Shown here: positions 1-64,000 of the stretch, one piece after another | How the letters are laid out: each line of letters starts with the position of its first letter | How positions within the stretch are numbered: position 1 is the stretch's first letter | IMG/VR virus record: IMGVR_UViG_3300045988_176357 | Span: 1 to 64,000 of that record | Origin: a virus | Strand: one strand, 5' to 3' | DNA: 64,000 nucleotides | Translations under genes and position numbers: made by a program | Notes under the pieces: model-generated | Told to the model about the DNA's origin: nothing | The model's database searches: none | The model's input: the letters and a program-made list of their open reading frames with translations, nothing else

Positions 1-66
1 AGAGAAACCTGGCGGTACGTAACGAGTACCGTTGAACAGAACCTTGGTGTGTACACATCAAGACAG
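1..66 (+). ncRNA. group I intron, 3'-terminal portion (5' part lies upstream of the window)
   Basis: nt 1-53 identical to 2468-2520 (3' end of the intron at 2222-2541). The nrdD reading frame resumes right after position 66. Ends in G. Confidence 0.55.
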
Positions 67-1654
67 TGGAGGACAAGTCGTGTTTTCGTCCATTAATCTG
101 GGAACATGTGTGAAGCCTGGCGGTCGCCTTGCTACAAAGGCGCTGCTTAAGGCTATCGACGACGGCATCGGAAAGGGTGTAACGTCGTTGTTCCCAATCG
201 TAATCTTTAAGTTGAAGGAAGGAGTAACATATAGTCCACAAGACCCGAACTATGATTTGCGTCTGTACTCAGAGCGTGTGACCGCCAAGCGCATGTTCCC
301 CAACTACAGCAACCTCGACGCTCCGTACAACCTCAAGTACTACAAAGAGGGACATCCGGAGACAGAAGTTGCTTACATGGGTATGGCAGCTGGCAAGCAT
401 AAGGTACTGCTGCAAGATCCCGACATCCCAATGGAGGGATATCCGAGTGACCAGAAGGATTTTGCCATGTATCAGATGACCTTCGAAGACCTCTGGTACG
501 CAGTTGTAAAACTCGGAGGCGTTGTACGTAAGTTCGATGATACTACAGAGTACGTCGATCTGGAAGCCGATAACGTTCGCGTGGTTGCTATCTATGGAAG
601 AGAGCCCGACAAGGATTCCATGGATTACCGCGCCAGAAAACTGACACGAGTGAGAAAGATCATGCGCTGCAGCAAACCTGCACAGGGGCACACGTGGAAA
701 GACGTGTATGTGTACGGAACTGAAGACGGAAGCTACACAAGTACAGAGAAGCCTGTACGTAAAGTTCTGACGCTCACCAGCGATCATCCTCTGGCTCTTG
801 TGAAAAAAGGCAGAACACAGGTATGCGACATTCAATACGGTGTGGCTGGCGACAGCCTGCGTACGTATGATGGGTGCACGCAGGTACTGGACATCAGAGA
901 CAGCTCTTACACAGGATACGGATACGACATTGAGACTTACTCAGATATGTTCGTGCTGGACGACGTCATCAGTCACAACTGTCGTACACGTGCCATATCC
1001 AACGTCAACGGTCCTGAGATCGTCACAGACAGAGGCAACCTCAGCTTCACGACGCTGAACCTTCCAAGGTATGCCATAGAGGCATCCAGAGAAGGAACCA
1101 GTGAAGAGGAGCGCATCGAGATCTTCTTCAAGAAGCTCGACAAGTACCTTGACATTGCACGCAGACAGTTGGAGCACAGGTACAAGATCCAGTGCAACCG
1201 CAAGGTGTATAATCTGCCGTATGTCATGAAGCAGGGAGCTTACATGGGATCCGAACATCTCAGTCCTGATGACACCATACGCAAGGCCATCGAGAACGGT
1301 ACGCTGTCGTTTGGGTTTGTCGGCTTAGCGGAAGCATTGGTGGCTCTGACTGGACACGACCACACCGAAGGCGAACAATACCAGCAGTTGGGTCTGCGCA
1401 TCGTGAAGCATATGAGGGACTATGCCGACAAGCTCACTGAGGAGCAGCACATGAACTGGTCACTCATTGCTACACCTGCAGAGAGCGTGGCAGGCAAGAT
1501 GCTTCGCAAGGATCGCGCTGAGTTCGGTGTGATACCTGGCGTGACAGACAAGGACTATTATACCAACAGTAACCACGTGCCTGTATGGAGGAAGATCAGA
1601 GCTTCTGAGAAGATTCGCTTGGAAGCACCGTATCATGAGTTGACAAACGCGGGT
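67..1654 (+). CDS. nrdD: anaerobic ribonucleoside-triphosphate reductase NrdD, internal exon
   Basis: Translation carries class III RNR motifs (GNLSFTTLNLPRYA, IATPAESVAGK, DYYTNSNHVPV, LEAPY..L.NAG). Frame is open from window start. Exon ends at U1654 where similarity to E. coli NrdD (FEAPYPPLANGG|FICYGE) breaks and an intron core begins. Confidence 0.8.
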
Positions 1655-1994
1655 TGTTATATGGCTCGCTTTAAACAAGGTGAACGCAAATCAAAGCGGT
1701 GTGCAGCATAAGCTGCGCTAACGGTATCAGTTAGATAAGCACAGACGAATACGCTGACTAAGAAACGCTACGGTCCAGCAATGGATAGCAGCCGATACCG
1801 TGCCAAGTAGAAGGATACATATGATTATATGGTCTTCTAAAGGTGTAGAGACTAAAATATCTGCAGCAAACATGACAACAAACAGACGTGCTCAGATAGA
1901 GAGGAAGGACAAAGATACCTTCCGTAGTGCCTTGCTCAGCTACATAGCTGAGAAGAGATAGTCCGACACATGCTCGAAAGAGTTGAAACAAAAG
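1655..1994 (+). ncRNA. group I intron interrupting nrdD
   Basis: 340-nt insertion between in-frame NrdD segments (..LTNAG | HIAYVECEGDP aligns to E. coli ..LANGG FICYGEYPN). Contains a P7-like pair: R-like gctgactaagaaacg and S-like agagatagtcc. 5' exon ends in U, intron ends in G. Confidence 0.65.
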
Positions 1995-2221
1995 CATATA
2001 GCATACGTCGAATGTGAGGGTGACCCGAGGCAGAATCTCGATGCCCTGCATACTTTGATAAACATCATGCATGACGCAGGCGCAGGATACTTCAGTTTCA
2101 ATCATAAGATTGACACATGTACTAACTGCGGTTACAATGGCATCATTGGTGATGTTTGTCCGAGTTGCGGACAGAAAGAGACGCCAAGTCATCCATTTGT
2201 ACGTCCGAGAAGAATAACTGG
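1995..2221 (+). CDS. nrdD: NrdD exon: C-terminal Zn-ribbon and glycine-radical region
   Basis: HIAYVECEG..CTNCGY..CPSCG..VRPRRITG matches the NrdD C-terminus (CxxC..CxxC then RVCGY glycine radical loop). The frame breaks right after RRITG. Confidence 0.75.
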
Positions 2222-2541
2222 GTCTATGATGGCCCCTTCACACCGCGAGGTGTGTCGAACAAGAAAGTGAATTGCTGGGACACCTTAACGGGTCATGCCG
2301 AAGGCAATCAGCATCCGAGCCATGCGTTCGACAGAACGCCAGCGCATGGAAGGTTCATCGACTATCCCGAAAGGGAGTACCCGACAAGTGAAGGGGAAGC
2401 ACTCTGGCTCAGGAATGAGTCAATGATATAGTCAGTGCACTGCAGAAATGCAGTGAGTGGTCTCGGGAGAGAAACCTGGCGGTACGTAACGAGTACCGTT
2501 GAACAGAACCTTGGTGTGTACAACATCAAGACAGATCTTAG
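2222..2541 (+). ncRNA. group I intron interrupting the nrdD glycine-radical motif
   Basis: 320-nt insertion. Joining ..ATAACTGG to TTACGAG.. restores RRITG-YENRFNSAKTAELNARVTHA (compare NrdD RVCGYLG..RPFNAGKQEEVKRRVKH). R-like ggttcatcgactatccc and S-like aatgatatagtcagtg. About 200 nt at the 5' end are nearly identical to 9170-9420. Ends in G. Confidence 0.7.
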
Positions 2542-2605
2542 TTACGAGAACAGATTCAACTCAGCCAAGACGGCTGAGTTGAACGCAAGGGTAACACATG
2601 CCTGA
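2542..2605 (+). CDS. nrdD: NrdD terminal exon
   Basis: Encodes (G)YENRFNSAKTAELNARVTHA then stop TGA. Overlaps the nrdG start by 8 nt. Confidence 0.6.
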
Positions 2606-3137
2606 AATCAAAGTATTCGGTATCGTTGAGGAGGATGCTGTCAACTTCAACGATGGATTCGCGATGACAGTGTTCTGTCAAGGCTGCACGCATCCGAAAG
2701 GTACGCCTTTCATGGATGCTTGCGGACACTGTATAGGCTGCCACAATCCGGACACACACAGTCTGGAAGGCGGAACAGTGTACACGACAGAAAAGCTGTT
2801 CGAGCTGCTGCACGGGAATCCCGTGCATAAAGCACTGGTGTTGAGCGGCGGCGAGCCTATGGTGCAGGCTGAGGCTCTTGCGCCTTTGTGCGCAAGGGCG
2901 AAGGAGGCTGGCTACAAGGTGTGGCTGTACACAGGCTACACCTGGGAGCAGCTTCAGACAGTACCTGGATGGGCTGCCATAGCTCCGCATCTCGATGTGC
3001 TTATAGACGGTCCTTTCATAGGTTCACTTAAGAGTCACCGCCTGAAGTATCGCGGCAGCAAGAACCAGCGCATACTGAACGTACAACAGTCGCTTGCCAG
3101 AGGTAAACCTGTACTGTACAGGAAAGCTTCGGCGTAA
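2598..3137 (+). CDS. nrdG: anaerobic RNR activating enzyme (radical SAM) NrdG
   Basis: Intact ORF directly after nrdD. Cys-rich N-terminus (FCQGCTHP..CGHCIGCHN) and YTGYTWEQL motif. RBS aaggg upstream. Confidence 0.85.
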   Translation: MPEIKVFGIVEEDAVNFNDGFAMTVFCQGCTHPKGTPFMDACGHCIGCHNPDTHSLEGGTVYTTEKLFELLHGNPVHKALVLSGGEPMVQAEALAPLCARAKEAGYKVWLYTGYTWEQLQTVPGWAAIAPHLDVLIDGPFIGSLKSHRLKYRGSKNQRILNVQQSLARGKPVLYRKASA

Positions 3138-3141
3138 CCAT

Positions 3142-3176
3142 GGCCCCCTGTGAGGTAACACTTGCAGGGGGCTTTT
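3142..3176 (+). terminator. rho-independent terminator
   Basis: ggccccctg..cagggggc hairpin followed by a T-run. An identical hairpin recurs at 12925. Confidence 0.7.
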
Positions 3177-3192
3177 AATAAAGGAGAACGAA

Positions 3193-3549
3193 ATGAAAGC
3201 AGCAGAGCTTGATACAAAAGACGTCACAGTAATACGTACAGAAAAACGGTACATACTCAATGAGAGCGTGTTCGAGCTGGACGAGTGTCCTGACTGGGCT
3301 CAGTACGCAGCTGTAGATGCCGATGGGGAAGCCTACTGGTACAGCGTAAAGCCGTCGCGCGTTGAAAGCGACTGGGTTGACTTTTATGGTCGTATCCGTT
3401 TAATCCGGGATGGTGATAACCCGGTCATTTTCGATGCTACCGGCTGGCAGCACAATCTTATCGAGCGACCCAGGAAGGCACTTGAGATTACCATGTCGGA
3501 CATTGAGAGGCAGTTTGGGTGCAAAGTGAAAATTGTAAAGGAGAATTGA
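3193..3549 (+). CDS. hypothetical protein; C-terminal domain is paralogous to 5552..6187
   Basis: Intact ORF with RBS aggaga. Its C-terminal 60 aa (WAQYAAVDADGEAYW..ATGWQHNLIERPRKALEITMSDIERQFGCKVKIVKE) recur in the 5552..6187 protein. Confidence 0.6.
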   Translation: MKAAELDTKDVTVIRTEKRYILNESVFELDECPDWAQYAAVDADGEAYWYSVKPSRVESDWVDFYGRIRLIRDGDNPVIFDATGWQHNLIERPRKALEITMSDIERQFGCKVKIVKEN

Positions 3550-3550
3550 A

Positions 3551-4465
3551 GTGCGAATTCCTAAGAATAAACCTATAATAGGGTATAAGGCATTCACAAA
3601 AGACTTGCAGTGTCGCGGGTATCAGTTTGCGATCGGTAAAGAATACCACCATAAAGGTCCTATACAGCTGTGTGCCAAAGGTTTCCACTTCTGCTCATCA
3701 GTAGATAAAGTTTTCGATTTTGCTCCGTATGAACTGAATCCTCAAACAACAAGGGTATGCTCGGTCTTAGCCTGGGGAAACATGCAAGAAGACACTAGGT
3801 CAGTAAAATACGTAGCTTCCAATATCCGTGTCATCAGAGAGTTGTCGATACAGCAGATATTGTCAGCTGCAAATTTCAGTGGCAGCAATTATGGCCGGTA
3901 CAATAGCGGTTCGTTCAATTACGGCAACTATAATACAGGTCGTGAAAACCTTGGCGACGGGAATTGTGGGGTAGGTAATTACGGCAACAATAATTATGGC
4001 AGCTTTAATTGGGGCAACGGTAACAGCGGCAACCATAATTTAGGGAACCATAACACAGGTTGCTATAATTATGCCAATTTCTGTGCAGGTACCTTATGTA
4101 CAGTATCCCATTCACCTTCTACATATATGTTCAACAGGCCTTTAACACTTGATGATGACCTCCGGATGCAAAGATACGGTTTCCCGGCGTTTTTCTGTTA
4201 TGTAAAACCTGTAATTGTTATCGATCAGCGAGATGTTGCAAAGTATAGAGGGTACATCAAAATTGACGACTACACTGAAGCTTTTGATGACCTAAGCATG
4301 TTGCGTACTGTGTCTTGGGAATCCTTGTGGCGGTTTGCACTTGCGAAAGCCAAGACTGAAAGAACCTGGAAAAAGCAACTTGAACACCTGGTTAATTTGC
4401 CTAACTTCAGTTATGCAGTCTTCGAAAGTATTACAGGTATCAGTAAACAGCAAATTCTAGAATAA
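3551..4465 (+). CDS. repeat protein with YadA-head-like N(Y/N)G repeats
   Basis: Intact ORF. Central SGSNYGRYNSGSFNYGNYNTG..GNYGNNNYGSFNWGNGNSGNHNLGNHNTGCYNY repeat array. GTG start inferred. Confidence 0.55.
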   Translation: MRIPKNKPIIGYKAFTKDLQCRGYQFAIGKEYHHKGPIQLCAKGFHFCSSVDKVFDFAPYELNPQTTRVCSVLAWGNMQEDTRSVKYVASNIRVIRELSIQQILSAANFSGSNYGRYNSGSFNYGNYNTGRENLGDGNCGVGNYGNNNYGSFNWGNGNSGNHNLGNHNTGCYNYANFCAGTLCTVSHSPSTYMFNRPLTLDDDLRMQRYGFPAFFCYVKPVIVIDQRDVAKYRGYIKIDDYTEAFDDLSMLRTVSWESLWRFALAKAKTERTWKKQLEHLVNLPNFSYAVFESITGISKQQILE

Positions 4466-4478
4466 TGGAAGTGATAAA

Positions 4479-4940
4479 ATGACTGACTTTGAAAAACAAT
4501 GCTATAAAAAGTACCCTGTGTATCTGCAGGGACTGAACCCTGAAAACGAGCAGCACGATACATTTACAGGCTTCGAGTGCGGAGAAGGGTGGCACGAAAA
4601 CCTCGATAACTTCTTCGAATCGATGGAAAACCTGAACAAGATGCTCATGTTGACAGGCAACCCGGACTACTACTTTACCGCATGGCAGGTCAAGGAAAAG
4701 TATGGGATGATAAGCGTGTACGATGGTCTTGTGACTCCTGAACACGCTGATGACAAACTTGTGGACTGTCTTTCTGATTTACAGGAAGCTATTCACAGCG
4801 AACTGGACCTTGCTTGCAGACGCACCTGCGAGCACTGCGGAAAGGATACTGTGCATCTGTGCAAGACTCATGGTTACGTGCAGTACCTGTGTGAACCGTG
4901 TGCAGAAAAGACCGGGAGGGTGTATGTCCGTCTCACCTAA
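4479..4940 (+). CDS. hypothetical protein with C-terminal Cys-rich Zn-binding motif
   Basis: Intact ORF with RBS ggaag. C-terminus CRRTCEHCGKDT..CKTHGYVQYLCEPCAEK. Confidence 0.55.
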   Translation: MTDFEKQCYKKYPVYLQGLNPENEQHDTFTGFECGEGWHENLDNFFESMENLNKMLMLTGNPDYYFTAWQVKEKYGMISVYDGLVTPEHADDKLVDCLSDLQEAIHSELDLACRRTCEHCGKDTVHLCKTHGYVQYLCEPCAEKTGRVYVRLT

Positions 4941-5568
4941 GCTTATGATATGGTGTACCTGTGCCAACACAGACGATCTTCGGTATTATGACCGTGTTGT
5001 AAAGTGGTACAAGCACGTTAAATCGTTTCCAGTTGTGGCAGACTTGTATGTGTTCAACGATGGTCCTGTATCCGATGCAGGAAAGAAACACATAGCATAC
5101 GACAACAGCAACAGCGATCTGACATGGATCGAGGAGCGGGAACCTCTGGACAGGAAAAGCTCAAGAAACTTCCCCGGTTGGAGGCGCGCTTTTGCTCATG
5201 CGATGTTCGTCAGTCTGAACTATGACTACTGCTGCCATATCGAGAACGATGCTCGTATTCTCAATGTACCTGAGGTGTGCAGCTGGATGTATACGAAAGG
5301 GACGTACGCATTCTACGATCTTCATTATAACACAATCGAAAGTGCTATAATGTGTCTCAACGATGTTAACGTCAGACGTGCTTATGCGACCGTATTCAGT
5401 CAGCATGAAATGCAGCATAGTGATACGATGTTTCAGACACAGCTTGAGAACCTCATAGACTCTCCTGTAAGTATACTCAACAGTTACCGGCTGGAAGGCA
5501 GACTGCCGGAAGCATTCAGAGGAAAGAATCTGGATGCATTGTGCCAGGTAGGTGCTGATTATGACTAA
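4924..5568 (+). CDS. hypothetical protein
   Basis: Intact ORF in the same frame as track ORF 4750..5568. Start chosen at the internal ATG overlapping the upstream stop (MSVSPKLMIWCTC..). Confidence 0.45.
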   Translation: MSVSPKLMIWCTCANTDDLRYYDRVVKWYKHVKSFPVVADLYVFNDGPVSDAGKKHIAYDNSNSDLTWIEEREPLDRKSSRNFPGWRRAFAHAMFVSLNYDYCCHIENDARILNVPEVCSWMYTKGTYAFYDLHYNTIESAIMCLNDVNVRRAYATVFSQHEMQHSDTMFQTQLENLIDSPVSILNSYRLEGRLPEAFRGKNLDALCQVGADYD

Positions 5569-6187
5569 CGATTTTATTGTCCTGTGCCTGATGCTGTCTA
5601 TTTTCTTGTTCTGTGCGATAACTTATATATTGGACAGGAGATTGAAGCGTGTTGAGAAAGAAGTTGCGCAACATATAGAGTCGCAGAAACAAGCTCTTAC
5701 TGAAGCCTTCTTCAGTCTACAGTATAATTTGGAAGACTATCCTGATGTGTTTGAACCTATGTGCCTGGTGCTCAAGTCGCTGAGCTTGTCTTATCCGAAA
5801 GTAAGGGCCGAGATTGGGGACGCATATGCCAAGTGTAGATCGGAGAGGAAGCTTAACAGACAAAGTAAGACACCTCAAAAGAAAAAGTTTGCGCTTGTAC
5901 CTGTTGTCTTCAGCTTACCGGAATGTCCAAGTGATGCCAACTGGGCAGCTGTGGATGCGGATGGCAGTGCGTATTGGTTTGTTGATAAGCCGGTCATTTC
6001 CGGAAAGTGCTGGGTACGACGTCAGACAAGCTGCGCGGCAAAGTGTATTCTCCCCGAAGCCTTTGATGCTACCGACTGGCAGCACAGCCTTATCGAGCGA
6101 CCCAGGAAGGTACTTGAGATTACCATGGCTGACCTGGAACGGAAATATGGATGTAAGGTCAAGGTTGTAAAGGAGGCACAGGTGTGA
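5552..6187 (+). CDS. membrane-anchored protein with a C-terminal domain paralogous to 3193..3549
   Basis: Intact ORF. N-terminal TM helix (FIVLCLMLSIFLFCAITYIL). The C-terminal 75 aa are homologous to the C-terminus of 3193..3549. Confidence 0.55.
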   Translation: MLIMTNDFIVLCLMLSIFLFCAITYILDRRLKRVEKEVAQHIESQKQALTEAFFSLQYNLEDYPDVFEPMCLVLKSLSLSYPKVRAEIGDAYAKCRSERKLNRQSKTPQKKKFALVPVVFSLPECPSDANWAAVDADGSAYWFVDKPVISGKCWVRRQTSCAAKCILPEAFDATDWQHSLIERPRKVLEITMADLERKYGCKVKVVKEAQV

Positions 6188-6402
6188 ATTACATATTAGG
6201 CGTATTATTGCAGCTTGCCGGAGTCTGCTGGTGCGCTTTTATAGTCTGTCGCATTATTCACGATGTCATGACAGATGGAAAAGAACTTAATGCCGCCTGT
6301 CATGAAGCTACAAAAGAGCTTGCGTATCCCGCAGTCCTGTTTGCTATCTCTTTGCTGTATCTTATTATATGCGCTGTATCTGATGTAATAAAACACATGT
6401 AA
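6184..6402 (+). CDS. small membrane protein
   Basis: Intact 72-codon ORF with two hydrophobic segments. Start overlaps the upstream stop. Confidence 0.4.
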   Translation: MNYILGVLLQLAGVCWCAFIVCRIIHDVMTDGKELNAACHEATKELAYPAVLFAISLLYLIICAVSDVIKHM

Positions 6403-6413
6403 AGGAAACTGCA

Positions 6414-6593
6414 ATGAAACTTCTATATATAGGAATACCGTTGCTGATATGGACAATGTCAGCTGTCGGTATCCTGATATGTACTTACCTTAACTCAAAC
6501 AAGAACGCCGGACTTGAAAGATTCTTCTGGGGGTCGGGTATAACATCAGGTCTGTTGCTTGGTATGGGAGTAATAGCTACAAAGTTATTCTAA
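6414..6593 (+). CDS. small membrane protein
   Basis: ATG after RBS aaagga. Product MKLLYIGIPLLIWTMSAVGILICTYL.. has two TM helices. Confidence 0.4.
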   Translation: MKLLYIGIPLLIWTMSAVGILICTYLNSNKNAGLERFFWGSGITSGLLLGMGVIATKLF

Positions 6594-6603
6594 GAGAATA
6601 AAG

Positions 6604-7758
6604 ATGCTGAACCGTGAACTGTACAACAGACTTCGCACTGTGTTCAAAGATGTTCATGTGCAGTACGAGAATGTACAGCCCAAACTGAGACTGTTGCGAT
6701 GGCCGAGGCTGATCAACGGACAGCTGCGTGAGTGGGAATTCGACAGCAGAGGTTCAGGGGAGACGTACCAAATCAACTGTCCTGTATGCGGCGACAAGAA
6801 GGGGCACTGCTATATCTCGGCACTGTCTTTTACCAAGCCTCGTATAGGCGACCGCATCCTCACACCTGCACCTTTGCTCATACACTGTTTCAGGCGCAAC
6901 TGCTTCAGCGGTAATCCGGAAGCCAGGGAAGCTCTCACGCAGGTCCTCAAGTCCAGTACACCAATGGAACTTGATGTCGGCGAAGAGGATTGCTTCTCAG
7001 GTGCGCAGGAGCTGCAGCAGGACATACACAGGAACACAGAGGCGAACCTGCTTAAATGGCAGCCCGATTATCATCCCATAGATCATGATGCTCCTGCAGA
7101 GGTGCTTGACTATGTAGCCAAGCGCGGCATACAGGAACGTGACATCAAGGAACTCAAGATAGGGTGGGGTCGGTGCTGGAACTACAAAAAACAGAACTTC
7201 ATAGGCAACGGTAACTGGTTGCAGTTTCCTATCATCGATCAGGCCGGTCTCAGAGGCTTCCAGTCACGCCAGCTGCACAGCGACGGCAACCTGAAGTACT
7301 TCTTCGACACCAGAACACCCAAGAAGATGTGCCTATACAACAGAGAGCGTGCATCCAGCTTCCATATCGTAGCCATAGCCGAAGGCATCATCGATGCGCT
7401 CCATATAGGTCGCTGCGGCATGGCGTTCTTTGGGTTCGAGCCGAGTAAGGCACAGGTGCGTCTTCTGCAGCAGGACGGTGCGAAGCTGGTACTCTACATA
7501 CCAGACCAGAAGAAGCATTATACACCTGACGGTGTCTGTGACCTCGATCCGCCAAAGATAGCGGACACACACATAGAGCAGTGGCGCAGACAGCACCTGT
7601 TCGAGTGGGGCTGCTACAGAATCGATGTGCCGAGAGCTGATGCAGGGGAATGCACAACGGCGGAGATATGGGACGCCGTAGTGAAGCAGCTTGCCTACAA
7701 GTACAAGGTCGACGACTGCGTACTCGAAGTTCTGTTTAAACAACTGGAAAGAATATGA
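6604..7758 (+). CDS. DNA primase (Zn-finger plus TOPRIM, DnaG-like)
   Basis: CPVCGDKKGHCYIS..CFRRNC zinc finger and TOPRIM-like VAIAEGIIDALHIG. Confidence 0.7.
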   Translation: MLNRELYNRLRTVFKDVHVQYENVQPKLRLLRWPRLINGQLREWEFDSRGSGETYQINCPVCGDKKGHCYISALSFTKPRIGDRILTPAPLLIHCFRRNCFSGNPEAREALTQVLKSSTPMELDVGEEDCFSGAQELQQDIHRNTEANLLKWQPDYHPIDHDAPAEVLDYVAKRGIQERDIKELKIGWGRCWNYKKQNFIGNGNWLQFPIIDQAGLRGFQSRQLHSDGNLKYFFDTRTPKKMCLYNRERASSFHIVAIAEGIIDALHIGRCGMAFFGFEPSKAQVRLLQQDGAKLVLYIPDQKKHYTPDGVCDLDPPKIADTHIEQWRRQHLFEWGCYRIDVPRADAGECTTAEIWDAVVKQLAYKYKVDDCVLEVLFKQLERI

Positions 7759-7770
7759 AAGGAACATTAT

Positions 7771-9159
7771 GTGGCAAATTTAGCAACAATACAAAAGATA
7801 GCGAAAGTACGTGAGATCGACTCCACCAAGCGTGACATATGTGAATTGCGGTTCGAGGATTCCCTGTGGCATGTCGTAGGACAAAAGAACACATATAGTA
7901 TCGGGCAGCGTGTCGTCTTTTTCGCTCCTGGCAGTGTGATTCCAAAGGACACGGAAGCTTATAAGCACTTATGTGACTTTGTACGCAGTAACGCGAAAGG
8001 AATGGAAGTCACAGACGACTGCATTCATGTACACGCCTCGTCTGTAGGCATCAAGCATAAGACACACGGTCTGGTGCTTCCGCTTTCCTTGTTCCCTGAG
8101 CTGAAGAAGATGCCTGTTCGGTCAGATGTCACAGATCGGATCGGTGTTATTTCAGAGCGAGCGCTTAACACGAACGTAATTTGTGCCTCGCCTGATCTCG
8201 TTAAGCTGCCTCAGCCTGACTGGATACCTGCACGCAAGTTTGTCGACTTACGTGATCGTCCGGAAATGTTCGGCAGGTGCCAGCACTCGCGTTTCTATGG
8301 CGAGCTTATGGTCGACGGCAGCATTCCTGTTGCCGTGTACTGTGTAAGCGACAAATATGATGCGGATCGGTTTGGCGTCTGTGTCTTCGGCAACAAGATC
8401 AAGCGCCCAAGGTATTCGCAGGCAGAGATTAAGCGACTTCTGTATCAGCAGCCAAAAAAAGAACGGGGCTGTTTGCTGTCCCTGTGGGAATTGGCTGCGC
8501 ACTGCTGTCAAAGTCTGTGGCACTGGGCTACACATACCGATCAGGAGCTGCAGAAAGAACGGGACGAACAACAGCAGGAAGTGGACGATCTGGAACTTAT
8601 GCTGTTTGAGCGCAACGATCTGTGGAACACAATTGAGATCGAGAACATTGAACCAGCATTGAGCGAGTGGCAGCGCCGTACAGGGCGCAGCATAGTAGTC
8701 TTCTTCGAGTGGGTAGGACCTGACATACAAGGTAACCCGGAACGATATCCAGACCACAGACTGTATGCCAGTGATGTGTACGACTTGGATGGACAGAAGT
8801 GGCTGCTGCCCAAAGAACGTGAACTGTTCCTCGACGGTATCAGCAAACGGATACGCCAGGTAGTCAAGTGCTACCATGACTATCCCTTTGCAGGCAGCAG
8901 TGTTGACTCGACAATAGGTCTTGTAGCGGATATCTGCAATAACCGCAACACAGGGAAAAAGGGCATAATATTCAAGAGCTCGCAGGAACCTTATATGACT
9001 TTCAAGGTGCTCAGCGATCTGTACGGCAAGAAAACCAAAACGAGACTCAGCAAGGCAGCAACAGCCAATGACTACTTTGCTGCGCAGGAACGAAAGAGAA
9101 AGGAAAAGCAGGAAAGGTATCAAAAAGCGTATCCGCAGGCGAGACAGCCTGCAATGTGA
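7771..9159 (+). CDS. hypothetical protein (462 aa)
   Basis: Intact ORF with RBS. Lys/Glu-rich C-terminus. Ends with TGA exactly where the IStron-like element begins. Confidence 0.6.
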   Translation: MANLATIQKIAKVREIDSTKRDICELRFEDSLWHVVGQKNTYSIGQRVVFFAPGSVIPKDTEAYKHLCDFVRSNAKGMEVTDDCIHVHASSVGIKHKTHGLVLPLSLFPELKKMPVRSDVTDRIGVISERALNTNVICASPDLVKLPQPDWIPARKFVDLRDRPEMFGRCQHSRFYGELMVDGSIPVAVYCVSDKYDADRFGVCVFGNKIKRPRYSQAEIKRLLYQQPKKERGCLLSLWELAAHCCQSLWHWATHTDQELQKERDEQQQEVDDLELMLFERNDLWNTIEIENIEPALSEWQRRTGRSIVVFFEWVGPDIQGNPERYPDHRLYASDVYDLDGQKWLLPKERELFLDGISKRIRQVVKCYHDYPFAGSSVDSTIGLVADICNNRNTGKKGIIFKSSQEPYMTFKVLSDLYGKKTKTRLSKAATANDYFAAQERKRKEKQERYQKAYPQARQPAM

Positions 9160-9502
9160 TGCGCTTAAAGGTACCTTCACACCGCGAGGTGTGTCGAATA
9201 AGAAAGTGAATTGCTGGGACACCTTAACGGGTAATGCCGAAGGCAATCAGCAGCCGAGCTTATGGATGCCCGGACCGGGTGCCATAGGAAGGTTCATCGA
9301 CTATCCCGTAATGGGAGTACCCGAGCAGCCTTGCAGCGATAGCAGCAGAAGCAAGGGGAAGCACTCTGGCTCAGGAATGAGTCAATGATATAGTCAGTGC
9401 CTTGTGGAAACACAAGGAGTGGTCAGGAGTGACACCCTGAAACCTGGCAAGGTTTGGTACACCTTGCTGAACAGAACCATGGTAGTTAACACATCGACAA
9501 TG
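9160..9502 (+). ncRNA. group I intron moiety of the IStron-like element
   Basis: 9170-9420 is a near copy (point substitutions only) of nrdD intron 2230-2460, including R (ggttcatcgactatccc) and S (aatgatatagtcagtg) elements. The 3' part is diverged but shares aacctggc..gaacagaacc..acatc.aca. Confidence 0.65.
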
Positions 9503-9571
9503 AAATTGCGAACAATTACTTGAACTTTTAATATACATGCGTATATTATATGCGTACAAACAAGAGGTTCC

Positions 9572-10702
9572 ATGATAGCAAGCAGAGCACACAAGATAAA
9601 ACTCATGCCGACGCCTGAGCAGCAGGAGAAACTCCGCAGGAGATTTCTCCAAGGACAGGCGGTAAGGCACTTGTGCATCGAGTGGAGCTGTGAAATGTAC
9701 GCAGCCTGGAAACAGGACCCTGCGAACAATGCTTACCCATCATATGAAGCGATGGATAAGCGGTACACAAAGGAGAAGCCCGAGGAGGGCAACCTCCTTC
9801 CAAGGTGTTCAGCGCAGCGTAAGGTGCGCGACACCTGGAAGGCAGTGGAAAACCACATCAAGCACCCTGATAAGTACGCATGTCCGGATTACACCAAGAA
9901 GCGTGATGTACATGAGTACACGCTTTATGTGAACAATCAAGCGGCAGAAGTGGGCACAGATCACGGTAAGCCTTATGTTCACTTTCCAAAGCTCGGACTT
10001 ATTCGGCTCGCCGAGGAGTTCCGCTTCAAAGGTGCACGCATAATGTCGTACACCTTTTCGTGGGATTGTGTGGACATGTATGTGTCCATACAAGCGCAAG
10101 TTGAGGTTACTCCGATGTGCACCAACGACTCCACAGTTGGAGTCGATGTGGGTCTCAAGCACATTGCGGTCGCCTCAGATGGCACCACACTCGACTACCC
10201 GAAGGCGTACAAGAAGGCGCAGAAGCGTGTACGCGCGGAGCAGCGTAAGCTGCAGCGCAAAGTTCAAGACAGCAACAATTACTGGAAGCAGTACAGGCGT
10301 CTCAAAAAGGCGTACAAGAGAAAGGCGAACGTTATTAACGACGCCTTACATAAGTACACCACACGGCTATGCAAGACGCACAGCACAGTCGTCACAGAGA
10401 ACCTCAGTATTGCAGACCTTATCAAGACGTCCGAGAAGTGGATGCGAAGAGGCTTCGCCTTGTCCCAGATGAAGCGACTGATTCAGCTGCTTCAGTACAA
10501 GGCTGCCATCTACCGGCAGGTAGAACGATTCTTCGCGAGCAGCAAAACTTGTTCCCGCTGCGGCTACAAGAACAATGCGCTCACACTTGCGGATCGTACT
10601 TATGTGTGCCCCGAATGCGGCCTCCAGATAGACCGTGACCTCAATGCGGCGCACAATACACGCAATTTCATTGTAGGGTCGGTCAGACCCGATCTCCGGT
10701 AA
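9572..10702 (+). CDS. tnpB: IS200/IS605-family TnpB (RuvC-like RNA-guided nuclease, OrfB)
   Basis: 376-aa ORF. C-terminal Zn-finger and RuvC-III region CSRCGYKNNALTLADRTYVCPECGLQIDRDLNAAHN. Upstream RBS aagagg. Confidence 0.85.
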   Translation: MIASRAHKIKLMPTPEQQEKLRRRFLQGQAVRHLCIEWSCEMYAAWKQDPANNAYPSYEAMDKRYTKEKPEEGNLLPRCSAQRKVRDTWKAVENHIKHPDKYACPDYTKKRDVHEYTLYVNNQAAEVGTDHGKPYVHFPKLGLIRLAEEFRFKGARIMSYTFSWDCVDMYVSIQAQVEVTPMCTNDSTVGVDVGLKHIAVASDGTTLDYPKAYKKAQKRVRAEQRKLQRKVQDSNNYWKQYRRLKKAYKRKANVINDALHKYTTRLCKTHSTVVTENLSIADLIKTSEKWMRRGFALSQMKRLIQLLQYKAAIYRQVERFFASSKTCSRCGYKNNALTLADRTYVCPECGLQIDRDLNAAHNTRNFIVGSVRPDLR

Positions 10703-10738
10703 CGGAGGTAGCTCTTCCCTCTTTGAGGGTGAGAAGAT

Positions 10739-11035
10739 ATGCGGTACCTCCCCGGTACCGACTATCATGACAGTATGATAACAGTCGTATGTCCTAAGTG
10801 CAAAAGAGAGAATACGATGTGCGTATGTATGTCCAATGCCGAATGCTATGTACCCATTCTTGGAATCCAGGATGACGGTACTGTTGAATACGGCTGTACT
10901 GATATCAACGAGGGCGATAACGTCGCCTACGAATGCAGTGAATGCGGCTACAGACTTCGTATCAAACCCGATGCCTTTGACGACAAGTTTGTGGCATGGG
11001 CAAAGAAGCAGCAACAGAAAAGGGAAAAGAAATGA
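10739..11035 (+). CDS. small Zn-ribbon protein
   Basis: Intact ORF with CPKC..CSECGY motifs. Confidence 0.5.
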   Translation: MRYLPGTDYHDSMITVVCPKCKRENTMCVCMSNAECYVPILGIQDDGTVEYGCTDINEGDNVAYECSECGYRLRIKPDAFDDKFVAWAKKQQQKREKK

Positions 11036-11322
11036 GAAAGCGCAAACTCAAGTTCATCTGTCCTCATTGTAAGAAAGAGGCTCAGATCGTCGACGTTATG
11101 CAGGACGCAGAAGTGCACATGCCTGTCGACTATGTAGACACAGAAGGGTTCCTGCACTATGACAGACAGGAGCCCATGATCGTATCCAAGAAAGGCCACT
11201 TCGCATGTGACGAGTGCGGCGGCCGCATTCCTATCAGGACATCAGGATTCGCCAACAGGTACGATGCTCTTGTACATTATCTTGAGCGTCGCTTCTACAA
11301 CAGCGAGAAGCCATGCAAGTAA
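11032..11322 (+). CDS. small Zn-ribbon protein
   Basis: ATG overlaps the upstream stop (ATGA). CPHCKK..CDECGG motifs. Confidence 0.5.
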   Translation: MRKRKLKFICPHCKKEAQIVDVMQDAEVHMPVDYVDTEGFLHYDRQEPMIVSKKGHFACDECGGRIPIRTSGFANRYDALVHYLERRFYNSEKPCK

Positions 11323-11738
11323 CGACACTGCACGATAAGGCGCAGCAGCCTGAGCAGATTGCACTCGATGTATACCTGCTTAAAGTCGCATATACGACGG
11401 AGGCCGGTCCTCTGCTGTCTGTATTTGCAGGACTGTCGCTTGTTCTGCCGGAGGGCGCGTACGTCACAGTGCATCCTGTAGGCGAGCTGTGGCGGTATGG
11501 TCTGGTGGCGTGCAACGGTACTGCACTGTTTATGTCAGGCGAGCCCATTGCTGTGGACTTCTACAGGATAGGACCTGCAAACCTGACATTCACGCAGGGC
11601 ATGACATTTGCACGTATTGCTGTGCACAGATCAAGTGCAGTAAACACCAAGCCGGATGATACGCCTGCAGGCACAGCAACAGATGGAATAGAATTAACTA
11701 CAAGAACCGAGTCGGTTGAAGAACCCGAAATATACTAA
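11313..11738 (+). CDS. hypothetical protein
   Basis: Intact 141-codon ORF overlapping the upstream stop. Confidence 0.45.
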   Translation: MQVTTLHDKAQQPEQIALDVYLLKVAYTTEAGPLLSVFAGLSLVLPEGAYVTVHPVGELWRYGLVACNGTALFMSGEPIAVDFYRIGPANLTFTQGMTFARIAVHRSSAVNTKPDDTPAGTATDGIELTTRTESVEEPEIY

Positions 11739-11758
11739 TACACACAGGAGAAAAGCGA

Positions 11759-12490
11759 ATGGCGAAGAAAGTAGAAAAGAGAACGACGAAGAAGAGCCTG
11801 TCAAAATCAACACCGAAAACCAAAGTAAAGAAAACAGTTACCAGGAAAGCTGCACGCAAACCATCTGAACCAGCTGCTGTAAACATTCCTGTAAGTGCCT
11901 TCTATAAGTACATTTCAGGATGTATCGAAACACTGTACGGTACAGATGATCCTGCAGATCTCAGGGCGAAAGCTGCTGTTGGAAAGGAACTGGCGGAAAA
12001 AGCGTATATGGAAGCTGTTGTAAACGACCTCAAGGCAACAGAACTCAAGCACGCGCCTGCTGCCGACAAGATGCGCATAGTCAACGCTTCATTGGCACAA
12101 GCATGCTCTACGCTGCGCAAGATCGAAGCATCTAAGAAGGATGGGAGAACGCCTGAGAATATGCTGCGAATGTTGGCGAAATTCAGTGAAGGCATCGAAG
12201 GTCTTGAACACCTGACAAAGCTTTGCGCTTCCAGCAGCAAGGCATCGTACAAAGACATACTTGCACAAGAAAAGAAACTGAAAGCTGAAATAGATACATA
12301 TAAGCGTCTGGCAGCAGAGAAAGGCGAGGAGGCGACAGCAGAAGAGCTGGTTGTCAAAGCGTGTGCAGACATGAAAGCGAGAGCGGCAAAAAGTCTTGAA
12401 GACATCAAGACAGCAAAGCAAAAGGTCAAGGCTCTGGAAGGTGCGGCCCAGCTGCTTGAAAGGTTGGCTGCAGAGGCTGGCGAGGCCTGA
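11759..12490 (+). CDS. Lys-rich (histone H1-like N-terminus) coiled-coil DNA-binding protein
   Basis: N-terminus MAKKVEKRTTKKSLSKSTPKTKVKKTVTRKAARKP followed by an Ala/Lys/Glu-rich helical region. RBS aggag. Confidence 0.6.
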   Translation: MAKKVEKRTTKKSLSKSTPKTKVKKTVTRKAARKPSEPAAVNIPVSAFYKYISGCIETLYGTDDPADLRAKAAVGKELAEKAYMEAVVNDLKATELKHAPAADKMRIVNASLAQACSTLRKIEASKKDGRTPENMLRMLAKFSEGIEGLEHLTKLCASSSKASYKDILAQEKKLKAEIDTYKRLAAEKGEEATAEELVVKACADMKARAAKSLEDIKTAKQKVKALEGAAQLLERLAAEAGEA

Positions 12491-12492
12491 TC

Positions 12493-12828
12493 ATGGACCC
12501 GGCATATCTCCAGCTCTGTACACAGATACCTGATGACAGGTTCCGTGACTGCGACTACTGGCTGCCGAAACCTGGTTCAGACTGCGCTGTGTTTGTGCCA
12601 AAGGATTCCGAGCACGCATGGAAACCAGTACCAGTATTCGATGCTCTTCGGAAAGAACTGGATGCTGCATTTCCTGGTGGCTACATGCTCATGATGTCAC
12701 AAGGCAAGTGGTACATGTCTCTGCTCGAATCCAAGCAGCGGTACGAAGGAAATGCTCCTGAGACAATGATGCTCGGCATATTACTGCAAACATGGAAAGG
12801 AAGCGACAGTGGAACAGGGACAGTGTAA
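12493..12828 (+). CDS. hypothetical protein
   Basis: Intact ORF immediately after the preceding stop. Confidence 0.45.
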   Translation: MDPAYLQLCTQIPDDRFRDCDYWLPKPGSDCAVFVPKDSEHAWKPVPVFDALRKELDAAFPGGYMLMMSQGKWYMSLLESKQRYEGNAPETMMLGILLQTWKGSDSGTGTV

Positions 12829-12924
12829 GCACTGCGGCAAGGTGTATGGCGTAGAGCCGTATGCAGGGCAGTACATTGTGAAATGCACTAATCCTAAGTG
12901 CAAATCACAGAACAAGTGAACTAT

Positions 12925-12960
12925 GGCCCCCTGTGAGGTAACACTTGCAGGGGGCTTTTT
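12925..12960 (+). terminator. rho-independent terminator (same hairpin as at 3142)
   Basis: ggccccctgtgaggtaacacttgcagggggc followed by a T-run. Confidence 0.7.
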
Positions 12961-12974
12961 AATGGGAACTTAAC

Positions 12975-13157
12975 ATGATATCCGGTTACTTACTTATGCT
13001 GAGTGTGTTCTGGTTCATTGCACTGGTGCTGATTGCTTCAGTAAAGTTGAACAACGGAGAAGATGATACAGCTGTCAGTACGTGGTTATCTCGACATGCT
13101 GTCTTGCCAGGCACTATACTTTTACTGAGCTATGTGTTGGCTGGTCTTAAAATATAA
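12975..13157 (+). CDS. small membrane protein
   Basis: 60-codon ORF with two hydrophobic helices. Confidence 0.35.
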   Translation: MISGYLLMLSVFWFIALVLIASVKLNNGEDDTAVSTWLSRHAVLPGTILLLSYVLAGLKI

Positions 13158-13174
13158 TCAAACGAGAGGGAAAA

Positions 13175-13774
13175 ATGAGATACATTTGTAAGAATAAAGA
13201 ATGCACTGCGTATTGTAATCTTAACGTTATTTGTACACAAGATCGTCCTTTGTATTGTCCGATTACAGCGGAGCGTGTCAAATTTAAGAACTTCGATGAG
13301 TTTGACTGCGACGAAGACCCCTGCGAAGCGGAAGATGCGGATTTCGACGAAGTCACAATCAATGGTGTGCAGGTTGCAGCGCATTCTTTCCTGCTGGATG
13401 AGCATGCAGTCAGCTTGTGTGAGGTACTGAAAGTGACCAAGGACAGGCTTGAACTGTATGAGTTCGGGAAGGGTGTCATCACGATGAGCATCGATGATGT
13501 CGCACGCACATACGAGCCAGTGACATACAAACCGTACGATGCGAGTCAGCTTCCGGCTCTTGTTGGTACACGTATCGATGTACACGAGAGCACAGACCCG
13601 ACATCACCTATAGTCCGTACAGGCACTGTATCCGCATATACGTTAGACGCAGTTATCGTCGACGGAAATCGGTACAATCGGTATGACTTAGCGAATCTGG
13701 CGACTTTTGCTGATCCGCCGCGCTGGCCAGTCGTACAACTTTTGGGAAAGGACGGAAAGGAAACAAATGGTTGA
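13175..13774 (+). CDS. hypothetical protein
   Basis: Intact ORF with RBS agagggaaaaATG. Confidence 0.5.
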   Translation: MRYICKNKECTAYCNLNVICTQDRPLYCPITAERVKFKNFDEFDCDEDPCEAEDADFDEVTINGVQVAAHSFLLDEHAVSLCEVLKVTKDRLELYEFGKGVITMSIDDVARTYEPVTYKPYDASQLPALVGTRIDVHESTDPTSPIVRTGTVSAYTLDAVIVDGNRYNRYDLANLATFADPPRWPVVQLLGKDGKETNG

Positions 13775-14117
13775 AGGTTACAACGTGCACGTATGTGAGC
13801 ACGCACATATCACATACTCCGACTATGCTGTAGAGATGTCCAAGTGCAGCGAATGTGGAGCACCGATAAAGCGTACATGGAATATCACAGAAAGCGACGA
13901 TGTGGACGCAAAGGAAGATGCTGCCGAAGCTTACTCACAGCAGCTTACCAACACAAGTGTAAAATGTCTGGAATTTCGTATTAAGGAACTTGTAGACGAG
14001 ATCGTCAGACTCCGTGATCACTGTGATAAACAGATCGAGACCAGAGTTAAGATTTTAGATGGGTTCTATGAGAAGCTGGATAAGCTCAAGCTGAAGGACT
14101 CGGTATGTGGGCAGTAA
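13767..14117 (+). CDS. hypothetical protein with CxxC motif
   Basis: Internal ATG of track ORF 13707..14117 with RBS ggaaagga. Overlaps the upstream stop. Confidence 0.45.
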   Translation: MVEGYNVHVCEHAHITYSDYAVEMSKCSECGAPIKRTWNITESDDVDAKEDAAEAYSQQLTNTSVKCLEFRIKELVDEIVRLRDHCDKQIETRVKILDGFYEKLDKLKLKDSVCGQ

Positions 14118-14581
14118 ATGTTGCTGTTTTCAAGACATATGATGCCGCAGTAGCATCAGCTTTGGTTGCACTCTTCATTCTTTTAGCTTTGCTTGCTATA
14201 TGGTTTCTCACTAACATAATGAGTTCCGGCAGCACAATTATGTCAACGAAAACTATTATTACACTGATGTGTCCTGTATGCGCAATATGCGTACTGGATG
14301 CCTTACCTTCTTCCTATACGATATGCAGCTCACTGTACATTACTGAAGTTTCGAGAGTGTCTCCAAATGAACAGACTCTTGTCAAGCTCATACGTGTGGC
14401 AAAGGTGCTGAAATATAAGAAAGGAGTGAGTACACACTCAGCTGAGTATAGCAAGCGCTTTGCTACAGACTTTCCCGGATATGAAAAATACCTGCAGGAA
14501 AGCGCCGAAACAGCTAAAAACAGCGCATATTTTTGGCATAATAAAGTGAAGGAGGATTTAGACTGCTCAACATGTGGTTAA
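14105..14581 (+). CDS. membrane protein; its last 17 codons are duplicated at 20765
   Basis: Intact ORF with two or three TM helices. C-terminus ..TAKNSAYFWHNKVKEDLDCSTCG. Confidence 0.55.
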   Translation: MWAVNVAVFKTYDAAVASALVALFILLALLAIWFLTNIMSSGSTIMSTKTIITLMCPVCAICVLDALPSSYTICSSLYITEVSRVSPNEQTLVKLIRVAKVLKYKKGVSTHSAEYSKRFATDFPGYEKYLQESAETAKNSAYFWHNKVKEDLDCSTCG

Positions 14582-14600
14582 GCAGGATCCTCCGTAACTT
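14523..14600 (+). repeat. direct repeat copy 1 (35 nt identical plus flanking hairpin), paralogous to 20765-20840
   Basis: gcgcatatttttggcataataaagtgaaggaggat, then an inverted-repeat hairpin ggaggat..atcctcc. Confidence 0.6.
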
Positions 14601-14621
14601 ATTAACAGAAAGGTTCACACT

Positions 14622-14861
14622 ATGAACAGTTCTGAGTGCGCCAAGTGCGCAAACGAAAAGGCTTGCTGTTAGCACGCTGACAGTGAAGTCAAAAAGCAGC
14701 TGGAAGATCTGAACAAGAAAATGGAAAAGCTTCAAAGTGGGCTTTTCCACACAGAACTCTGGCTGTCTTATTATAAATATACCACATTCGTGTTATCCTT
14801 CGGGATTGTCACGTATGTGGTATTGAAGTTGTTCTTTAGTTAATAAAGAACACGTCCTGAG
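14622..14861 (+). CDS. small coiled-coil plus TM protein whose frame contains TAG codons
   Basis: ATG with RBS aaagg. MNSSECAKCANEKACC-TAG-HADSEVKKQLEDL..FVLSFGIVTYV.. Closed by TGA only if TAG is read through. Architecture matches the ORF at 20862. Confidence 0.3.
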
Positions 14862-14878
14862 CACGACGTTAAACTGCC
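14855..14878 (+). repeat. 24-nt direct repeat, copy 1 (gtcctgagcacgacgttaaactgc)
   Basis: Exact or 1-mismatch copies at 14855, 14940 and 15899. Confidence 0.7.
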
Positions 14879-14939
14879 TATTCTCCGGGTGCCCCCTATA
14901 ACGGGGCTCGATAGGCACACATCCGTGCCGCCCGGAGTG
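14879..14939 (+). ncRNA. 61-nt element with predicted three-way-junction fold between direct repeats 1 and 2
   Basis: ctccgggtg / cgcccggag closing stem, with internal hairpins gccccctataacggggc and ggcacacatccgtgcc. Confidence 0.3.
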
Positions 14940-14963
14940 TCCTGAGCAAGACGTTAAACTGCT
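14940..14963 (+). repeat. 24-nt direct repeat, copy 2
   Basis: gtcctgagcaagacgttaaactgc (1 mismatch). Confidence 0.7.
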
Positions 14964-15898
14964 CACATTTTGATTTTTACCTAAGTCCTTGCAACTCAGA
15001 TACTTGCACGTAGTTAAGGACGCATATGCGAAAGCATATCAGAGTCTGAGAGATCCCGACCGTGGTCCCTGGTAGGTCACTCAAAGGGACAAGCGGCCGC
15101 CTCAGGGCGGGGAAGCAATAATTTCATTAACAAAACAACAGTAACAACAAAATCTACGGAGCTTTTACCATGACGTAGTACATTTAGATTGATATCAAGC
15201 ATGTCAGTCATGCCCAGTATGACCTCTGCCAAAGGTCCGTGCCGGTGCGTATCACCGGAAGCTATCTAGGGTTCTCGGGGAGACAACGGAGTTGGCCGCC
15301 AACTCGCCCTTGTGGGTGCCATTCCCACAGCCGCAGCACGTTGGCATAATGTGACTGCAAGTGCACGGACTGGTGAAGCTTCCAAGAAGGAGGCTAGCCA
15401 TCGTCGGGCGTTATGATACCTGGGTCATGACGTCGGTAGCTTACGCGCAAGCGTACCAGGACTTCTTATGAAGGAATATCGGAATGAAGCAGGCTTATAA
15501 CTAACAATTATATTGACTGTGGAATTTCATTCGGGTGAACTCTTGATGAGTTCTCGAACACCGGAACAGTTAAGTTACATGGGCATAGGCAAAGCAAGCT
15601 CATATAACCAATGACTGTATGGCTGCGGACTGCTGTAAGGCAGGTGTGCAGCAAGTTCGGTCAGCAGCACCTTACGCTGTTAAAACGACAAGCAAAATGT
15701 TTGTAAAAAGGGCAGCCTGCAGTAACAGGTTTCATGCGCTTGATCTTGCGTGCCCTTAAAGATCTTTGGAAGACGAGCCAGCCCGGACATCGCGGTGTCT
15801 GCAGTAATCTTCCATGCAATCCCCAATCCTTCGGGAAAGGGTTTCTGGAATCCTACGGGGTTCCAGTTTTCTCTCCATTCAGCGCACCAGTTGCGCGC
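14964..15898 (+). ncRNA. ORF-free 935-nt region with many stem-forming segments: candidate large structured ncRNA (family unassigned)
   Basis: No ORF of 60 codons or more on either strand. Many strong local inverted repeats. Bounded by 24-nt direct repeats and lies about 700 nt upstream of a tRNA. Confidence 0.35.
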
Positions 15899-15922
15899 GT
15901 CCTGAGCACGACGTTAAACTGC
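15899..15922 (+). repeat. 24-nt direct repeat, copy 3
   Basis: gtcctgagcacgacgttaaactgc. Confidence 0.7.
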
Positions 15923-16232
15923 TCTTTTTATGTATTCATGTCAGTGCATTTTACAGAGTGCATTGAGATGACTACATAATGTAGTCAACTTAAAACGAAA
16001 GGAGATTCATATGAACCAGAAAACAAACCAGGATCAGGTTGTGTATTGCCTGATGAGGAAAAATCTCGATACACGAGAGACCGATATCCGTATGGTTGTC
16101 GGTACACGCAAAGCCGCCGATAAATGGCTTCAACGCCAGGCGGAGCCGCCATATGCTATCGAGGATCGACAGAACAGACAGGTAATCTGCAGAGGTTTCC
16201 TGTATTACATGGAACAGAGAAAGGTACGATAA

Positions 16233-16450
16233 TGAAATTTATCAGTATACTTCTGTTTGTCTCTTTATGGGCTTTGGTGCTGTTATCTTGTGTACGTTCT
16301 GTCAAGAGCTCCACTGAATGTACAGAACAGAGATGTGCAGAACAGAAAGCTGCAGATGCTCAAAAGAAATATGAGACGACTATGTTTTGGATCCCTGATG
16401 GGAAAGGCAACATACGTCCTCAATTTATCGTAACAGAGAAAGCGCGGTGA
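16233..16450 (+). CDS. small putative lipoprotein
   Basis: MKFISILLFVSLWALVLLSC: signal peptide plus lipobox-like Cys. RBS agaaagg. Confidence 0.45.
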
Positions 16451-16604
16451 TCAATGTTCACTGTAAGCCTTTTCTGCGCTCACAGCATTGTGTATATGGC
16501 ACTGACTATGGTCTGTGCGTATACGCTCCTGTGGGCAATAGATTTGCTTACAAGATAAGTAAGCAGTAGTATATGTGCAGTACTTCTGCTGTACATATAC
16601 ACAT

Positions 16605-16682
16605 GGGACCGTAGCTTAGTCGGTTAGCAGCTGCTGACTCATACTCAGCCGGCCGCAGGTTCGAGCCCTGCCGGTCCCACCA
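16605..16682 (+). tRNA. tRNA-Met (anticodon CAT; elongator Met or Ile-lysidine type)
   Basis: Cloverleaf: acceptor GGGACCG/CGGTCCC, D-arm GCTT..AGC, anticodon stem GCTGA/TCAGC with loop CTCATAC, T-arm GCAGG TTCGAGC CCTGC. Encoded CCA. G1-C72 argues against an initiator. Confidence 0.85.
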
Positions 16683-16727
16683 TTCAACCGCACGCAACGT
16701 GCAAATCAGTACAACAAGGAGTATATA

Positions 16728-16994
16728 ATGAAAGCCTATGTAAAAGTGAAATACTCATCCATAAAATTCCCTCAAAAAGGATCTATGAGGATTCTTGTGA
16801 GAGGGACTTGGTATCTTGTGCCAAGAAAAGAACTTCATCCTGCAGAGTATGAGGAGATGCTGAGACTCAGAAGAATGAAGCTTCCGGCAGGGGAAGCCGA
16901 AAGTAAGTTCTCCAGCTGGGGCATGACAATCACTGTCAGCGCCCGTTGGAAAGACTTGCAGGAAATCCCCTACAGAGAAGTAATCTTCGACTGA
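16728..16994 (+). CDS. hypothetical protein
   Basis: Intact ORF with RBS aaggag. Followed by a strong terminator. Confidence 0.5.
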   Translation: MKAYVKVKYSSIKFPQKGSMRILVRGTWYLVPRKELHPAEYEEMLRLRRMKLPAGEAESKFSSWGMTITVSARWKDLQEIPYREVIFD

Positions 16995-17036
16995 CAGGAT
17001 CATCTGACCTGTTACTTGAGAAGATCGCCAAATAAT

Positions 17037-17072
17037 AAAAAGGGGCCGTAATGGCCCCTTGAGTTTTCTTTT
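17037..17072. terminator. bidirectional rho-independent terminator
   Basis: aaaaggggccgtaatggccccttgagttttctttt. A/T runs on both sides. Sits between convergent genes. Confidence 0.75.
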
Positions 17073-17159
17073 ACTATGCAGCGGATACGTACTGTCATGA
17101 TCTCACCGGCATTGCACCGGAGTCGGCGTATTTCCAAATGTCACAGTATAATTGAGTGT

Positions 17160-18533
17160 TCATGATACTCCGATTTCCTGCATCAGCCATGCTATATTGT
17201 AGGTGTCATCAATGGCATAATCATAGATTCTTGCACGCGTGATACACGCATACAAATTGCGCCACGAACCACTCCAGGTATAATTGCCGAAGTTGAAACT
17301 ATAGGAGCTTGATAGGGTTAGAGACTTACTGGCACTTGTCTTCAATGTTCCATTTATATATAGTTTACACATGCCGTCCGTCGTGTATGTCACTAAAATG
17401 TGATACCACGTGTCAAGCTGTAACTCTTGTGTAACACCAATTAAAGAGTTACCTTCTTTCGTGCTCATCGTTATTGATGTGCCGTTAACCTGCAATCCCA
17501 ATCCATTGTATCCGTCATTGCTGCCATAAAAGAAAATCAGTTTGTTTTCCATCGTTTGTGTAAGACGCAATCCAAAAGAAATACTGATTTCGTGATTACC
17601 ATTCGGCAATGTACTATCTTTATCCCAATGTAAATAACCTGAATTAAGTACTGCTGTGGGAACACCGTCAACAGTGGAAAAGCTTACATTGCCTTCATTG
17701 CCTGTTGTAATACTTCCCGGATTTATCTCTATACTGTTATCCGTCATCAAAGGCACATAAAATACCGGGAGTGCTGGTTCAACGGCAAGGCTGCTGTAAA
17801 GAACGGCGACACGCACAGAACATGTGCTGTCATATATCATTCCGACTTGCGGAGTCATCCCGCTGTAAACCAGTCCTTCCGTGAGATCATCGCTGATCGT
17901 GTAACCGTTATCCCCCCACACCGCCTTGTAGCCGCTCCATGTCTTTGCGGTATCGTATGGGGTCAATACAAGGTCAGGATAGGCGTATGGGCTTGTATTG
18001 TTTTGCCAGCTCGTCACTTCCCACGGGTTGTCAGGGACCGTCGTCATGACTGAACGTATTTTCATTGTGTCCGAAGCTACATCGAATATGCACCAACGAT
18101 CTATCCCAGCAGTTGCGTTAGTATTCCTGATTTCCCATACGCCATCGGAAGTTCTCCATGTTCTGTTTTTCCCTGTGGCAGTCGCATCCACAATTGTATA
18201 CGTGCCATTGCATCCGTAAGCTGTATCACCAGTTACCTCGATAACAGCCCCAGATACTCCCGGTGTTACGCTGGCGCACTTGTAATACCCCGCCGAGGTG
18301 CCGCCGGAGCTCTCCAGCGTCCCTACAATGCCGTAGATGCTTACACCGGATTTGATGTTCTCCCCCAGCAGGTTGGCGTCTCCTGCGACCTTCACGGCTT
18401 TTGGCAGGTAGATTCCTTCAGCGGTTGATAATACTTTATCTTCAACGCCCGGTATAATCAGGCTTGAGCCGGTATAAGAGCTTATCGTGCCGGTGATTTT
18501 TTCACCGTTGACATAGGCTGTCTTACCGCTCAA
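17160..18533 (-). CDS. receptor-binding / tail fiber protein with C-terminal LamG (concanavalin-like lectin) domain
   Basis: Standard-code ORF. N-terminal SGGTSAGYYKCASV and TWSGYKAVWG modules are shared with the TAG-recoded gene 39679..40740. C-terminus is LamG-like. Start uncertain: TTG in track and no upstream ATG before TGA. Confidence 0.65.
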   Translation of the reverse strand: MSGKTAYVNGEKITGTISSYTGSSLIIPGVEDKVLSTAEGIYLPKAVKVAGDANLLGENIKSGVSIYGIVGTLESSGGTSAGYYKCASVTPGVSGAVIEVTGDTAYGCNGTYTIVDATATGKNRTWRTSDGVWEIRNTNATAGIDRWCIFDVASDTMKIRSVMTTVPDNPWEVTSWQNNTSPYAYPDLVLTPYDTAKTWSGYKAVWGDNGYTISDDLTEGLVYSGMTPQVGMIYDSTCSVRVAVLYSSLAVEPALPVFYVPLMTDNSIEINPGSITTGNEGNVSFSTVDGVPTAVLNSGYLHWDKDSTLPNGNHEISISFGLRLTQTMENKLIFFYGSNDGYNGLGLQVNGTSITMSTKEGNSLIGVTQELQLDTWYHILVTYTTDGMCKLYINGTLKTSASKSLTLSSSYSFNFGNYTWSGSWRNLYACITRARIYDYAIDDTYNIAWLMQEIGVS

Positions 18534-18709
18534 GATATCGCCCGCCCCAGCCGTGGCGTCTGTGGTGTCCGTGCCGCCTGATTCGATGCCGCCAATAGCA
18601 TTCGCACATTGGTACAGCGTGGAGTCCTGCGACAGGCTGCCGCCTTTATTGTTGATCGCCGTCCATACTTGTCAAAATATCATTCAAAGCCATAAATAAC
18701 CTCCTCAAG

Positions 18710-19642
18710 TTAAGCTGTTGTTACTGTCCATCCACGCTCAATAAGTGTCTGTTTATCTATTAATCCCTGACCAGTTGGTGGAGCTGATATTTCCTGATAG
18801 TTTATGTCCAAAGTTCCATTGGTTTTCGCATTCGAGACAAGCGATGCCAGTATATTATTCACAACATCAGAGGTAAATTTGTTAGAGTAGGCGGCAAGGT
18901 ATTTTAATGCTGTGTTTTGCGCTATATTCAGCATAGTTAAACCGTTGTTATTGCACGCTAACGTTACGAGGTTTGCATTATTACTGATATCAAGAGCTGA
19001 CAAAGCGTTCCCCTTACAATCCAGTGAAGTTAATGTGGGACATAAACTTATGTCGATGGATGTTAATGTGCTAGTCGTACAATTCAATGTCGTAACTGTT
19101 CCTTGTATCGTTGTTGTTCCTGCTGACAAGGTAAATTCAGCAGGGAATTCCGTATAGGTCTGTGAGGCGGATCCATTTGTTACAATGACAGAGCCTGTTG
19201 CATTGATTGCGACTTTACTTTGTCCTTGTGATCCGCTTTCTGATACGAGTGTAATTATTTCATCTCCTGATTCTCCGCCGCTGCCGCCTCCTGTCGGCGT
19301 CCCTATGATCGCCATTGCGGCGGATTCAAATGCGGATGTGTCGCCGCCGGAAGCATACGCCGGTTCAGCCTTTCCTGTATTGAATATCTTGGCTGCATAG
19401 CTCTCTGCTGTTCCGTTCGCCATTGCCGATGTGCCGCTGAATTCCAGAGGCTGCACTTTCAGTCCGGTACTGTCAGATACCAGCACACCAACCTCAAGTC
19501 CGTTCTCTATGGTCTGCACAGCTGCGGCAATGTCCATGAGGCTGTAAGGAGAAGCAACAGCGGCTCCCTTAGCTTCAGTCGCGCTCTTCAGTTTATTCCT
19601 GGCAAAGTCCAACGCATTGTATATATTGTCACTCTTAGACAT
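18710..19642 (-). CDS. leucine-rich-repeat (LRR) protein, probable receptor-binding accessory protein
   Basis: LRR units LTSIDISLCPTLTSLDCKGNALSALDISNNANLVTLACNNNGLTMLNI. Standard code. Start overlaps the stop of the upstream aaRS-like gene. Confidence 0.7.
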   Translation of the reverse strand: MSKSDNIYNALDFARNKLKSATEAKGAAVASPYSLMDIAAAVQTIENGLEVGVLVSDSTGLKVQPLEFSGTSAMANGTAESYAAKIFNTGKAEPAYASGGDTSAFESAAMAIIGTPTGGGSGGESGDEIITLVSESGSQGQSKVAINATGSVIVTNGSASQTYTEFPAEFTLSAGTTTIQGTVTTLNCTTSTLTSIDISLCPTLTSLDCKGNALSALDISNNANLVTLACNNNGLTMLNIAQNTALKYLAAYSNKFTSDVVNNILASLVSNAKTNGTLDINYQEISAPPTGQGLIDKQTLIERGWTVTTA

Positions 19643-20705
19643 GATGTATCCTTAATCTTTCAACAGCTTCTTCTTTACCTATAGCCTGCAGCACTGTATT
19701 GAGGTCGAGCGAATACGGGCTTCCGCACAGTGATTTCCTTGCAGCTCCGTATGCTTCCTTCCTGTCAAGCTTCTGTGCAGCTATCCATGCATCCACAGGC
19801 TTCTCACAGTCGAGGTACTTAATAAGACCCTCACATGAAATATGTTCCGGTCTTTCCCACAGATACCTGAACTGCACAGCGTCTTCTCCGCACCTTACAT
19901 GCTGCTTTATATACTGCCAGTACATGCCGCTTCCAGGCACACACGCCTCGCACACATCAGCACTCATATAGTCCCTGTTCATAGCCTTCAACTTCTTCAG
20001 ATCCATATGCGCAGGACTTTTATTGTTGCCTATGCTCAGCAGATACTTGTACAGGCACTCAGGCAGAATGCCCATATCCAGCACCTTCCCTACAGTGCCC
20101 GCACGATCTCTCTTGCTGAGAGGCTTCCCGTCGTCGCCGAGTATCATGGACATCGATCTGTACTCAGGAGCCTTGCATCCCATGGCTTCATACAGTGCAA
20201 TCTGCTTGCAGGTGTTGAACACATGGTCGTTGCCTCTGATGACAATAAGCTCTCCGAGTTCCATGAGAAGTGAATCATCCACGGCGTTGGCAAAGATGAA
20301 TGATGGCTCACCGTTGCTTCTGATGCATACAAACGGTTCCCAGGAGCTGTAGATGTTGCCCTGCACCTTGTCCTTGTAAGATGCTTCGCCTGCAGGAAAC
20401 CATATGGCACCATCCTTCTCAAACATCTTTCCCTTGCTCACAAGGTCTTTGGCTATGGAGATATGAAGTTCCTTGTTGTCGGACTGCCTGTATATCCTGT
20501 CAGGTTCCATGCCCATGCGCTTCATCGTGCCTATGATGCGTTCCGTGCACGCAGGTACCAGGCGGTCGTTGGCTGTGTCTTCTACTCGAAGTACAAAGAT
20601 CCCGTGCTCCCTGCGTGCAAGGTCATGGTTCAGTGCTGCCATGCGAAGGTTGCCTATGTGGATGTCGTCGCCGGTAGGCGAAGGTGCGAATCGTGTGACT
20701 GTCAT
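19635..20705 (-). CDS. class I aminoacyl-tRNA synthetase catalytic core of the GluRS/GlnRS family (GluQ-RS-like, no anticodon-binding domain)
   Basis: TRFAPSPTGDDIHIGNLRMAALNHDLARREHGIFVLRVEDTANDR aligns to the GluRS HIGH region. FANAVDDSLLMELGELIVIRGNDH and GDDGKPLSKRD match the KMSKS motif. 356 aa, standard code. Confidence 0.8.
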   Translation of the reverse strand: MTVTRFAPSPTGDDIHIGNLRMAALNHDLARREHGIFVLRVEDTANDRLVPACTERIIGTMKRMGMEPDRIYRQSDNKELHISIAKDLVSKGKMFEKDGAIWFPAGEASYKDKVQGNIYSSWEPFVCIRSNGEPSFIFANAVDDSLLMELGELIVIRGNDHVFNTCKQIALYEAMGCKAPEYRSMSMILGDDGKPLSKRDRAGTVGKVLDMGILPECLYKYLLSIGNNKSPAHMDLKKLKAMNRDYMSADVCEACVPGSGMYWQYIKQHVRCGEDAVQFRYLWERPEHISCEGLIKYLDCEKPVDAWIAAQKLDRKEAYGAARKSLCGSPYSLDLNTVLQAIGKEEAVERLRIHHV

Positions 20706-20764
20706 TGTGCCTCCTTTTGGACTTATTCTAGGCGCTGTCAGGAGGACGTAAACAGCTAAATAGT

Positions 20765-20840
20765 GCGCATATTTATGGCATAATAAAGTGAAGGAGGATC
20801 TTAGCAGTCAGGCGAGGTGCCTGGCGGGATCCTCCAACAC
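20765..20840 (+). repeat. direct repeat copy 2 (remnant 3' end of gene 14105..14581 plus hairpin)
   Basis: gcgcatatttatggcataataaagtgaaggaggat (34/35 identical), then ggaggatc..gatcctcc. Encodes ..TAK-CAYLWHNKVKEDL. Confidence 0.6.
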
Positions 20841-20861
20841 TTTCAACGAAAGGAGTCCGGA

Positions 20862-21095
20862 GTGGACACTATAGTTGATATCGTAAAGCAAGCAGAAGAA
20901 AAATAGCTTGCGCTTGCCAGAGCGCACAACGAGAATCTGAGACAGCAACTTGCAGCAACTGAAAAGGAACTGCGTGACAACTGGTTTCAGATTCTTCGGC
21001 TACAGTATCGTATAGATATGCTGGTGGGTTCAGCTATTGTTGCAGTTATCAGCATGATTGCCATCATTGCAGCTTACTTCATGTTTGCCCATTGA
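20862..21095 (+). CDS. small coiled-coil plus C-terminal TM protein with an in-frame TAG
   Basis: GTG start after RBS aaaggag. ..VKQAEEK-TAG-LALARAHNENLRQQL..VGSAIVAVISMIAIIAAYFMFAH. Position and architecture parallel the ORF at 14622. Confidence 0.3.
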
Positions 21096-21342
21096 GCACT
21101 AAAAAGACCCGTATGGTTGCTGCCATACGGGTCCAAACAGAAAGGTTCTCTTGTGATAAAGGAAATGTCTCTGCTGTTGCACAGCTCCAGAACAGTTGTG
21201 CAGTTCATTGAAGTTCGATAGTAGATCGAGCTTCTCCTCAACAAGGAACTGTCTTATTGTACATCCGACAGTGACAAAATCAAAGTACTGAAGAAGTGCA
21301 TTGACTGTCTGTTGCTGAAAGATTACATACAGTAAGCAAGCA

Positions 21343-21376
21343 GGGGCCGCAATGGCCCCTTGAGTTTTCTTTTTAC
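21343..21376. terminator. bidirectional terminator (same hairpin family as 17037)
   Basis: caggggccgcaatggccccttgagttttcttttt. Confidence 0.7.
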
Positions 21377-21439
21377 TATGCAGTGGAAGACGGCAGCAGT
21401 CCCTTCTGTCCTTTATGCAGTGTGTACATATTGGCCTTC

Positions 21440-22174
21440 TTATTCCGTTGTATTGGTACCATAGAATGCGTTGACTGCGTTTGTCACGTTGGGAAGCTTC
21501 GCCAGGAACGCAGAGCGGGAGCCTGTCACTGTTCCGGGCGAGTTGCCTGAACCGGCGTTGTAGAACATGGACATTATATTTCTTACTTCTGTCCAGCCTC
21601 CTTCAGGCGCATTGGCTGTGAGGTCATCAAGGTTGATTACAGCCAACAGAGTATTGTCAAATGCTGATACAAGACTTCCAGTGAGTCCAGCCGGAAGCCT
21701 TGTAAGCGGCAGCGTAGCTTTGGTGCAGCCTTTGAACATGGAACTTGCTGCAGTCATCCCCTTGGGAAGTTCTGAGAAGTTAAACAATGCATTGGTGCAG
21801 CCTTCGAACATGTTAGTGCCATTTGTAATGTTCCCCAGCGCATCCCAGTTGCCGTTGGCATCATATACAAGTGGTGCGTATGTGCCATGGTATCCGAACA
21901 TACATCTATAGCAGTCCGCCTTAATTCTTATTGTGTACGTTCCAGCTGCAGCATAAGTGTGCGTGAGTCTGGTGCCGCTCGCAGTCGCATCCTGCGGCGC
22001 TCCGTCGCCCCAGTCAACAACCTTACAGTAACCGCCAGTGTTCCAATAAGGAGTGAAACCATAGGTGAGCGAGTTGCCAAGGATTCCGGGCTTCACAACA
22101 AGCTCGAAGTAAGGTCCAAGATTGGAGCCCATCGGATCCAGCGGATAAGGTATTGCAGACATCGGTATCTCCAT
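21440..22174 (-). CDS. BspA-type LRR / PKD-like surface-binding protein
   Basis: Standard-code ORF. PKD-like GDGAPQDATASGTRLTHTYAAAGTYTIRIKA. BspA-like FEGCTNALFNFSELPKGMTAASSMFKGCTKATL. Confidence 0.65.
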   Translation of the reverse strand: MEIPMSAIPYPLDPMGSNLGPYFELVVKPGILGNSLTYGFTPYWNTGGYCKVVDWGDGAPQDATASGTRLTHTYAAAGTYTIRIKADCYRCMFGYHGTYAPLVYDANGNWDALGNITNGTNMFEGCTNALFNFSELPKGMTAASSMFKGCTKATLPLTRLPAGLTGSLVSAFDNTLLAVINLDDLTANAPEGGWTEVRNIMSMFYNAGSGNSPGTVTGSRSAFLAKLPNVTNAVNAFYGTNTTE

Positions 22175-22381
22175 AATTAAAGCTGTTTGACATTACAGTA
22201 TATACAGTACGATATACGTAACATCTCATGCATATAACGTATGTGCACACGTCCGGCAGGACAAGGCATCAGTGTGTACACGCATGAGAAGCACAATAAG
22301 GGTACAAATACGCGGAGCGTATCAGTACACTGGAGTGCCTGATCTGTGGCACTTTCTAGCGGCACATCCGAGGATACCACT

Positions 22382-23974
22382 ATGCGGGACTTATGGAATA
22401 CAGGCACCGAAGACTCTCCAATACTGCAGGGACAGGCAGGGAAACCCTTTTATCACTAGAAAGGTCCAAAGCTCAAGTTTCCCGACAACCCGGACAACAT
22501 CGTCGATAACAGCTGCTACTGCAGATATCCTTATATGCGCTATTTTTGGATCTACGCGAAAGTAGACTAGCAGACCCAGCAGCTGGACTTCTTCAGATTG
22601 TCCTTTCCTCAGGAAGCTCAGCAGGGCGACTGGTATGCGAACTACAGCATACAGCGTGCATAGGGCTGGCAGTGGGAAGTCATATAGCAGTACCACTATG
22701 CAGGGTGCGCAGCTCACAGAACCGATGTCGGCATATGGCAGACAGTACCTCTGTTCCCCTATGCCCAGCAGTGCGATGACGAGGACGACGAATAGATACC
22801 GATAAGCAACCTCACCTTCCCTAGCCCCTTGTATATAGGCTCCAAAGATGAGACCACAACTCAAGGGGGGCAACAGGTTGACACTCCATGCAGGAAGAAC
22901 ACAGGACCTGCTTCCCTTATGCGAATGCTTGTCTGTTCCTACAAGTGCTGCAACAATGTGCAGGGCTGCGGAACATAGGTAACCAATGACGACGATCCTC
23001 TGATCTGTCCTCCTGCAGGCAACTTCTGTTAGGCGTAGTTCAACGTCTCCTGGGAATATGACAAAGATGGCGCACAGAAGTTCTCATATGTGTCCATGCC
23101 ACTTAATGTGACATGCGGCTAGTGTCACCATCCCTAGCGCACAGATATCCTTTCCTGCACAACAGCCAGAATAAGGCTCTTCGGATAGCGCCTTGCTTTA
23201 GATGACTACAGCGTGTAGTCATGTGAGTAGTGCTGCAGGAAACTTAGGGACAGGGTGCTGTAGATGAAACCTCCTGTTGTGGACTGCAGAATATACAGGC
23301 TGTACGAATACCCAAAGGTGCCGCATGAAGATCCCGAAATAGGATGCACATGGGGAGAACCTGTTCTTGTATAGACTGCATAGGACTGGGCGCGTGTTCC
23401 ATATCAGATAGTCGGCAAGGGAGACGGCTGCCTTCCGCAGGGAGCGCATCAGCTGGACTATGTTCTCATATGCGACCAGACGAGCATGCAGGTAGTGGCA
23501 TATCAGTGGGTATAGTCAGCCGATTGCAATACCTAGCCCGATCCTCCGACAGACGGTCCTGTAGGATAGAGCACAAAAGGAACATAGTGCGACTGCGAGC
23601 CTATGCAGCAGGGCCAGTTCTTCCTTGATTAGGGATCGACACACGGTGACCGCAGCAATGAAGACCCTCCGTGCAACATTCCCGATGCTCCTCCATACAA
23701 GTACAGAAAGCTCAGCTCCAGCTGGCCTGCTCCATAGTTCGAACATACTCCGTTCGAGATCTACAGAGTCCGCCTTATAACGGACGGAGGCACAGGCTCC
23801 AACTAGAAGAGCTGCGGCATGTACCAGATGTAGACCGATGACAGCGGAAACATTCAGTGGCAGCGTGTCGCCAGTCACATGTACGACTATTAGATACTGT
23901 AGAACGGGTACATGGACAAGCTGGAGACGAGGTTCACATAGGAATAGGGTTCTTCTTATTATTACACTATAGTA
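22382..23974 (+). CDS. Cys-rich protein (TAG-recoded, about 35 in-frame TAG)
   Basis: Frame 2 is free of TAA/TGA from TGA 22340 to TAA 23972. First ATG is at 22382. Traced by coordinates. Confidence 0.5.
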
Positions 23975-24208
23975 AGGCAGGGCTGTGAGCCATAGGTGAA
24001 CTAGCAGGACAAGAGCCCGTTCGGCGACGACTGGCTGTAGGGACCTGCGGACAAGAACTGTTCCACATACTTCGCAACATACTGGAATCCGCAGGACGAC
24101 TGCAGCGGCAACACATAGAACCCGCCGCACACCACCGGCTGCACCAAATGGGACAGGCTCGGTCCGTTCAACTTCTCTCAGCTGAGTTCCCTCGGTCTGA
24201 TACCCGAC

Positions 24209-27200
24209 ATGTGGATACCTTATCAGTATGCATAGAACAAGTGGGGATACAAGTACATAAGAAGCAGCGGCGACGATTTCGGCTTCTGCGAGGATCCTCC
24301 TGCGCCGCCCAATATACAGAACGGTTTCTTTGTCATATCCATGTGGGCGCCTGACTGCGACTCATGCGGCAATGTGAACGGCTATCATGAACCATAGAGC
24401 TACAGACCTTAGCCGCAGTGTGCAATGATACAGCCCAATCTGTGCGAGGATCCGGTGCTTTAGCCGCTCGGCACAGGTTATCACCTGCACGTCACATCAA
24501 CATCTCAGGATTCGGATGTCACAGTAAGTCACAACTACTATCCTGTCGAGGACCAGAACGGCTATAACTGCACGATATCGCAGCAATAGGCAATGAAGTA
24601 CGAGTGCAATCTCGTATATGTCGTGTTCTCGGACAAGTTCGTCGACTACTGTCCGAGGTTCGAAGGCGGAATTGTGTTCAAGCCTGAAGACTCCACTCCC
24701 TATACGATATCCGGAGATGCATAGCCAGGCACATAGATAGAGGTCCAGTATGGATCTCAGAAGATCCTGGCCACAGTGCTGGCTGTGAACATGGATGCGG
24801 ACTACTGGTAGTAGCAATTCAAGGATGCGCAGATACAGTTCGATCCTTACTGCTGTGCCAGATACTACTATTACTATGTCAAAGTCCCATTGAAGGATCT
24901 GAACTAGCTTCCCTGTGTCAATCCGGACATGCAATGGCAGTTCGCAGGAAAGATTCCGTAGGCGTAGTTCATTCACTAGTGGATGTAGACGGACGTTTGG
25001 CTGTATGTGCAGCAGGAGAATACATAGCCGTATGCCATATTATGGAAAGCCGTATAGGAGAAGCTGTAGGGTGATGACCTCAAGATCACCGCAGCCATAA
25101 CAGGACAACATGTAAAAGATCCTGGCGTCGGCGCATATCTTGTTTAGGGCTGGGGCGCATAGTGCGAAGGTGAACAGGGCACATTGTCCGGCACAACGCC
25201 TCCTTAGTCCTGGGAATCTTCATTGCAGCCCATATCCGCTCCCAGCGCCGATGTGTATTAGGCTGCCGCAGCGTATGCAGGTTCGCAGAAACAGGACAGC
25301 TATACATAGTACTGCAAGACATATGACACTACAGCTGACTGTCAGCCCGCAGGTTCATAGGAAGTCTGCGCCACGTATGAAGACCCTGCAGTCTCGGGTC
25401 TGTACGCATTCAATGCTGCCACAGGCTAGTATGTGCAGGTCACAAGAAATGTTCCATAGGGCTTCTGCTAGGTCTTCTATTAGGAAGTCGCTGCCAAGTA
25501 CTGGTGTGTCCTCGGTTCAGATTTCAGGTACAACAGCAAGCCTGTGTACTATTCAGGCGTGCGCACTGAACAGGGCACGCCAAAGCTGATTTCCTTCGCA
25601 GGTACAGAATTGCAGGTATAGGAAACGACGCTGTAGCTGTAGAGCTGCTAGATCACAATTCAGTTCCCACTTACAGTGTACCCCGCGAAGAAGAACTTTG
25701 AGTAGCAGCTGAAGAACACAGAGCTGCAATTCGACTAGAACTGCTGTAACACATTCTCGTATTTCGGCTACAGCTACAGTTGCTCTTAGTTCTATCGGGG
25801 TGAAGGCCATTGCGGAGAGCCATGGCATTGGCCGACCAGGGACACATCTCAGTGTGCATCAAAGTGGTACTATATGGGAAAGATGCCGATGGCCACCTTC
25901 TACAGGAAATACCTTGCGCTTAACTGCTGGGTTCCTTTTGCTCCTTCCTCTGAGGACGACATCGGAGAAATCAGCTATTTCGTACAGGTTTCAGACAGCT
26001 CCAATTTCTGTTAGCCTGCGCCGCAACATGATGTCCCTCCATATATTTTAGGGCAGTGGTTGACGACTATCTAGCCTGATAAATGTGTGAATGGAGTTCC
26101 TGTAAAAGATGTATAGCAGTGTGTGCTTAATTATGCTCCTCCGCATTTATCGCCTTTTTAGGCCATGCCTCTGCTGATTGCAGCCGGTTGTACATGGCCG
26201 TATGAGTTCCAATCTTGTGATCCCGTCTATTGCATGGGTAACCGGGTGCTGCCCGGTGGTCTGTGGAGCCCGAATGAAGGCCTGGGCGGAAAGATACTTA
26301 TAGATTCACCTGATAACTGCTGCTCTGCATATTTCGTACGGAAGGACGTTACGTTATTCGGCGTAGCCATTAACTTTCCAGAGGCGAAAGGATACTTCAC
26401 AGGCAGGTTTGATACAGATACAGGATATCCGATATTCATCAATTTTGATGCTCCTCAGAATTCAGCCTCATCCAGGACAATACAGAAGGTGAACATAGAC
26501 GGCTCCGATGTGCGTTATATATTGTAGGAATACCCAAGATCGTATACAGAGCCGTCTTTATGCGGAAGAAGGATAGAGTTTCACCGGAGCTGCCTGCCAC
26601 AGGTCAAGTTCACATTGTTCTATTTGTAGTACTTGCCGTGCAAGCCTTATCCGACTCAGTACACAAAAGGCGATACGCAGACGCCGTAGTGGACATAGGT
26701 GCCGAAGGATCCCTGCGGTATCGATAAGATCTCCAACATTCCTGCAGGCGGCTGGTATGCCAAACCGAATCCCACAGCGGATGACGATCACGATCCGTAG
26801 CCGCTCGATCCCTGCGAGCCCTGGTACTGGGTTGTTCCTGTATGGCACTGTGAGGATGAGTAGCCTGCGGCTCCGACAACATTCCCGTAGGATCCTCCGA
26901 CATGGTAGTGCTGCCGCCAGATATACGTGTACTATCAGAAGATCAGCCCCGGAGATAAGCGGAAAGAGTACGATTCACAGGGCAACCTGATACAGAAGAA
27001 CTATTGCGACGTCCCTTGTGATGTCGACGGTAACGGCGTCGCAACATGGGCTCTTTCCGGTCCATATGTTCTGTACGTATAGGAGTGTCCTGATACACAT
27101 GACGGCATAAAGGAATAGGACATCCCGGGAGACGGCTTCTACTTGTCCACAGATATCACGCAGGGTTTCGGAGGTGCTGTGCCTGTACAGGACGGCTAGC

Positions 27201-28543
27201 TTAAGCCTTCCAGCTGCGACCCCTTCTATTACATTCACACAGAGATCCACTGCAAGGGCTAGGATATAGTGCCGCCTACGTGGTGTCCTCCTAACCAGCG
27301 GGTCAACTGGGATGTGTGCAGATGCAGAATCAAGGTTCTCAAGATAGGACCGATAAGAGGCAGGCTGCATTCATACGGCAGCTCATCCTAGTGGGCGTAT
27401 CTGCCGTGCAAGGACTATGCTCCCGGATTCAGTACAGCCAGAATAGATATACTTATAGGAGACAGCGTTGACGACAAGAGTCTCCGTGTTTCTTACTATA
27501 AAGGCGTGGCAAAGGCTGCCAACTATGAGTATGACTGCACAAAGATGGATTGTCCGTTTACAACCCTTGACAGCTACAGAAGGCGCTCTGCAGGGAGCTA
27601 CACCTACTACACTACAGTAGGTACAGGCGGGTAGAACGAATACGGACTCCCAAATATAGTGGCGTGGAACTACAGTTGGAGCGACGGACGCACACGGTAC
27701 TTCTATTGCAACCCGCAAGCCAGGGACGCAAGCATATACGTCGGCGTGTGTCTTGACAGCATGTGCTAGGTATAGCCGACAGACGAATAGATGCTCAGCT
27801 GGATAATAGGTGACCTGTCGGATGACTCAAGACTGGTGTCCAGTTATGATTTCCACACAGTGCACTACCACCCATAGGCTTACTGCAGCGATTTCGCCAC
27901 CAAATGGTGCGGATGCAATAATGTCGGTAACCGGAGCTGTAATGCCAATATCAACTCTTTCGTGTATACTACAGAGTATAGCTCAACTCAGACGACAACA
28001 GGTAACTGTACACAGCCGATAACCCATACTATGTACGAGGGCAGCTCTACAGAAGTGGTTTAGGTGTGTAACACTAATTACAGTGCAAATAGCGTAGACG
28101 TATATTTCCGTACTACGCAATGTCTGGGTTACTAGCCCGGCAGCTGGGACTGCTATACATAGTAGGAGTGTCAGCGATATGCTCCTTCCTATATTTTCAG
28201 TTTTTATACAGGCAAGCTGTAGGGCGACACATATACATCCATGTCGTGTGCCGATGCTCTGTGCGGCGATGGAGAGTTCATAGGATACGGCTCAGCAGGC
28301 TACTACGGAACGGGAACGAATAAGCCTTACTTTAGGTTGAGTGTGAACAGATCCTCAGGCTAGAACTATGCACAGATAACTGTAGACTTATCTCAGTACT
28401 CAGTCACGCAGAGTACAGAAGACTAGAGTACCTATACATGGGAGGACGGAGACTGTACGTACACAGATACATTCCACAACACAACCAACATTTCGCAGTA
28501 GATATCAGGCACATTAACCTTTAGAGTTACTTGTTAGGAGTGA
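24209..28543 (+). CDS. giant Cys-rich protein (about 1444 codons, TAG-recoded, about 60 in-frame TAG)
   Basis: Frame 2 is open from TGA 23996-98 to TGA 28541-43 except for TAG codons. Verified codon-by-codon backward from 26165 and spot-checked forward. First ATG is at 24209. Confidence 0.6.
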
Positions 28544-28549
28544 CAGCCA

Positions 28550-29617
28550 ATGCCTTGTTCATGCAAAAAGAAAAGCGACCTCAGTAAAGCGTCTTCTGTA
28601 TTTGTCCCGTCTAAAACGGCCTTTATGCCGGTCAGTCTTACCAGACACTACAAAGCACGTCTGCAGATGTCTGACTCTGCTCCAATCGCAGTGGTCTCCC
28701 CTGCATAGCTTGAGAAACAGCAGGCAGAGGCTCAGCCGGAATAGAAGACCTATCAGGACTCCCGTTATCCGTTCATATATGAGCCGGACAGCACCAAATG
28801 GGATTTCTCAGCTACTACAAAGCCGGATTAGTTGTGCATTAACTGCGCGATGAAACATATCGCTCTTGCGAACGTTCTTATATAGGGAGGCACATATCAG
28901 GATTATGTTGTGGCTGCCGGATAGCTTATGCTTGCAGGCGCTCATTACATGCAGCACAGTCATAACATGGCTCAGTATTGCCGTGTGCTGGCACACAGAC
29001 TGGTAAGGGATATGCGCGACAAGCAGAAGTGGCTTCCCATAATGCAGCTGCTTATGACCTATGCTATGAATCCCTCTGAGGATCTGCAGCCTTTTTGGGA
29101 CCAGGCGCAGGATATGGATGGACTTGGCTTCCTGCATGCCTAGATGCAGGGCTCATACACCGCGTCATTGGTGAATATGGGAGCAGCTTTTTCGTTGTTG
29201 TTCACATAGGTGTCTTATCTGGAGCTCAATAAAGGTTACGCTATAGGATACCTTACAAGAGCAGTCACTATTCCAATACCTGACTTAGGGTTTTCCATGT
29301 CGGATACACCGATGCAGAGGTACACGATACAGAAAGCCAGATAGGAATGGAAGATCATACAGGAGATGACGCAGGATTCTCCTTAGTACTATGAATGCAG
29401 GGACAGATTGCTGCATCTGATACATAATTATATTTCCATGTTTCTGGTGTGTGATAATTAGGTCAGACATGGAAGGGCAAAACGGACTGTGCGCCTGGTA
29501 CCGAATAAGGCGAAACTTGATCAGCTCAGCGACATCGATCTGACATAGAAGATGCGTGATTTCAGACAGAAGCAGCTTCAGGCACGCGCATCAAGCAGCG
29601 ACAGCTCTTCTTCCTGA
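28550..29617 (+). CDS. hypothetical protein (TAG-recoded)
   Basis: ATG 7 nt after the stop of the giant ORF (RBS taggag). Frame 2 is open to TGA 29615-17 with about 10 TAG codons. Contains the track ORF 28928..29143. Confidence 0.5.
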
Positions 29618-29797
29618 CGGCGTTTACAGAAGCTCCTTTTCCCTGTACACTGCATGGAAAAAGGAGCTTTTCCATAACAGACCTGCGCCTATAGCTGGGT
29701 TACATGTAGTAAGTCAGTGGCTGGATAAAAGCGATGCGCAGCTGCATAACGATTTTCTGTTTTCAGTATACCATAGAAGACATCCGAAGATAGCACA

Positions 29798-30154
29798 TCA
29801 GGCAGGCTTCCGATTCCGCAGCTTCCTAAGGAACCCGCACATAAGCCAGTCGATATAGTACGCAGGCACTTCGATCTCAGCGTCGGAGACGCCTGCGCCT
29901 TTCAGTCTGAACTGTACAGCGTGAAGGCACTCATGTGCGAGGGTGCCTATGTGTTCCGGATCACATGGGTCCAACTTCGGCATCCATATGACAATTGCGC
30001 TGCTCAGCTCCATGCAGACAGCATCCACATGGCTCCTAGGATCACCGGGATACGCCTTGTCCTTGCGCACCTCGCTGACAAACTCGTCGAAGTCGCCTAC
30101 ATACAGTACATATCTGCATCGAAACAGGGTATCATACAGCTTAACCTTGTGCAT
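29798..30154 (-). CDS. HExxH metallopeptidase-like protein (ImmA/IrrE-type size), standard code
   Basis: MHKVKLYDTLF..IGTLAHECLHAVQFRLKGAGVSDAEIE. RBS aaggag. No in-frame TAG. Confidence 0.5.
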   Translation of the reverse strand: MHKVKLYDTLFRCRYVLYVGDFDEFVSEVRKDKAYPGDPRSHVDAVCMELSSAIVIWMPKLDPCDPEHIGTLAHECLHAVQFRLKGAGVSDAEIEVPAYYIDWLMCGFLRKLRNRKPA

Positions 30155-30725
30155 TGAGCATCTCCTTCTCTCTGGCATCATACACGGCATAGTTCGTTGT
30201 CGCCCAGTCAAGATCCTCTTCCGTCTTATACAGTACTTCAACGCGCGGCTTGTCACAGTTGCTCAGATTAAGATACACGCTTGCAGGCGCAACAGGATTG
30301 ATCTTCGCGCACTCGACAAGCTTCCACGGAATGTCATAAGGAATGACAAGGTGTCCCCTCGGCAGTGACAGCTTCACGTACAGGCGACCTTCCTTCTCCA
30401 CAAACTTCCAGCCGCCCTTCTTCACGTACCAGCCGTTCAGCTTCTCTACGCACTCATCGTGGAGCTCATGCTCGAGCATCTTTATCGTGCGCTGTCTGGC
30501 TGTAGCAAGGAACGTGTCATGGTTCTTGCTTACACGTCCCTTCAGCATCCTTCTGTATCTGTGCGCTTCGTATGTGTCCAGCTGCTTATTGTGCTCGTGA
30601 CAGTACTGCAACATTTCATACACGACGTCCTTGAAGGTTTCCAATGCCCTGTGAAGCTTGTTGCTGATTCTGGTGCTGACTTCTGTCTCTGCTGTGAACT
30701 GTACGACTTTGATTTCGGGTACCAT
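30141..30725 (-). CDS. hypothetical protein, standard code (upstream partner of the metallopeptidase-like gene)
   Basis: Internal ATG with strong RBS aggag (MVPEIKVVQFTAETEV..). 194 codons with no TAG. Overlaps the start of the downstream gene. Confidence 0.45.
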   Translation of the reverse strand: MVPEIKVVQFTAETEVSTRISNKLHRALETFKDVVYEMLQYCHEHNKQLDTYEAHRYRRMLKGRVSKNHDTFLATARQRTIKMLEHELHDECVEKLNGWYVKKGGWKFVEKEGRLYVKLSLPRGHLVIPYDIPWKLVECAKINPVAPASVYLNLSNCDKPRVEVLYKTEEDLDWATTNYAVYDAREKEMLNAQG

Positions 30726-31050
30726 GAGTGCTCCTGCGTTGCAATGTGTTATATATACCTTATTATAAGTATAACAACAGAACATGAAAGGAGCTTGCAT
30801 GACAGACATCGTCATTCCACTCAGCACATAGTCGAACACGGACAATCTCGAACTCAGAATCGCTCTCAGATCCATATAGAAATACGCACAGAACGTCGGA
30901 AACATATGGATCTATACAGAGGCGGAACTTCCCTGGCTGCGCAATGCGAATGTAATCAAGATGGGAGATCCTGTGAGAGATCTCAAGGATACGAACCTCA
31001 TCAACAAGGTTCTCGCGGCGGCTCACAACAAAGACGTAGCATAGCGATTC

Positions 31051-31524
31051 ATGTTCTGGAGCGATGATCAGCTTCTCACAGGCCCTCTTGATCTGGACAA
31101 GGCTCCTGTTGTGTACAATGTCAGATCCATGCCTCAGTTCGCAGGAGCTCCCAATAAGTGGTACAACAGAATGGAGCACACGCTTAACTACGTGAAGAAG
31201 CATACAGGGCACGAGCTGAAACACAATTACGACGCACATACTCCGCAGCCCTACACGAAGAGCAAAGTCATAGAGGTCTTCGAATCAGTTCCGTACAGGG
31301 AGCAGCCCGGCTTCTGCATCAACACCATTTACTATGGCATGCTTGGCGTACCTCCTGAAGTCGAGCAGACGCAGATCAAACACACCTTCGAGAAGGGCAC
31401 CATGGCTATCCCTGCAAAGATGCTGACATATGCAGGATACGATGACGCTTCCTGGATGCGCGGCGGAGCCTACTTCTTCCTCGGCATGTTCTTTGATCTC
31501 AGCAAGTATGAGGCGCCTAAATGA
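31051..31524 (+). CDS. hypothetical protein
   Basis: Intact 157-aa ORF. Stop overlaps the next start (ATGA). Confidence 0.5.
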   Translation: MFWSDDQLLTGPLDLDKAPVVYNVRSMPQFAGAPNKWYNRMEHTLNYVKKHTGHELKHNYDAHTPQPYTKSKVIEVFESVPYREQPGFCINTIYYGMLGVPPEVEQTQIKHTFEKGTMAIPAKMLTYAGYDDASWMRGGAYFFLGMFFDLSKYEAPK

Positions 31525-33035
31525 TAGTGCTCTCCAGAGGAAAATGCGGTGACATCATTGCACAGTGCTGTTTAGCGCGCAAGAAGTACGAGCAGACGGG
31601 AGAGAAGCTGGAGCTTTACTGCAGAGAACACAAGCCTTTCAAAAAGGGACAGCTGTAGTTCATTGAGCCTCTACTGAAGCTGCAGCCTTATTTCGACAAG
31701 TGCGGCTGGGTGCAGAACATAACGGACGTGCACCCTTAGATACCTTAGCTCACAGAGATCAGCATTAAGCTGGCCAGATAGTACGCAAAGAAGTACAACT
31801 ACTACAGCGCATGGTGGGTGGACGAATAGTCATGGTGGCGGCAGATACCTGCTGTACACAGAGAGACTGATCTAAGATACAGAATACCTCTCGCATACAA
31901 CGAGCCGCTGTAGGAGACCATGCCGCCGTGGATTACAGTTCCGCAGCACAGACATGTACAGGAACCGTATATCATACTTGCTGCAGTACCGAGGTACAGA
32001 TGCTGCACGAACTTTCGCGCGCTTAAGAGACTGTCCGACAAATACCGCATACTGTATATAGGACATCCGCAGGACTACAACGCACTCGCAAAGGATGTCG
32101 CAGAGTACTGTCCGATACAGGATATCATCCATGCTGCACAGCTGATACAGAGCGCATCATTGTTCGTAGGGACTCAGACGCTGTTCACCTGGCTCGCATA
32201 GTCGATGGGTGTAGACAGAATAGTCTCATGTTCACCTGTATTCAAGGATACTCACATGCGCTGCACGAAGGGATTCAAAGGCGCTTTCATGTACCCTGCA
32301 TAGCTTGCCTTGATGCTGCGAAGCTGGGAGTGCCACAACGGGCTGCAGACTTCTGTCGGCTATGTGATAGGCACATACGGAAGCCCTGCTTACATCGACC
32401 TGCAGCTTGCTCTGCACAAAGGCAAGTGGGGACATGACGTACTTGTGTCCGATGACGGTTCGCAGGATCCCGGGCTCGTGCAGGTGTGCAGTAAGTGGAA
32501 TGTCCCTCTTGTCGGCAACAGGGATCAGCGCCTTGGCCACCAGGTCGGAGACCTTGCAGTATACAAGCGCGGGCTGCAGTATTTCAAGGACAAGGACTGG
32601 ATGGTGAAGCTGTCCAGGCGTTTCGTCTGGATGCAGGACATGCAGGACACAATACAGCAGCACGACAGGCTCTGCTGGAAGCCCTGTCTGAGTTCCTGGT
32701 GGATTGCGAAGCCCTCGCTTAAAGGTCAGGCGCTGACGACCAGCTGCATCGCCTTCAACAAGGGCGCCATGCCTGAGTAGATCGTACAGGACTTCGGCAG
32801 CATGGACATCAGGTCCACCTACATGTAGAAGTATATCTACAGATGGCTGGCACAGTACTACGGCGCAGAACCTTTCACATAGTGGAGCGAAGTGTACACA
32901 GCTCCGGGAAGATGCGTCACTGCCGACAGCATACTGTGGAGATAGAAGAACACCCCACAGGACTACTATAAGCTGTCGCAGGAATTGGGACTTCAGTGGG
33001 AACTGAAGGATTTCCAGGACATCATAACAGAATAA
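31521..33035 (+). CDS. hypothetical protein (TAG-recoded, about 17 in-frame TAG)
   Basis: Frame 0 is open from TAA 31518-20 / ATG 31521 to TAA 33033-35. Contains track ORFs 31920..32201 and 32310..32780. Confidence 0.6.
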
Positions 33036-33064
33036 CGCTGTGTCCTTAGGAAAAAGGACATGCC

Positions 33065-33688
33065 ATGAACAGACGCGTACTGCTGTTTCTGCTTAAGCTG
33101 TTGTTCAGTTACAAGCGGAATAAAGCCAAAGTTATAGATGCCATAGGCAAGATCCGTATCAGCCTGTTTCCCATGTGGGTGCTGTATCAGCCTTTCCCTT
33201 ACAAAGTGACCGGACAGGACATACAGATGGTGCAGAACAGGATACAGCCCGGTGACATAATACTCACAGGCTGCTCATGGAAAAAGCTGTAGGATCTTGT
33301 GGTGCCCAACAGGTACAGGCTGACACACGCAGGTATCTATGTTGGTGACAATACAGTAGTGCATGCTGTGACGAGCGGTGTATAGTAGCTGCATATTGTG
33401 GACTTTCTCAGATGCGACCGCGTATGTGTGCTGCGTGTCGAAGGCGACCATGAAGCTGCGATAAGACGCGCCATACGTTTCATAGGATAGCCTTATGACT
33501 TTGATTACAGACAGGGCTAGGACGCTCTGTACAGCTTCTAGCTGTGCGCATGCTGCTACAGGTAGCTGTAGTTCCAGAGGAAACCGCTGAAGCTGTTCTG
33601 GTTTACGTTGCCGTCCATATGTGGCAAGTACTATTACGACAAGTCCTTCGTGGACTCCGAATACTGCAAGGTGATATATGAGTGCTGA
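33065..33688 (+). CDS. permuted papain-fold / NlpC-P60-like peptidase (putative cell-wall hydrolase), TAG-recoded
   Basis: PGDIILTG..HAGIYVGDNTVVHA motif after an N-terminal signal-like helix. Frame 2 is open to TGA 33686-88. Confidence 0.5.
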
Positions 33689-34250
33689 AATAAATGACTA
33701 CTCAGGGTGGATGTACAGTCTGCCTCCCAATCCTCAATAGAAGGACTGGAAACAGCTGGCGACTAAACTGAAGTCCTATATAGAGTCGCCTAAATTCATG
33801 CGCACAGGTTCTACGTACGCATAGGTTGACCCTGTGTCAGGCAAGCTTGTGAAGCGCCCTGTGTCCGATGTCGTGCACAAGGTATCACCATAGGACAAGA
33901 CAGGAGTGAAGGCTTAGGACCTCAGAAGCATGATCCAGCAGGCAGTCGTTACAGGCGATAAGCAGCTGCTCAGAGACGTTTCCAGGTACAAGTACATCAC
34001 TGCGCATAAATTCGTTTCATAGAAATAGATGCAGAAATAGATGGACAGGCGCAGGAGACGCAGACTGGCGCTGACTGCTTTGATTCTGGGAGGAGCTGGA
34101 ACTACAGCGGGGCTGCTGCCTTTCATTGCCAATAAGGTATCAGGTTATCCTGACCAGGCTTCCACATATACGGATGCTCTGAAGCTCGCAGGTATCGGCG
34201 CCGCAGCAGGCATTGGAACCGCAGGGCTTATATAGAGTTTCAGGTGAGTA
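33678..34250 (+). CDS. membrane protein with Gly-rich C-terminal TM segment (TAG-recoded)
   Basis: Frame 0. Ends ..RRRRRRLALTALILGGAGTTAGLLPFIA..GIGAAAGIGTAGLI. End coordinate is approximate. Confidence 0.35.
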
Positions 34251-34322
34251 GGCAGATAAATGAGTTCACATTATTGCTGAGTAGGCAGAAAACTACATCA
34301 GTAGGCAGAATATAGGATCAAC

Positions 34323-34724
34323 ATGGATAAACAAGCATATTTCAAGATGATGAGCCTGTGCAAGGACTAGGCATTGAAGCTGCCTAAAGGCACGCTGTCC
34401 AGAATAGGCGGAGCAATTTTAGGTGCAGGTAAAGCCGCGATCAATCCGCAGACGTACAGAAATGCGTACAAGGGCGTAAAGGACGTTGCTCCTACCGCAG
34501 TTAAAGTTGCTGTCCCTGTAGGTGCTGTGGCTGGTGGTACTGTTGCTATGAATCAGGCGCATAAACTTGGCGCATAGCGAGGAGCGGCACAGGCACGCAA
34601 CTAGATGGCGGACAAAGCTGTGGCCGCATATAATAAAGGACTTCAGCAGGGAGCTGCAAGCAAAGCAGCTCAGCCCGGTTTCTGGCAGCGGCTTCTCGAC
34701 TACATAAAGAGCATTTTCAAGTGA
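34323..34724 (+). CDS. small Gly/Ala-rich protein (TAG-recoded); paralog of the next gene
   Basis: Starts MDKQAYFKMM, as does the gene at 34732. Confidence 0.4.
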
Positions 34725-34731
34725 GACATAT

Positions 34732-35474
34732 ATGGACAAACAAGCATACTTCAAGATGATGGGCCTGGATAAGCAGGCGGCTATTGATCCTCAGACACTC
34801 AAGAACATCCTGCTCGGCGCCGGAGCTGGTCTCGGTACCTATGCACTGTCGAGCTTCCTTCCCGGAGCAAGACAGAACAGGCTTGCAAGGCTTCTTGCGT
34901 CCCTTGGTGTTGGTCTTGGTACAGGTTATTTCGGCAACGACATTCGGAACTGGTTCAGCAACAGACAAAGCAAGAAACCTGCAGCTCCTGCTGTATCCAA
35001 TGCCGCCGCGCAGGCTGCTATCCAGAATCTGAAGACGCCTGCTCAGGTAGCGAACCAGATATAGGCTGCAGGAAGGCAGACAGCCGAGGCGCCCTCTACA
35101 GAAACAACGGCACCCAAAGCTGCGGCTCCTGCTGCTGCGCCTACTAAGGATCCGGACTAGGCGAAGATAGACTAGGACGTAGCTGCAGGCATGCGTGAAT
35201 TTCAGCGAGATGTTGCAAAAAATCCTATAAGGTATATGAATGCCAGTCCTGAAAAAGCTAGACAGTATCTTTATAAGGCATATAAAGCAGATCGTGCTGC
35301 CAGGGGGGCTGCTAAGGGCTATCCATACAAAATTAACCCCATCGCATTAGGCAGACAGGTCTATATGTAGGATTTCTATCCTGAAGCAGACAAAGATGCA
35401 CACGAAGTTCTCTATGGACCTCTTGGCAGAGGTGTGGTAAATTTCATGCTCAACAGAGGCGGCCGGGACCTGTG
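34732..35474 (+). CDS. Gly-zipper membrane protein (TAG-recoded)
   Basis: MDKQAYFKMMGLDKQ..LGAGAGLGTYALSSFLPG. Frame 1 is open to TGA near 35472. Confidence 0.4.
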
Positions 35475-35884
35475 ACTAAGGCGTAGCCTACGAAGGATAA
35501 TTGAGTATATGCCCTTAATGTAGCTCTTTTAGGTGGCTTTGTTGCTTTAACTAACAAATGAGATTATTCAAATGGCATTTAAGAACTACACACTGACAAC
35601 TGCTGTGGACACATAGCAGATACTGTGCACAGCTGCTCCTACGACTGATATAGCTATTGTCTCCATATAGGTGTACGGAGGAGCACAGGGAGGCACTGTG
35701 ACGTTCACAAAGAAGCAGGGAGTATCACAGATATTTAAATTCGTACTGCCGGTAAAAGCTTAGGAAACAGTAGCAATAGATCACAAGATCTTTGTGCCTG
35801 CAGGCTACACGTACACCGCTACAGGATCATCTTCAGGAATGCAGATCTGCGCCAACGCAATGTAGATGACTGTGTGAGGTTCAG

Positions 35885-38767
35885 ATGTTCACAAGTTACA
35901 AGCCATAGCAGTTCACCAGATACCCCACTACAATAGTTCCTGACTTAAGCGCAGGATTCGATACTCCGGAAGCCACAATATAGCTTCTTGGAGTTTCCGA
36001 CAGCGCATCCGTTACAGTCACTGCCACAGGGCCGAATACAGCCAAGAAGTTCCGGTTCAACTTCAAGCTTCCAAAGGGACATGATGGTGCCGCAGGAGGC
36101 TTTGCTTAGCCTGTGGCAACTGCGCAGCAACTTGCCTAGAACCAGTCGCCCACTGTTCAGGTTACTGCATCCGGACCATCTTCAGCTAAAGTGTTCGCTT
36201 TCGAATTCGGCATTCCAAAGGGTGCGACCGGACCTAAGGGATAGAAGGGCGATACAGGGCAGCAAGGTCCGAAGGGCGATACAGGAGATACAGGACCTCA
36301 GGGATAGACAGGCGCTACCGGAGCAACGGGTCCCGCCAATACGCTTACCATAGGCACAGTATCTTCAGGTGACACTGCCGCAGCTACCATTACCGGTACA
36401 GCTCCCAACCAGGTTCTGAATCTGACATTGCCTAAGGGTTAGCGTGGTGCCAGCTTCACTGTCGATGCTACCGGCTTATTGTCCTAGAGGCCCACGTACG
36501 ACGCACAGACCAAAGGGTTCTCGTTCCTGGCTACGGATACTGGTAACTTGTACATCAAGCAGTCGGACACATCCGGCGACTGGTCTTAGGCTATTCCTTT
36601 CAGAGGGGAAGACGGAGCTGCAGCCGGTTTCGGCATACCCGTTGCATCCGCTTCTTCATTATAGCCCGCTCAGAATCCTACTGTCACTGTAACAGCTACC
36701 GGTTAGAACACAGCAAAAGTGTTCAACTTTACATTCGGCATCCCCAAAGGCTAGAAGGGCGAAAAGGGAGATCCCGGACAGGCTGGTGCTCAGGGAGCTG
36801 ACGGTGCACAAGGCCCATAGGGACCCGCAGGTCCTGCTAACACGCTTACCATAGGCACCGTCTCTTCCGGCGGCACTGCCCAGGCTTCCATTACAGGTGA
36901 TGCGCCGAACCAGACACTCAATCTTGTACTGCCTAAAGGCGACAAGGGAGACCCGGGAGCAGACGGTGCACAAGGAGCGGACGGAATCACTCCTCATATA
37001 GACGACACCACAAAACACTGGTTCATAGGTGATACGGATACAGGTGTCAGCGCATAGGCTATTCCCGGCGTCACTACGTATCAGATTACAGAAGTCGATT
37101 CAGGCAACTATGCTACTATATACAGCAAGAATGTTCCTGTAGGGCTGAAGACAAACACAGGCACGTATTATCCTATATAGAAGAATACGGTTACTCTGAG
37201 TGACAGCAGCTGCAGGATACACCTTATACCTTATCTCAGTTACGAAGGCACTGATACATTCACTCCTCCGTGGACGTTGTATGTAACAGGTGCAGGCGCT
37301 GACGGGCAGCCAGGCAAGGACGGTGTGGCTGGCGGCTACGGCAATGTTCTCGGCGGGTTAGGTATGCGCATTGCAGCATACACCTCTGATTCAACTACAG
37401 TAACCCTTACGCTTGATGACAACTCAGATTCCACTTTCGACTGGAGTGTACTGCAGCCGTCATCAGTTGTCCGCATCAATAACACAGGCGGCGATCATCT
37501 CGTAGACAGCGACGCACAGTAGTAGCTGTACTACCTGAAGGGCTATATCAGCAGTGTCAACCAGGCAACTAAGAAAGTTGTCATCGATGGATGGTACTAC
37601 GCATAGTCTCAGTAGCGCAGAGAGATAAGTTCCAACATCAGTTCGTAGGTCCAGCAGGAACAGTCCTGGCTGTACATTACAGATGAAGCCAGACGCGATG
37701 CCGCTTTCAGTACAGGCGACAAGAACTTCGTCACAGGACACAGGGCCGTCGCAAACGGCTCATGGAACACTGTCGCAGGCGATATGGCACATGCCTCGGG
37801 AGGTCTCAACACAGTAGCAGGAGATCTCAGCCACGCTTTCGGTACAGCCAACAATGTACAAGCTGAAAGCGCTTTCGTAGCCGGTGTTGGTAACACAGTA
37901 AAAGAAACTGCAGGCCTGTCCATAGTTATTGGCGGCAGCAACGAAGTGCAGGCTTTCGGCTCCACCATTATTGGCAGCAATAATACAGGTCTTACCGGCA
38001 CGAACATGACTGCCATAGGTAACAGTAATGAAGGCTCCGGTACGCTGAGTACTGTTATCGGTAATAATAACACCATTAATGGGCAGTCAGGCAGAGTACT
38101 GGGCTTCGGCAACACCATGAACGCTCAGTTCGGTACACTGATAGGCATGCACGGAACGCTGGACAGCTATGCGTAGAACAGAGGAGCGTTCGCAGTTGCA
38201 ATAGGTTAGCTCGATCAGGCGCAGCTTCCTTTTATAGTGCGCGGATACAAAGCTGTACTGAATCCCCTGTTCAACTCAGACAGCACATCCTAGTCGCAAT
38301 TCCTTCTTCTGAACCCGAAGGACAGAACAGGCTAGCACAAGTACAACTCATAGCCTGGCTGCTCGGTGAGCTATATGGGACATCTCCTGGGCAACACATT
38401 CACTACGGACGCCACAGGTACCATAAGCCTGGATCATGACTTCTACAGCAGATGGGTGCTCACAGGAACAGGTGCCGTCACATTGCAGGCGGACAACTGG
38501 GTGGACGGAGATACAGGACACGTTGTAGTGGACACATCGAAGCAGACAATCAGCATTCCTGCTACATGGATCACAGGAGGCGCTGACATCGTGTCGACTC
38601 CTGGTATATATGTGCTGGAGCTGGTAAAAGTGAACTAGACCATATACTACAAAATAGTGTATCCTAATACAGAATCCTCAGGAAGCACCGGCACAGGGCT
38701 GGCGGTGGTCGTGAGTTCCACTCAGCCCTCGAACCCTGTAGACGGCATGATCTGGATACAGGAGTGA
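35885..38767 (+). CDS. tail fiber with collagen-like Gly-X-Y repeats, phage-fiber repeats and YadA-head-like repeats (TAG-recoded)
   Basis: Frame 2 is open from TGA 35867-69 to TGA 38765-67. RBS gagg before the ATG. GPKGQKGDTGQQGPKGDTGDTGPQG..; repeated ANTLTIGTVSSGDTA..APNQ.LNL.LPKG modules. Contains track ORFs 37277, 37784 and 38366. Confidence 0.7.
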
Positions 38768-38771
38768 TGTC

Positions 38772-39479
38772 ATGAGCGTGTCTGTATATAAGGGAGGCAC
38801 GTGGTATCCGCTGGCTAATTAGAGGATATTCAAGGACGGCATACCGCATGGCATCAAGCACAATGACTACATGTACTATGACGGCTAGTGGCACAGAATA
38901 TCCGACGAGTATATGGGCCGGATAATAATGACTCCGCAGACACATAACTCAGGCTCTGCCTCTGTGGATTCAGCAAAGAGTTACATCAGCGTGACAAGAG
39001 ACGGTGGCTCCCCATCATACATAACCGCATTTCCCGCTACCATACAGGTCAATTCATAGGTCACAGTCATATAGGGGGATGCTCTTGTATTCTCGTGCTC
39101 TGGTACGCAGCTGCAGTCACTCACATTCAGCGGCATGATTCCTTTGCTGAATTTCCAATGTGCCAGCTGCGGGCTCACCTAGATAGACCTGTCGGCATTC
39201 CAGTACCTGCGCACCTTGAATATACAGCGGAATGAGCTGACTTCCCTGGATACCAGAATGCTTAGCCAGCTGTACCAGTTATATGCGAATAATAACAGCC
39301 TGACTGCACAGAACATAGACCAGATACTGCAGTTCTTTGCTTACTCAGGAATAACAGGAGGCACCTGCTATCTGCAGGATCAGACGACAGGGGCAGGTCC
39401 GTCCTCTACAGGGCTGACTTATAAGTCTTCCTTATAGAGTAAAGGCTGGACAGTAGTGGTTGATCAGGGGAGTAATTGA
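38772..39479 (+). CDS. LRR protein (TAG-recoded), counterpart of the standard-code LRR gene 18710..19642
   Basis: ATG with RBS caggag. ..LTSLDTRMLSQLYQLYANNNSLTAQNIDQIL. Frame 0 is open to TGA 39477-79. Confidence 0.6.
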
Positions 39480-39678
39480 GGCCAGCTACAGCTCGTCCTT
39501 AAGTGATAGCGCATTTGTACCGATCTCGACAAGAAATCAGTATAGCTTGTACGACATGAACCAAGCAGGCACAGCATAGTCATATCTGATATTTACCAGC
39601 ACAAACATCACTCCGTGCTTCCGATAACATCTGCTGTATGTTTTCCGCATAACACAGTATGAACCTATAGGAGAACAT

Positions 39679-40740
39679 ATGAACATAAGTACTTAGAACC
39701 TTATTGATCTCGCTGGATCTGTACAGCTTAAGCCAGGGCAGAGAATGGTGCGTGTATCAGGCAACACATGGATGCCTATTGGCGTCGGCGGCAACTTCAT
39801 GCCTGGAGGAACAAGCGGCACCTCGGCAGAGTATTACAAGTGCGCCAGCGTTGCGGAGCCAGGCACCTTATCGGTCAATATACCGAACAATGCAGAACTT
39901 TCCGGGGTATATACTTACAATTCGTCAAATGGCAGATATGTAAATACAAATGGTGCATTCTTTTTGCATGACGGAAATTACTGGGTGCTGGTAGGTACCA
40001 ACGGATACTATTACTGTCAGAGCGATGAAATAGCATCTGATACTACTCCTGCTGACGCCACAGGATGGAAGCTGTCAAGTGGTTCAATGGATGCTATAGA
40101 TATGACTGTGACTATACCGAAGACATGGAGCGGCTACAAGGCGGTATTCGACTCAACGGCTGGAACGTGGAGCTTCGAGAGCGATGCCACAGAGGGGCTG
40201 ACATATACCAGCGTCACGCCGATCGTCGGCGGAATCTACAGTGCGGATGCCTTGGTGATTGTGTCATTGCTTTATACGGGCACGCCAACGCTGACCAGTC
40301 CTACCGGCATGCCCAGCGAGAGCTCCGACGAGTGGGAAATCAGTGCCAGCAGTTTCTACAGTGATAACTCTGCTCCGTGGAAAGCCTTCGACGGGATAAC
40401 AGGTAGCTCTTCTGGATGGACAGGAGCATCAAATTCTTCGTGGTGGCTTCAGTGGCAAAATAAGACGAAACAAGTGCTTGTGCAGAAGCTCAGATTTCAG
40501 GGTACAGCTTCCGGTGATATCGCACAGCAGGCTATCACCTCTTTCATCCTTCAGGGCTCTGATGACGGCAGCACATGGACAGACTTGTATACTGCGTCAG
40601 GCTTGACATGGACTACTGGATATGAGTGGAAAGAGTTCACGTTCTCGAACAGCAAGAGCTACTACTACCATAGGTTGGCAAACATCACCGTAGCTGCAAA
40701 CTATCCTACCATTATTGAACTTGAAACCTATGACATGTGA
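39679..40740 (+). CDS. receptor-binding protein with C-terminal discoidin/F5-8-type-C-like domain
   Basis: Strong RBS taggaga. One in-frame TAG. Shares SAEYYKCASV and TWSGYKAV modules with 17160..18533 but has a different C-terminal lectin-like domain. Confidence 0.65.
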
Positions 40741-40788
40741 TGCTACAGCCAGTACTCAACACAGCAGGCAGCAAACAAGGACTTAACT

Positions 40789-41319
40789 ATGTATTAGGAA
40801 TACTCAGACAGCGATATCGTGTTACAGACCCTCGTTGACTAGAGCACAAATCAGTAGCTCAGCATCAGAACACCTTACGTGACACGCACAGTTACCATAG
40901 AGCAGCAACAGCGCATCCCGCTGTACATCAACGGCAAGCTCAAGTCAGCATAGCAGCTCTCACAGCTCGGCCTCCATGTGCGACAGTACACCAAGTTGTA
41001 GCGTTAGCAGATCTACTTCACCAACCTTTATGCGCAGGATGCACAGGGAGACAAGGCTCTGCAGCTTCGTGTCAGACAGTACAAGGCATATCTCGATCAG
41101 CTAGGACTCTCCTACAGCGTCTCCCAGGACACAATTATGGCTGCAATCCAGCAGTCAGACATGACGGATGCTTAGAAAGCTACAGTCGCAATGTAGATGA
41201 AAGCCATCTACGACGCCATTACCACCAATCTGTAGTTCTACGGATCTTAGACCCCGCACAAGGACACGTACAACTATATTGCAAAGCTTATACAGTACCT
41301 TCCGGAGGTGACAGAATGA
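40789..41319 (+). CDS. hypothetical protein (TAG-recoded)
   Basis: Frame 1 ATG. Stop overlaps the next start. Confidence 0.4.
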
Positions 41320-41564
41320 GTCTTCCGTAGTACATGATCACCGACTTGCCGCAGTATGTACACATCACAGACCGCAGCAAGTTTCAGAACTCCATAGTAT
41401 AGCCGGGCGCTGCACTTATATTCAGCTAGGACGGAGCATCTCTCACAGTCAAGCTTCCTTCAGGCATCTTTCAGAGTGTCTCAGGAGATATGAGCGATTC
41501 CACGTATCAGAATATCATGGGCATCATCGGAGACACATCCGCCGCCAGCAACAACGCACTTTGA
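41316..41564 (+). CDS. small hypothetical protein (TAG-recoded)
   Basis: ATGA overlap with the upstream stop. Frame 0 runs to TGA 41562-64. Confidence 0.35.
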
Positions 41565-41651
41565 CGGGGTACATTTGTTAGTAGTTCTGATGCGCTCCGT
41601 GCAGAGCGCACTGAATGTATCCACAAGCCAATGTAAAAACAGGAATACAAC

Positions 41652-43316
41652 ATGGCAGAAAAGAATGTACAGCTCAAGTGCGGTTAGGACTTGCTGTATC
41701 CGAAGACGAAGCTCGCTATGGTGGACGGGCTCATTGATCAGGATACAGGAAAGATCGACACTGCGCTTCTCCCGAAGACAGGGATTGACATCAAGTACAA
41801 CAACGGCATGATCTAGCAGGGAGTCACGTAGATCAACTTCGCAGGCACTGTTACAGTGTAGAAGACTGCGGACGGCGTTGTCAAAGCACGTATCGGCTAG
41901 AACCAGAACAGCTCCAACTTCAACTCCAAGGACGGCGTTACCGATGGTACTGTGTCGTACTCCGGCATCACTGCAAAGAGCATGATCATGACGACACCCG
42001 CCGACTAGACCTGGGGTATCGGAGACTGGGCTGCAGGTTCCACGCATTCCGGCTTCAACGCATCCACGGCTTCCTCTCAGAATGTCACTGTGACGACCGC
42101 CGGAAATATCCACTTCTAGTAGGAGAACAGCTCCTTCACCGCACAAGTCATCGACTGGTCCGGTGTTGCAGCACAGACCACCTTCGCTGTTGGTTCTGAC
42201 GGAACTGTTACGCCCTCCGGCGACGCCGGAATCACATGCTCCATCGCCAGCTACGGCACAGAAACAAATGCGCCTGCAGCTGTGGGCAACATGGGCAAGC
42301 CGACGTTCACGTTCGACATGAAGCAGCTTCTTCCTTAGGGCGGACGCTTCCACTTCAAGATCGTGCACAACAACGGCACATAGGGCGCCTTTACATGGGA
42401 AATGTAGTAGCTGTTCTACAATGCAGGTACGACGCCGACAGTTGCGACGCCTGCAATTGAGTTCGCTTCACAGGATACGACTCAGGTGTCCGGTGTCAGC
42501 TACATCAGCAGCGGGACGCTGAACGTCACGTCCGCGCAGATTGCCAATCTCAACAAGCGCGCCGCAACTACAGGCAACAAGGTTGCAGTCTCCGGCTCCT
42601 ACACGACGTACACATACAATGCGTCGCATCTGCAGGACTACACGCTTTAGTAGAACGACGTCACTGCGTTCGCTTCCACTGTCACGCTCGCAACGGGCAA
42701 GTCTCTTGCAGGCAACCTGTCTGTGAACATGAATGCGACCAATGCGTATGCGACCTCCGGCAATGTAGCCAGCAATGCCATCGCCGCTCTTGTCGACACT
42801 CTTGCAGCAGGAACGACAGATGCCACTGCAAACGAGTCCTTCAAGACCTAGACCTACAGGTTGAAAGCGGACTGTTCCACACCTTGGGACAGTACATAGA
42901 GCCTCGCAGCCAACGACGGTCTGCAGCAGATGCACAAGCAGCTCAAATATCCGACGCAGAACTTCTCTGCGTACACTCCTGCAGGACCTGATTACTCGGG
43001 ACTCACAGGATTCAGGTACTACATCAGAAGCTTCACGTTTGTCGGTACCAAGTTCGGAGGCACGTTCACGTTCGGCAACCTCACATAGAGCGATCTGGAT
43101 GCAGCCAAGCTCACCATTGAAGTGTCCAAGGACGGCTCCACATGGTACGACATCACCAAGACGTAGGCGTTCGGAGGTATCCGCGTGTTCGCAGATACTG
43201 TTAAGGCTCCGAAGCTGCAGTTCGCATTCGCAGACGCAGCTTCCGACGTCATCTACCTCCGCATCGGAATGAACAACACATTCACCAAGGCTCTCACAAG
43301 CCTTGCGTTCGCATAA
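41652..43316 (+). CDS. virion-like beta-rich protein (TAG-recoded, about 16 TAG)
   Basis: Frame 0 is open from ATG 41652 to TAA 43314-16, spot-checked by coordinates. The opposite strand shows long spurious antisense ORFs. Confidence 0.6.
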
Positions 43317-43328
43317 GGAGGTGCTTGA

Positions 43329-43931
43329 ATGAGCTAGAAATTCGTTGCCAACCGCAACTATTTTCATACGTTCTCCAAGGTCGGCGTTCAGGAAGACATG
43401 TACGTCTTCCAGTCCAAGGTCAAGGGAGGGCACACTGTATCCGCATAGGACGTCCGCGCATAGAACGGTCTGCTTCCTGTCGGAGCCACTTTCGATGAGC
43501 TGAAGGCACTGTACGTGGCGAACGCGAACGGTTAGCAAGCTGTGATGAAGATGTACTAGAAGTACTCTCTCAGCCGCATTGCCGACTCCAACGTGAACAA
43601 CAAGTACCAGGCATGGCAGATCATCGACAACGGTAAACCTGTACAGGGCTTTATCGCTCCCACCGATGTGTTGGATGCTTCAGGCAATCCGGCTCTCGGC
43701 TACACTGCCAAGCTGTACAAGTAGGATGGCACTACACAGATTGCAGGAACAGACGGCAACTGGGTGTTCGACTACTACTCAGGACTTGTTCTGTTCGAGA
43801 AAGGCAAGGAACCGTAGTCCCTCGGATGGGGCATGGTGAAACTGTCCGCTTTCGCTTATATAGGAAAAACTATCAAGCAGCAAATTGACTCTATCACCTC
43901 TGTTGCAGGTGTTGTGTACTAGGTAATATAA
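43329..43931 (+). CDS. hypothetical protein (TAG-recoded)
   Basis: Frame 0 runs from ATG 43329 to TAA 43929-31. RBS aaggagg. Confidence 0.45.
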
Positions 43932-43947
43932 CAAAAAGGACCATATA

Positions 43948-44643
43948 ATGGCTAATCTTAATGTCAGACTTAAAAATCAGACTGGCGACATTCTGTATCC
44001 GTAGACGCTCGCAGCGAATGTTCTGAATCTTGATACATTTATCCAGTCCCAGATCTCCTCTGCGGGTCTCCTGAGCCGCGAAATCGTAACTTCTCTTCCG
44101 ACTGAAAACATCAGCGAAGCCAAGATCTACATGATCCTCAAGGATCCTGCGGGATCTGGTCAGAACGTGTACAATGAGTACATGTATATCAATGGCGCGT
44201 GGGAACTCATCGGAGATACCGCTGTCGACCTCACCGGATACGCGACCGAAGAGTACGTGACGAATGCGATCAAGGATAAGGCTGATAAGGCCACCACACT
44301 TGCTGGATATGGCATCACGGACGGTGCGACGAAGACGTAGCTGAGTGATGCTGTCAGCACGATCAACACGTCTCTCGACGGCAAGGCGGACAAGGCCACC
44401 ACGCTGGCAGGATATGGGATCACAGACGCTGTTTCTGATTCCGAATTCGCCTCTGCGAAAACAGAACTGCAGAACAGCATCAACACCAAGGCTGATGCCT
44501 CTGCGGTCACGGCTCTTGAAGGTACCGTTGCAACCAAAGCGGATCAGGCGGATCTTGATGCTCTCAGTGACTCCGTCAGCGCTCTTAAGGAACAGGTCAA
44601 CGGCCTTGTCTCCAGTCAGATCACGTACTAGGTGATTGCATAA
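43948..44643 (+). CDS. fiber-associated protein with TTLAGYGITDGA/AVSD repeats (TAG-recoded)
   Basis: Frame 1 with 3 TAG codons. Followed by a terminator. Confidence 0.55.
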
Positions 44644-44668
44644 TCACTTCTCCCTTGAACTGACAACT

Positions 44669-44705
44669 AAGACGCAAGGGATCCTTTTCCTTGCGTCTTT
44701 TTATT
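44669..44705 (+). terminator. rho-independent terminator
   Basis: aagacgcaagggatccttttccttgcgtctttttatt. Confidence 0.7.
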
Positions 44706-44715
44706 AGGAGCCACA

Positions 44716-46440
44716 ATGGCAGCGACCACTAAGAATGTATATTTGAAAAATGTAGCGGGTTAGACACTGTACCCGTATACTACCAATGTGCCGCATAAAG
44801 CTTAGTTTTCGTTTGCCGATGGCTAGCTTGCGCTTAACTTCGATAAAGTCAGAGACGGGCTCGGCCTTACAAGTGACAGTCTCAGTTTCAGTCTTCCCTA
44901 TCAGACCTTTTCACAGGTAACCGACAACCAGGTCATACTCAGCGGACTGCCTGTAGGAATCAAGACGGAGCTCGGAAACTACTATCCTGTGTAGAAGAAC
45001 TCTCTGCAGTTCACATAGACAGGAATCAGCCTGACAGTCACAAGATATCTCGCATACGACGGACTTGATACATTCTCAGGCACATGGACAGCTTACTTTG
45101 CCTGCGGTCGCGACGGACTGCAGGGACCTAAGGGATAGACAGGTGCGGCCGGGCCTGCCAATACACTTTCAATCGGAACAGTTTCTTCCGGTGACACAGC
45201 TTCAGCTACTATTACAGGTGACGCTCCCAACCAGGCACTCAATCTTGTGCTGCCTAAAGGATAGAAGGGAGATACTGGAGCAGACGGCACCAGCGGCGCG
45301 GACGGCATAACACCGCACATAGATAACACCACAAAGCACTGGTTCATAGGCGATACAGACACAGGTATACTTGCTCAGGCCGATCTCGGAGAAGCCAGGA
45401 AACAGATCACCAGTGTCGATGCACAGTTCAGAGCTTCAGTGAACAGTGCTCTTGCACCTGTAGCTATACTTACTGATCTTGGAAACTACTATCCGGTATA
45501 GAAGAACTCTGTTACTGTACAGGATAATACATATACAATTCAGCTTACCAGATACCTTGCGTACGATGGCGTCGACACTTTTACTGGCCCGTGGACAGTT
45601 TACTTCGCAGGCGGAGGCTAGACCGGACAACAGGGCATACAGGGCTAGCAAGGTCCTGCGGGCCCATCCAATACGCTCTCCATAGGTACGGTTACATCAG
45701 GCGACACAGCTTCGGCTACCATTACAGGCACATCACCTTAGCAGGTGTTGAACCTGGTGCTGCCGAAGGGGGATAAGGGAGACACAGGTCAAGCAGGTGC
45801 CGATGGAGCCTCAGCATATCAGGTATGGATCAACAACGGTAACGCAGGCACACAAACAGACTTCCTCGACTCACTTAAAGCTACAGGTTACAGACATCCG
45901 TTCACTGCTGCGGATATAGCAAATGACACGCTCACCATAACGACAACAGGCACTCCTGTATCCATATCCGATCAGGATTCCATTACGTATCCTCTGCAGT
46001 TCGCTTCATACAGAGTGACAGGCACGCAAGTTACGATTGACATGGCTGTGAACTTGAGCGCAATAGGCAAGGGCGTAAGCGGAACATGGTATGTCAACTT
46101 TGCTGCTGGCGGGCCTGGAGCATAGCCTTCCGGCACATATATTACAGAGCAGACCGGCGCTTCATTCACACCTGCTGCAAACAATATCTATAAGCACACT
46201 ATTGTGTCAGGGTAGAGCATCTCTTTCACTTCTACCAACATGAGTGCAGGAAGATGTTCTACATTTGAGCTGTGGCTTATAATGGGATCTGCAGTTGTCA
46301 GCTTCTCTTTGCCTGATACTCTTACATGGGTAGGAGCCGCGCCCAGCTTCGACAGTGCCAATACGCTGTATGCACTTGTAATAAGATGGGACGGATAGAG
46401 CTACATAGCCAATCTGGCATATACAAAGACTGTCGCATAA
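44716..46440 (+). CDS. second collagen-like / phage-fiber-repeat tail fiber (TAG-recoded)
   Basis: RBS taggag. Frame 1 runs to TAA 46438-40. Contains track ORF 45745..46125. Shares a near-identical repeat module with 35885..38767. Confidence 0.65.
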
Positions 46441-46449
46441 GGAGTATGA

Positions 46450-46878
46450 ATGTACGCTAAGATATAGAACGGTTCCGTGGTTTATCCTCCACGGAACGAC
46501 GGAAACAGATTCAATGTCGATACCTGTGTATAGTGGCTTCAACAGCACGGCTTCACAGATATGACAGCGTAGCAGCTTGCTCCTTATCTTACACAGGAGA
46601 CAGTGGATTATACAGCTTTCGATAACGCATGTCAGATGTTCCGTCAGGTCTGCTATCAGATAGGCGGAGCCATAGGCAACGCATAGTTCAAAGGAGGCTT
46701 CGACTAGTACGCCTCTTTCATTGACTCACAGTACGCACAATAGAATCCGGCACAGGCTGCTTTATATGCTGCAATGTGGTCCGGTGCTAATGAGTATGCC
46801 AAATATGAAGGCTCCAAGATCGGTCTCGGGCAGCCTGACTGGTGGTACAGGTGCTGGGACATACAGAAGGAAGCATAA
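46450..46878 (+). CDS. hypothetical protein (TAG-recoded)
   Basis: RBS aaggag. Frame 1 runs to TAA 46876-78. Confidence 0.4.
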
Positions 46879-46913
46879 TGCCTATTACATAGAAAATATA
46901 CACCGACGCGTAG

Positions 46914-48422
46914 ATGGCTGTTGATCCGCCTGTCGGAGCATTCACTGTATTCCATGGCTACAATAATGGAATGGACAGCACTGACGGCGTAGGTTTGAGG
47001 ATCCTCAAGAGCGACGGCACTATATAGAAAGCCGACGACAATGAAGCGTACCTGAAGCTGTCAGGCGGAACGATGACTGGTGTTATCTAGAGGAGCGGAC
47101 GCTTTGTGCACAACCCGACAGCAGGCGGTGCGCTTGTGCTGTAGGGTGGTAAAGACGGTATATAGCATGGTGGCGGCCTGTGGCTGTACGATGACTAGTA
47201 CGCATCCGCTTAGACATACAGGTTTCTGTTACGAGCTGCAGACAACGGTACATATTCGGATCTGAAAGGCGGACCGCAAGGTCAGCTGTTATGGGGAGGC
47301 AAAAATATCGTTCGCTCTGTCGTTACTTTATCGGGTACCGCCGATGCCAACGGTAATATAAGCCAGGGTACGCTGTTCACAGGCTAGCTTCTCGCTGCCT
47401 CCGCAGATCTGAACAACTACAAGACGCCGGGTTACTACTACAGCAACGCCAATGTGGACTGTGCACAGATGGGCAATCATCCATCCGGTCTGGCAGGAGT
47501 ACTGCATGTAGAGGGACACAATGGAAGTACCATCACGATACAGACGTGGACCGACTATGTTGTTAATAATGCTCAGGGCTAGATATGGACACGCAGATGC
47601 TACAACGGCACATGGTCCGTGTGGTACAGACTGCAGATGGAACCTCCTACTGTCGTGTATGTGGGAGCCACAAGAAGCATCACAAGCATCTCTCAGCTTC
47701 AGCAGTACCTGAATGCCAGAGGCTCGCAGACCAGAGCGATTACGGTGTCTTTTGACGACGGAACGTATGCCGGAACTCTTGGCTGTCTGCGTTGCTCTGT
47801 TGTTCTGCAGAGTACTTCTGCCAATGCCAGCAAGGTAACACTTACAGGGGATATCACTTTCGGTTACTCTGTGTTCAGCAGAGCGCAAAATCTCACAATG
47901 ACAGGCGGCGTCACTTTCCAGAACTGTCTGTGTGCATAGTGCATATCCTGCAGGCTGACAGGACCCAGCAGAACAGCAATCTCTGTTGTCAGCTGCGGGT
48001 CAGCCGCAATCAACTCGGTTACTGCAACAAGGTCAAGCGCTGCAGGGGACGTAATCAATGTCGCATATACACCTAAAGTCAATATCTATAACAGCTCCGC
48101 TACAAGCTACAGCACATCCAGTGGCGCCTGCATCGTTGTAGTAAGCTGCGATATGTGTACCATAACAGGCACTCTCACGTGCAGCACAGGCGCGTATGCA
48201 CTGTATATGCAGAACAGCTTTGTGGAGTTCAATTCAGCGGCGTCTGTGACATGGAACAACATAAGCACCACGTAGCTGTAGGGCAATTTCCGCAATCTGT
48301 GCGTGGCTTACAGCGGCACCACATTCAACAGAACAGGTACGACGGCCGCCAATAAGTGTGTCCCGGCCAACAAGGTGAACGGAAACAGCAACAGCCTTAA
48401 TGTTTTGCCTGACAACTACTGA
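46914..48422 (+). CDS. tail fiber / spike protein with C-terminal knob-like domain (TAG-recoded)
   Basis: Frame 0 runs from ATG 46914 to TGA 48420-22. Contains track ORF 47619..47939. GVLHVEGHNGSTITIQTWTDYVVNNAQG(Q)IWTRRCYNGTWSVWYRL. Confidence 0.6.
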
Positions 48423-48442
48423 GAAGGACAAGGAGACGCCCC

Positions 48443-49039
48443 ATGAAATACGTAGTTTCAAATACTGACAATATCATCATAGCGACACACGACGATAATC
48501 AGAATGTCGAGAACCTGTACAATAACTGCACAGTGTACAAATCGACTGAGCACTATGAGCTTGGCGATACGTTCGTGATTCCTCCTGCCACATATCAGGA
48601 ACTAACGGAATTCCTGTATCAGGAAAAATGCAAGGTTGCATATGGTGGAGTCACTGTCGTCAGAGATTCTCAGCATTATACATTCGAAACCACGCAGGAT
48701 TCCATCACTATGTGCAACAGCCTTGCTCTGGCTATTGCATCGCAACCGGACACGTACACTATATACTGGAAGTGCTGGTGCGACGGCATGCCTAAAATGC
48801 TGGAGCTTACGAAAGTGCAGTTCAACGCGATCTTCGCCTTTGGTATCCAGATGATCAATTAGGCGTTCGCTGTATAGGGCACGCTCAATGCAACAGTACA
48901 GAGCATGCTCTCATAGCAGATGCAGGATCAGGAATACATAGCACAGTTCAAGCAGCAGGCGGAAGAAGCTTTCTCGGCAGTCAACACTGTGTTCAACATT
49001 ACATAGGCGTCGGACTCTTCTTTGACTGAAGCACAGTGA
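48443..49039 (+). CDS. putative tail fiber assembly/chaperone protein (TAG-recoded)
   Basis: Follows the fiber gene. Frame 2 extends beyond the TAG to TGA 49037-39. Confidence 0.45.
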
Positions 49040-49090
49040 TGTTAGACTATAGATGTACATTGTAACGCATAATGTACTTTCGTAAGGTTT

Positions 49091-49124
49091 CCCGCGTCGT
49101 CACCATACCGGCGCGGGATTTTTT
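49091..49124 (+). terminator. rho-independent terminator
   Basis: cccgcgtcgtcaccataccggcgcggg followed by a T-run. Confidence 0.7.
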
Positions 49125-49295
49125 ATTTTGCAATCTGTGTACTGTATTTATCGTACTGTTCCTGTGTGATCTTTCCCTGCTGCAGCTGCTATGTCAGCCA
49201 CTTCTAGTCCTGAGCATAATTGTACTTTGCAGTGTCCATGCAGCCTGCACCAAAATACATAGCACAGCCAAGCAGCACCGTAATAAGTATCTTTC

Positions 49296-50108
49296 TCATT
49301 CTGCCTCCAATATAGCTTGTGTCTGCTGATACGCTTCTTCGCGCATACCGAAACCATCCGACCATTTGAGCAGATTCCCGTTGTAGCTCTATGCGGGTCT
49401 TATCAGATGTACATTTGGAAGTTCCAGATATCCTGCCTACTTCAACTGCATCACTTCTCTGTCCATAACAGCATTGAGCAGCTGCAGCAGTCCTGCTATT
49501 CCCTGTACTTCGCCAGTGTACTTTGTAGGCGGTGTCAGCACCACGTACACATCGTCGTACTTCGCTGTCTACTGAACCGAAGGCAACGGTATATTGTTGA
49601 GTACACCGCCATCGCCGTACAGCTCCTGGCCGACTTTAACAGGCATGAACAGAAACGGAATACTTGTAGCTGCAAGCACCCATGTCGGCGTGGCGGCCTT
49701 CATGTGACTCGTATAGTCATCAAGTCTGGTGACAGATACCTGTACACGGTCCATTGCACTGATTGTCATGTTCTGCAGAAGGAATCTTGCGAGTCCGGTA
49801 TTGTCGATGATGTAGTTGCTCTTGCTGTATGCGCTCTTGACAGCCTGCACAGGTGCAAGCTCCATCCACTAAGAGATGCTCTTGTTCTCCATAAGATCTG
49901 TGAACCACTGGCTGTCATGCCCGCTGTAATACAGACCGCTGAAAAGTGCGCCACCTGAAGATGCAAGAACCTTGCCTGGAACAGCTCCATGCTGCTAGAA
50001 GGCTCTGTATACCCCTGTGAGTATCTACGGAGACATTACACCGCCGCCCTGAGCGACAAGCAGCGTGTTGTCCAAGTACTTTATGTCGTTGGAAATAGAG
50101 TCTGACAT
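49296..50108 (-). CDS. patatin-like phospholipase (TAG-recoded, minus strand)
   Basis: RBS aaggag. VAQGGGVMSP..ASSGGALFSG..YGDGGVLNNIPL carries the patatin GxSxG-like and DGG motifs. 5 in-frame TAG. 271 codons ending in TGA. Confidence 0.55.
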
Positions 50109-51150
50109 TTACGTGCTCCTTATTTTTAGACTACAAGGAAACCAGCGTCTGTCTATAAGGATACCTATGTTTACCATACTTCAGCTTAAGAACAGCCAGC
50201 CTCTGAATCAGGCTTGTCAATAGTACATAAGAGAAACTCTCAATAAATTTTCATTAACAACGGACGGTCTGTGGCTGCGCACGTTAAAGATCGATACTGT
50301 GCAGTTCAAGTGGTGTCCGGCAATGCAGTAGTCGGACATTCTCGGAGCTTTCTGCCCTGTGAGCAGCGACACTGTATATATCCAGCCGCCTGAACTGGTT
50401 GCTAAGCTTGAATAGGATGCATAGACATAGCTGCAGATCGCATGGCTGTAGAGCATATTCTCCACAGTTGTGCATTAGCTGAGGCACATGTATCAGTGGC
50501 GGAAGAACAAGTTCTCCTATACGCTGGCTTCGCTTCCGCTTCTCAGACAGGTTATTCTGTAGAAAGACGCATAGCGCGTTCAGGTGTCCGCCTAGTTGTT
50601 CGCCTAGAGAGAAGCTGTAATACGCAACTAGAAGCGCAACATATCCAAAGGCTGGATGCAGGAAGTTGCAGTAGGGAGTGATTCAAATGCGTAATATGCT
50701 GATTGCTGTTCTGTTGATATGTTCGATCGTTTTCGTGGTAAGCTGTCAGTCGGTTACATAGCGTTAGTACTATGAACCTACATAGCAGACAAGCTTCGTG
50801 GGAACAGACGGGCTCACAAGAGGCGCTGTCAAGAGCTAGAAGGGAAAGAACGGCATTCCCGATTTCTCGCAAAATAAAACTTTCAGTTTCAATCTGCTTA
50901 ATCTGTAACAGGAGCAACCATGGCGAAATACATTCAGCCGAAGCATAAGACAGACTTTTCCAATGCCTATGTGTAGCCAGGGAAAATGCTGCTTTTTGTA
51001 TAGTCCGATTCATCTTAGGGATATGTACTTACAGGCAAGAATTCCGCAGGTCAGTTCGTTCGCATATCTGAGCAGAAGCAGGGCATAACATAGGAACAGG
51101 TACAGGCTATATCTCTCAGAAATGCATTAGTGTTCGGTTAAGGAGCTTAG

Positions 51151-53025
51151 ATGTATTAGAAGAGATATACAAGATCACTTGCAAACCCTTTCAGCACACG
51201 GTCCAACAGGTTCTTTCCAAAGACCATCAAGTAGTGCTTCGACTGGGCATAGTACATGCATGACAGATTTCCTGTCATAGGTACAGCTATAAACAAGGTC
51301 GTCAGATACTTCGCTGCCGATATAACAGTAACAAGCAAATAGTCTCCCTCTTAGACTGACACAGACTCGCTCAAGCACACATAGGAGCTGCTCAAGAACA
51401 GTTACAATCTGCTGTAGCTTCTGATACGCATTGGCTAGGAGCTTGCCACAATGGGCAATGTGTTCGTATATGCGATGCCTGTGATCAACCGGACACTGTG
51501 CTGTCCTGAATGTCGTAAGTTCGTGGTAGCCATGGATAAAGTGGTACCGAAAGTAGATTTTCAGTGGGACGGATAGTGCAAAGGCGTGTGTCCTAAGTGC
51601 GGCAAAAAGGTCACTTTTCTGATGGTTGACAAAGTCACCAGTGACTAGCTCGGGCGCAAGATCAGGTTTATGATCTACTCCCCGCGAGATGTTCAGCTCA
51701 AGTTCAATTAGCTTACAGGTTAGTACACATATCTGTACAAGATGCCTTCGCACATCAAGAATGCGATCGTGTAGGGCGATCCTGTATATCTCAGAACAAC
51801 ACCCAAAGTGTTCCTCAAAGGAGCTTTCTCCTAGAAGTTCATATAGTTCCCTGTCGATAAGTTTCTGCATCTCAGGACAGACACGCTGGCTTCCATGGAC
51901 AGGTTCTATAAGGGCTGGGGCACTCCTCTGTTCCTCAGCAGCTTCAACAACATTCTCAGACTGGCATATCTTGATAAGTTCAATTAGGCGGTTGCAACCG
52001 ACTTCATTGCTCCGATAAGAATGATCAGTCCTCCGACACAGCAGCTTCTTGCCGGTCAGGACAACCTCAGGCAGCCTATCAGCGGCCACGCTGTCAAGAA
52101 CTTCATTATGGAAGCCATTAAAGGGATCAGAGAGAATCCCTCTCAGTGGGTGGTATCTCCGTTCCCGCTCAACTATCAGATGCTCGGCGGATAGGCAAAG
52201 CAGCTTGCACCTGTGTAGCTGATGAAGTGGTACTAGGACAGAATTCTGTAGGATATGGCAATTCCTCTGTAGATCAGACAGACTACATTCCAGGCAGTAG
52301 CGCCATCTATGGGTCTCAGAATGTTTTAGCGGCAGTGGATACACTTTACTTCGCATCTTGACTACGGGCTCAGATGGCTTGTAGACAGAATCTGCTAGGT
52401 GCATCTGCTTGATCAGGTGTCGGTACGCCTTGACAAGACATCGTTCGTTTAGGACGACATGCACAAACAGACCATCCTTAACATGATGGGCAGCGGACTT
52501 GTCTCTACAGACACTGTTCTGAGTACTATAGGACTCGACTTCAAGGACTAGGTCAACAAGAAACTTGAAGAACAGAACTACGAAGCAGAAGAAGCCGCAA
52601 AGAGCCAGGCGAATCAGCAGCAGATGTAGATGACTGCTTCTGTATTGCCTCCTCCCGGATCATAGGGCATTGGAGCTGCACAGCTGAACATGTAGATGGT
52701 TCAGCAGGCGAACATGCCTCAGCAAGCTATGCAGCAAGGCGCACCTATGCCAGCAGCTCCTGCAGGAGCAGGCATGCCGCCGATGCCAGCAGGTTTGCAG
52801 AACAGTCAGTCTGCAGGTGTGTAGGCGCTGTTCCAGCAGGCACAGCAGATAGCTCAGCAGATATTCGACACAGGAGTTACGCAGGGTCCTGGTGCACGCA
52901 GAGCTGCTCTTGTGCAGTTGAAGCAACAGAATCCGTAGCTCCATGCACAGGTTAAGCAGATACTGTTGAACATTGATCAGCAGACCGCCTCGCAGGCAGT
53001 AGCACAATCCAAGATGCCGCAATGA
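51151..53025 (+). CDS. large virion morphogenesis protein with CxxC..CxxC Zn-ribbon and Gln/Met-rich C-terminus (TAG-recoded); portal is one possibility
   Basis: RBS aaggag. Frame 1 is open for 625 codons and spot-checked at 3 positions. CCPECRKF..CPKCGKK. A 429-codon antisense ORF on the minus strand is judged spurious. Confidence 0.55.
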
Positions 53026-55154
53026 AGACGAAGATAAGACAGTACCTCGATAAAAGAGCTGCTTTTGACAGGGCGCTCGCCAAGTCTGCAGGCTGGTGGC
53101 AGGACCTGAAGAACTTTGGACAGGCCGTCGGGCAGAACATGGCCGATGCCAACCAGTACTATAAGAATAACAGAGCTATAGACAGGCTGCAGCAGGGCAA
53201 AGGCAATTATGGTGCTTCCGACAGAAAAGCTCTTCTCGATGTCATGCGTCGCAGACAGCAGTTTATCAGAGACCGATCCGGCATGTCCTGGAAAAGTCTC
53301 AACACAGGCCAGGCACTGAACACTGCAGGTACTACAGCGGCTGCGACTGCTGCTACTCTCGCAGGAGGAGAAGTTCTCGGGGCTGCTGCTACAGGTATCG
53401 CAACAGGTGCAAAAGCTGTCAGAGCTGCGCAGACAGCAGCTAAGGCAGCCAAAGATGCGCAGACAGCTGTCAATGCCGTCAAGCCTGCAGGAACAGTCTC
53501 CCGTATGCTACGCACAGGTACAGGGACTTTTATCAAAGACTACCTGACAGGTTAGACAATTGAAGCAGCTCCTTAGGTGTATGCTCAGACAGTCGCAAAG
53601 ATGCATCCGTAGTGGACTCCGTAGCAGCGATAGCAGTATCTCGGTAAAGCGAGACAGTGGGGGAGCACTCTGAACTCTGCGTACTGGACTGGAAGCAGTC
53701 TCAGAGCTCCCGGCAAATTTGGGAAGATACTTGGATTAGGTATGGGCGCCATGGGTCTGACCAATGCATACGCTCAGAATCAGAATCCGACAGAGTACTA
53801 CACTTTACAGGAAATACAGCAGGATCCTTCCAGACTGGACAGAATGCCACAGCTGACAGGACAGCAGCGCACTGTCATGCAAAGCTATCAGCAGTAGTTG
53901 AACAACCCGATGCAACGATTCGTTCGTCCATTCAGAACTCCTGGACAGTTCTTGTTCATACCTGGTGTAGGCTCAGTTGAAGATGTTGTTCCGTAGGGCA
54001 ATAATACTGTCGACTACGCACTTGGAAGAACACCGGATACTTATAATTTACAGCGTACACAGCAGGATCGTGCTGCAGCATACAGAACTCTGGAGTAGGA
54101 TCCGAATAACCCTACAGCTGAGCGTGTACTGGAGAATACGCCATAGTATGTGCGCCAGACAATCCGGAATAATGGCGACACGACAAAGAATACAGTGCAT
54201 GCTACAGCGTAGTAGGCATACAGATCATATTTCATGAAGCCTTAGGCGTAGCAGGATCCCGCATAGTTGCAGAGGCTTAGAATAGCCGCTCTGTAGTAGC
54301 AGCGCAATGCAGCAAGGTATGCAGCGCAAAATACAGGCTTGGTACAGGCAGGATTCGGCAAAATGATTCCTGCCTCTGTGGTGCAGCAGGGTGTTGTCGA
54401 CGCTACAAAGCAGAAGATGCAGCTCTACAAGCAGTTGTCGCAATAGAAAGATCCTGTTAAGCGTCAGCAGATACTGGAGCAGCTGCGATACGGCAACCAG
54501 CAGGGAGCCATAGGTGCATAGGCGCTGAAAGCCAAGTGGTCTCCGCAGATGCGCAATCAGGTTGTACAGCAGGTTGTTGGAGATAACGCAGATCTGACTC
54601 AGCTGCATCAGATGGTACAAGGTCAGAATGATTACAATAAATGGCTTGCGCAAAATAATCTGCAGCAAGATTCCGACCAGTATACCGCTTAGATAGCTGC
54701 AGGTATGAAAGACAGATATGTGCAGAACATCAAGAAGCAGATAGCTTCCACTGACGATCCTATAGGATACGCATAGAAGCTTCTTATGTTGAAGCAGCAC
54801 GCAGGATAGGACACTGCTGAACTTGGCAAGTAGCTGTACGACCAGATATATCCCAGAGTGAAGTAGCAGATATGGAAAGATCCTATCAATAACCTGCCGC
54901 AGGCTATTAAGCTGTGGGGAATGTCTAAGGGTTACTCCAAGTAGTTCCAGAACTTGTTCGGATCCAAGTCGGGTCTGTGGGGAGCTGTCGGCCTTGGTGC
55001 AGGTCTTCTCGTAGGGCTTCCTTTACTTTACAGCCTATTTAGCGGACGCGCATAGACACCGCAGGTTAACTATAAGGATGCCAGGTTCCAGCAGATGCTT
55101 GACTAGGCTGTGCAGATGAATATGCGCAGACAACAGGAAGGACATTACGCGTGA
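53022..55154 (+). CDS. Gln-rich internal virion / tape-measure-like protein (TAG-recoded)
   Basis: ATGA overlap with the upstream stop. Frame 0 is open for 711 codons to TGA 55152-54. Ala/Gln-rich with a C-terminal TM segment. Confidence 0.5.
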
Positions 55155-55947
55155 ACTAGCTGCCGAAATCAAATCCAATATCCAAGCTTGTATAGAGCTA
55201 CCAGAGTAAGGTGAAGAGTCCCTTAGGGCAGTCTTTACTGCTCGCAGGTATTGGATTGCCTGCTGCTTATATGCTTAAGCGCCCTGTTAACAAGCTGTTG
55301 AAACATTTGGGAAGAGATCCCAGAATTAACGCGGCTCTTGGAACACGTCCTGCGTAGATGGAATAGGGCCTGGACTAGATGTAGAACTCATGGGTCGGCA
55401 AGCATGGTCTGCCTCTGATGCTTGGTCTGACTCCAGCTGCTATTGCTCTGGCTATGAATGTCACTCCAGGGCAGCCTTATTCCGGACTCACTTCATGGGC
55501 TGTAAAGAAGAAAGCCGCACTCAAGAAGATTGCTTCTTTATGGTAGGCTGACGGATATCAACCGCAGATAGACTTCTCGCAGACACTGAATCCTAATACA
55601 GTTGTCAGCATGATACAGCATAATCCATACCTGAAGGATTCACCGTATTAGCGTAATCTTGGTACATCTATTATCACAGCAGCTAAAGCATACGGTAACT
55701 AGACGACGCTTGGCAGCATTTATGACAGCGCTGTCAACAAGTTCGATACCAAGCTCAGATTTGAGGGTGTTACAGATAAAGCTGTCAAGAGTCTTGTTCA
55801 GGGTTCTCTGGCAGGTATGTTTACAGATGTGGTCGGTTCCGTGATGGGGCTGCCTTAGCCTGTAAGAGGTCAGGTTGCCAATACTGCCGGATTTGCACAG
55901 GCTCTGTACTCGATACTGAATTAATGTATACGTAATAAAGGGATACA

Positions 55948-56247
55948 ATGAAATACTCTGATGTTTATAGACAGATGAACAAGGAAGCAGGACTTGGGTA
56001 GGCTCTGGCAAACGGAGCATATCTGATCGCGGCTGTGACTATGCTGACTCCTGCTGTTGGCGGCGCCGCTGCCGGATATGCAGCAGGCAAACTTACGACA
56101 CCTGGCGTTCAGGACGTATAGAACCTGTAGAAGTAGCACAGGCTTGCCAGACTCAAAAGAGACAATGAAACACAGCGTCTTCTCTAGCAGCGTGAAGACA
56201 CCAATGCAGCCTACAGTAAGAAAGTCAAGCCGATGAGGTTTGCCTGA
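55948..56247 (+). CDS. small membrane protein (TAG-recoded)
   Basis: Frame 1. MKYSDVYRQMNKEAGLG(Q)ALANGAYLIAAVTMLTPAVGGAAAGYAAG. Confidence 0.3.
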
Positions 56248-56673
56248 TGCATAGTATCGGACCATAGGAAGCACTTCTGATGCAGCTGGACCAGGAATAG
56301 GAACCGGCGCTGACAGTCGACACTTCGCAGTCCATGTGGGACTACAGAAACAGGAATACATACAATGGAATTCCTGTCGAGCAGACTGCACAGGATCTGA
56401 AAGTCAATAATGCATAGTAGTTGTAGAGAGCTCTTCAGCTGAAGCAAGGCGTTGTCGTCTGGACAGGCTATCTGTCACCTTAGTACGACGACAAGAAATC
56501 TGTTTAGCAGTACAGAGATATCAGACAGAAGTAGGCTTAGGGTCTCATTCGTGTCTACAGCTAGGACAGACAGTTCTGCCCTCAAATCAATAAATTTCTT
56601 GTGCTTGTTACATACGCATCTCTTAGCTATTAGCTGAATCCGAGACTTGAATACCTCAAATAGGAACAGAACA

Positions 56674-57672
56674 ATGAGTGATCCGATTTTGCCGAATACC
56701 ATAACGACTGCGCCGTCTGTCAAATCCGCAGTCAACACAATAAATCCGCTTTCATTCCTGTTTTCAGGCAGAGATTACGTGCCGTCATGGTTCATAAATA
56801 TGTTCCGTGGAGCTAAGGGAAGCGAGTGGGAAACAACAGGTGCGCCTGCCAAGTCCGCACATATTGCCGCAAAGGTGCTTGCCGGAGCCGGTGCACTTGG
56901 GCTTGGAGCATGGGGAGCAAGACATCTTATGCACTCCATGAAGCTGGATGCCATAGATAACGCCAATTCAGCTGCTACTGCAGGTGGAAAGCTGTAGAAG
57001 TTGTACAAAAGACCTACAGGTGCCATGGCTGGATATACGCAGGCGGAACAGCGCAAAGCGAAGCAGCTGTAGGAATCTGACAGCAGAGGTGTTGAGAAGA
57101 AAGCCTTTGTAGGTAATGCTGTAAAGTATACCGATCCGTATTCGTTTGCTCTTGGTGTTGTACCTCCTGCCGCATCCTTGCTCGCTCTTGTGGCGTCCTT
57201 TAAGAATGCTGATAAATATTACGATACCAAACTGTCCAAGAAACTTGATCGGGACATTGCCAATGAATAGGCGGAGCGTGCCAGAATCTCCAAGCGCAGA
57301 ATACTTAAGGGACGCGGAGTTCAGGACCTGATTGAGCAGGAAGCCCCTGTGACTAAGACAGCTTCCGAAAAGCAGGGTGTGTCAGGGCCTGTGGTAAGCG
57401 CACTTGGCGGAGCTGTTGCTCTGCTTGCTGCCGCTTCATTTGTAGGCGGGTTCAAGTATGCTCGGAGAAATGATCCGCAGACAGTCAAGTTCAAGGCTTA
57501 CAAAAAGGGCATATAGGCATATAATAAAGCAAGAATAGCCTAGGAGAACGTCGAGACAAAGCCACTCGATCCCAGGCTTATAGAGCTTTTCAATGCCAAC
57601 ATCAACAATAAGAAGCGCCCGCAGGAAATGACGCCTGTTAACAGCACTTCCTACAGAGATGTGTTGATGTAA
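56674..57672 (+). CDS. hypothetical virion protein (TAG-recoded)
   Basis: RBS aggaac. Frame 1 runs to TAA 57670-72. Contains track ORF 56647..56997. Confidence 0.45.
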
Positions 57673-57684
57673 TAAGGAGCCGAT

Positions 57685-58416
57685 ATGCCGTAGTTGCAGG
57701 GAACAGTCAATAATATCCAGCGACAGAAGATGCAGTTCATCTCCGATGTGCTGGATCCTACACCAACTGTCATGTACAGAGCTGATGACTATAAGACTCA
57801 GCGCAAGTTGATCTTTGAGCGTGTTAAGAATGCTGTTCAGAAGAGATTCCCTCTGTACAATGATAAATATGTACTGTAGGTGTAGAACCTCGACTACGCA
57901 GATCCATAGGAATTCTCTTATGCTGACCAGAAGAAAGCTGTTCTGTAGGGGACGTCTGTAGGCAGAAGACTTCGTGGCAGCTATGTGCTCAGAGATGCTG
58001 CAACTAATCAGGTGGTCTCAAGAACGAAGCCGCAGACGCTCCTGAAAGTTCCATACATGACAGATCGAGGCACGTTCATCAACTCAGGTCATGAGTACAC
58101 ATTCAATAACATCATGCGTCTGTAGCCTGGTGTGTATACACGCAAGAACAACGATGACGACATTTCAGCACAGTTCAATGTGAAGAAAGGCACTGGAGCT
58201 GGATTCAGCATGACATTTGTTCCCAGCAAAGGTGTCTTCCAGATAAGCAGAGGCACTGCAAACGCTCCTGCATATACTGTGCTGAAAGACTTAGGTGTTA
58301 CAGATTAGCAGATGAAACAGGCGTGGGGCGACTAGCTGTACAATACCAATAAGTAGTACGGTACCGGGTAGAAGGCACGCATAGCTTCCAACAGAATCTA
58401 CAATTACAACTCATGA
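57685..58416 (+). CDS. RNA polymerase beta subunit N-terminal fragment (split RpoB homolog, TAG-recoded)
   Basis: KVPYMTDRGTFINSGHEYTFNNIMRLQPGVYTR aligns to bacterial RpoB [57 protein letters not shown] aligns to [26 protein letters not shown]. Confidence 0.65.
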
Positions 58417-59249
58417 GCGTTGCGTCCGATATAGCTAAAGGTATAGTAACCAGATTACCATAGCACTGGGACTGGAAACGCGCTCTTACATATGCCGGTG
58501 TGACAGGAGGCGGAGCTGCGGGTTTGTCTTTGCTGATAAGCAAGCTGCGCAAACACGATAAAAGAAAACGCACACTCAATGCTATTGTATCAGGTTTGTC
58601 AGGAGCTCTCGGCGGTACTGCGCTTTATACAGGTCTTCAGAACTTCATATAGCTAACAGGAGGGCTTCCTCTTGGAGGTTAGAACCAGCTGCCTGCAGTC
58701 GATACCGACGACAAGGCACCAGGTAAACACTATATAGTGTATATAGGTGGAATGAACACTGCTCCCAGGTATGCCAAGAAGCTGATACCGGGTGCAAATA
58801 TGGCTGTGCTTGACTGGGGATAGCAGGACAAAGCTGTTAACTTTATAAACAGTATCAGAGCTAAAGATAAGGTAACACTTATAGGTCACTCTGCAGGAGG
58901 AGGTACAGCAATAGCTGTAGCCGACAAAGTCAATAGACCTGTAGACAAATTGATAACACTCGATCCTGTAGTGTTAAATCCTGTAAAGCGTCTGTTGTAG
59001 ATGTTCAGAGTAAGAAAGCCTAAATCAGCTGTTACAGCATAGAACTACATACCTTAGGACTACAAACTTAAGGACAGCAGTAACGGATTCCTGTCAAAAA
59101 ATAATCCTATATTGCTTAGACAGGTTCCAGGAATGAATAACACAGTTATTCCGAATTAGGCACATGGGTTGTGGTCTACCGGCTACAGAGCTACGCCTTA
59201 GTCAGCATAGACCTTATTGAATGTAAAAAAGAAGGTAGTATCGATATGA
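58413..59249 (+). CDS. alpha/beta-hydrolase (GHSAGG nucleophile elbow) with N-terminal TM helix (TAG-recoded)
   Basis: ATGA overlap with the upstream stop. Frame 0 was traced by coordinates. VTLIGHSAGGGTAIAVA. Confidence 0.5.
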
Positions 59250-59674
59250 AAAAGTACGCACAAATATGTAAGGACGCCGGTGTTGCTTCGTAGGTTGCAG
59301 GTAATGCCATACAAGCCGCCCTGCCTCATGCAATTGTCAACTCCAATGTACATTAGGACATTAAACTGGGCGCTCTCGGAGCTTTCGGTGCAGCACAGCT
59401 TGTAGCAGCGGCAGCAGCTCTGGCGACGCCTACGAGATCAAACAAGCAACAGCTTAAAGCCGGTATCTCTCCATGGCATACTCTTGGTAATCTGCTAGTA
59501 CCTGGAATGGCTTCTTACAATTTGTACAAGAGGTACGGTAATGCTATGGCTCAGGAATCAGCAGCCGCAAAAGAACGCGACATCCAAGGTGCGCTCAAGG
59601 CGACCAAAGACAAAGACGCAAATGTGAGGTAGGCAGCAAAAGCCTATCTTAAGATGCGTAAAGCGAAGGCATAA
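59246..59674 (+). CDS. small Ala-rich membrane protein (TAG-recoded)
   Basis: Frame 2 runs to TAA 59672-74. Confidence 0.35.
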
Positions 59675-59939
59675 GCAGAGGACACAATGACGTACAAGCA
59701 AGCATACGCTAAAGTGGCTTAGCTCAAGTCTCTTTAGGAGCAGAACAAGTAGAACACTCCTATGACCTACATGCAGGCGCACAGAAGAATGCAGCGCAGC
59801 ATCAACGACATGCTCAAACCTCACGAACCCGATATTGCACAGGCAAAACCTGACAACAAGCTTACAGTAGATGCTCCTGAAGGATCGCCTTCCTAGACAC
59901 TTGGCAATGTAAAGTAAGCTTACACACAGCACATTCAAT

Positions 59940-59990
59940 GGGCCGCTTCCCTTCAAAACTGGCAAGGGAGGTGGCCCATTTGTATTATAT
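59940..59990 (+). terminator. rho-independent terminator
   Basis: gggccgcttccctt..aagggaggtggccc followed by a T-rich tract. Confidence 0.65.
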
Positions 59991-60041
59991 GCACAAACAG
60001 ACACGGGGTCTGCAAAACAAACGAACTGAAAGGTATTGAAA

Positions 60042-60404
60042 ATGCAAATCAAATCCTTGGATGGAGTCATGCACGAAGTCTCACCTGCTTAGGTATAGCG
60101 GGTGTACAAGATGCTTCCGGCGCATGCCTCAAAGCAAATGAAGGTCTAGGAGGATGTAGAGCTCAATTAGGTGCTCGAAACGTTCGACTGGAAGTCGCAA
60201 AAGTACATGTAGAAGGCGGGACATAACATCAAGCGTATCGTGTAGCTGTAGGCATTGCCGACTACCGAAGATGATGTGAAAAGCGCACTGGCGCATGTTC
60301 TGTGTCACGGATGCCCTGAACGGATAGCGGATGCTCTGTATGAGTCCATCTAGTTCTAGGTATCAAGATTTATGAAACATCTCGTCGACGAATACATGGA
60401 GTAA
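60042..60404 (+). CDS. hypothetical protein (TAG-recoded)
   Basis: Frame 0 runs from ATG 60042 to TAA 60402-04. Confidence 0.35.
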
Positions 60405-60954
60405 AACGAATATGGATATAATGGGATTGCTGGTGCCTATTCTTTCAGGCTCACCTGAGATAAAGGGCAAGTTGGAATCGGTGTTCGGACAGCCTGTCGA
60501 TCACATAAGCAAATGTGTGAGTCAGTTCATGGACGGCATAAAGAATGGTCCGGGTTTAGTGGATAAGTAGCTGCAGAAACAGCAGAGATTTATGCACATT
60601 TACCAGAGCGGACTGCGCATGGGCTTCCAGGATTACTAGGCGTAGATAGCCGCAGCCGATTGCGCTGGTTATCCCGTTATAGACGTTGCAAACTCCTTCG
60701 CTTAGCGGCGAGGATGGAACTGCACAATATAGGAAATATAGCAGCTCCATGACAAAATCATGCCCAGATTCATGTAGATGGGCAGGAAAACCGGACTGTT
60801 TCAAACTGAAAAGAAAACCTAGACAGCTCCAAAAGGGATCCCGAGCGTGCAGGTTACAGGAAGTGCGAAATAGCCTCCGTGGAGAACGGCGGAACAGCCA
60901 AAAGGTGCACCTGTTCCACCTGTAAAATAACAGCACCTGAAAATGAGGTAAGAA

Positions 60955-61497
60955 ATGAGTTACAATGATACGAATTGCGGTCACACCGGATGGGGTGTGG
61001 GTCTGTCTGCCATAATCGGCGGCGCTCTTGGATACTGGGCAGGTCGTTCCAGCGGTCCCGGAGGGTTTGGAGGGTACGGATGTTACGGCTTCCCGGCAGG
61101 GTATGCTGTGGCTGCTTAGAACGGTCACTGTTCGACATGCTTCGAGCAGGGTGTTGAGTCCGGTCAGACTCTCGCAGGTCTGAACTACATCGGCCAGCAG
61201 GTTGCTTCTAACAGCAGAGACATCGCCAACTCGATGACAGCTCTCAGCAACCAGCTCAACAATCAGACAGCTGCTATCCAGGCGCGTTTCGATGCGCTCA
61301 ATCAGCAGAAGATCGCGGATCAGGCTGCCTAGATCGCGGCTCTGCGTACGCAGAACGTTGTCGGTCTCAATGCTGCTGCTACCAACATGCAGCTCACGAG
61401 TCTGAACGATAAGGTCAGCTCTATCATAGCTGGCTGCGCAGTCAGGTCTGTCAATGCATGTCCGACGAACAACTGCTGCGGCTGCTCTAATCAGTGA
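60955..61497 (+). CDS. Gly-rich N-terminus plus coiled-coil protein (TAG-recoded)
   Basis: Frame 1. MSYNDTNCGHTGWGVGLSAIIGGALGYWAG..; coiled coil with NQLNNQTAAIQARFDALNQQK. Confidence 0.4.
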
Positions 61498-61892
61498 TAA
61501 CCGATGAGGGAGGTTTCCGCCTCCCTCGCAACTAAGATGGAGGTTCACAATGGCATGCTGCGCATTGGTAAAGAACTGCGGACGCTGGCAAGTGTATGCC
61601 ACTACAAAGGCTACAGGAGCCCAATATTACAGGATTTATGCTTGCCTCTGCAATCTGCAGAGATGCCCGCAAATAACCTGCGATATAGTGTCAGCCGGAG
61701 CCTCCGACTCCAGTGAAGCCACGTTGGTTACAAACTGCGGAGCGATTATCCCGCTGGTCAAGAGCTCTACACTGGCCCCGGTAACTGTGGGCTAGCTTCC
61801 GGCCGGAACCAGTATGGACGTTGTCGTGAAGACAGTCAACCAGATCCCGCAAGGTGTGGTTATTGGAGTCTGAGGTAATCTCAGGTCCGCAA

Positions 61893-61927
61893 AGCCCTCT
61901 TACTGCAACAGGTAAGGGGGCTTTTTT
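61893..61927 (+). terminator. rho-independent terminator
   Basis: gccctcttactgcaacaggtaagggggc followed by a T-run. Confidence 0.6.
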
Positions 61928-61987
61928 GTGCTCTGCTCTTACGCGCTAAGCTTTTTGATATACTTCAGCTACAGAAAGGAAACCTTC

Positions 61988-64000
61988 ATGGCTCCATTTA
62001 ATACCTCCGGCAAAGCTCCCAAGAACGCGCAAGACTGGGTCAGGTAGCTTCGCTTTTCCAACGATGTAAACATGAGCACTGTCGGTGTGGATACAGACAG
62101 AGTCACTCCTTAGCTCATGCTCGCTTCCAGCAAGAAACTTCTCGGAATCTCCAGAGGCTAGCAGGAAGGAGACGCGAAGGACTCGCTCAGATACCAGAAA
62201 GTGTTCGGACCTGTAGAGTACTTTGCGTAGAGAATACAGAAGGACGGAGGCAGCGTAGCCAGATCAATGCTGTGGAAGGCTACCAACAGAGGCAACGTCG
62301 ACTTCATCAACTCAGGCAGTCTGTAGCCGCACGTCAGTGCAGTGTTCCACCAGAGTAATCTTTCGCAGTTCGTCGACAACAGCACACCTCTCGACGGCAT
62401 CGACAACTCCATGAAGGTCACACGTGTCGGTGAGGGCGGTATATCCAGCGACTAGGTTGCGCCTATTGAGATGCGTCTTGTGCAGCCTTCTTACTATGGG
62501 TACATCGGTTCGGCTCGTACTGCATAGCGCTGTTACAGAGCCGATACACTCATTCTGACCAAGAAGGGCTGGAAGCCTGTAACACAGATGTCCATGGACG
62601 ACGAGTTCGCCACACTCATAGACGGCAGACCTGCATGGCACAGACCTATAGCGCTCAACAGCTACGACCATGATGGACCTATGTACTGTTACAACGGTCG
62701 CTACATCAAGTTCTCCGTCACTCCCAGTCACAGGATGTATGTAGCACAGGATAAAGACTACAGCATACAGTACATCGATCAGGTCTTCGGCAATACAGTG
62801 AAGGTTCTGTGCGCTGTCGACAAGGCGTCCAAAGTCGACTAGAAGCAGAGGTGGTTCTACTTGCCGCAGGTATAGTCCCCAGCAGCCAACTGCAAGAACA
62901 TATAGAAAGTGGACATTGTCGACTTCGCATAGTTCATGGGCTGGTATCTCAGCTAGGGCAGCCACGACTTACGCACAACCAAGCGAGGACAGAATTACAG
63001 AGTCCGTATTACACAGTCTCCTACAAAGAATCCTGAGCACTATGCACAGGTGCTGTAGCTTATGGACAGACTTCCGTTCACCTACAGCATAGACAGCAGA
63101 GACGGATCAGCCAATATTACAATCCTTCGGAAGCAGCTATACATGTATGTCAAACAGTTCGGACACAGTGAAGACAAGTTCATCCCTGAGTGGATCTTCC
63201 ATGCTCCAACTGCAGCGAGATGGGCATTCGTCGATGCGATCCTTAAGGGTGACGGCAAAGGCGCCAGAGATCTGTGCACCATTTCAAGCAGACTCGCAAA
63301 TGACTTTGCAAGGCTCATGTTCGAGCTCGGACAGTCTGTCAATATCATAAAAGAGCTGCAGAAATACGAGCACACAAAACGTCAGGTCAACCCCTAGGAA
63401 GATTTCCTGTACACAGTTACCTGGCACAGAACATTCTAGTCCACACTGCAAGGGCTTGGATAGAGATCAGGATATTATGTATAGGAATATAAGGGCAAGG
63501 TCTACTGTCCCACTGTCCCGGGAGGTCTCGTATATGTGAAGCTTCCGGGAGCTGCAAAAGGTTTCTGGTGCGGCAACAGCCCCGGCATCACAGGTTACAT
63601 GACAAAGAACGTCATGAAGGGTACAGACGGCAAGCTGTACCAGAACATGCTCAATGTTCGTACAGGTAAGATAGAGCCTGTTGACTCACAGAAAGCTGCA
63701 GCCTCGGTAGTCACAACCAACTAGTACATGAACACGGACGACGAATACGTGTACGCAATGGGCGGTCCCAGAGGCGTACGCATTGTCAAGAAGTCCGATA
63801 TCGACTACATACTTCCTCACTCGGATGATGCGTACTCAATGGCAGCCAACTACGTGCCCATGTATTCAGGCATCAAGTCGATGCGTCTGCTGATGGGCTG
63901 TTTGCATCCGGATACACCTGTGCTTGTTGTAGACAAAGACGGATACACAGACATCATCCCTGCAAAGAGAGTGGGACATGTCGGCACCATATATCTTGCA
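61988..64000 (+). CDS. RNA polymerase beta subunit C-terminal-half fragment containing an intein (partial, continues past the window; TAG-recoded)
   Basis: SNLSQFVDNSTPLDGIDNSMKVTRVGEGGIS..RLVQPSYYGYI aligns to RpoB [39 protein letters not shown]. Downstream ANYVPMYSGIKSMRLLMGCLHPDTPV aligns to [27 protein letters not shown]. Frame 2 contains track ORFs 62588, 63062 and 63536. Confidence 0.7.
62531..63577 (+). mobile_element. intein with LAGLIDADG homing-endonuclease domain inside the RpoB-like gene
   Basis: Begins at Cys (CYRADTLILTKKGWKPV..), the Hint N-terminal block. Internal WAFVDAILKGDG is a LAGLIDADG motif. Ends ..GFWCGN followed by Ser. 349 codons, in frame. Confidence 0.6.

What the first reader, a model, noticed from the sequence alone, without database searches (positions are those of the whole stretch)
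1..22300. The early region never uses TAG, either as a stop or in-frame
All ~40 genes called between 1 and 22.3 kb terminate with TAA or TGA (for example nrdD TGA, nrdG TAA, primase TGA, tnpB TAA, aaRS TAA). TAG would be expected for a noticeable fraction of stops in a standard-code genome. About 5,500 early codons contain no in-frame TAG apart from two tiny ORFs. This suggests TAG is reassigned genome-wide and that early genes are purged of TAG so they can be expressed before a suppressor is available. It is the signature of suppression-gated late-gene expression.
Basis: seen in the sequence. Interest (0 to 1): 0.7.

Follow-up and report, generated by a model that had tools for sequence, protein, structure and literature searches.

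The report
Gut phage reads TAG as glutamate
This is one third of a ~192 kb human-gut phage genome in which the stop codon TAG never appears in the early genes, yet stands for more than half of all glutamate codons in the late genes. Its TAG-free part also encodes the phage's own small glutamyl-tRNA synthetase. This is the known "code-switch" way of delaying late genes, but with glutamate, an amino acid I found no report of for phages.

Summary
In 1-22.3 kb, all 30 real ORFs end in TAA or TGA, and about 6,000 codons contain no in-frame TAG. From 22,346 onward, 33 genes carry 408 in-frame TAG (33 per 1,000 codons). Reading TAG as sense restores long ORFs there, including one of 2,065 codons with 97 TAG.

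The timing itself is inferred, not shown.

The new point is the meaning of TAG: it is glutamate, not the usual glutamine.
- GAA+GAG falls from 5.8% of early codons to 2.4% of late codons, and TAG (3.3%) makes up the difference.
- **Conserved columns:** across 79 standard-code portal homologs, the TAG columns score Glu +44 bits and Gln -41 bits.
- **Orthologous codons:** in relatives, window TAG pairs with GAA/GAG 51 times and with CAA/CAG 10 times.

A TAG-free gene at 19,635-20,705 (-) encodes a compact bacterial-type GluRS. Three diverged relatives carry it at the same boundary with TAG-rich genes.

No tRNA(CUA) was found in the ~101 kb of the genome I could read; ~91 kb stayed unread. Public pipelines translate this clade with Gln at TAG.

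The parts
1..22300 (.). TAG-free block. The + strand operon runs from 1 to about 17,000 and the - strand block from 17,160 to 22,174. No TAG stops and no in-frame TAG in real genes.
32..2605 (+). nrdD (anaerobic ribonucleotide reductase), interrupted by group I introns. Exons are roughly 67-1665, 1990-2214 and 2535-2605, and the true stop is TGA. The window starts inside an upstream intron. Exon 1 (ATP-cone) lies at the other end of the circular contig.
   Evidence: Pfam PF13597; Rfam RF00028 at 2214-2455, E 8e-7; translations; contig end
2598..3137 (+). nrdG-like activase (4Fe-4S, radical SAM type). Stop TAA.
   Evidence: PF13353, E 6e-29
6604..7758 (+). Primase-like protein (weak DnaG match). 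Stop TGA.
   Evidence: PF08275, E 0.005, below the curated cutoff
7771..9417 (+). RNA-ligase-like gene, with a group I intron at 9121-9417 at its 3' end.
   Evidence: PF09414; Rfam RF00028, 54 bits against a gathering score of 50
9572..10702 (+). TnpB (IS605 OrfB / Cas12f-like). TAG-free, stop TAA.
   Evidence: PF01385, PF07282
14622..14843 (+). Small ORF of 73 codons with a hydrophobic C-terminus. It is the only plausible gene in the block with an in-frame TAG (codon 17), which is conserved in relative L005.
16605..16682 (+). The only tRNA in the window. Its anticodon is CAU (Met, or more likely Ile2), so it is not a suppressor.
   Evidence: ARAGORN; Rfam 59 bits; ATA is the commonest Ile codon at 20 per 1,000
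17040..17060 (.). Bidirectional terminator-like hairpin between the converging + and - strand TAG-free blocks.
19635..20705 (-). Compact bacterial-type glutamyl-tRNA synthetase (356 aa). TAG-free, stop TAA. Candidate enzyme that charges a UAG-reading tRNA with Glu.
   Evidence: PF00749, E 2e-41; PDB GluRS hits at 1e-34 against GlnRS at 8e-5; HIGN and LSKR motifs and invariant active-site residues; AF2 model pLDDT 92, TM 0.81-0.84 to GluRS structures
17160..22174 (-). Minus-strand TAG-free block: Laminin_G_3 protein (17160-18533), LRR-like protein (18710-19642), GluRS, and PKD-domain protein (21440-22174).
22346..64000 (+). TAG-rich late block. 33 genes, 12,200 codons, 408 in-frame TAG. All ORFs end in TAA or TGA when TAG is read as sense (this is how the ORFs were defined). 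TAG makes up 58% of Glu codons.
22346..28543 (+). Giant late protein of 2,065 codons with 97 in-frame TAG, transcribed divergently from the TAG-free block. Equivalent giant TAG-rich genes face the GluRS gene in three other lineages.
51151..53025 (+). Portal protein, 624 codons with 30 TAG. This is the family used to infer the meaning of TAG.
   Evidence: 100 homologs; annotated 'portal protein' in Salmonella phage Arash
49296..50108 (-). Patatin-like phospholipase on the minus strand with 6 in-frame TAG. TAG use is therefore not confined to one strand.
   Evidence: PF01734; two TAG positions align to Asp in PlpD
57685..58416 (+). 243-codon late gene with 10 in-frame TAG and no family match. 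It resembles the N-terminal part of an RNA polymerase beta subunit only by eye.
   Evidence: translation; no Pfam or PHROG hit
61928..64000 (+). Fused multisubunit RNA polymerase beta/beta' gene with an intein. It is cut by the window end and has 18 TAG so far.
   Evidence: translation; the relative's 2,299-aa product carries RNA_pol_Rpb2_6, RNA_pol_Rpb1_2, Intein_splicing and LAGLIDADG_3
29798..30875 (-). TAG-free island inside the late block: two minus-strand genes (29798-30154 and 30141-30875) of unknown function that use GAA/GAG for Glu.
39745..40740 (+). F5/8 type C (discoidin) domain protein. TAG-free from its ATG at 39745, or one TAG if it starts at 39679.
   Evidence: PF00754

Best explanation
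The window is the first third of a circular ~192 kb phage genome from the human gut. The phage uses two coding regimes.

Genes in 1-22.3 kb, and at least 27 kb further upstream across the circular junction, are written so that a standard-code host can translate them. They contain no TAG as a sense codon and no TAG as a stop. Among them is a phage-specific, shortened bacterial-type glutamyl-tRNA synthetase.

Genes from 22,346 onward are structural proteins, the portal, tail-fibre-like proteins and a multisubunit RNA polymerase. They use TAG as the majority codon for glutamate, about one TAG every 30 codons.

Proposed mechanism:
1. Early after infection, only the TAG-free set is made.
2. The phage GluRS charges a UAG-reading tRNA with glutamate. 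That tRNA was not found and is presumably encoded in the unread ~91 kb.
3. Once UAG decoding outcompetes host release factor 1, the late genes become translatable.

A gene with 97 TAG demands very high per-codon efficiency: 99% per codon would still give only about 38% full-length product. So release factor 1 is probably also neutralised by some unknown means.

What is shown: TAG is sense, the codon partition, the Glu meaning (comparative inference only), the GluRS identity, and its co-occurrence with recoding. What is inferred: the timing, the GluRS substrate, and the handling of release factor 1.
For: TAG is sense:
- ORF coverage in the late region rises from 47% to 96% when TAG is read through.
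- Long ORFs appear with 97, 26, 30 and 26 TAG.
- The portal has 100 full-length homologs of about 625 aa.

The partition:
- 0 of 350 Glu positions are TAG in early genes, against 408 of 699 in late genes.

TAG means Glu:
- Codon budget. TAG+GAR is 5.73% in late genes, GAR is 5.81% in early genes, and GAR is 5.86% in the late genes of standard-code relative L013.
- Invariant columns. At the 30 portal TAG columns, standard-code homologs show E (column 279: E 88; column 374: E 87; column 393: E 82).
- Log-odds. The summed scores are E +44.4, D -16.9, Q -41.0, and control columns behave correctly.
- Other lineages. Three other recoded relatives give the same result: E +52, E +16, and E/D +8/+9, with Q between -23 and -36.
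- Codon pairs. Across several late genes, window TAG pairs with relatives' GAA/GAG 51 times and with CAA/CAG 10 times.
- The apparent Q. The 'Q' at TAG columns in the closest database homologs are TAG codons that pipelines translated under code 15.

The GluRS:
- establish it as a bacterial-type GluRS.
- It forms a 13-cluster phage-only family. After that family, similarity drops to 37% identity or less against cellular GluRS.
- In three lineages with 42-55% identical GluRS, the TAG-free GluRS gene again sits at the boundary with giant TAG-rich genes carrying 117, 92+25 and 121 TAG.
- There are about 13 phage-type GluRS clusters and about 16 recoded portal clusters, against about 84 standard-code portal clusters.
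Against: - No tRNA with anticodon CUA was found in the window, in the further 37 kb of the same genome that could be read, or within 10 kb of the GluRS gene in three other lineages. Methods were ARAGORN with and without introns, Rfam, and a custom anticodon-hairpin scan.
- No release-factor gene was seen.
- There are no expression or proteomic data, so both the timing and the inserted amino acid rest on comparative inference.
- The minus-strand TAG-free genes next to the GluRS look like surface or adhesion proteins, not classic early genes. In lineage L016 the neighbouring Laminin_G_3 gene does contain TAG.
- Two TAG-rich homing-endonuclease ORFs sit inside the upstream TAG-free region.
- Bacterial GluRS can be non-discriminating. 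Glu on a tRNA-Gln-like suppressor could in principle be amidated to Gln by host GatCAB.
Confidence: 0.72

Rival explanations
1. This is ordinary genetic code 15. TAG is read as glutamine, as in crAss-like and Lak phages, with the same early/late partition. The GluRS-like gene would be incidental, or it would feed the indirect pathway (Glu-tRNA amidated to Gln-tRNA by host GatCAB).
For: - TAG to Gln is the only TAG reassignment reported for phages whose code differs from the host's (Borges et al. preprint; Lak paper).
- Public pipelines already translate these relatives with Q.
- The best structural matches include non-discriminating GluRS.
Against: - Q scores -41 bits at TAG columns against +44 for E, and this repeats in three relatives.
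- Columns that are E in 82-88 of 95 homologs carry TAG.
- If TAG were Gln, late proteins would be 2.4% Glu and 8.3% Gln. Orthologous standard-code proteins are 5.9% Glu.
- TAG pairs with GAA/GAG five times more often than with CAA/CAG.
Confidence: 0.06
2. The partition is a passive by-product and not a regulatory device. Once a UAG-to-Glu suppressor exists, GAG-to-TAG changes are tolerated only in genes translated after it accumulates. Early genes are kept clean by purifying selection, and TAG confers no timing benefit.
For: - TAG and GAR interchange freely among close relatives at the same columns. The portal has between 11 and 31 TAG in different relatives.
- TAG-free islands occur in the late block and TAG-rich endonucleases in the early block.
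Against: - TAG is not a minor synonymous codon. It holds 58% of Glu positions overall, 100% in some genes, and 31 of 38 in one relative's portal.
- That share exceeds what drift among three synonymous codons predicts.
- The pattern persists across lineages with 35-49% GC.
- This rival shares the whole molecular mechanism with the main explanation and differs only in whether the pattern is adaptive.
Confidence: 0.2
3. The TAG-free region is a mosaic segment recently acquired from a standard-code phage, so its lack of TAG reflects ancestry and not function.
For: Phage genomes are mosaic. The region carries mobile elements: group I introns, several TnpB copies and homing endonucleases.
Against: - GC content is the same on both sides, about 0.49.
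- Total Glu usage is the same on both sides.
- The same TAG-free / TAG-rich boundary next to the GluRS gene is kept in lineages whose GluRS is only 42-55% identical.
- TAG is avoided as a stop as well, which a standard-code donor would not do. The standard-code relative uses TAG for 18% of stops.
Confidence: 0.02

Closest known systems
TAG-recoded gut phages using code 15 (crAss-like, Lak, Garnet, Topaz and others; Ivanova 2014; Borges et al. 2021/2022; block structure handled by Mgcod)
   Same: - In-frame TAG is concentrated in structural and late genes.
- Standard-code-compatible early genes carry the code-change machinery.
- TAG is not used as a stop.
- The source is the human gut.
- Recoded and standard-code members sit in the same clade.
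   Different: - TAG stands for Glu here, not Gln. Borges et al. state that only TAG to Gln and TGA to Trp were observed in phages whose code differs from the host's.
- TAG density is very high: 3.3% of late codons and 58% of Glu codons.
- No suppressor tRNA or RF2 gene was seen in the part of the genome I could read.
- By portal homology the clade is unrelated to crAss or Lak phages.
Code-change module of TGA-recoded Jade phages (TrpRS + tRNA(UCA) + RF1 in standard code, upstream of the lysis genes; Borges et al.)
   Same: A phage-encoded aminoacyl-tRNA synthetase of the matching amino acid is written in standard code and placed at the edge of the recoded genes.
   Different: - The enzyme is a GluRS with a shortened C-terminal domain, not a TrpRS.
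- No adjacent suppressor tRNA or release factor.
- The recoded codon is TAG, not TGA.
Eukaryotic nuclear codes with UAG = Glu (peritrich ciliates, table 30; Blastocrithidia, table 31; some oligohymenophorean and phyllopharyngean ciliates)
   Same: UAG is decoded as glutamate. The tables are cited from my own knowledge; the ciliate papers appear in the listing.
   Different: - Those are whole-organism codes, usually with UAA reassigned as well.
- They have no early/late partition.
- They arose with eukaryotic release-factor changes.
- Here UAA remains a stop, and the code is switched inside a host that presumably uses the standard code.
Bacterial glutamyl-tRNA synthetase (GltX) and its paralog GluQRS (YadB)
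   Same: - Class I Rossmann catalytic core with HIGH-type (HIGN) and KMSKS-type (LSKR) motifs.
- Invariant Glu-site residues.
- Whole-length fold match to GluRS structures, TM 0.81-0.84.
   Different: - 356 aa against 430-490 aa for cellular GluRS.
- It lacks the insertion in the catalytic domain.
- It lacks most of the sequence-recognisable anticodon-binding domain: PF19269 is not detected.
- Unlike GluQRS, it keeps a helical C-terminal domain, and it matches YadB far less well (TM 0.50-0.53).
Salmonella phage Arash and Vibrio phages D181/D148/D69 (~180-187 kb cultured myoviruses)
   Same: They are the only GenBank phages with a detectable portal homolog (23-25% identity, E 1e-38 to 1e-45) and have a similar genome size.
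   Different: - The relationship is very distant.
- The portal matched as one unbroken tblastn segment under the standard code.
- No phage-type GluRS was found in GenBank phages.

Membership tests
Stop-codon-recoded phage with standard-code early genes (Borges et al. model) | In-frame stop codons of one kind interrupt conserved genes, and reading them as sense restores full-length homologs. | tested here: met
   The portal, RNA polymerase, patatin and C92 peptidase are all restored only when TAG is read as sense.
Stop-codon-recoded phage with standard-code early genes (Borges et al. model) | The recoded codon is absent from early, replication and code-change genes, and enriched in structural and late genes. 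| tested here: met
   0 in-frame TAG in about 6,000 early codons against 408 in 12,200 late codons. The upstream 27 kb is also TAG-free. Exceptions are listed.
Stop-codon-recoded phage with standard-code early genes (Borges et al. model) | A suppressor tRNA with the matching anticodon (CUA) is encoded by the phage. | tested here: inconclusive
   None was found in the 64 kb window, in 37 kb more of the same contig, or near the GluRS gene in three relatives. About 91 kb of the genome could not be read. Borges et al. found suppressors in only 40% of TAG-recoded genomes.
Stop-codon-recoded phage with standard-code early genes (Borges et al. model) | Late genes are translated only after the code switch (temporal gating). 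| not testable with these tools
   This needs time-resolved transcript and protein data from an infection.
Genetic code 15 (TAG = Gln) | TAG positions align with Gln in standard-code homologs. | tested here: not met
   Gln scores -41 bits and Glu +44 bits over the 30 portal columns. Three relatives give the same result. Codon pairs are 51 GAR against 10 CAR. The composition budget agrees.
Bacterial-type glutamyl-tRNA synthetase (class I, GltX) | Catalytic domain with HIGH and KMSKS signature motifs and conserved Glu/ATP-site residues. | tested here: met
   PF00749, E 2e-41. HIGN at residues 16-19 and LSKR at 196-199. Invariant columns are R5, A7, S9, E42, R157, H161 and K198.
Bacterial-type glutamyl-tRNA synthetase (class I, GltX) | Overall GluRS fold, including a helical C-terminal anticodon-binding region. 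| tested here: met
   AF2 model pLDDT 92. The top 42 PDB matches are all bacterial GluRS, and the best of them reach TM 0.81-0.84 normalised to the query. No GlnRS is among the top 50.
Bacterial-type glutamyl-tRNA synthetase (class I, GltX) | Canonical anticodon-binding domain (PF19269) that reads the UUC anticodon. | tested here: inconclusive
   PF19269 is not detected in the window protein or in 12 of the 13 phage clusters. The alignment shows large deletions in this region. A shortened helical domain is still predicted.
Bacterial-type glutamyl-tRNA synthetase (class I, GltX) | Charges a tRNA with glutamate. The question here is which tRNA. | not testable with these tools
   This needs an aminoacylation assay with the purified enzyme and candidate tRNAs.
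GluQRS (YadB, glutamyl-queuosine tRNA-Asp synthetase) | Catalytic domain only, with no C-terminal anticodon-binding domain. | tested here: not met
   The window protein has about 125 residues of helical C-terminal domain. YadB matches much less well (E 2e-14 by sequence; TM 0.50-0.53).

The most novel reading that the evidence does not exclude
A clade of ~170-200 kb gut phages carries a natural, phage-encoded translation system that rewrites UAG to glutamate inside a standard-code host. The system would be a miniaturised GluRS plus a UAG-reading tRNA not yet located. The phage uses it as a master switch by writing most glutamate codons of its late genes as UAG. As far as my searches reach, this would be the first UAG-to-Glu reassignment described outside eukaryotes. 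It would also be the first phage code change that depends on a dedicated GluRS.
Probability: 0.6. Interest if true: 0.85.

Novelty: new variant of a known kind. Interest (0 to 1): 0.75.

Why it matters
1. It would add a third kind of stop-codon reassignment to phage biology. It would also show that the code-switch strategy is not tied to the two reactions (Gln on CUA, Trp on UCA) that host synthetases already perform by accident. Here the phage appears to bring its own enzyme.

2. A naturally compact GluRS that presumably recognises a non-cognate anticodon is a candidate orthogonal pair for genetic code expansion.

3. There is a practical consequence. Public protein sets translate this clade either under the standard code (fragmented genes and antisense shadow ORFs called as genes) or under code 15. 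Code 15 puts Gln at about 3% of late-protein residues where Glu belongs, including invariant acidic residues. That distorts homology searches, structure prediction and proteomic matching.

4. A gene with 97 UAG codons implies near-complete silencing of release factor 1. That points to an unknown anti-RF1 function that is worth looking for.

Tried and rejected
- **Other recodings.** TGA or TAA recoding gives no coherent ORF pattern.
- **Suppressor tRNA search.** I used ARAGORN at default settings, with introns, and at lowered thresholds (only noise). I also used Rfam at gathering and E-value thresholds and a custom scan for anticodon-arm hairpins with a CUA loop. None found a candidate.
- **The tRNA at 16605.** Its anticodon loop is the normal CUCAUAC, so it cannot read UAG.
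- **Walking the genome.** Exact-protein look-ups reached 155-192 kb of the same contig and found no tRNA(CUA).
- **IMG/VR.** It holds a 95 kb relative, but this appears to cover the same part of the genome, and pattern walking failed.
- **Other collections.** GenBank phages have no near DNA matches and no phage-type GluRS. IMG/VR and GTDB genomes also lack the phage-type GluRS.
- **Family searches.** PHROG and Pfam searches of most late proteins gave nothing.
- **ORFs rejected as genes.** The TAG-ending antisense ORF 1758-2192(-) is not a gene. The long minus-strand ORFs 55921-56391, 59558-60070 and 60556-61602 are shadows of + strand TAG-containing genes.
- **Literature.** Searches for UAG-to-Glu or GluRS in recoded phages found nothing. 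The nearest remark is that some Lak TAG positions align with E, which the authors read as a GAG-to-TAG mutation under a Gln code.
- **Promoters.** No shared late-promoter motif was evident by eye.

Full report
**Source of the window.** Exact-protein look-ups place the window at the start of ENA contig ERZ28595212 LIJU14-1_SAMEA2338819_METAG-scaffold_51. That contig is 192,159 bp and comes from a human gut metagenome. Its last ~55 bases repeat the first bases of the window, and its end carries the first (ATP-cone) exon of nrdD. The window begins inside the intron that follows that exon. The genome is therefore circular or circularly permuted, about 192 kb long. GenBank phages hold no near relative. 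The portal protein has distant homologs only in Salmonella phage Arash and three ~187 kb Vibrio phages. Metagenomes hold about 100 clusters of full-length portal homologs, on contigs of up to 200 kb. This is a large, uncultured clade.

**The observation.** On the coding strands of 1-22.3 kb there are 31 standard-code ORFs of at least 50 aa. Of these, 18 end in TAA, 12 in TGA and 1 in TAG. The TAG-ending ORF (1800-1961) is intron sequence. The nrdD reading frame resumes at about 1990 with the conserved C-terminal zinc-ribbon and glycyl-radical region, and the gene finishes at a TGA at 2603-2605.

In 23 confident genes (5,567 codons) there is no in-frame TAG. The +1 and +2 frames contain 75 and 12 TAG. 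The codon is therefore avoided in frame, not absent from the DNA.

A standard-code relative of the clade (L013) ends 5 of 28 genes in TAG. At that rate, 0 of 30 has a probability of about 0.003.

An antisense ORF that ends in TAG (1758-2192) is called as a gene in public records. It accumulates only non-synonymous differences, so it is not a gene.

The single credible exception is a 73-codon ORF with a hydrophobic tail at 14622-14843. Its TAG at codon 17 is conserved in a 94%-identical relative.

The TAG-free regime continues upstream across the junction for at least 27 kb. That stretch has 38 called genes. Its only two TAG "stops" are a 40-aa ORF and a TnpB fragment that reads through the TAG.

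**The rest of the window.** Standard-code ORFs collapse after 22.3 kb. Reading TAG as sense raises coverage by ORFs of at least 150 aa from 47% to 96% there. TGA or TAA read-through gives nothing coherent.

The late block has 33 genes and 12,200 codons with 408 in-frame TAG. Examples are a 2,065-codon gene with 97 TAG, a portal with 30, and collagen-like tail-fibre proteins. A fused RNA polymerase beta/beta' gene carries an intein, and a minus-strand patatin gene has 6 TAG.

Long minus-strand ORFs in this block are antisense shadows of TAG-containing + strand genes.

**What TAG encodes.** Three independent lines point to glutamate.

1. *Codon budget.* GAA+GAG make up 5.81% of early codons but 2.39% of late codons, and TAG makes up 3.34% of late codons. 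The late sum of 5.73% equals the early value and also the 5.86% in the late genes of standard-code relative L013. Gln codons are 3.2% in early genes and 4.9% in late genes, and would reach 8.3% if TAG were Gln.

2. *Conserved columns.* The portal was aligned with its homologs. The 79 that show no sign of recoding have E at the TAG columns, for example 88, 87 and 82 sequences at three columns. The summed log-odds over 30 columns are E +44.4, D -16.9 and Q -41.0. Control columns (query E, Q or D) recover their own residue.

   The 15 closest homologs appear to have Q at these columns. Fetching their DNA shows that these Q are TAG codons which pipelines translated under code 15. P0005 has 11 TAG. 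P0002 has 31 TAG and only 7 ordinary Glu codons. Re-translated with TAG masked, three such relatives give the same verdict: E or E/D on top, and Q at -23 to -36 bits.

3. *Orthologous codons.* Across several late genes, window TAG aligns in three relatives with TAG 46 times, GAA/GAG 51 times, GAC/GAT 18 times and CAA/CAG 10 times. Motif-level checks agree. In the patatin gene, two TAG positions align to Asp in PlpD.

**The synthetase.** The TAG-free gene 19635-20705(-) encodes a 356-aa protein.
- It carries the class I Glu/Gln catalytic domain.
- Solved bacterial GluRS match at 1e-34, GlnRS only at 8e-5, and GluQRS at 2e-14.
- An alignment with cellular GluRS shows invariant N-terminal Glu/ATP-site residues, a HIGH-type motif (HIGN) and a KMSKS-type motif (LSKR). 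It also shows deletions of the insertion in the catalytic domain and of much of the anticodon-binding region.
- Pfam's GluRS anticodon-binding domain is not detected.
- An AlphaFold2 model (pLDDT 92) superposes on bacterial GluRS over its whole length, TM 0.81-0.84. No GlnRS appears among the top 50 matches.

The database holds only 13 clusters of this short type (39-98% identity). Similarity then jumps down to cellular GluRS at 37% identity or less. None is present in GenBank phages, IMG/VR or GTDB genomes.

In three lineages with GluRS 42-55% identical to this one, the gene is again TAG-free. It again sits at the junction between a TAG-free block and giant TAG-rich genes with 117, 92+25 and 121 TAG. 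The number of short-GluRS clusters (13) is close to the number of recoded portal clusters (about 16), and far below the number of standard-code portal clusters (about 84). That fits restriction of the enzyme to recoded lineages, though I could not test this genome by genome.

**What is missing.** The only tRNA in the window has anticodon CAU. ATA is the commonest Ile codon, so this is probably a tRNA-Ile2. No tRNA(CUA) turned up by any method in the window, in 155-192 kb of the same contig, or near the GluRS gene in relatives. No release-factor gene was seen in those same regions. About 91 kb of the genome could not be reached. Borges et al. found suppressor tRNAs in only 40% of TAG-recoded genomes.

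**Mechanism.** The best reading has four steps:
1. The host translates the TAG-free set, including the GluRS.
2. The GluRS loads a UAG-reading tRNA with glutamate.
3. UAG decoding overtakes termination.
4. The late genes, unreadable until then, are expressed.

With 97 TAG in one gene, 99% efficiency per codon still gives only about 38% full-length product, and 95% gives under 1%. Release factor 1 must therefore be almost silenced. This is an inference, and no candidate gene is known.

TAG avoidance as a stop in early genes follows from the same logic. After the switch, a TAG stop would be read through.

The share of Glu positions held by TAG is 58% here and up to 82% in one relative's portal. 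This pattern persists across lineages of 35-49% GC. Both points argue against simple drift among synonymous codons.

**Comparison with what is known.** The architecture is that of recoded phages described by Ivanova et al., Borges et al. and others, and of the block-wise codes handled by Mgcod. The Jade-phage module of TrpRS, tRNA(UCA) and RF1 is the nearest mechanistic parallel.

The difference is the amino acid. Borges et al. state that only TAG to Gln and TGA to Trp were seen in phages whose code differs from the host's. My literature searches found no report of UAG to Glu, or of a GluRS, in recoded phages. The nearest remark is that some Lak TAG positions align with E under an assumed Gln code. 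UAG = Glu is known in ciliates and Blastocrithidia (from my own knowledge; ciliate papers are listed).

I therefore file this as a new variant of a known kind. It fails the membership test for code 15, while it works like the code-switch phages.

**Caveats.**
- The Glu assignment is comparative, not proteomic.
- The GluRS-to-tRNA link is unproven.
- The label "early" rests on gene functions.
- The minus-strand TAG-free block contains adhesin-like proteins.
- Two TAG-free islands lie inside the late block (29798-30875 on the minus strand, and 39745-40740).
- Two TAG-rich homing endonucleases lie inside the upstream TAG-free region.

Noticed in passing
window 1-66, ~1665-1990, ~2214-2534, 9121-9417: nrdD is split by three group I introns, and the window starts inside the first. 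The RNA-ligase-like gene carries a fourth. Two of them are about 87% identical over about 150 nt (2235-2384 against 9174-9324). The 3' ends of two nrdD introns are 98% identical (1-66 against 2468-2534). In relatives, the first nrdD intron holds an HNH_3 endonuclease ORF.
   Followed up: partly
window 14854-14877, 14939-14962, 15899-15922: A 24-nt motif, GTCCTGAGCACGACGTTAAACTGC, occurs three times on the + strand (0 expected by chance) and is conserved in relatives L002, L003 and L005. All three copies lie in or beside a stretch of about 0.9 kb (14,844-15,733) that has no convincing ORF and no Rfam match. The stretch may be a structured RNA or a regulatory region.
   Followed up: partly
window 16605-16682; L018 16596-16672; L028 3991-4066: A tRNA with anticodon CAU and an encoded CCA end lies near the GluRS gene, both here and in a lineage whose GluRS is 55% identical. 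ATA is the most used Ile codon at 20-21 per 1,000, so it may be a lysidine-type tRNA-Ile2 and not tRNA-Met.
   Followed up: partly
L025 5670-6371 and 6611-7627 (same contig, about 160.7-162.6 kb): Two homing-endonuclease-type ORFs (GIY-YIG with 15 TAG, HNH with 20 TAG) lie in a 2.3 kb stretch of the otherwise TAG-free early region that has no called genes. TAG falls at the conserved Glu of the GIY-YIG motif.
   Followed up: partly
L020 / L023 (same contig, about 165-182 kb): Just upstream of the window across the circular junction lies a reverse transcriptase (RVT_1). It is followed by Prok-E2_D, Prok-JAB and ThiF (E1) genes, which together form a ubiquitin-like conjugation set. RusA, ThyX, several DUF7666/pentapeptide proteins and three more TnpB copies (one decayed) are also there.
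   Followed up: no
window 61928-64000; L014 from 21530: The RNA polymerase gene is a beta/beta' fusion (2,299 aa in a relative) interrupted by at least one intein with a LAGLIDADG domain. The intein starts at 'CYRADTLILT' after the conserved 'RTA[TAG]R' motif.
   Followed up: partly
Database proteins P0001-P0018 and P0035; L007/L008 gene calls: Public gene calls for this clade are wrong in one of two ways. Standard-code calls give fragments plus antisense shadow ORFs called as genes (for example window 41481-42368(-) and 42468-43538(-)). Code-15 calls give full-length proteins with Gln at every TAG.
   Followed up: yes
window late genes starting at 40789, 43329, 50666, 51151, 55151, 57685: Six of 31 late genes have TAG as their third codon, where about one is expected. 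Start-codon choice is uncertain, so this may be an artefact. If real, it would stop translation almost at once before the code switch.
   Followed up: partly
window, upstream of early genes (for example 3180, 3540, 7760, 16715): Strong Shine-Dalgarno sequences (AAGGAG, AGGAGA) precede many genes. This suggests a host that uses them, so probably not a Bacteroidota. Recoded relatives range from 35% to 49% GC and the standard-code relative is 62% GC, so the clade probably spans several host groups.
   Followed up: no
L019 12341-12404 (-): A pistol ribozyme (Rfam RF02679, 67 bits) lies in the TAG-free block of a GluRS-bearing relative.
   Followed up: no
window 3551-4465; L001, L023, L025: Many paralogous DUF7666 + pentapeptide-repeat proteins are scattered through the early region: at least five copies in 155-192 kb plus one in the window.
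   Followed up: no

What the first reader, a model, noticed from the sequence alone, without database searches (positions are those of the whole stretch)
1..2605. nrdD is split by at least three group I introns; two share ends with each other and with the IStron intron
The NrdD reading frame is interrupted at 1654/1995 and at 2221/2542, and it resumes at about 67 after an intron whose 3' end is cut by the window edge. Splicing restores conserved NrdD sequence, including the glycine-radical motif RRITG-Y. The insertions carry group I R/S consensus blocks, the exon ends at 1654 with U and the introns end with G. Intron 1 (3' end only) and intron 3 have identical 3' terminal sequence over at least 53 nt. 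Intron 3 and the IStron intron share about 200 nt at their 5' ends. This points to recent intron mobility within one genome. Placement of an intron inside the glycine-radical loop codon block is notable. The last exon overlaps nrdG by 8 nt.
Basis: partly seen in the sequence, partly recalled or inferred. Interest (0 to 1): 0.75.

Follow-up and report, generated by a model that had tools for sequence, protein, structure and literature searches.

The report
Phage nrdD: three introns, one intein
A gut-phage gene for anaerobic ribonucleotide reductase is interrupted by three self-splicing group I introns and also by a protein-level intein; two of the introns are sister copies related to a transposon-carrying intron nearby, a rich but not unprecedented example of selfish elements piling into one essential gene.

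Summary
nrdD (window 1-2605, + strand) carries three group I introns.

**Junctions.** Alignment with an uninterrupted homologue fixes them:
- Intron 1 ends at 66.
- Intron 2 is 1655-1994.
- Intron 3 is 2224-2534, not 2222-2541. This restores RRITG-YLSYENRF.

**Intein.** A 199-aa intein (383-979) sits just before the catalytic cysteine. It starts with Met, not Cys.

**Full gene.** A contig 100% identical to the window supplies the missing 5' part. Intron 1 is 313 nt and is a full-length paralogue of intron 3 (86% identity, same guide sequence). It splices after a C rather than the usual U.

**Relationship to the IStron.** Both paralogues are relatives of the ribozyme of a true IStron, which I delimit at 9121-10773.

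**Intron 2.** It is a version, lacking its endonuclease gene, of an HNH-endonuclease intron found at the same site in a relative.

**Function.** Related phages carry these elements in many combinations. The spliced coding sequence differs from the uninterrupted allele at 106 synonymous and 7 non-synonymous codons, so the gene is functional.

**Novelty.** Multi-intron, intein-bearing phage RNR genes are already known. This is a new member of a known kind with some unusual details.

The parts
1..66 (+). 3' end of intron 1. The whole intron is 313 nt and is seen complete in the identical contig at L227:3157-3469. It ends with the terminal G at position 66.
   Evidence: blastn against intronless L004 puts the exon start at 67. 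L227 is 100% identical to window 1-9137. L227 3148-3391 matches RF00028 at 46.7 bits, E 6e-10.
67..382 (+). nrdD exon 2, first part (N-extein side): ...A|GGQVVFSSINLG...EVAYMG.
   Evidence: Aligns to L004 nrdD nt 945-1259 at 98%. Pfam NRDD and PDB 8p23 alignments.
383..979 (+). In-frame mini-intein of 199 aa, MAAGKHK...VISHN. It is inserted between the Gly and the catalytic Cys of the NrdD 'MGC' loop. Residue 1 is Met, block B reads TSDH, the C-terminus is HN, and the +1 residue is Cys.
   Evidence: Absent from P0002 and P0003 (AYMG|CRTRA), and replaced by a LAGLIDADG intein in P0015 and P0017. Homologous to Cys1 inteins at the same site that carry PF14890. AF2 model pLDDT 86.6. The top 40 Foldseek PDB hits are all inteins or HINT domains, best E 3e-7.
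980..1654 (+). nrdD exon 2, second part (C-extein side): CRTRAISNVNG...HELTNAG. It ends with U1654.
   Evidence: Aligns to L004 nt 1261-1935. PDB 8p23 alignment.
1655..1994 (+). Intron 2, 340 nt, with no ORF.
- P1: 1649-1654 with 1664-1669, including the U1654-G1664 wobble.
- P10: 1658-1663 with 1995-2000.
- P3: 1676-1682 with 1928-1934.
- P7: 1850-1854 with 1959-1963.
- Terminal G: 1994.
   Evidence: Exact excision is shown by L004. It is 89-91% identical to the two flanks of the HNH/NUMOD4-ORF intron at the same site in L007. Family core found in 75 of 119 IMG/VR hits. P3 covariation. P4, P5 and P5b pairs. RF00028 gives only 19 bits, E 0.1.
1995..2223 (+). nrdD exon 3: HIAYVECEG...CTNCGYNGIIGDVCPSCG...RPRRITG plus the first base of the Tyr codon. 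It ends with U2223.
   Evidence: Aligns to L004 nt 1936-2164 at 98%.
2224..2534 (+). Intron 3, 311 nt, with no ORF.
- P1: 2220-2223 with 2232-2235, including the U2223-G2232 wobble.
- P10: 2224-2230 with 2535-2541.
- P7: 2360-2364 with 2429-2433.
- Terminal G: 2534.
   Evidence: L004 alignment. RF00028 40.3 bits, E 4e-8. Consensus fold with compensatory changes. The exon and guide sequence co-vary in L007: GGCU with GGCC (alignment).
2535..2605 (+). nrdD exon 4: (Y)LSYENRFNSAKTAELNARVTHA plus the TGA stop.
   Evidence: Aligns to L004 nt 2165-2235 at 100%. Matches homologues.
2598..3137 (+). nrdG (activase). It overlaps nrdD by 8 nt.
   Evidence: ORF list. Pfam Fer4_12 at E 6e-29.
9121..10773 (+). 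IStron, 1653 nt.
- The ribozyme part (9121-9502) is homologous to introns 1 and 3.
- tnpB lies at 9572-10702.
- P1: 9114-9120 with 9171-9177, including the U9120-G9171 wobble.
- 3' splice site after G10773.
   Evidence: RF00028 54.1 bits, above the gathering score. Pfam OrfB_IS605 and Cas12f1-like_TNB. The empty allele in L226 joins ...AAAGGTAC|TATGATAAC....

Best explanation
nrdD of this gut phage is a functional gene that needs four self-removal steps.

**Proposed pathway**
1. The gene is transcribed as one pre-mRNA together with nrdG.
2. Three group I ribozymes excise themselves by the usual two transesterifications. These are intron 1 (313 nt, of which only the last 66 nt lie in the window), intron 2 (1655-1994) and intron 3 (2224-2534).
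3. Excision joins GC|U (Ala, phase 2), GGU|CAU (Gly|His, phase 0) and U|AU (the Tyr that follows the radical Gly, phase 1).
4. The 943-aa product then loses a 199-aa intein. This re-forms the MG-C active-site loop and gives a 744-aa NrdD.

**Relationships among the elements**
- Introns 1 and 3 have no ORF. They are paralogues with the same internal guide sequence (GGCCCC) and sit at two GGGY sites.
- Both belong to the same ribozyme family as the IStron at 9121-10773.
- Intron 2 is an unrelated intron that has lost the HNH endonuclease gene still present in a relative.

**Shown here**
- The exact junctions.
- The ribozyme folds, supported by covariation.
- The paralogy.
- The presence/absence polymorphism.
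- Purifying selection on the spliced product.

**Inferred**
- That splicing occurs in vivo.
- That intron 1 arose by ectopic insertion of an intron-3-like copy. Reverse splicing guided by the 4-5 nt P1 pairing is the simplest route.
- That the Met1 intein splices by direct attack of Cys+1 (the class 2 route).
For: **Junctions**
- blastn against intronless L004 defines them.
- Uninterrupted proteins P0002 and P0003 read ...SRAGGQ......NAGHIAY... and ...RRITGYLSYENRF....
- The PDB 8p23 alignment is continuous across junctions 2 and 3.

**Full gene**
- L227 is 100% identical to window 1-9137 and has an uninterrupted exon 1.
- The spliced CDS is 2832 nt with a single terminal stop. Without the intein it is 744 aa.
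- It differs from L004 at 117 nt, in 106 synonymous and 7 non-synonymous codons.

**Ribozymes**
- RF00028 scores are 54.1 bits (IStron), 46.7 (intron 1) and 40.3 (intron 3).
- RNAalifold on seven copies gives 80 pairs, 38 of them with compensatory changes, in P2, P5, P6, P7.2, P8, P9, P9.1 and P9.2.
- The exon and guide sequence co-vary in P1 (alignment).
- For the intron 2 family, 26 of 40 distinct sequences pair 8 of 8 in P3, against 3.7 expected by chance. They use 29 different strand sequences.
- P4, P5 and P5b are supported.
- Intron 2 has perfect 6-bp P1 and 6-bp P10 pairings, read directly from the sequence.

**Paralogy**
- Intron 1 against intron 3 gives 273 identities in 319 aligned columns. 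The ends are nearly identical and the P6, P8 and P9 stems are compensated.

**Mobility**
- The occupancy mosaic spans L004, L001-3, L005, L006, L007/8, L226 and L235.

**Intein**
Against: - No RNA or protein data were available, so splicing is inferred.
- None of the three nrdD introns reaches the Rfam gathering score. Intron 2 scores only 19 bits.
- The intron 2 family has two hairpins between the P3 5' strand and P4. I could not match this layout to a named subgroup.
- Intron 1 has a C-G pair instead of the near-universal U-G wobble at the 5' splice site. From my memory of work on the Tetrahymena ribozyme, this substitution slows 5' cleavage.
- Intron 1 shows no convincing P10.
- The intein lacks an N-terminal nucleophile. 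No Pfam or PDB sequence match was obtained for it.
- The route by which introns 1 and 3 became paralogues at two sites is not established by anything here.
Confidence: 0.85

Rival explanations
1. Intron 1 is a crippled ectopic copy. Because its 5' splice site is a C-G pair rather than a U-G wobble, it splices poorly or not at all. On this view nrdD in this phage is non-functional, or is made only at low level.
For: C at -1 is unambiguous in three lineages: L001, L003 and L227. All other family copies have U-G (alignment). No P10 could be drawn for intron 1.
Against: - The intron-1-bearing allele shows strong purifying selection over all exons, with 106 synonymous against 7 non-synonymous codon differences.
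- Intron 1 keeps every core helix, with compensatory changes relative to intron 3.
- It is retained in at least three diverged lineages.
- The C is the second base of a conserved Ala codon, so it cannot change to U without altering the protein.
- A 5' splice site after a non-U base has been shown experimentally for group B IStrons (PMC4227781).
Confidence: 0.1
2. nrdD is a decaying pseudogene, and the inserts are dead remnants of mobile elements.
For: There are four interruptions in one gene. No endonuclease ORFs are left in this genome's introns. The Rfam scores are below the gathering threshold.
Against: - No frameshift or internal stop occurs in any exon.
- The ratio of synonymous to non-synonymous codon differences against the intact allele is 106:7.
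- The ribozyme helices are maintained by compensatory substitutions.
- The intein catalytic residues (TxxH, HN, Cys+1) are invariant across 31 sequences.
- nrdG is intact and overlaps nrdD for coupled translation.
Confidence: 0.04
3. The gene is genuinely split, and the pieces are translated separately and assemble, as in Aeromonas phage Aeh1 nrdA. No RNA splicing is needed.
For: Gene callers annotate separate NRDD fragments in all public contigs. A split but functional phage RNR is documented (PMC3653736).
Against: - Exon 4 would encode 23 residues, and exon 3 would encode 76 residues. Neither has its own ATG or a ribosome-binding site at the junction.
- The breaks fall inside codons (phases 2 and 1).
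- The inserts have ribozyme architecture, with guide sequences complementary to both flanking exons.
Confidence: 0.03
4. The repeated intron ends are an assembly artefact. The contig would then be chimeric at a repeat.
For: The window starts exactly inside the repeat shared with intron 3. It is the start of a public contig, since L229 has the same coordinates.
Against: - An independent contig from another sample (L227, 141.5 kb) reads through intron 1 and is 100% identical over 9137 nt.
- The same architecture appears in L232 and L234.
- Intron 1 is also seen in L001-L003.
- The contig break at the repeat explains only why the window starts there.
Confidence: 0.02

Closest known systems
Phage T4 nrdD (sunY) group IA intron with I-TevII
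   Same: [quoted passage not shown] It is variably present among relatives, and it lies in the conserved segment just upstream of the GQxxF motif.
   Different: T4 has one intron of 1033 nt with a GIY-YIG endonuclease, inserted at GAGU|AUGAA in Tyr180. That site is about 9 codons upstream of site 1 here. None of the three sites in this phage coincides with it, and none of the three introns here has an ORF.
Multi-intron, intein-bearing phage RNR genes: Brochothrix phage A9 nrdE (three introns plus an intein), Twort nrdE, SPbeta nrdE/F, Lactococcus phage 949 nrdD, and Jug gut phages (nrdD in four fragments)
   Same: Several group I introns and an intein sit together in one ribonucleotide reductase gene at conserved, functionally critical sites. 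For Jug phages, metatranscriptome reads confirm splicing (PMC3653736, PMC12880540).
   Different: - The host phage lineage here is different, because it reads TAG as a sense codon in late genes. Jug phages are reported to use the standard code.
- Two of the three introns are paralogues of each other and of an IStron in the same genome.
- One intron splices after C.
- I did not compare insertion sites with the Jug phage genomes.
IStrons (CdISt1, BcISt1 and others; group IA2 ribozyme fused to an IS200/IS605 or IS607 element) and their ORF-less derivatives
   Same: - The element at 9121-10773 has the defining layout: ribozyme at the 5' end, tnpB at the 3' end, and precise excision of the whole unit.
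- Introns 1 and 3 look like the ribozyme without the IS part.
- ORF-less copies, and solo introns with IStron-like ends, are described in PMC4227781.
- Introns 1 and 3 sit at GG-containing target sites, and intron 1 has a non-U 5' splice site. Both are features of group B IStrons.
   Different: - Introns 1 and 3 lack the hairpin in the P1 loop (9121-9170 in the IStron) and the whole IS segment.
- No tnpA is present in the IStron copy in the window.
- The direction of descent is unknown: a solo intron may have captured an IS, or an IStron may have lost it.
Class 2 (KlbA-type) inteins
   Same: - There is no N-terminal Cys, Ser or Thr.
- There is no Trp/Cys/Thr triplet: block B position 12 is Leu and block F position 4 is Asp.
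- Cys is at +1, the block B Thr and His are kept, and the C-terminus is His-Asn (class definitions from PMC2807308).
- The only intein-like PDB sequence hit, although weak, is Mja KlbA 2jmz at E 1.1.
   Different: - Residue 1 is Met, not Ala.
- The host protein is a phage NrdD, not archaeal KlbA.
- Its closest relatives are ordinary Cys1 inteins at the same NrdD site, so the loss of Cys1 appears to be independent.
- Splicing has not been tested.

Membership tests
Group I intron (introns 1 and 3, and the IStron ribozyme) | Match to the curated covariance model RF00028 at its gathering score. | tested here: inconclusive
   The IStron ribozyme scores 54.1 bits, above the gathering score of 50. 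Intron 1 scores 46.7 bits at E 6e-10. Intron 3 scores 40.3 bits at E 4e-8. The last two are significant but below the curated cut-off.
Group I intron (introns 1 and 3, and the IStron ribozyme) | Conserved core helices P3-P9, including the P3/P7 pseudoknot, supported by covariation. | tested here: met
   RNAalifold on 7 copies gives 80 pairs, 38 with compensatory changes. The predicted helices include P2, P4, P5, P6, P7, P7.1, P7.2, P8, P9, P9.1 and P9.2. P3 (AGAAAGUG with CACUCU) comes from the Rfam alignment. It varies only by wobble-compatible changes in L007 and L208 (alignment).
Group I intron (introns 1 and 3, and the IStron ribozyme) | P1 formed between the 5' exon and an internal guide sequence, with a U-G wobble at the 5' splice site, and a terminal G at the 3' end. 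| tested here: inconclusive
   - Intron 3: GGGU with GCCC, wobble U2223-G2232, terminal G2534.
- IStron: AAGGUAU with GUACCUU, wobble U9120-G9171, terminal G10773.
- Exon and guide co-vary in L007, L164 and L208 (alignment).
- Intron 1: same guide sequence and a terminal G, but C-G instead of U-G.
Group I intron (intron 2) | Match to RF00028. | tested here: not met
   19 bits, E 0.1. No family member among 17 loci reaches the gathering score.
Group I intron (intron 2) | P1 with a U-G wobble, P10 with the 3' exon, a terminal G, and exact in-frame excision. | tested here: met
   - P1: GCGGGU (1649-1654) with GCUCGC (1664-1669), including U1654-G1664.
- P10: UAUAUG (1658-1663) with CAUAUA (1995-2000).
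- Terminal G: 1994.
- Excision is exact against L004.
Group I intron (intron 2) | P3/P7 pseudoknot and P4-P6 domain, with R and S consensus elements. | tested here: met
   - P3: 26 of 40 distinct family sequences pair 8 of 8, against 3.7 expected. There are 29 different strand sequences.
- P7: GACUA with UAGUC, invariant across the family.
- P4, P5 and P5b, some with covariation.
- The endonuclease ORF sits in the P6 loop in L007 and in phage G.
- Caveat: two extra hairpins lie between P3 and P4.
Group I intron (all three) | Guanosine-dependent self-splicing of the transcript. | not testable with these tools
   This needs in-vitro transcription with GTP labelling, or RT-PCR. The only support here is indirect: purifying selection on the spliced product.
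IStron (element at 9121-10773) | A group I ribozyme at the 5' end fused to an IS200/IS605- or IS607-type ORF, with the whole unit bounded by the splice sites. | tested here: met
   RF00028 is above the gathering score. TnpB domains OrfB_IS605 and Cas12f1-like_TNB are present. The empty allele L226 defines a 1653-nt insertion whose removal restores ...QERYYDNSRMS*.
IStron (introns 1 and 3) | Presence of an IS component (transposase or TnpB ORF, and IS ends). | tested here: not met
   Introns of 313 and 311 nt have no ORF. They lack the hairpin in the P1 loop and the segment 9503-10761. They are relatives of an IStron ribozyme, not IStrons.
Intein (insert 383-979) | HINT fold, block B TxxH, C-terminal His-Asn, a nucleophile at +1, and in-frame insertion at a conserved site of the host protein. 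| tested here: met
   - AF2 model pLDDT 86.6. Foldseek PDB top hits are all inteins or HINT domains, for example 2lqm at E 3e-7.
- T132, H135, H198, N199 and C200 are invariant in 31 sequences.
- Absent from P0002, with exact restoration of AYMG-CRTRA.
Intein (insert 383-979) | An N-terminal Cys, Ser or Thr nucleophile (class 1). | tested here: not met
   Residue 1 is Met in the window and in P0001, P0004-P0014 and P0024. More distant homologues at the same site have Cys1. By its sequence signature the intein is class-2-like. Splicing is untested.

The most novel reading that the evidence does not exclude
Introns 1 and 3 may be non-autonomous members of an IStron-derived ribozyme family that spreads inside recoded gut-phage genomes without any endonuclease of its own.

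The proposal is that new sites are chosen by the 4-5 nt guide sequence. The route would be reverse splicing, or recombination helped by the TnpB of the resident IStron. This could place a copy at a site that cannot offer the canonical U-G wobble, here C(-1), which is fixed by an Ala codon.

Separately, the clade of NrdD inteins that begin with Met would be a new, phage-borne lineage of class 2 inteins. In that lineage the catalytic thiyl-radical cysteine of the enzyme would double as the only splicing nucleophile.
Probability: 0.3. Interest if true: 0.65.

Novelty: new member of a known kind. Interest (0 to 1): 0.45.

Why it matters
It gives an exactly delimited natural example in which three ribozymes and an intein must all act to make one essential enzyme. 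The elements sit at the sites of both radical-bearing residues: the intein at the thiyl Cys and intron 3 beside the radical Gly.

The set of related contigs forms a natural series of empty and filled sites. This is ready-made material for studying several questions:
- How introns without an endonuclease move.
- How an intron tolerates a C-G pair at its 5' splice site.
- How IStrons and solo introns interconvert.
- Whether an intein starting with Met can splice.

Practically, gene callers split this nrdD into two to four 'genes' plus a spurious antisense ORF in every public contig. The junctions given here allow correct annotation.

Tried and rejected
- **Rfam at gathering threshold.** It finds only the IStron ribozyme in the window, and nothing in 17 loci of the intron 2 family. 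I therefore relied on E-value searches and my own covariation analysis.
- **blastn of 1-3200 against GenBank phages.** No close relative was found. The only short intron-core hits were in Bacillus phage G and Pseudoalteromonas phage HP1.
- **First model of intron 2 P3 (GCGCUA with UAGUC-proximal UAGUGC).** Rejected. The family does not conserve it, and RNAalifold pairs that GC with the strand after P4'. The CAAGGUG/UGCCUUG pairing covaries.
- **Rfam's P1 for the IStron (AAGCGUAUC with GAUGCGCUU) and my first guess of a 3' splice site at G9502.** That guess would have created a TAA stop. Both were rejected after comparison with the empty allele L226. That hairpin lies inside the P1 loop, and the real splice sites are U9120 and G10773.
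Rejected.
- **Pfam and PDB sequence searches with the intein alone.** Neither gave a significant hit. Fold prediction was needed.
- **The 15-mer and 16-mer scans of IMG/VR.** These include chance hits. 44 of 119 hits and 58 of 96 hits were discarded after checking for flanking homology.
- **The idea that T4's nrdD intron shares a site with one of these.** Rejected.
Full report
**What is in the sequence**

The long ORF at 32-1711, the ORF at 1983-2270 and the frame ending at 2605 all match NrdD. Pfam NRDD gives E 6e-121 on the joined product. PDB 8p23 (Prevotella copri NrdD) gives E 3e-115, with an alignment that runs straight across the proposed junctions.

A protein search found very close relatives with different architectures. 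P0002 (744 aa, 94% identity) is a full-length NrdD with no interruption. Its contig L004 served as the reference. blastn of that intronless gene against the window gives four collinear blocks:

| Window | L004 nrdD reference |
|---|---|
| 67-381 | 945-1259 |
| 980-1654 | 1261-1935 |
| 1995-2223 | 1936-2164 |
| 2535-2605 | 2165-2235 |

This fixes the elements as follows:
- Intron 1 ends at 66.
- An in-frame insert lies at 383-979.
- Intron 2 is 1655-1994 (340 nt).
- Intron 3 is 2224-2534 (311 nt).

Most points hold.
- The break at 1654/1995 is exact. The exon ends in U and the intron ends in G.
- The restart at 67 is exact.
- 1-55 is identical to 2468-2522.
- The 8-nt nrdD/nrdG overlap is real.

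The intron-3 coordinates 2221/2542 are wrong.
- They would give RRITG-YENRF. P0001, P0002 and P0003 read RRITGYLSYENRF, and PDB 8p23 reads RITGYLVGTTDRWNSGK.
- The correct 5' splice site follows U2223 (ACU GGG U|CUAUGAU...).
- The correct 3' splice site follows G2534 (...CAAGACAG|AUCUUAG). This position is homologous to the end of intron 1 (...CAAGACAG|UGGAGG).
- The intron therefore lies one nucleotide past the radical-glycine codon, inside the following Tyr codon.

**The part outside the window**

- The nrdG protein of the window is encoded on 18 public contigs.
- L229 is 100% identical to the window with identical coordinates. The window is therefore the start of a 192-kb human-gut contig, which begins inside the sequence repeated between introns 1 and 3. 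That is a likely assembly break.
- L227 comes from another sample. It is 100% identical to window 1-9137 and extends 3.4 kb upstream.
- In L227, exon 1 (L227 2213-3156) is uninterrupted.
- Intron 1 is L227 3157-3469 (313 nt). It matches RF00028 at 46.7 bits, E 6e-10.
- This genome therefore has exactly three introns in nrdD.

**Are they group I introns?**

*Introns 1 and 3, and the intron at 9121*

- RF00028 scores are 46.7, 40.3 and 54.1 bits against a gathering score of 50.
- Seven copies from four genomes fold into a common structure of 80 pairs. 38 of these pairs show changes on both sides that keep the pair. The predicted helices include P2, P4, P5, P6, P7, P7.1, P7.2, P8, P9, P9.1 and P9.2.
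- P1 co-varies with the exon. It is GGGU/GCCC in the window, GGCU/GGCC in L007, GCGGU/GCCGC in L164 and GCUAU/GUAGC in L208 (alignment).

*Intron 2*

- It scores only 19 bits (E 0.1), so I tested it independently.
- It has a 6-bp P1 (GCGGGU with GCUCGC, including U1654-G1664).
- Directly adjacent is a perfect 6-bp P10 (UAUAUG with the 3' exon CAUAUA). Together these form a textbook internal guide sequence.
- A 15-mer from its core recovered 119 IMG/VR loci, of which 75 share the P4-P6 core.
- In 40 distinct family members, the 8 nt before a conserved AAC pair with the 8 nt just before P8. Pairing is perfect in 26 cases against 3.7 expected, using 29 different sequences. This is P3.
- With the invariant GACUA/UAGUC (P7), it forms the group I pseudoknot. 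P4, P5 and P5b are also supported.
- The family is not captured by RF00028, and it has two hairpins between P3 and P4.
- A member with an endonuclease gene sits in the DnaE-like polymerase gene of Bacillus phage G.

**Relationships and mobility**

- Intron 1 (L227) and intron 3 (window) share 273 identities in 319 aligned columns. The first ~110 nt and the last ~85 nt are nearly identical. P6, P8 and P9 differ by compensated changes.
- Both have the guide sequence GGCCCC and sit at GGGY sites: CAGGGC| and CUGGGU|.
- Intron 1 follows a C. This is unambiguous from the intronless sequence AGGGCTGGAGG and is the same in L001, L003 and L227. The C is the second base of a conserved Ala codon.
- Intron 2 is 89-91% identical to the two flanks of an intron at the same site in L007. 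That intron carries an HNH_3/NUMOD4 ORF. The window copy has lost the ORF.

Occupancy differs among relatives:

| Contig(s) | Elements in nrdD |
|---|---|
| L004 | none |
| L001, L002, L003 | intron 1 only |
| L235 / P0001 | mini-intein, with introns 2 and 3 absent; site 1 not determined |
| L005 | a different 1.2-kb intron 4 nt downstream of site 1, plus the mini-intein |
| L006 | intron 1, a LAGLIDADG intein and intron 2 |
| L007, L008 | mini-intein, intron 2 with its HEG, and intron 3 |
| L226 | introns 2 and 3, plus a further HNH-containing insertion near nt 434-505 |

This mosaic is the classical signature of mobile introns and inteins.

**The IStron**

- Comparison with the empty allele in L226 (...AAAGGTAC|TATGATAAC...) delimits a 1653-nt element at 9121-10773.
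- Its P1 is AAGGUAU (9114-9120) with GUACCUU (9171-9177). That strand occupies the position homologous to the GGCCCC guide of introns 1 and 3.
- The hairpin that Rfam took for P1 lies in the P1 loop.
- tnpB (9572-10702) lies between the ribozyme part and the last ~70 nt.
- The element ends ...AUCAUGACAG|, compared with ...AUCAAGACAG| in the solo introns.
- Excision restores ...QERYYDNSRMS*, as in L226.
Introns 1 and 3 correspond to that ribozyme without the IS part.

**The missed intein**

- Positions 383-979 encode 199 aa inserted between the G and the C of AYMG|CRTRA. That Cys is the NrdD active-site cysteine (T4 C290, from my own knowledge).
- Relatives have nothing there (P0002), a LAGLIDADG intein (P0015, P0017), or homologous mini-inteins.
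- In a 31-sequence alignment, the block B Thr and His, the terminal His-Asn and Cys+1 are invariant.
- The first residue is Met in the window's clade and Cys in more distant members that carry Pfam Intein_splicing.
- Sequence searches with the insert alone found nothing significant.
- The AlphaFold model (pLDDT 86.6) matches only inteins and HINT domains in the PDB (best E 3e-7).
- It lacks the Trp/Cys/Thr triplet. By the published definition (PMC2807308) it is therefore class-2-like.

**Is the gene functional?**

- Joining the exons of L227 gives 2832 nt with one terminal stop (943 aa).
- Without the intein, the product is 744 aa, the length of P0002.
- Against L004 there are 117 nucleotide differences, in 106 synonymous and 7 non-synonymous codons.
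- This is strong evidence that the spliced, intein-free protein is under selection. All four elements are therefore removed.

**Comparison with what is known**

- The T4 nrdD intron lies at GAGU|AUGAA (Tyr180), about 9 codons upstream of site 1. None of the three sites here is the T4 site.
- Multiple introns and inteins in phage RNR genes are well documented. Examples are Brochothrix A9 nrdE, Twort, SPbeta and Lactococcus 949 nrdD (PMC3653736). More than 100 introns and about 80 inteins are curated in RNRdb (PMC2795772). Jug gut phages have nrdD in four fragments, with metatranscriptomic support (PMC12880540).
- ORF-less IStron derivatives, and 5' splice sites after a non-U base, are described for IStrons (PMC4227781).
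- The finding is therefore a new member of a known kind. Its unusual details are the pair of paralogous introns without ORFs in one gene, the C-G 5' splice site, the kinship with a resident IStron, and the Met1 intein.

Noticed in passing
window 383-979: A 199-aa mini-intein sits immediately before the catalytic Cys of NrdD and begins with Met instead of Cys, Ser or Ala. Met1 is conserved in the whole clade. The insert has a HINT fold and is class-2-like by sequence signature.
   Followed up: yes
window ~22000-60000, + strand (for example ORF 22343-28543): TAG is read as a sense codon in the late or structural region. One frame of 2066 codons holds 97 in-frame TAGs. The total length of stop-to-stop frames of at least 150 codons doubles when TAG is read through. 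The nrdD/nrdG region has none. The only tRNA found is tRNA-Met(CAT) at 16605-16682.
   Followed up: partly
window 9121-10773: The IStron is delimited exactly by an empty allele (L226). The 5' splice site follows U9120 and the 3' splice site follows G10773. A hairpin at 9121-9170 lies inside the P1 loop. The Rfam alignment mistakes that hairpin for P1. The downstream Zn-ribbon gene probably starts at ATG 10775, not 10739.
   Followed up: yes
L005 3724-4931: The 98%-identical relative has a different 1.2-kb intron only 4 nt downstream of site 1 (GGT|GGA). Its LAGLIDADG/HTH-type ORF contains 17 in-frame TAG codons. The endonuclease would therefore be translatable only when TAG is decoded, while the host gene nrdD uses the standard code.
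   Followed up: partly
L226 2649-3621: A further insertion of about 970 nt with an HNH_3 ORF lies in nrdD between reference nt 434 and 505. This is a fifth insertion site in this gene family.
   Followed up: no
L228 3664-4121: At the intein site this relative has an insertion of 457 nt, which is not a multiple of three. This is unexplained. It could be a decayed intein or a different element.
   Followed up: no
window 1-55 / contig start: The window is the first 64 kb of a public 192-kb contig (L229 has identical coordinates). That contig starts inside the sequence repeated between introns 1 and 3, so the assembly probably broke at the repeat.
   Followed up: yes
window 1758-2192, - strand: A 144-aa antisense ORF spanning intron 2 and exon 3 is called as a gene in every public contig. 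It has no Pfam hit and is probably spurious.
   Followed up: no
window 3136-3176 and 12919-12959: A 41-nt GC-rich hairpin followed by a T-run (AACCATGGCCCCCTGTGAGGTAACACTTGCAGGGGGCTTTT) sits right after nrdG and is repeated at 98% identity 9.8 kb downstream. It is probably a shared intrinsic terminator.
   Followed up: no
window 36230-37100 and 45115-45790: Diverged direct repeats encode collagen-like Gly-X-Y tracts that contain in-frame TAG (for example GGA TAG AAG GGC).
   Followed up: no
IMG/VR loci L011-L129; L009 (Bacillus phage G 241.5-242.7 kb): The intron 2 family is widespread in phage contigs: 75 copies were recovered from one 15-mer seed. It often carries an endonuclease ORF in P6. 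It has two hairpins between P3 and P4 and never reaches the Rfam gathering score for RF00028.
   Followed up: partly
L140, L157, L164 (IMGVR_UViG_3300045988_177579, 95 kb): One more distant phage contig carries at least three or four copies of the intron 1/3 ribozyme family at different places. This suggests proliferation within a genome.
   Followed up: no

What the first reader, a model, noticed from the sequence alone, without database searches (positions are those of the whole stretch)
9160..10718. IStron-like chimera: a group I intron fused to an IS605-family tnpB
The 250 nt after the stop of gene 7771-9159 are a near copy of nrdD intron 2230-2460, including the conserved P7-forming R (GTTCATCGACTATCCC) and S (AATGATATAGTCAGTG) elements. 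This intron is followed 70 nt later by a complete tnpB (RuvC-III Zn-finger ..CPECGLQIDRDLNAAHN) and a subterminal hairpin. A group I ribozyme at the 5' end with an IS200/605 transposase-derived nuclease at the 3' end is the architecture described for IStrons. Here it sits in a TAG-recoding phage, and a tnpB-less derivative occupies nrdD.
Basis: partly seen in the sequence, partly recalled or inferred. Interest (0 to 1): 0.85.

Follow-up and report, generated by a model that had tools for sequence, protein, structure and literature searches.

The report
TnpB-carrying self-splicing intron in phage

Summary
Related contigs with an empty site show one insertion, window 9121-10773. It follows a U (AGGTAU|) and ends in G (CATGACAG|). 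The TGA at 9157 is therefore inside the intron, and the ligase ORF resumes at 10774 (YDNSRMS*).

The 5' part passes Rfam's group I threshold. Its guide sequence pairs with the ligase exon through a U.G pair, and the family core shows strong covariation. tnpB (9572-10702) is intact and keeps the catalytic residues of ISDra2 TnpB. It lies in the loop of a 10-bp long-range stem that brings the 3' splice site back to the ribozyme. The last ~170 nt fold into a covarying omega-RNA-like scaffold ending at the 3' splice site, so the predicted guide is exon 2.

No TnpA is present. The element's right end abuts four different sequences in different contigs, each preceded by GTAT in uninterrupted DNA. 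A metagenome scan found 60 loci, mostly human gut, and about two-thirds of the intron copies carry a TnpB at this position.

Verdict: a bona fide TnpB-only IStron resembling published group A. IStrons, including phage-borne ones, are already described. Splicing and cleavage are inferred, not shown.

The parts
7771..9120 (+). RNA ligase-like gene, exon 1. It ends ...CAG GAA AGG TAT.
   Evidence: Pfam RNA_ligase and PHA02142 OB-fold; PHROG 968 RNA ligase. Homologues align up to ...QERY and then continue YDNSRMS*. BLAST to the empty-site contigs stops at 9119/9120.
9121..10773 (+). The whole IStron (1,653 nt), absent from empty-site alleles.
   Evidence: L001 and L002 read ...GGTAC|TATGATAAC. Five other contigs read ...GGTAT|TATGATAAC. 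The window reads ...GGTAT[9121-10773]TATGATAAC.
9114..9121 (+). P1 5' strand: exon AAGGUAU plus the first intron base C. The 5' splice site is after U9120.
   Evidence: Pairs with 9170-9177, with U9120.G9171. Recovered as an 8-bp helix in the MFE fold of a tnpB-deleted construct.
9125..9166 (+). P1-loop extension hairpin (AAGCGUAUC...GAUGCGCUU with an inner GCAGGC/GCCUGC stem). It contains the in-frame TGA at 9157.
   Evidence: Found only in copies of this element. Relatives L013 and L053 have 4-nt P1 loops, so it is not a conserved left-end hairpin.
9170..9177 (+). Internal guide sequence GGUACCUU.
   Evidence: The nrdD copy has GGCCCCUU here, next to an identical P2, and that pairs with its own exon (GGGU|C). 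So the guide differs site by site.
9178..9467 (+). Ribozyme core: P2 9178-9193; P3 about 9202-9208 with 9362-9368; P4-P6 9211-9288; P7 9299-9304 with 9390-9395; P7.1 and P7.2 9304-9358; P8 9368-9383; P9 9400-9417; P9.1 9447-9467.
   Evidence: Rfam alignment. In a six-sequence family alignment, 75 pairs are predicted and 41 have compensatory changes. MFE helices.
9478..9487 (+). 5' arm of the long-range 'IR' stem (CAUGGUAGUU).
   Evidence: Pairs with 10760-10769 (10 bp, 2 of them G.U). Relatives have CAUGGUAUC/GAUAUCAUG, with two compensated positions. The ORF-less nrdD intron has the same stem as a local hairpin, CUUGGUGU-GUACA-ACAUCAAG.
9520..9547 (+). Promoter-like site TTGAAC-16-TATATT upstream of tnpB; a ribosome-binding site (AGAGG) lies at 9562-9566.
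   Evidence: A TTGAC(A)/TTGAAC box is at the same place in the relatives examined. Function is inferred.
9572..10702 (+). tnpB (376 aa, no in-frame TAG).
   Evidence: Pfam. Full-length alignment to ISDra2 TnpB (8BF8/8EXA), E 6.5e-32, with the catalytic motifs conserved (GVDVG, VVTENL, IDRD) and both CxxC pairs present.
10600..10773 (+). Predicted omega-RNA scaffold. It overlaps the 3' end of tnpB and ends at the right end. Stems: 10676-10690, 10694-10707, 10717-10729, 10742-10760; closing stem 10601-10605 with 10737-10741.
   Evidence: Nine-sequence alignment A2: 40 pairs predicted, 17 with compensatory changes. The function as a guide RNA is inferred.
10742..10760 (+). Right-end subterminal hairpin CGGUACC-UCCCC-GGUACCG.
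   Evidence: Covaries across relatives: GCGGCTCC/GGAGCC, GGCTGTC/GACAGC, GAGCCAAC/GTTGGC.
10760..10773 (+). 3' arm of the IR stem (GACUAUCAUG) followed by ACAG. G10773 is the terminal G at the 3' splice site and the right end of the element.
   Evidence: Sequences of ten relatives diverge immediately after ...GACAG. The family-wide terminus is (A/T)TCAWGACAG.
10774..10797 (+). Ligase exon 2 (TAT GAT AAC AGT CGT ATG TCC TAA). The first ~16 nt are the predicted TnpB guide and target.
   Evidence: Encodes YDNSRMS*, as in the uninterrupted homologues. Identical in the empty-site contigs.
10775..11035 (+). Downstream 86-aa zinc-ribbon-like gene. Its ribosome-binding site (AGGAAAGG) is in ligase exon 1 and is brought next to the ATG only after splicing.
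   Evidence: Called as 86 aa in L001 and L002. Sequences.
2224..2534 (+). ORF-less sister intron in nrdD. The splice restores ...RRITG|YLSYENRFN...
   Evidence: RF00028 at 40.3 bits. Reading frame and tblastn with an uninterrupted NrdD. Ends ...CATCAAGACAG.
1..66 (+). 3' end of another copy of the ORF-less intron, upstream in nrdD.
   Evidence: 1-55 is 100% identical to 2468-2522. NrdD similarity starts at 65-67.

Best explanation
Window 9121-10773 is a TnpA-less IStron that resembles the published group A (IS200/IS605-type) elements. It sits eight codons before the end of a phage RNA ligase gene.

Shown by computation:
- It is a single precise insertion relative to empty alleles.
- Its 5' part is a group I ribozyme with IA2-like P7.1 and P7.2 hairpins.
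- Its guide sequence pairs with the ligase exon.
- An intact tnpB, with its own promoter-like site, lies in the loop of a 10-bp stem next to the 3' splice site.
- The last ~170 nt are a conserved structured RNA that ends exactly at the element boundary.

Inferred:
1. In read-through transcripts of the ligase operon the ribozyme splices at U9120 and G10773. This restores ...QERY-YDNSRMS* and places the downstream gene's ribosome-binding site next to its ATG.
2. Transcripts from the internal promoter lack the ribozyme. They would yield tnpB mRNA and an omega-RNA whose guide is the first ~16 nt of exon 2.
3. TnpB with this RNA would cut intron-less alleles (5'-GTAT + TATGATAACAGTCGTA) in co-infecting relatives. 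Repair from the IStron-bearing genome would then copy the element in, which is RNA-guided intron homing.
4. Splicing and omega-RNA formation would compete, because both need the segment 10760-10773.

How the element reaches new sites is unresolved. Its right end is found next to four different sequences, each preceded by GTAT in uninterrupted DNA. That fits IS200/605-type site choice by a TnpA supplied in trans. It also fits guide-sequence-directed reverse splicing, because GUAU pairs with GUAC in the guide sequence.
For: - Insertion and boundaries.
- Ribozyme: RF00028 at 54.1 bits against a gathering score of 50; 41 of 75 family pairs have compensatory changes; P1, P2, P4-P6, P8, P9, P9.1 and the long-range stem are all recovered in the MFE fold of a tnpB-deleted construct.
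- Site-specific guide sequences next to an identical P2.
- TnpB: full-length match to ISDra2 TnpB with the catalytic residues and zinc finger conserved.
- Omega-RNA-like scaffold: 17 of 40 pairs compensatory; sequences diverge right after GACAG, also in two intron-less copies, L008 and L050.
- IR stem covaries and persists as a hairpin in the ORF-less copies.
- Independent contigs carry the same element at the same site (L012, L054, L078, L098, L106).
- GTAT precedes all four right-junction sites; the motif's frequency is 0.0048 per position.
- Family: about 45 of 66 related intron copies in 60 metagenome loci carry a TnpB at the same position.
- The architecture matches published IStrons (PMC4227781; PMC10690162).
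Against: - Nothing here shows RNA splicing or DNA cleavage.
- The Rfam score is only 4 bits above threshold, and the model took the P1-loop hairpin for P1.
- I found no convincing P10 pairing with exon 2.
- Splicing may be dispensable. Unspliced mRNA still encodes the ligase with 12 different C-terminal residues in place of 7. The element's 3' end also supplies an in-frame ATG (10739) with a ribosome-binding site for the downstream gene.
- There is no TnpA in the element. A crude HUH/Tyr motif scan of the window and about 530 kb of related loci found no credible one. So homing explains maintenance but not arrival at new sites.
- No left-end hairpin is conserved across relatives.
- The GTAT motif rests on four junctions. 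Two of them (L098, L106) could be assembly collapses between repeated copies.
Confidence: 0.78

Rival explanations
1. Two independent elements nested by chance. A TnpB-only insertion sequence landed in the terminal loop of an ordinary phage group I intron. It moves, or decays, on its own and does not mobilise the intron.
For: The same TnpB, omega-RNA and right-end module occurs without any ribozyme in L008 and L050. ORF-less introns of the same family exist. A 153-nt fragment with only the omega-RNA and right end is inserted on its own in L112.
Against: In the intron-less copies the element still ends at ...GACAG. So in the chimera the right end, and therefore the start of the guide, is the 3' splice site, and the predicted target is the exon junction rather than the intron loop. 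Empty sites lack both the ribozyme and tnpB. No ligase allele with an ORF-less intron at this site was found. TnpBs of four lineages sit at the same intron position in about 45 copies.
Confidence: 0.1
2. An immobile relic. The insertion is tolerated because it disrupts only the last 8 codons, and the ribozyme, TnpB or both no longer work.
For: The unspliced ORF ends 12 codons into the element. An alternative in-frame start for the downstream gene lies in the element's 3' end. No TnpA is present.
Against: tnpB is a full-length ORF with all catalytic and zinc-binding residues. The ribozyme core matches the spliced nrdD copy, which interrupts the essential glycyl-radical motif of NrdD and so must splice. 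P1 is complementary to this particular exon over 7 bp. Copies in five other contigs are 98-99% identical.
Confidence: 0.08
3. Spread to new sites is by reverse splicing directed by the guide sequence, not by any DNA transposase. TnpB only maintains or drives copies that are already established.
For: All four right-junction sites follow GUAU, which pairs with GUAC of the guide sequence. No TnpA was found.
Against: In a sister lineage the identical intron 5' end, with its guide sequence GGACUCC, is inserted after ...CAGCGTT in the ligase gene (L003, L024) and after ...CTTAGTT in nrdD (L123). Only 3-4 bp of P1 are possible there, which fits DNA-level insertion after a short motif better. The 153-nt fragment in L112 has no ribozyme and still lies after GTAT. 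No reverse transcriptase was looked for.
Confidence: 0.15

Closest known systems
Group A IStrons (CdISt1 of Clostridioides difficile and relatives; IS200/IS605 type; PMC4227781, PMC10690162)
   Same: - Group I ribozyme with IA2-like features at the 5' end.
- tnpB (ORF B) downstream on the same strand.
- Element ends coincide with the splice sites.
- The 5' exon ends in U, which forms U.G inside P1.
- A short, compositionally balanced stem loops out the IS part (published range 6-10 bp; 10 bp here).
- No target duplication.
- Insertion after a short motif ending in AT.
- Terminus ...CAG.
- ORF-B-only copies are known.
   Different: - No TnpA and no TnpA remnant; only 84 nt separate the stem from tnpB.
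- Target motif GTAT rather than TTGAT, ATTAT or TTTAT.
- Terminus ACAG rather than TCAG.
- No left-end palindrome conserved across relatives.
- The host is an uncultured TAG-recoded phage, not a Firmicute or Fusobacterium chromosome.
- The TnpB is only about 30% identical to any TnpB in GenBank phages.
Group B IStrons (BcISt1, CboIStron; IS607 type), including CbISt3 and CbISt4 in Clostridium botulinum phages c-st and D-1873
   Same: Phage-borne IStrons already exist. The omega-RNA overlaps the 3' splice site, which gives the antagonism between splicing and guide RNA. ORF-less derivatives keep only the IR stem-loop, as the nrdD copies do here.
   Different: Group B elements have a serine-recombinase TnpA, insert after GG, splice after G, end in CGG and have long AU-rich IR stems. 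The window element has none of these. Some sister elements in related contigs do splice after G: their P1 is GGAG-CUUAACAA-CUCC, and the boundary is fixed by the window acting as the empty site for L079.
ISDra2 TnpB with its omega-RNA (PDB 8EXA, 8BF8, 8H1J)
   Same: Full-length homology (E 6.5e-32) and the same catalytic motifs. The guide RNA is encoded over the 3' end of tnpB and the right end. The target would be a short motif followed by the right flank.
   Different: ISDra2 is a plain IS with TnpA and the motif TTGAT. It has no ribozyme, and its insertion is not removed from host mRNA.
Phage group I introns with protein homing endonucleases (T4 td and nrdD/sunY, Twort introns)
   Same: Self-splicing introns in phage nucleotide-metabolism and replication genes. 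The nuclease gene is looped out of a peripheral stem. Spread is expected by cutting intron-less alleles during co-infection.
   Different: Here the nuclease would be RNA-guided and its guide would be the flanking exon, so specificity would follow the element to any new site. The nuclease module also exists as a free insertion sequence.

Membership tests
IStron (group I intron fused to an IS200/IS605- or IS607-family element) | A group I ribozyme occupies the 5' part of the element. | tested here: met
   RF00028 at 54.1 bits against a gathering score of 50. The family alignment has 41 of 75 pairs with compensatory changes.
IStron | An IS200/IS605-family ORF B (tnpB) lies downstream on the same strand, inside the element. 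| tested here: met
   Pfam OrfB_IS605, Cas12f1-like_TNB and HTH_OrfB_IS605. Full-length match to ISDra2 TnpB.
IStron | The element boundaries coincide with the splice sites, and removing the element regenerates the host ORF. | tested here: met
   Empty-site contigs and about 39 uninterrupted ligase clusters. The junctions are U|...G|.
IStron | A stem (IR stem) encloses the IS part and brings the 3' splice site to the ribozyme. | tested here: met
   9478-9487 pairs with 10760-10769. Compensatory changes are seen in relatives, and a hairpin version is present in the ORF-less copies.
IStron | A TnpA transposase (ORF A), or a remnant of one. | tested here: not met
   There is no room between 9488 and 9571. 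Crude motif scans were negative. Published IStrons include ORF-B-only copies (PMC4227781 Table 1), so this does not exclude membership.
IStron | The element splices itself out of host RNA. | not testable with these tools
   Only structural prediction and exon-guide complementarity are available.
IStron | Dispersed copies at unrelated loci. | tested here: met
   At family level: ligase (two sites), nrdD, DNA polymerase A and others, in 60 metagenome loci. The window itself has one tnpB-bearing copy.
Group A IStron (IS200/IS605 type) | The 5' exon ends in U, and its U.G pair is flanked by base pairs inside P1. | tested here: met
   U9120.G9171, with A9119-U9172 on one side and C9121-G9170 on the other.
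Group A IStron | [quoted passage not shown] | tested here: inconclusive
   The flank is GGTAT. Four right-junction sites all follow GTAT. This is a fixed short motif ending in TAT, but not one of the published pentanucleotides.
Group A IStron | The 3' terminus is TCAG. | tested here: not met
   The terminus is ACAG. The family-wide form is TCAWGACAG.
Group A IStron | Subterminal palindromes at both ends of the kind recognised by a Y1 TnpA. | tested here: inconclusive
   The right-end hairpin is present and covaries. The candidate left-end hairpin (9125-9166) is absent from relatives L013 and L053.
Group A IStron | Intron of subclass IA2 (P7.1 and P7.2, extended P9). | tested here: inconclusive
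   Two hairpins lie between P7 and P3', and P9, P9.1 and a terminal stem are predicted. No subgroup-specific model was available.
TnpB / OMEGA RNA-guided nuclease | RuvC Asp-Glu-Asp triad and a CxxC...CxxC zinc finger. | tested here: met
   The motifs GVDVG, VVTENL and IDRD align to the ISDra2 catalytic positions (the Asp residues to D191 and D361). CSRC and CPEC are present.
TnpB / OMEGA RNA-guided nuclease | An omega-RNA scaffold over the 3' end of tnpB and the right end, with the guide taken from the flank. | tested here: met
   Conserved structure with 17 of 40 compensatory pairs, ending where the sequences diverge. Binding and guiding were not tested.
TnpB / OMEGA RNA-guided nuclease | TAM-dependent cleavage of the vacant site. 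| not testable with these tools
   The predicted target, GTAT followed by TATGATAACAGTCGTA, exists intact in five contigs.

The most novel reading that the evidence does not exclude
In this uncultured, TAG-recoded human-gut phage lineage (contigs up to 191 kb), TnpB-carrying group I introns are the main mobile intron type and spread as RNA-guided homing elements without any TnpA.

On this reading, the omega-RNA takes its guide from the downstream exon, so each new insertion retargets the nuclease by itself. The ORF-less nrdD introns are deletion derivatives. Fragments with only the omega-RNA and right end can also move. Synonymous GTAC alleles at the ligase site are variants that escape both the GTAT motif and the U.G pair.

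Some relatives carry in-frame TAG codons in tnpB. If so, the nuclease could be made there only once the phage switches its genetic code late in infection.
Probability: 0.3. Interest if true: 0.75.

Novelty: new member of a known kind. Interest (0 to 1): 0.52.

Why it matters
IStrons are the only known elements in which one transcript must choose between being a ribozyme and being a guide RNA. So far they have been studied in Clostridia and Bacillus.

This copy, and the roughly 45 related copies found here, put the same architecture in large gut phages with a reassigned stop codon. In phages, co-infection gives a natural setting for RNA-guided intron homing.

The element is compact and lacks TnpA. 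Its predicted target (GTAT plus 16 nt) is defined, and natural empty and occupied alleles are available. It could therefore be synthesised and used to test whether TnpB alone can drive an intron through a phage population.

The result also explains part of the gene fragmentation that complicates annotation of such phages. No paper in the searchable library describes IStrons in this kind of phage. That library is incomplete, so the family-level claim needs a proper literature check.

Tried and rejected
- First P1 assignment. Taken from the Rfam alignment, AAGCGU|AUC pairing with GAUGCGCUU put the splice site at 9130. The empty-site contigs place the boundary at 9120, and that helix is a P1-loop extension.
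- First 3' splice site for the nrdD intron. I placed it at ...AACCTTG|G and read 9481 as an internal 3' splice site in the IStron. A second nrdD copy (window 1-66) and the reading frame put the end at ...AAGACAG|.
- Idea that the GGTACC in the right-end hairpin mimics the guide sequence. The hairpin sequence differs freely among relatives, so this is a coincidence.
- Motif 'ANGNAY', derived from three 5' flanks of elements with different TnpBs. Dropped in favour of GTAT, which comes from four junctions of this element itself.
- P10 pairing between exon 2 and the sequence 5' of the guide: none found.
- Searches that gave nothing useful:
  - TnpB peptide patterns in IMG/VR.
  - blastn of 7771-11322 against GenBank phages; only a 55-nt chance-level hit.
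  - Right-end pattern in IMG/VR; all 20 hits unrelated.
  - A 16-mer intron pattern in IMG/VR; 34 of 36 hits were chance.
  - Rfam E-value scan of 11.4-64 kb; no further intron.
- The contig of P0124, which might have shown an ORF-less allele at this site, ends inside the intron.
- Pfam finds nothing in the 199-aa NrdD insertion.
- Phage taxonomy could not be fixed. The primase is at most 28% identical to any GenBank phage. The resemblance to Zeta-group crAss-like phages (PMC7886860) is a conjecture only.
Full report
**1. What is there**

Rfam's group I intron model hits window 9121-9417 on the + strand at 54.1 bits (gathering score 50, E 6e-11). A relaxed scan also finds the nrdD copy at 2214-2455 (40.3 bits) and a weak hit at 1645-1986 (19 bits).

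The two strong copies share several near-identical blocks: 86 nt at 97%, 72 nt at 89% and 28 nt at 93%. Between these blocks the peripheral stems differ by compensating changes. The P7-forming element GGTTCATCGACTATCC occurs only in these two places.

ORF 9572-10702 is a 376-aa TnpB with Pfam hits to OrfB_IS605, Cas12f1-like_TNB and HTH_OrfB_IS605. It aligns over its full length to ISDra2 TnpB (PDB 8BF8/8EXA, E 6.5e-32). The catalytic motifs (GVDVG, VVTENL, IDRD) and both CxxC pairs are conserved.

**2. True boundaries**

The gene at 7771-9159 is an RNA ligase-like protein. Of 43 homologue clusters at 79-98% identity, about 39 end ...KEKQERYYDNSRMS. Only two (P0121, P0124) end ...QERYQKAYPQARQPAM like the window. 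The peptide YDNSRMS* is encoded in the window at 10774-10797.

Contigs L001 and L002 carry an uninterrupted allele. They align to the window at 94% over 6587-9119 and 10774-12129, with nothing in between. The insertion is therefore 9121-10773 (1,653 nt):

...GAAAGGTAT | CAAAAAGCG ... CATGACAG | TATGATAAC...

It follows a U and ends in a G, as group I splice sites do. The TGA at 9157 is intronic.

**3. The ribozyme and its splice sites**

- Exon bases AAGGUAU (9114-9120) pair with GUACCUU (9171-9177). U9120.G9171 is at the splice site and C9121-G9170 extends the helix.
- An MFE fold of a construct with tnpB replaced by a tetraloop recovers this 8-bp P1. It also recovers a hairpin in the P1 loop (9125-9166), P2, the P4-P6 arm, P8, P9 and P9.1.
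- The Rfam alignment had taken the P1-loop hairpin for P1.
- The nrdD copy has GGCCCCUU where the ligase copy has GGUACCUU, next to an identical P2. Each pairs with its own exon. Other family copies show the same match between exon and guide.
- An alignment of six family introns gives 75 consensus pairs, 41 of them with compensatory changes. P7 (GACUAU/AUAGUC) is invariant.
- Two hairpins lie between P7 and P3'. This is the IA2 hallmark, but no subgroup model was available to test it.
- I found no convincing P10.

**4. How tnpB is accommodated**

The nrdD intron ends at 2534. That splice gives ...RRITG-YLSYENRFN..., which restores the glycyl-radical motif. A second copy ends at window position 66, and the two copies diverge right after ...CATCAAGACAG.

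These ORF-less copies finish with an 8-bp hairpin, CUUGGUGU-GUACA-ACAUCAAG, followed by ACAG. In the ligase element the same stem is long-range. CAUGGUAGUU (9478-9487) pairs with GACUAUCAUG (10760-10769), again followed by ACAG|. Relatives with 48-60% identical TnpBs have CAUGGUAUC/GAUAUCAUG, so two positions are compensated.

The tnpB module is thus the 'loop' of the last intron stem. This is the IR stem that Tourasse et al. describe for IStrons (6-10 bp in group A). It is also what their ORF-less BcISt1 derivatives retain (PMC4227781).

**5. The 3' end as a guide RNA gene**

I aligned the last 200 nt of nine elements: the window, L005, L051, L006, L007, L013, L053, L008 and L050.

- The consensus fold has four hairpins and a closing stem. 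Of its 40 pairs, 17 have compensatory changes.
- In the window it spans about 10600-10773, and the tnpB stop codon sits in a hairpin loop.
- All sequences end (C/T)TATC(A/G)(T/A/C)GACAG and diverge completely after it.
- This holds for L008 and L050 too, which carry the same TnpB module with no ribozyme upstream. So the right end of the IS part is the G of the 3' splice site.

By analogy with ISDra2 and the Clostridium IStrons (PMC10690162), the guide would be the first ~16 nt of exon 2, TATGATAACAGTCGTA. That target is intact in nine empty-site contigs. In five it is preceded by GGTAT and in four by the synonymous GGTAC.

Splicing would cut the scaffold from the guide, and the 3' arm of the IR stem lies inside the scaffold. 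The antagonism reported for Clostridium IStrons should therefore apply here too. This is an inference.

A promoter-like TTGAAC-16-TATATT (9520-9547) lies downstream of the ribozyme, and a similar -35 box is present in the relatives examined. Transcripts starting there could not splice, so they would be dedicated to TnpB and the guide RNA. This is also an inference.

**6. Consequences for the host genes**

Splicing would restore the last seven residues of the ligase. It would also place the ribosome-binding site AGGAAAGG (in exon 1) five bases from the ATG of the next gene (10775-11035, 86 aa in L001).

Without splicing, the ligase ends 12 codons into the intron. The next gene could then start at an in-frame ATG at 10739, which has its own ribosome-binding site inside the element. 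The insertion may therefore be tolerable even when splicing is poor, and that weakens any argument from necessity.

**7. Mobility**

The element has no tnpA, and no room for one. A crude HUH/Tyr motif scan of the window and of about 530 kb of related loci (592 kb in all) found nothing credible.

The 5' junction of this element is seen only at the ligase site. The right end...GGTACCGACTATCATGACAG, abuts four different sequences:
- window-equivalent 10774 (several contigs);
- 10963 (L098);
- 11926 (L106);
- a position inside the promoter region of another IStron (L112).

In uninterrupted DNA, GTAT precedes each of these positions: AGGTAT|, TTCGTAT|, GATGTAT| and GGATGTAT|. GTAT occurs at 0.0048 per position, so three further coincidences are expected at about 1e-7.

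In L112 the insert is only 153 nt, equal to window 10621-10773 at 99.3% identity. It is a fragment holding just the end of tnpB, the omega-RNA scaffold and the right end.

A fixed 4-nt target fits IS200/IS605 behaviour and group A IStrons, whose targets also end in AT. But GUAU also pairs with GUAC of the guide sequence, so reverse splicing is not excluded. L098 and L106 may be real right-end-adjacent deletions, second copies, or assembly collapses across the repeat.

**8. The family**

A scan of public metagenome contigs with a 26-base intron pattern returned 60 loci, many of them labelled human gut. One source contig is 191,643 nt and carries at least three TnpB-bearing and three ORF-less copies.

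- Of 66 intron copies, about 45 are followed roughly 100 nt later by a TnpB. The TnpBs fall into four lineages.
- Hosts include the ligase gene at a second site, nrdD, DNA polymerase A and others.
- The window itself is the empty site for two of these elements. One inserts after 8904, as in L003 and L024. The other inserts after ...GATATCAACGAGG, near 10912, as in L079.
- One sub-family has the P1 form GGAG-CUUAACAA-CUCC and splices after G, as group B IStrons do.
- The tnpB genes in L013 and L051 contain in-frame TAG codons. Two of these align to Gln in the window's TnpB.

**9. The genome**

On the + strand from 22.3 to 59 kb, ORFs are long only if TAG is read through. Examples are 2,066 codons with 97 TAGs and 965 codons with 26 TAGs. 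Collagen-like repeats remain in register with TAG read as Q.

The early region 1-13 kb, tnpB included, has essentially no in-frame TAG: among ORFs of at least 250 codons there is a single TAG, at the upstream edge of one reading frame. The primase and RNA ligase hit phage families. One related contig is in IMG/VR (L024). No close relative exists among GenBank phages.

The high intron density, late-gene recoding and roughly 190-kb size recall the Zeta-group crAss-like phages of Yutin et al. (PMC7886860). I did not test that assignment.

**10. Comparison with what is known, and verdict**

The element meets the structural definition of an IStron. It is closest to group A. It differs in lacking TnpA, in its target motif (GTAT) and in its terminus (ACAG).

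Several related things are already published:
- IStrons in phages, namely C. botulinum phages c-st and D-1873 (group B).
- ORF-B-only IStrons.
- The idea that TnpA-less IStrons could spread by intron homing (PMC4227781, PMC13565253).

TnpB genes are also common in GenBank phages (377 records). I found no paper in the held library that describes IStrons in this kind of gut phage.

I therefore rate this as a new member of a known kind, of moderate interest. Splicing, guide-RNA formation and cleavage all remain to be shown experimentally.

Noticed in passing
window 1-2605: nrdD is split several times. One family intron ends at 66. A 340-nt interruption at 1658-1997 has only a weak group I score (19 bits). 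The ORF-less intron is at 2224-2534. An in-frame ~199-aa insertion at 383-979 replaces nothing in an uninterrupted NrdD and ends ...VISHN|C, which looks intein-like, but it has no Pfam hit.
   Followed up: partly
window 22300-59000, + strand: Late-region ORFs are open only if TAG is sense (up to 97 in-frame TAGs in one 2,066-codon ORF), and TAG read as Gln keeps collagen-like repeats in register. ARAGORN finds only a tRNA-Met (16605-16682), so no suppressor tRNA is present in this window.
   Followed up: partly
window 8904/8905 and about 10912/10913: The window is the empty site for two other IStrons found in related contigs. One inserts in the ligase gene after ...AGCAGTGTT, as in L003, L004, L024 and L085. 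The other inserts in the 86-aa gene after ...GATATCAACGAGG, as in L079. The second type splices after G, as group B IStrons do.
   Followed up: partly
window 10739-10775: The element's 3' end contains an ATG (10739) with a ribosome-binding site (GAGGGTGA), in frame with the downstream gene's own start at 10775. This could keep that gene translated from unspliced RNA.
   Followed up: no
L112 1-449: A 153-nt copy of window 10621-10773 (the end of tnpB, the omega-RNA scaffold and the right end; 99.3% identical) is inserted precisely after GGATGTAT inside the promoter region of a different IStron. It is a fragment holding only the guide-RNA and right-end part.
   Followed up: partly
L098 and L106 (3' junctions), equivalent to window 10963 and 11926: The same IStron, with the ligase 5' flank, is joined at its right end to sequence 189 nt or 1,152 nt further downstream. 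Each time the join comes just after a GTAT in the reference. These could be adjacent deletions, second copies or assembly collapses.
   Followed up: partly
L013 about 1545; L051 about 1027 and about 225: tnpB genes of related IStrons contain in-frame TAG codons, two of which align to Gln in the window's TnpB. These nuclease genes have therefore evolved under the phage's altered code. The window's own tnpB has none.
   Followed up: partly
L081 about 7855-7895: Just after a tRNA-Met gene lies a tRNA-like 5' half (GCTCCCATAGTTTAATGGCAGAACAGCGGACTCT). A family intron follows it, and its guide sequence pairs with ...CUCU. This may be an intron-containing tRNA whose anticodon starts CU. The contig's 3' flank is ligase exon 2, so the contig may be a chimera.
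   Followed up: no
L001, L002, L115, L130 versus L076, L079, L103, L120, L123 (ligase empty site): Empty alleles come in two synonymous forms, GGTAC|TATGAT and GGTAT|TATGAT. The C form would break both the GTAT motif and the U.G splice-site pair, so it may be a resistant allele.
   Followed up: no
window 3430-3543 and 6062-6175: A 114-nt direct repeat (82% identity) lies at the 3' ends of two different + strand ORFs. It is unrelated to the introns.
   Followed up: no
clusters P0121 and P0124: The two IStron-interrupted ligase clusters hold 147 and 161 member sequences. The uninterrupted clusters hold 1-24 each. The interrupted allele is therefore the one most often sampled.
   Followed up: no

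What the first reader, a model, noticed from the sequence alone, without database searches (positions are those of the whole stretch)
14855..15922. An ORF-free, apparently structured region of about 1 kb framed by three 24-nt direct repeats, next to a tRNA
Between the standard-code genes and the tRNA there is a stretch with no ORF of 60 codons or more on either strand. It has balanced GC and is rich in strong local hairpins (for example ggtccctggtagg..cc, ggccgcctcagggcgg, ccggtgcgtatcaccgg, ggttggccgccaactcgcc). It is bounded by exact 24-nt direct repeats (GTCCTGAGCACGACGTTAAACTGC) at 14855, 14940 and 15899. The first two repeats enclose a 61-nt element that folds into a three-way junction. 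Large ornate ncRNAs in phages (the GOLLD and ROOL classes) lie next to tRNA genes, so this is a candidate of that kind, but no family assignment can be made from memory. Alternatives are a replication origin or a pac/att-type site.
Basis: seen in the sequence. Interest (0 to 1): 0.7.

Follow-up and report, generated by a model that had tools for sequence, protein, structure and literature searches.

The report
Roadblock-type pseudoknots framing a phage RNA
The three "repeats" are copies of a tiny RNA pseudoknot found in many bacteriophages; it closely matches the plant-virus "coremin" motif that blocks RNA-degrading enzymes, and here it brackets a conserved, structured, roughly 930-base non-coding RNA that matches no known family.

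Summary
The repeats are real, at 14854, 14939 and 15899; the middle copy has one mismatch. They are not local framing repeats. The same 24-mer occurs in more than 118 unrelated IMG/VR phage contigs, 135 GenBank phage records and 30 genome contigs, always with unrelated flanks. Natural variants show compensatory changes in 7 of 9 pairs, which defines a 27-nt H-type pseudoknot. Neither it nor the large RNA matches any Rfam 15 family.

Its stem, first loop base and 3' segment (GUC/GAC, C, UUAAACU[G/A]C) match the plant-virus coremin Xrn1-resistant RNA. The positions invariant in phages are the ones mutagenesis showed to be essential in coremin. I found no paper linking coremin to phages.

Between copies 2 and 3 lies a 933-nt ORF-poor stretch. 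It is 89-99% identical in related gut-phage contigs whose flanking DNA is 82-93% identical. It folds better on the + strand. In one relative it is interrupted by a group I intron plus TnpB element in the same orientation.

Best reading: tandem coremin-type roadblocks protect a novel large phage ncRNA from 5'-to-3' decay. The mechanism is inferred by analogy and has not been tested. The RNA's own function is unknown.

The parts
14853..14879 (+). Pseudoknot copy 1 (CGUCCUGAGCACGACGUUAAACUGCCU). P1 is intact. P2 is weakened (G6.U26, A7/C25 mismatch). It starts 7 nt after the TAATAA stops of the upstream ORF, which ends at 14843.
   Evidence: 39.2 bits, E=2e-7. L126 carries a compensatory A1-U14 in this copy.
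14880..14937 (+). Small three-way-junction element between copies 1 and 2: closing stem CUCCGGG/CCCGGAG plus two hairpins. It may act as the 'second hairpin' (hp2) of copy 1, making copies 1 and 2 a tandem roadblock, rather than being a separate RNA gene.
   Evidence: Fold. Conserved in relatives with few changes. The hp2 reading is inference from the coremin papers.
14938..14964 (+). Pseudoknot copy 2 (UGUCCUGAGCAAGACGUUAAACUGCUC), with full P1 and P2.
   Evidence: 44.7 bits, E=9e-9. Present at the same place in all relatives.
14965..15897 (+). Large conserved structured non-coding RNA candidate of 933 nt. Its near-invariant core is at about 15190-15440. It contains GNRA-capped hairpins, for example at 15026-15041 (GAAA loop) and 15442-15456 (GCAA loop; that hairpin is deleted in L160).
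   Evidence: No Rfam family.
15845..15876 (+). Terminator-like hairpin plus U-rich tail inside the 3' part of the RNA; a possible 3' end. In L123, L127 and L160 this stretch is replaced by a different sequence that is 13 nt shorter.
15882..15896 (+). Short hairpin GCGCA-CCAGU-UGCGC ending 2 nt before copy 3. A hairpin abutting the 5' side of the pseudoknot is seen at many other loci.
   Evidence: Sequence; predicted pairs; other loci.
15898..15924 (+). Pseudoknot copy 3 (CGUCCUGAGCACGACGUUAAACUGCUC), followed directly by UUUUU and then a long hairpin (about 15929-15992) and the SD-led 73-aa gene at 16011.
   Evidence: (46.2 bits, E=3.9e-9).

Best explanation
The locus is an RNA module. Three copies of a 27-nt H-type pseudoknot sit on the + strand: P1 = N-GUC/GAC-N, L1 = CU, P2 = GAGCA/UGCUC, one bulged variable base, L3 = UUAAAC. 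Two of them are in tandem, separated by a small three-way junction, directly 5' of a conserved, highly structured RNA of about 930 nt. The third follows that RNA and leads the next gene.

The pseudoknot is the phage counterpart of the plant-virus coremin exoribonuclease-resistant RNA. I infer that it works the same way, as a compact, protein-independent, directional mechanical roadblock to enzymes travelling 5' to 3' along RNA. Candidates in bacteria are RNase J, 5'-end-dependent scanning by RNase E, Rho and ribosomes. RNA downstream of the knot would then survive when the upstream part of the transcript is degraded.

Here that would make the large RNA accumulate as a stable non-coding species starting at copy 1 or copy 2, much as flaviviral sfRNA and BNYVV ncRNA3 are made. 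It would end at the terminator-like hairpin (15845-15876) or at copy 3 plus its U-run.

Shown: the repeat family, its pseudoknot fold, its detailed match to coremin, and the conservation and strand-specific structure of the large RNA.
Inferred: exonuclease stalling in bacteria, and the route by which the large RNA is made.
Unknown: what the large RNA does.
For: (1) Self-contained and widespread. It is in 135 GenBank phage records from Staphylococcus, cyanobacterial, Mycobacterium, Arthrobacter, Bacillus, Lactobacillus, Paracoccus, Moorella and Vibrio phages. It is in only 30 contigs of 185,579 species genomes, nearly all of them MAG contigs.

(2) Pseudoknot fold. Across 68 distinct variants, 96.4% of cells are paired and 7 of 9 pairs show compensatory changes. 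The covariation score is 0.375 against 0.18 in shuffles (0 of 500 reach it). Slid controls give 22-51% paired. G.U wobbles place the structure on the + strand RNA. Further compensations appear in Staphylococcus (GAC/GUC) and Vibrio (CUC/GAG) phages and in L126 (AUC/GAU).

(3) Match to coremin GUCCGAAGACGUUAAACUAC. The 4-bp hp1, the first loop base C and the UUAAACU[G/A]C segment are the same. Phage-invariant positions C4, A18, A19, C21 and U22, and near-invariant A20, correspond to coremin C5, A15-A17, C18 and U19, which could not be mutated without loss of function. The variable U16U17 correspond to the tolerant U13U14. The coremin authors hypothesised a BWYV-like H-type pseudoknot and isolated a Watson-Crick-paired variant; the phage family is a natural, covariation-supported version of that. 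The canonical 4-nt-loop coremin is itself present in at least 120 IMG/VR contigs, mostly 17-60 kb phage contigs.

(4) Placement fits a structure that must stay folded and sits 5' of RNA units.
- Upstream ORFs end no closer than about 6 nt, with the mode exactly at 6 (46 of 156).
- Start codons peak 20-30 nt downstream.
- The motif lies 4-5 nt before tRNAs in L017 and Nostoc phage NMeng1, 4 nt before a DUF2800 RNA and 3 nt before a hammerhead.

(5) The large RNA.
- The same layout is kept in 10 relatives.
- It is 93-99% identical among the closer relatives, and 96.4% in L126, where the flanks are 89.6-91.6%.
- In L160 it is 89% overall with a near-invariant core.
- The alignment fold gives -297.5 on the + strand against -250.5 on the - strand. 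Variable pairs are kept in 29 of 44 against 18 of 40. There are 3 compensatory pairs. Variable columns make up 8.8% of paired and 16.8% of unpaired columns.
- A group I intron plus TnpB element is inserted in it in the + orientation in L128.

(6) No hit in phages of Escherichia, Salmonella, Klebsiella or Pseudomonas, and none in 5,426 complete E. coli genomes. From my own knowledge those hosts lack RNase J, whereas most hosts that do appear in the list have it.
Against: - No experiment or transcript data were available. Stalling of any bacterial enzyme by this motif is pure analogy.
- The phage loop (CUGAGCAN) breaks the coremin YG... loop rule at its second base, and no conserved second hairpin follows the motif. 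It therefore fails two of coremin's defining features.
- The coremin authors showed that ordinary frameshifting pseudoknots of similar size do not stall Xrn1, so a pseudoknot alone does not prove resistance.
- T-runs are commoner just downstream (36 of 226) than upstream (7 of 226) of the phage pseudoknot, and copy 3 is followed by UUUUU. Some copies may therefore act as terminators or 3'-end structures instead.
- Vibrio phages carry the motif although, from my own knowledge, Vibrio probably lacks RNase J.
- Covariation in the large RNA is thin (3 compensatory pairs in 7 close relatives), and part of the predicted fold is contradicted by L160.
- The high conservation could partly reflect recent horizontal spread of a cassette.
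Confidence: 0.5

Rival explanations
1. The pseudoknot is a 3'-end or boundary module rather than a 5' roadblock. It would be a compact intrinsic-terminator hairpin or a barrier to 3'-to-5' exonucleases, placed just after stop codons. Secondarily, it would be a short homology at which gene and RNA cassettes are swapped between phages, as proposed for PeSL regulatory cassettes of T4-type phages (recalled from memory). On this reading the large RNA is simply one cassette bounded by such modules.
For: - The upstream stop codon sits 6 nt before the motif in 46 of 156 cases.
- A U-run directly follows P2 in about 10% of copies, and T5+ runs are commoner downstream than upstream. Copy 3 is followed by UUUUU.
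- Indels between relatives begin or end at motif copies: a roughly 205-nt insert after copy 3 flanked by a duplicated TAAACTGCTC, an extra motif-plus-ORF cassette in L009, and extra cassettes in L126 and L160.
Against: - Only a minority of copies have a U-run. Most are followed 20-30 nt later by a start codon or directly by a tRNA, ribozyme or ncRNA.
- A generic terminator or stabiliser would not need loop nucleotides that are invariant across phyla and coincide with coremin-essential positions.
- Canonical coremin copies in phages lie after terminator-like T-runs, not before them.
- The cassette-boundary role is compatible with the main explanation and does not exclude it.
Confidence: 0.22
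2. The pseudoknot is, or is part of, a small self-cleaving ribozyme or a nuclease recognition site that cuts polycistronic transcripts and releases the 61-nt and 933-nt RNAs.
For: - It occurs in ribozyme-rich phage neighbourhoods: pistol in L005, twister in L029, and a hammerhead 3 nt downstream in L117.
- Its hairpin-loop-to-downstream pseudoknot with an A-rich linker resembles the P1/pseudoknot half of pistol.
- Sequence conservation across host phyla is typical of ribozyme cores.
Against: - At 27 nt it is far smaller than any known natural self-cleaver and has no conserved substrate helix.
- No Rfam ribozyme model matches it even at E<=10.
- The coremin relative is known to act without cleavage.
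Confidence: 0.08
3. The ORF-free kilobase is not a functional RNA. It would be a decayed gene, or inert spacer or cassette DNA, that looks conserved only because it spread recently among closely related phages. The repeats would be unrelated regulatory elements.
For: - All homologs found are at least 89% identical and come from one phage lineage.
- Only 3 compensatory pairs were found.
- The region tolerates a TnpB/intron insertion and a 12-nt and a 13-nt deletion.
Against: - It is more conserved than the adjacent coding DNA, including in the most divergent relative, and has a near-invariant 250-nt core.
- No reading frame survives under any code.
- Fold energy and substitution pattern are asymmetric between strands.
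- Substitutions avoid paired columns.
- The inserted element is of a self-splicing type and lies in the sense orientation.
Confidence: 0.1
4. The region is a DNA-level element, that is a replication origin or a pac, cos or att site, and the repeats are protein-binding sites.
For: The region is non-coding and contains direct repeats.
Against: - The repeat shows RNA-type covariation with G.U pairs on one strand only.
- It is co-oriented with flanking genes and spaced relative to stop and start codons.
- The same repeat occurs in hundreds of unrelated phages at intergenic sites.
- There are no iterons, AT-rich unwinding region or GC-skew switch at the locus.
Confidence: 0.03

Closest known systems
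Coremin motif (xrRNA_C) of plant and other RNA viruses, and its Watson-Crick variant xrRNA_WCC (Dilweg et al. 2019, PMC6546385; 2023, PMC10520033 and PMC10321173)
   Same: - A 4-bp first hairpin built on GUC/GAC with a C-G loop-closing pair.
- The first loop base is C.
- A conserved 3' segment (G)UUAAACU[A/G]C.
- The same pattern of tolerant (UU) and essential (AAA, C, U) positions.
- A proposed BWYV-like H-type pseudoknot between loop and spacer.
- Occurrence in tandem, in intergenic regions and around stop codons.
- Loops of up to 8 nt are tolerated.

   Different: - It is found in DNA phages of bacteria, not RNA viruses of eukaryotes. Xrn1 is absent there, so a different enzyme must be the target.
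- The 8-nt loop CUGAGCAN has U, not G, at its second position.
- A 5-bp canonical Watson-Crick P2 is proven by covariation, in place of the non-canonical interaction proposed for coremin.
- There is no conserved second hairpin.
- Function is untested.
Flaviviral xrRNAs and sfRNA, and BNYVV ncRNA3 biogenesis
   Same: The proposed logic is the same: one or two roadblock structures at the 5' edge of a non-coding RNA, so that 5'-to-3' decay of a longer transcript leaves a stable ncRNA. Tandem arrangement is also shared. The paper list includes a study of flaviviral xrRNAs that mentions RNase J. That they also halt bacterial RNase J1 is my recollection of that paper; I did not read it here.
   Different: The fold is different: flaviviral xrRNAs are ring-like three-way junctions of about 70 nt. 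The phage ncRNA is far larger (about 930 nt) and unrelated in sequence. Nothing has been shown experimentally.
Luteoviral -1 frameshifting pseudoknots (BWYV, PLRV)
   Same: They have the same size class (26-28 nt) and topology: a short L1 beginning with C, one bulged junction base, and an A-rich L3 able to line the minor groove of stem 1. In both, a codon being decoded lies 6 nt upstream: the slippery site in luteoviruses, the stop codon here.
   Different: There is no slippery heptamer upstream and no long in-frame or -1 extension downstream (by inspection). BWYV has a 5-bp and a 3-bp stem, whereas the phage motif has 4 and 5. The BWYV pseudoknot does not stall Xrn1.
GOLLD, ROOL and other large 'ornate' phage-associated RNAs
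   Same: The 933-nt element is large, ORF-free, GC-balanced, rich in hairpins and GNRA loops, phage-borne, and lies in a region with a tRNA and RNA-metabolism genes.
   Different: It matches neither the GOLLD nor the ROOL covariance model, nor any other Rfam model. It is known so far from one gut-phage lineage only.
PeSL mobile regulatory cassettes of T4-type phages (recalled from memory, not checked here)
   Same: A short conserved regulatory motif recurs at the boundaries of small variable gene cassettes, and indels between relatives begin and end at the motif.
   Different: PeSLs are a promoter plus stem-loop specific to one phage group. This motif is a covarying RNA pseudoknot shared across phages of many host phyla.

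Membership tests
Coremin xrRNA (xrRNA_C) | First hairpin hp1 of 3-4 bp (GUC/GAC core) with a pyrimidine-purine loop-closing pair | tested here: met
   All three window copies have N-GUC/GAC-N. Across 68 variants C3-G12 is kept in 67, G1-C14 in 66, and U2-A13 switches to A-U in 12.
Coremin xrRNA (xrRNA_C) | Loop lp1 follows YGAD (4 nt) or YGNNAD (6 nt); natural 7-8 nt loops start with CG | tested here: not met
   The phage loop is C-U-G-A-G-C-A-N. The first base (Y=C) and the penultimate A fit, but the second base is U (or C), not G.
Coremin xrRNA (xrRNA_C) | Conserved spacer UUAAACUAC, with A15-A17, C18, U19 and A20 essential and U13U14 tolerant | tested here: met
   The phage segment is UUAAAC-U-G/A-C. 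A18, A19, C21 and U22 are invariant, A20 is kept in at least 90%, and U16U17 vary. Position 23 is G or A and covaries with position 9, so it is used differently from coremin A20.
Coremin xrRNA (xrRNA_C) | A second hairpin (hp2) directly after the spacer, conserved in structure only | tested here: not met
   Sequences after the motif are mostly unstructured C/A-rich leaders, U-runs, tRNAs or other RNAs. In the window, only copy 1 (three-way junction) and copy 3 (hairpin about 5 nt later) have one.
Coremin xrRNA (xrRNA_C) | Stalls a 5'-to-3' exoribonuclease just 5' of hp1 in vitro | not testable with these tools
   Needs an Xrn1 or RNase J degradation assay.
Watson-Crick coremin variant (xrRNA_WCC) | Coremin hp1 and spacer, with canonical antiparallel pairing between loop and the 3' spacer | tested here: met
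   P2 GAGCA/UGCUC shows 4 of 5 pairs with compensatory changes. The described xrRNA_WCC has a 4-nt loop and 2-3 pairs; the phage form has an 8-nt loop and 5 pairs.
GOLLD / ROOL / HEARO / OLE / RNase P / tmRNA / group I and II introns (Rfam 15) | Match to the family covariance model | tested here: not met
   There is no hit in 14500-16800 other than the tRNA, even at E<=10 with permissive filters. Whole-window gathering-threshold hits are only the tRNA and a group I intron at 9121-9417.
Small self-cleaving ribozymes (hammerhead, twister, twister-sister, pistol, hatchet, HDV-like) | Match to the family model, including the catalytic core and cleavage-site helix | tested here: not met
   No ribozyme model hits the three copies. 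The pistol consensus shares only the P1/pseudoknot topology.
preQ1-I-type riboswitch pseudoknots | Match to the Rfam model, a ligand-specifying L2 cytosine, and association with queuosine genes | tested here: not met
   No Rfam hit. The junction is a single variable base. Downstream genes and RNAs are unrelated to one another.
Intrinsic (Rho-independent) terminator | GC-rich hairpin immediately followed by a U-tract | tested here: inconclusive
   P2 is followed directly by at least 4 U in about 17 of 175 copies, including copy 3; most copies lack this. A separate terminator-like hairpin lies at 15845-15876.
CRISPR-like mini-array, or att/direct repeats of an integrated element | Regular repeat-spacer spacing, or repeats private to the element and its target | tested here: not met
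   Spacings are 85 and 960 nt. The same repeat occurs singly in hundreds of unrelated phages.

The most novel reading that the evidence does not exclude
Coremin-type exoribonuclease-resistant pseudoknots are not confined to RNA viruses of eukaryotes. They would be a common device of DNA bacteriophages across many host phyla, and the first natural xrRNA class in prokaryotic systems. Phages would use them to shield mRNA leaders, tRNAs and ribozymes, and in this gut phage to generate an sfRNA-like stable RNA of about 930 nt belonging to a new family of large structured RNAs. The phage covariation would also settle the unsolved coremin fold as a BWYV-like H-type pseudoknot.
Probability: 0.4. Interest if true: 0.9.

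Novelty: new variant of a known kind. Interest (0 to 1): 0.8.

Why it matters
If the inference holds, a 20-27-nt RNA device known only from plant, fungal and insect RNA viruses also operates in bacteriophages. That would give bacteria-infecting viruses a protein-free way to set RNA 5' ends and half-lives.

- It would make directly testable whether bacterial 5'-to-3' enzymes (RNase J, scanning RNase E, Rho) can be stalled by a natural structure.
- The phage variants supply the natural covariation that the coremin field lacks; no structure has been solved, and the pseudoknot is described as 'yet unelucidated'.
- It would offer a tiny portable RNA-stabilising part for bacterial synthetic biology.
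- It would add an uncharacterised, highly conserved large RNA of about 930 nt from abundant human-gut phages to the short list of large phage RNAs with unknown function.

Tried and rejected
- Rfam at gathering and at E<=10: nothing for the repeats or the large RNA.
- DNA similarity of 14700-16100 to GenBank phages: no match.
- Reading the kilobase as a recoded gene: no long frame with TAG, TGA or TAA read through. PHROGs gave no function for the neighbouring genes.
- Literal sequence search of the literature with 10-13-mers: only unrelated primers. Shorter 8-mers gave the coremin lead.
- Antisense to the 16S rRNA 5' end: I noticed partial complementarity by eye, but rejected it because the compensatory variants keep internal pairing and destroy that complementarity.
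- Promoter reading: -10-like hexamers upstream are confined to one related group of gut contigs. The BPROM 'promoter' annotated over the motif in Staphylococcus phage B166 is a prediction only.
- Programmed frameshift or readthrough signal: there are no slippery heptamers, and in-frame extensions stop within about 14 codons (by inspection).
- Distant homologs of the large RNA: nhmmer against 1.29 Mb of fetched loci found only the same lineage. Searching with the 73-aa downstream protein gave only close relatives. Searching IMG/VR with the 158-aa protein gave only one contig.
- One preprint on coevolutionary mining of non-coding elements could not be opened.
- The pistol paper gave no sequence-level help.
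Full report
**What is in the window.** The 24-mer GTCCTGAGCA[C/A]GACGTTAAACTGC occurs three times, at 14854, 14939 (one mismatch) and 15899, all on the + strand and nowhere else in the 64 kb. None is expected by chance. Copies 1 and 2 enclose a 61-nt stretch that folds as a closing stem with two hairpins. Copies 2 and 3 enclose 933 nt. No convincing ORF covers the region under the standard code or with TAG, TGA or TAA read through. The one 81-codon ATG ORF (15734-15979) runs through copy 3 and is broken by 1-nt and 13-nt indels in relatives. tRNA-Met lies about 680 nt further on. Rfam 15 gives nothing here except that tRNA, even at E<=10.

**The repeats are a widespread, self-contained element.**
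The flanks on both sides are unrelated from contig to contig.
- The 185,579 species genomes hold it in only 30 contigs. Nearly all are MAG contigs, assigned to very different phyla.
- GenBank phages hold it in 135 records: 83 Staphylococcus phietaviruses, 27 Vibrio phages, cyanophages, and Mycobacterium, Arthrobacter, Bacillus, Lactobacillus, Paracoccus and Moorella phages. None are from Escherichia, Salmonella, Klebsiella or Pseudomonas.
- The 5,426 complete E. coli genomes hold none.

**It is an RNA pseudoknot.** Near-matches within the fetched loci show textbook compensation:
- GUC...GAC switches to GAC...GUC.
- GAGCA...UGCUC switches to GGACA/UGUCC, GGUCA/UGACC, AAGCA/UGCUU, AGGCA/UGCCU and GAGUA/UACUC.
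- The base before G1 covaries with position 15.

I scored the structure ((((..[[[[[.))))......]]]]] on 68 distinct variants. It gives 96.4% paired cells and 7 of 9 pairs with double changes. The covariation score is 0.375 against 0.18 in shuffles (0 of 500 reach it), and sliding the partners gives 22-51% pairing. G.U wobbles put the structure on the sense strand. Further independent compensations appear in Staphylococcus (GAC/GUC), Vibrio (CUC/GAG) and L126 (AUC/GAU) copies. The result is a 27-nt H-type pseudoknot:
- P1 of 4 bp
- L1 = CU
- P2 of 5 bp
- one bulged variable base
- L3 = UUAAAC

**Placement.**
- The motif is co-oriented with its neighbours.
- For 156 copies with a real upstream ORF, the stop-to-motif spacer has a hard floor. 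There are four cases below 6 nt, 46 at exactly 6, and then a tail.
- Start codons peak 20-30 nt after the motif.
- The structure therefore sits just outside the footprint of both the terminating and the initiating ribosome.
- It also lies 4-5 nt before tRNAs in L017 and Nostoc phage NMeng1, 4 nt before a DUF2800 RNA and 3 nt before a hammerhead.
- Pistol and twister ribozymes occur in the same loci.
- About 10% of copies, including copy 3 here, are followed directly by a U-run.

**Closest known relative.** An 8-mer literature search led to the coremin motif GUCCGAAGACGUUAAACUAC. This is the Xrn1-resistant RNA of BNYVV and many other RNA viruses.
- Shared features: the 4-bp hp1 on GUC/GAC, the first loop base C, and the UUAAACU[A/G]C segment.
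- Mutagenesis of coremin found U13U14 tolerant. A15-A17, C18, U19 and the loop C5 were essential. In the phage alignment the equivalent UU varies. A18, A19, C21, U22 and C4 are invariant, and A20 is nearly so.
- The coremin authors proposed an unsolved BWYV-like pseudoknot. They also isolated a Watson-Crick-paired variant that stalls Xrn1.
- Coremin stalls Xrn1 one nucleotide before hp1, blocks scanning ribosomes and stimulates -1 frameshifting.
- The phage motif differs in its 8-nt loop, which has U where coremin has G at the second base. It has a 5-bp canonical P2 and no conserved second hairpin. I therefore file it as a new variant, not a member.
- The canonical 4-nt-loop coremin itself turned up in at least 120 IMG/VR contigs. 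Most are 17-60 kb phage contigs, where it follows terminator-like T-runs.
- The three coremin papers never mention phages or bacteria. Searches combining xrRNA or exoribonuclease resistance with phage found nothing relevant.

**The large RNA.** Relatives were reached through the 158-aa upstream protein and their contigs, which are human-gut metagenome contigs of about 120-150 kb.
- All keep the order pseudoknot, 61 nt, pseudoknot, about 935 nt, pseudoknot.
- The 933 nt are 93-99% identical among them. In L126 the RNA is 96.4% identical while the adjacent DNA is 89.6-91.6%.
- In L160 the RNA is 89% identical with an almost invariant core at about 15190-15440, while the flanks are 82-93%.
- The single sequence folds with z=-3.9 on the + strand and -1.9 on the - strand.
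- The alignment fold gives -297.5 against -250.5 kcal/mol. Variable pairs are kept in 29 of 44 against 18 of 40. There are three compensatory pairs, including a GAAA-capped hairpin. Substitutions fall in 8.8% of paired and 16.8% of unpaired columns.
- In L128 the RNA is split at window position 15571/15572 by a 1.6-kb element. It consists of a group I intron (44.5 bits, E=2e-8, below the gathering score of 50) followed by a TnpB gene, in the + orientation. The rest of the RNA continues after it. The same kind of element sits in a coding gene of the window at 9121-10773.
- No homolog outside this lineage was found, so covariation support remains thin. One predicted helix is contradicted by L160.

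**How it most likely works.** Shown so far: the motif family, its fold, its detailed match to coremin, and the conservation and strand bias of the large RNA. The rest is inferred by analogy. I propose that the pseudoknot is a directional roadblock to 5'-to-3' machines. Copies 1 and 2, with the three-way junction serving as the first copy's downstream hairpin, would form a tandem block at the 5' edge of the large RNA. Decay of the upstream message would then leave a stable RNA of about 1 kb. That RNA would end at the terminator-like hairpin (15845-15876) or at copy 3 plus its U-run. Copy 3 would do the same for the next gene.

The host range fits loosely. Phages of E. coli-type hosts, which from my own knowledge lack RNase J, do not carry the motif, and phages of Firmicutes, Actinobacteria and cyanobacteria do. 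Vibrio phages are an exception.

The main competitor treats the motif as a terminator, a 3'-end structure or a cassette-boundary module. Evidence for it includes U-runs downstream of some copies and indels bounded by motif copies. These include a roughly 205-nt insert after copy 3 flanked by a duplicated TAAACTGCTC. The two readings are not mutually exclusive. What the large RNA does is unknown.

**Verdict.** I found no description of it in Rfam or in the searchable literature. Here it brackets a new large conserved RNA.

Noticed in passing
window 9121-10773: An element of about 1.65 kb that relatives lack. It consists of a group I intron (Rfam 54.1 bits, 9121-9417) followed by a 376-aa ORF (9572-10702). 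That ORF was not scanned here; it is presumed to be TnpB because the homologous elements in L128 and L122 carry OrfB_IS605/Cas12f-like ORFs. The layout is IStron-like. It is inserted near the 3' end of the RNA-ligase-like gene (7771-9159) and ends in ...ATCATGACAG. Homologous copies sit inside the large RNA in L128 and after the 134-aa gene in L129.
   Followed up: partly
whole window: Coverage by stop-to-stop ORFs of at least 150 codons is only 57% under the standard code. It rises to about 90% if TAG (or TGA) is read through. The ORF just upstream of copy 1 (14623-14843) has an in-frame TAG, and relatives encode a class-I Glu/Gln-type tRNA synthetase nearby. Part of the genome therefore looks stop-codon recoded; which codon is involved was not resolved.
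   Followed up: partly
L009 rc 2668-2900; L121, L123, L126 after copy 3 (window equivalent 15924): A non-coding insert of about 205 nt directly after pseudoknot copy 3, flanked by a duplicated TAAACTGCTC (the 3' half of the motif). It is present in some relatives and absent in the window, L120 and L127. L160 has a different insert followed by an extra intact motif copy.
   Followed up: partly
L009 rc 4006-4320 (window equivalent about 17016-17031); L126 5969-6461: Extra cassettes, each consisting of a pseudoknot copy plus a small ORF, are present in relatives and absent from the window. Gene content varies in units bounded by the motif.
   Followed up: no
L166-L285 (IMG/VR), e.g. L168, L175, L193, L212: The canonical plant-virus-type coremin sequence GTCCGAAGAC[N]TTAAACTAC occurs in at least 120 IMG/VR contigs. 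In 93 of the 121 matches, which are mostly in 17-60 kb gut contigs, it follows a terminator-like GGTGCTTTTTTATT. There it is followed by repeated GGGAGACAC/GAGAGACAC units. A few small contigs look like plant-virus RNAs (BNYVV RNA3-sized, cucumovirus-like 3' ends).
   Followed up: partly
L161, L165 (Staphylococcus phages StauST398-3, B166): 83 Staphylococcus phage records carry a GAC/GUC variant of the pseudoknot between the head-morphogenesis gene and the next gene. In phage B166 the spot is annotated as a BPROM-predicted promoter.
   Followed up: partly
L162 (Vibrio phage D456 and 26 related records): A CUC/GAG variant of the pseudoknot lies on the strand opposite to the small annotated hypothetical genes and overlaps one of them by 10 nt. 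Either those gene calls are wrong or the motif is antisense here.
   Followed up: no
many loci, e.g. L004, L018, L032, L040, L051; window 15882-15896: A short GC-rich hairpin often ends 1-8 nt before the pseudoknot. It may stack on P1 or be part of a larger unit. This was not analysed statistically.
   Followed up: no
window 15929-15992: A long imperfect hairpin between copy 3 and the Shine-Dalgarno sequence of the 73-aa gene drew weak, sub-threshold microRNA-model hits. These are certainly spurious as family assignments. Its role is unknown (leader structure, or a second hairpin for copy 3).
   Followed up: no
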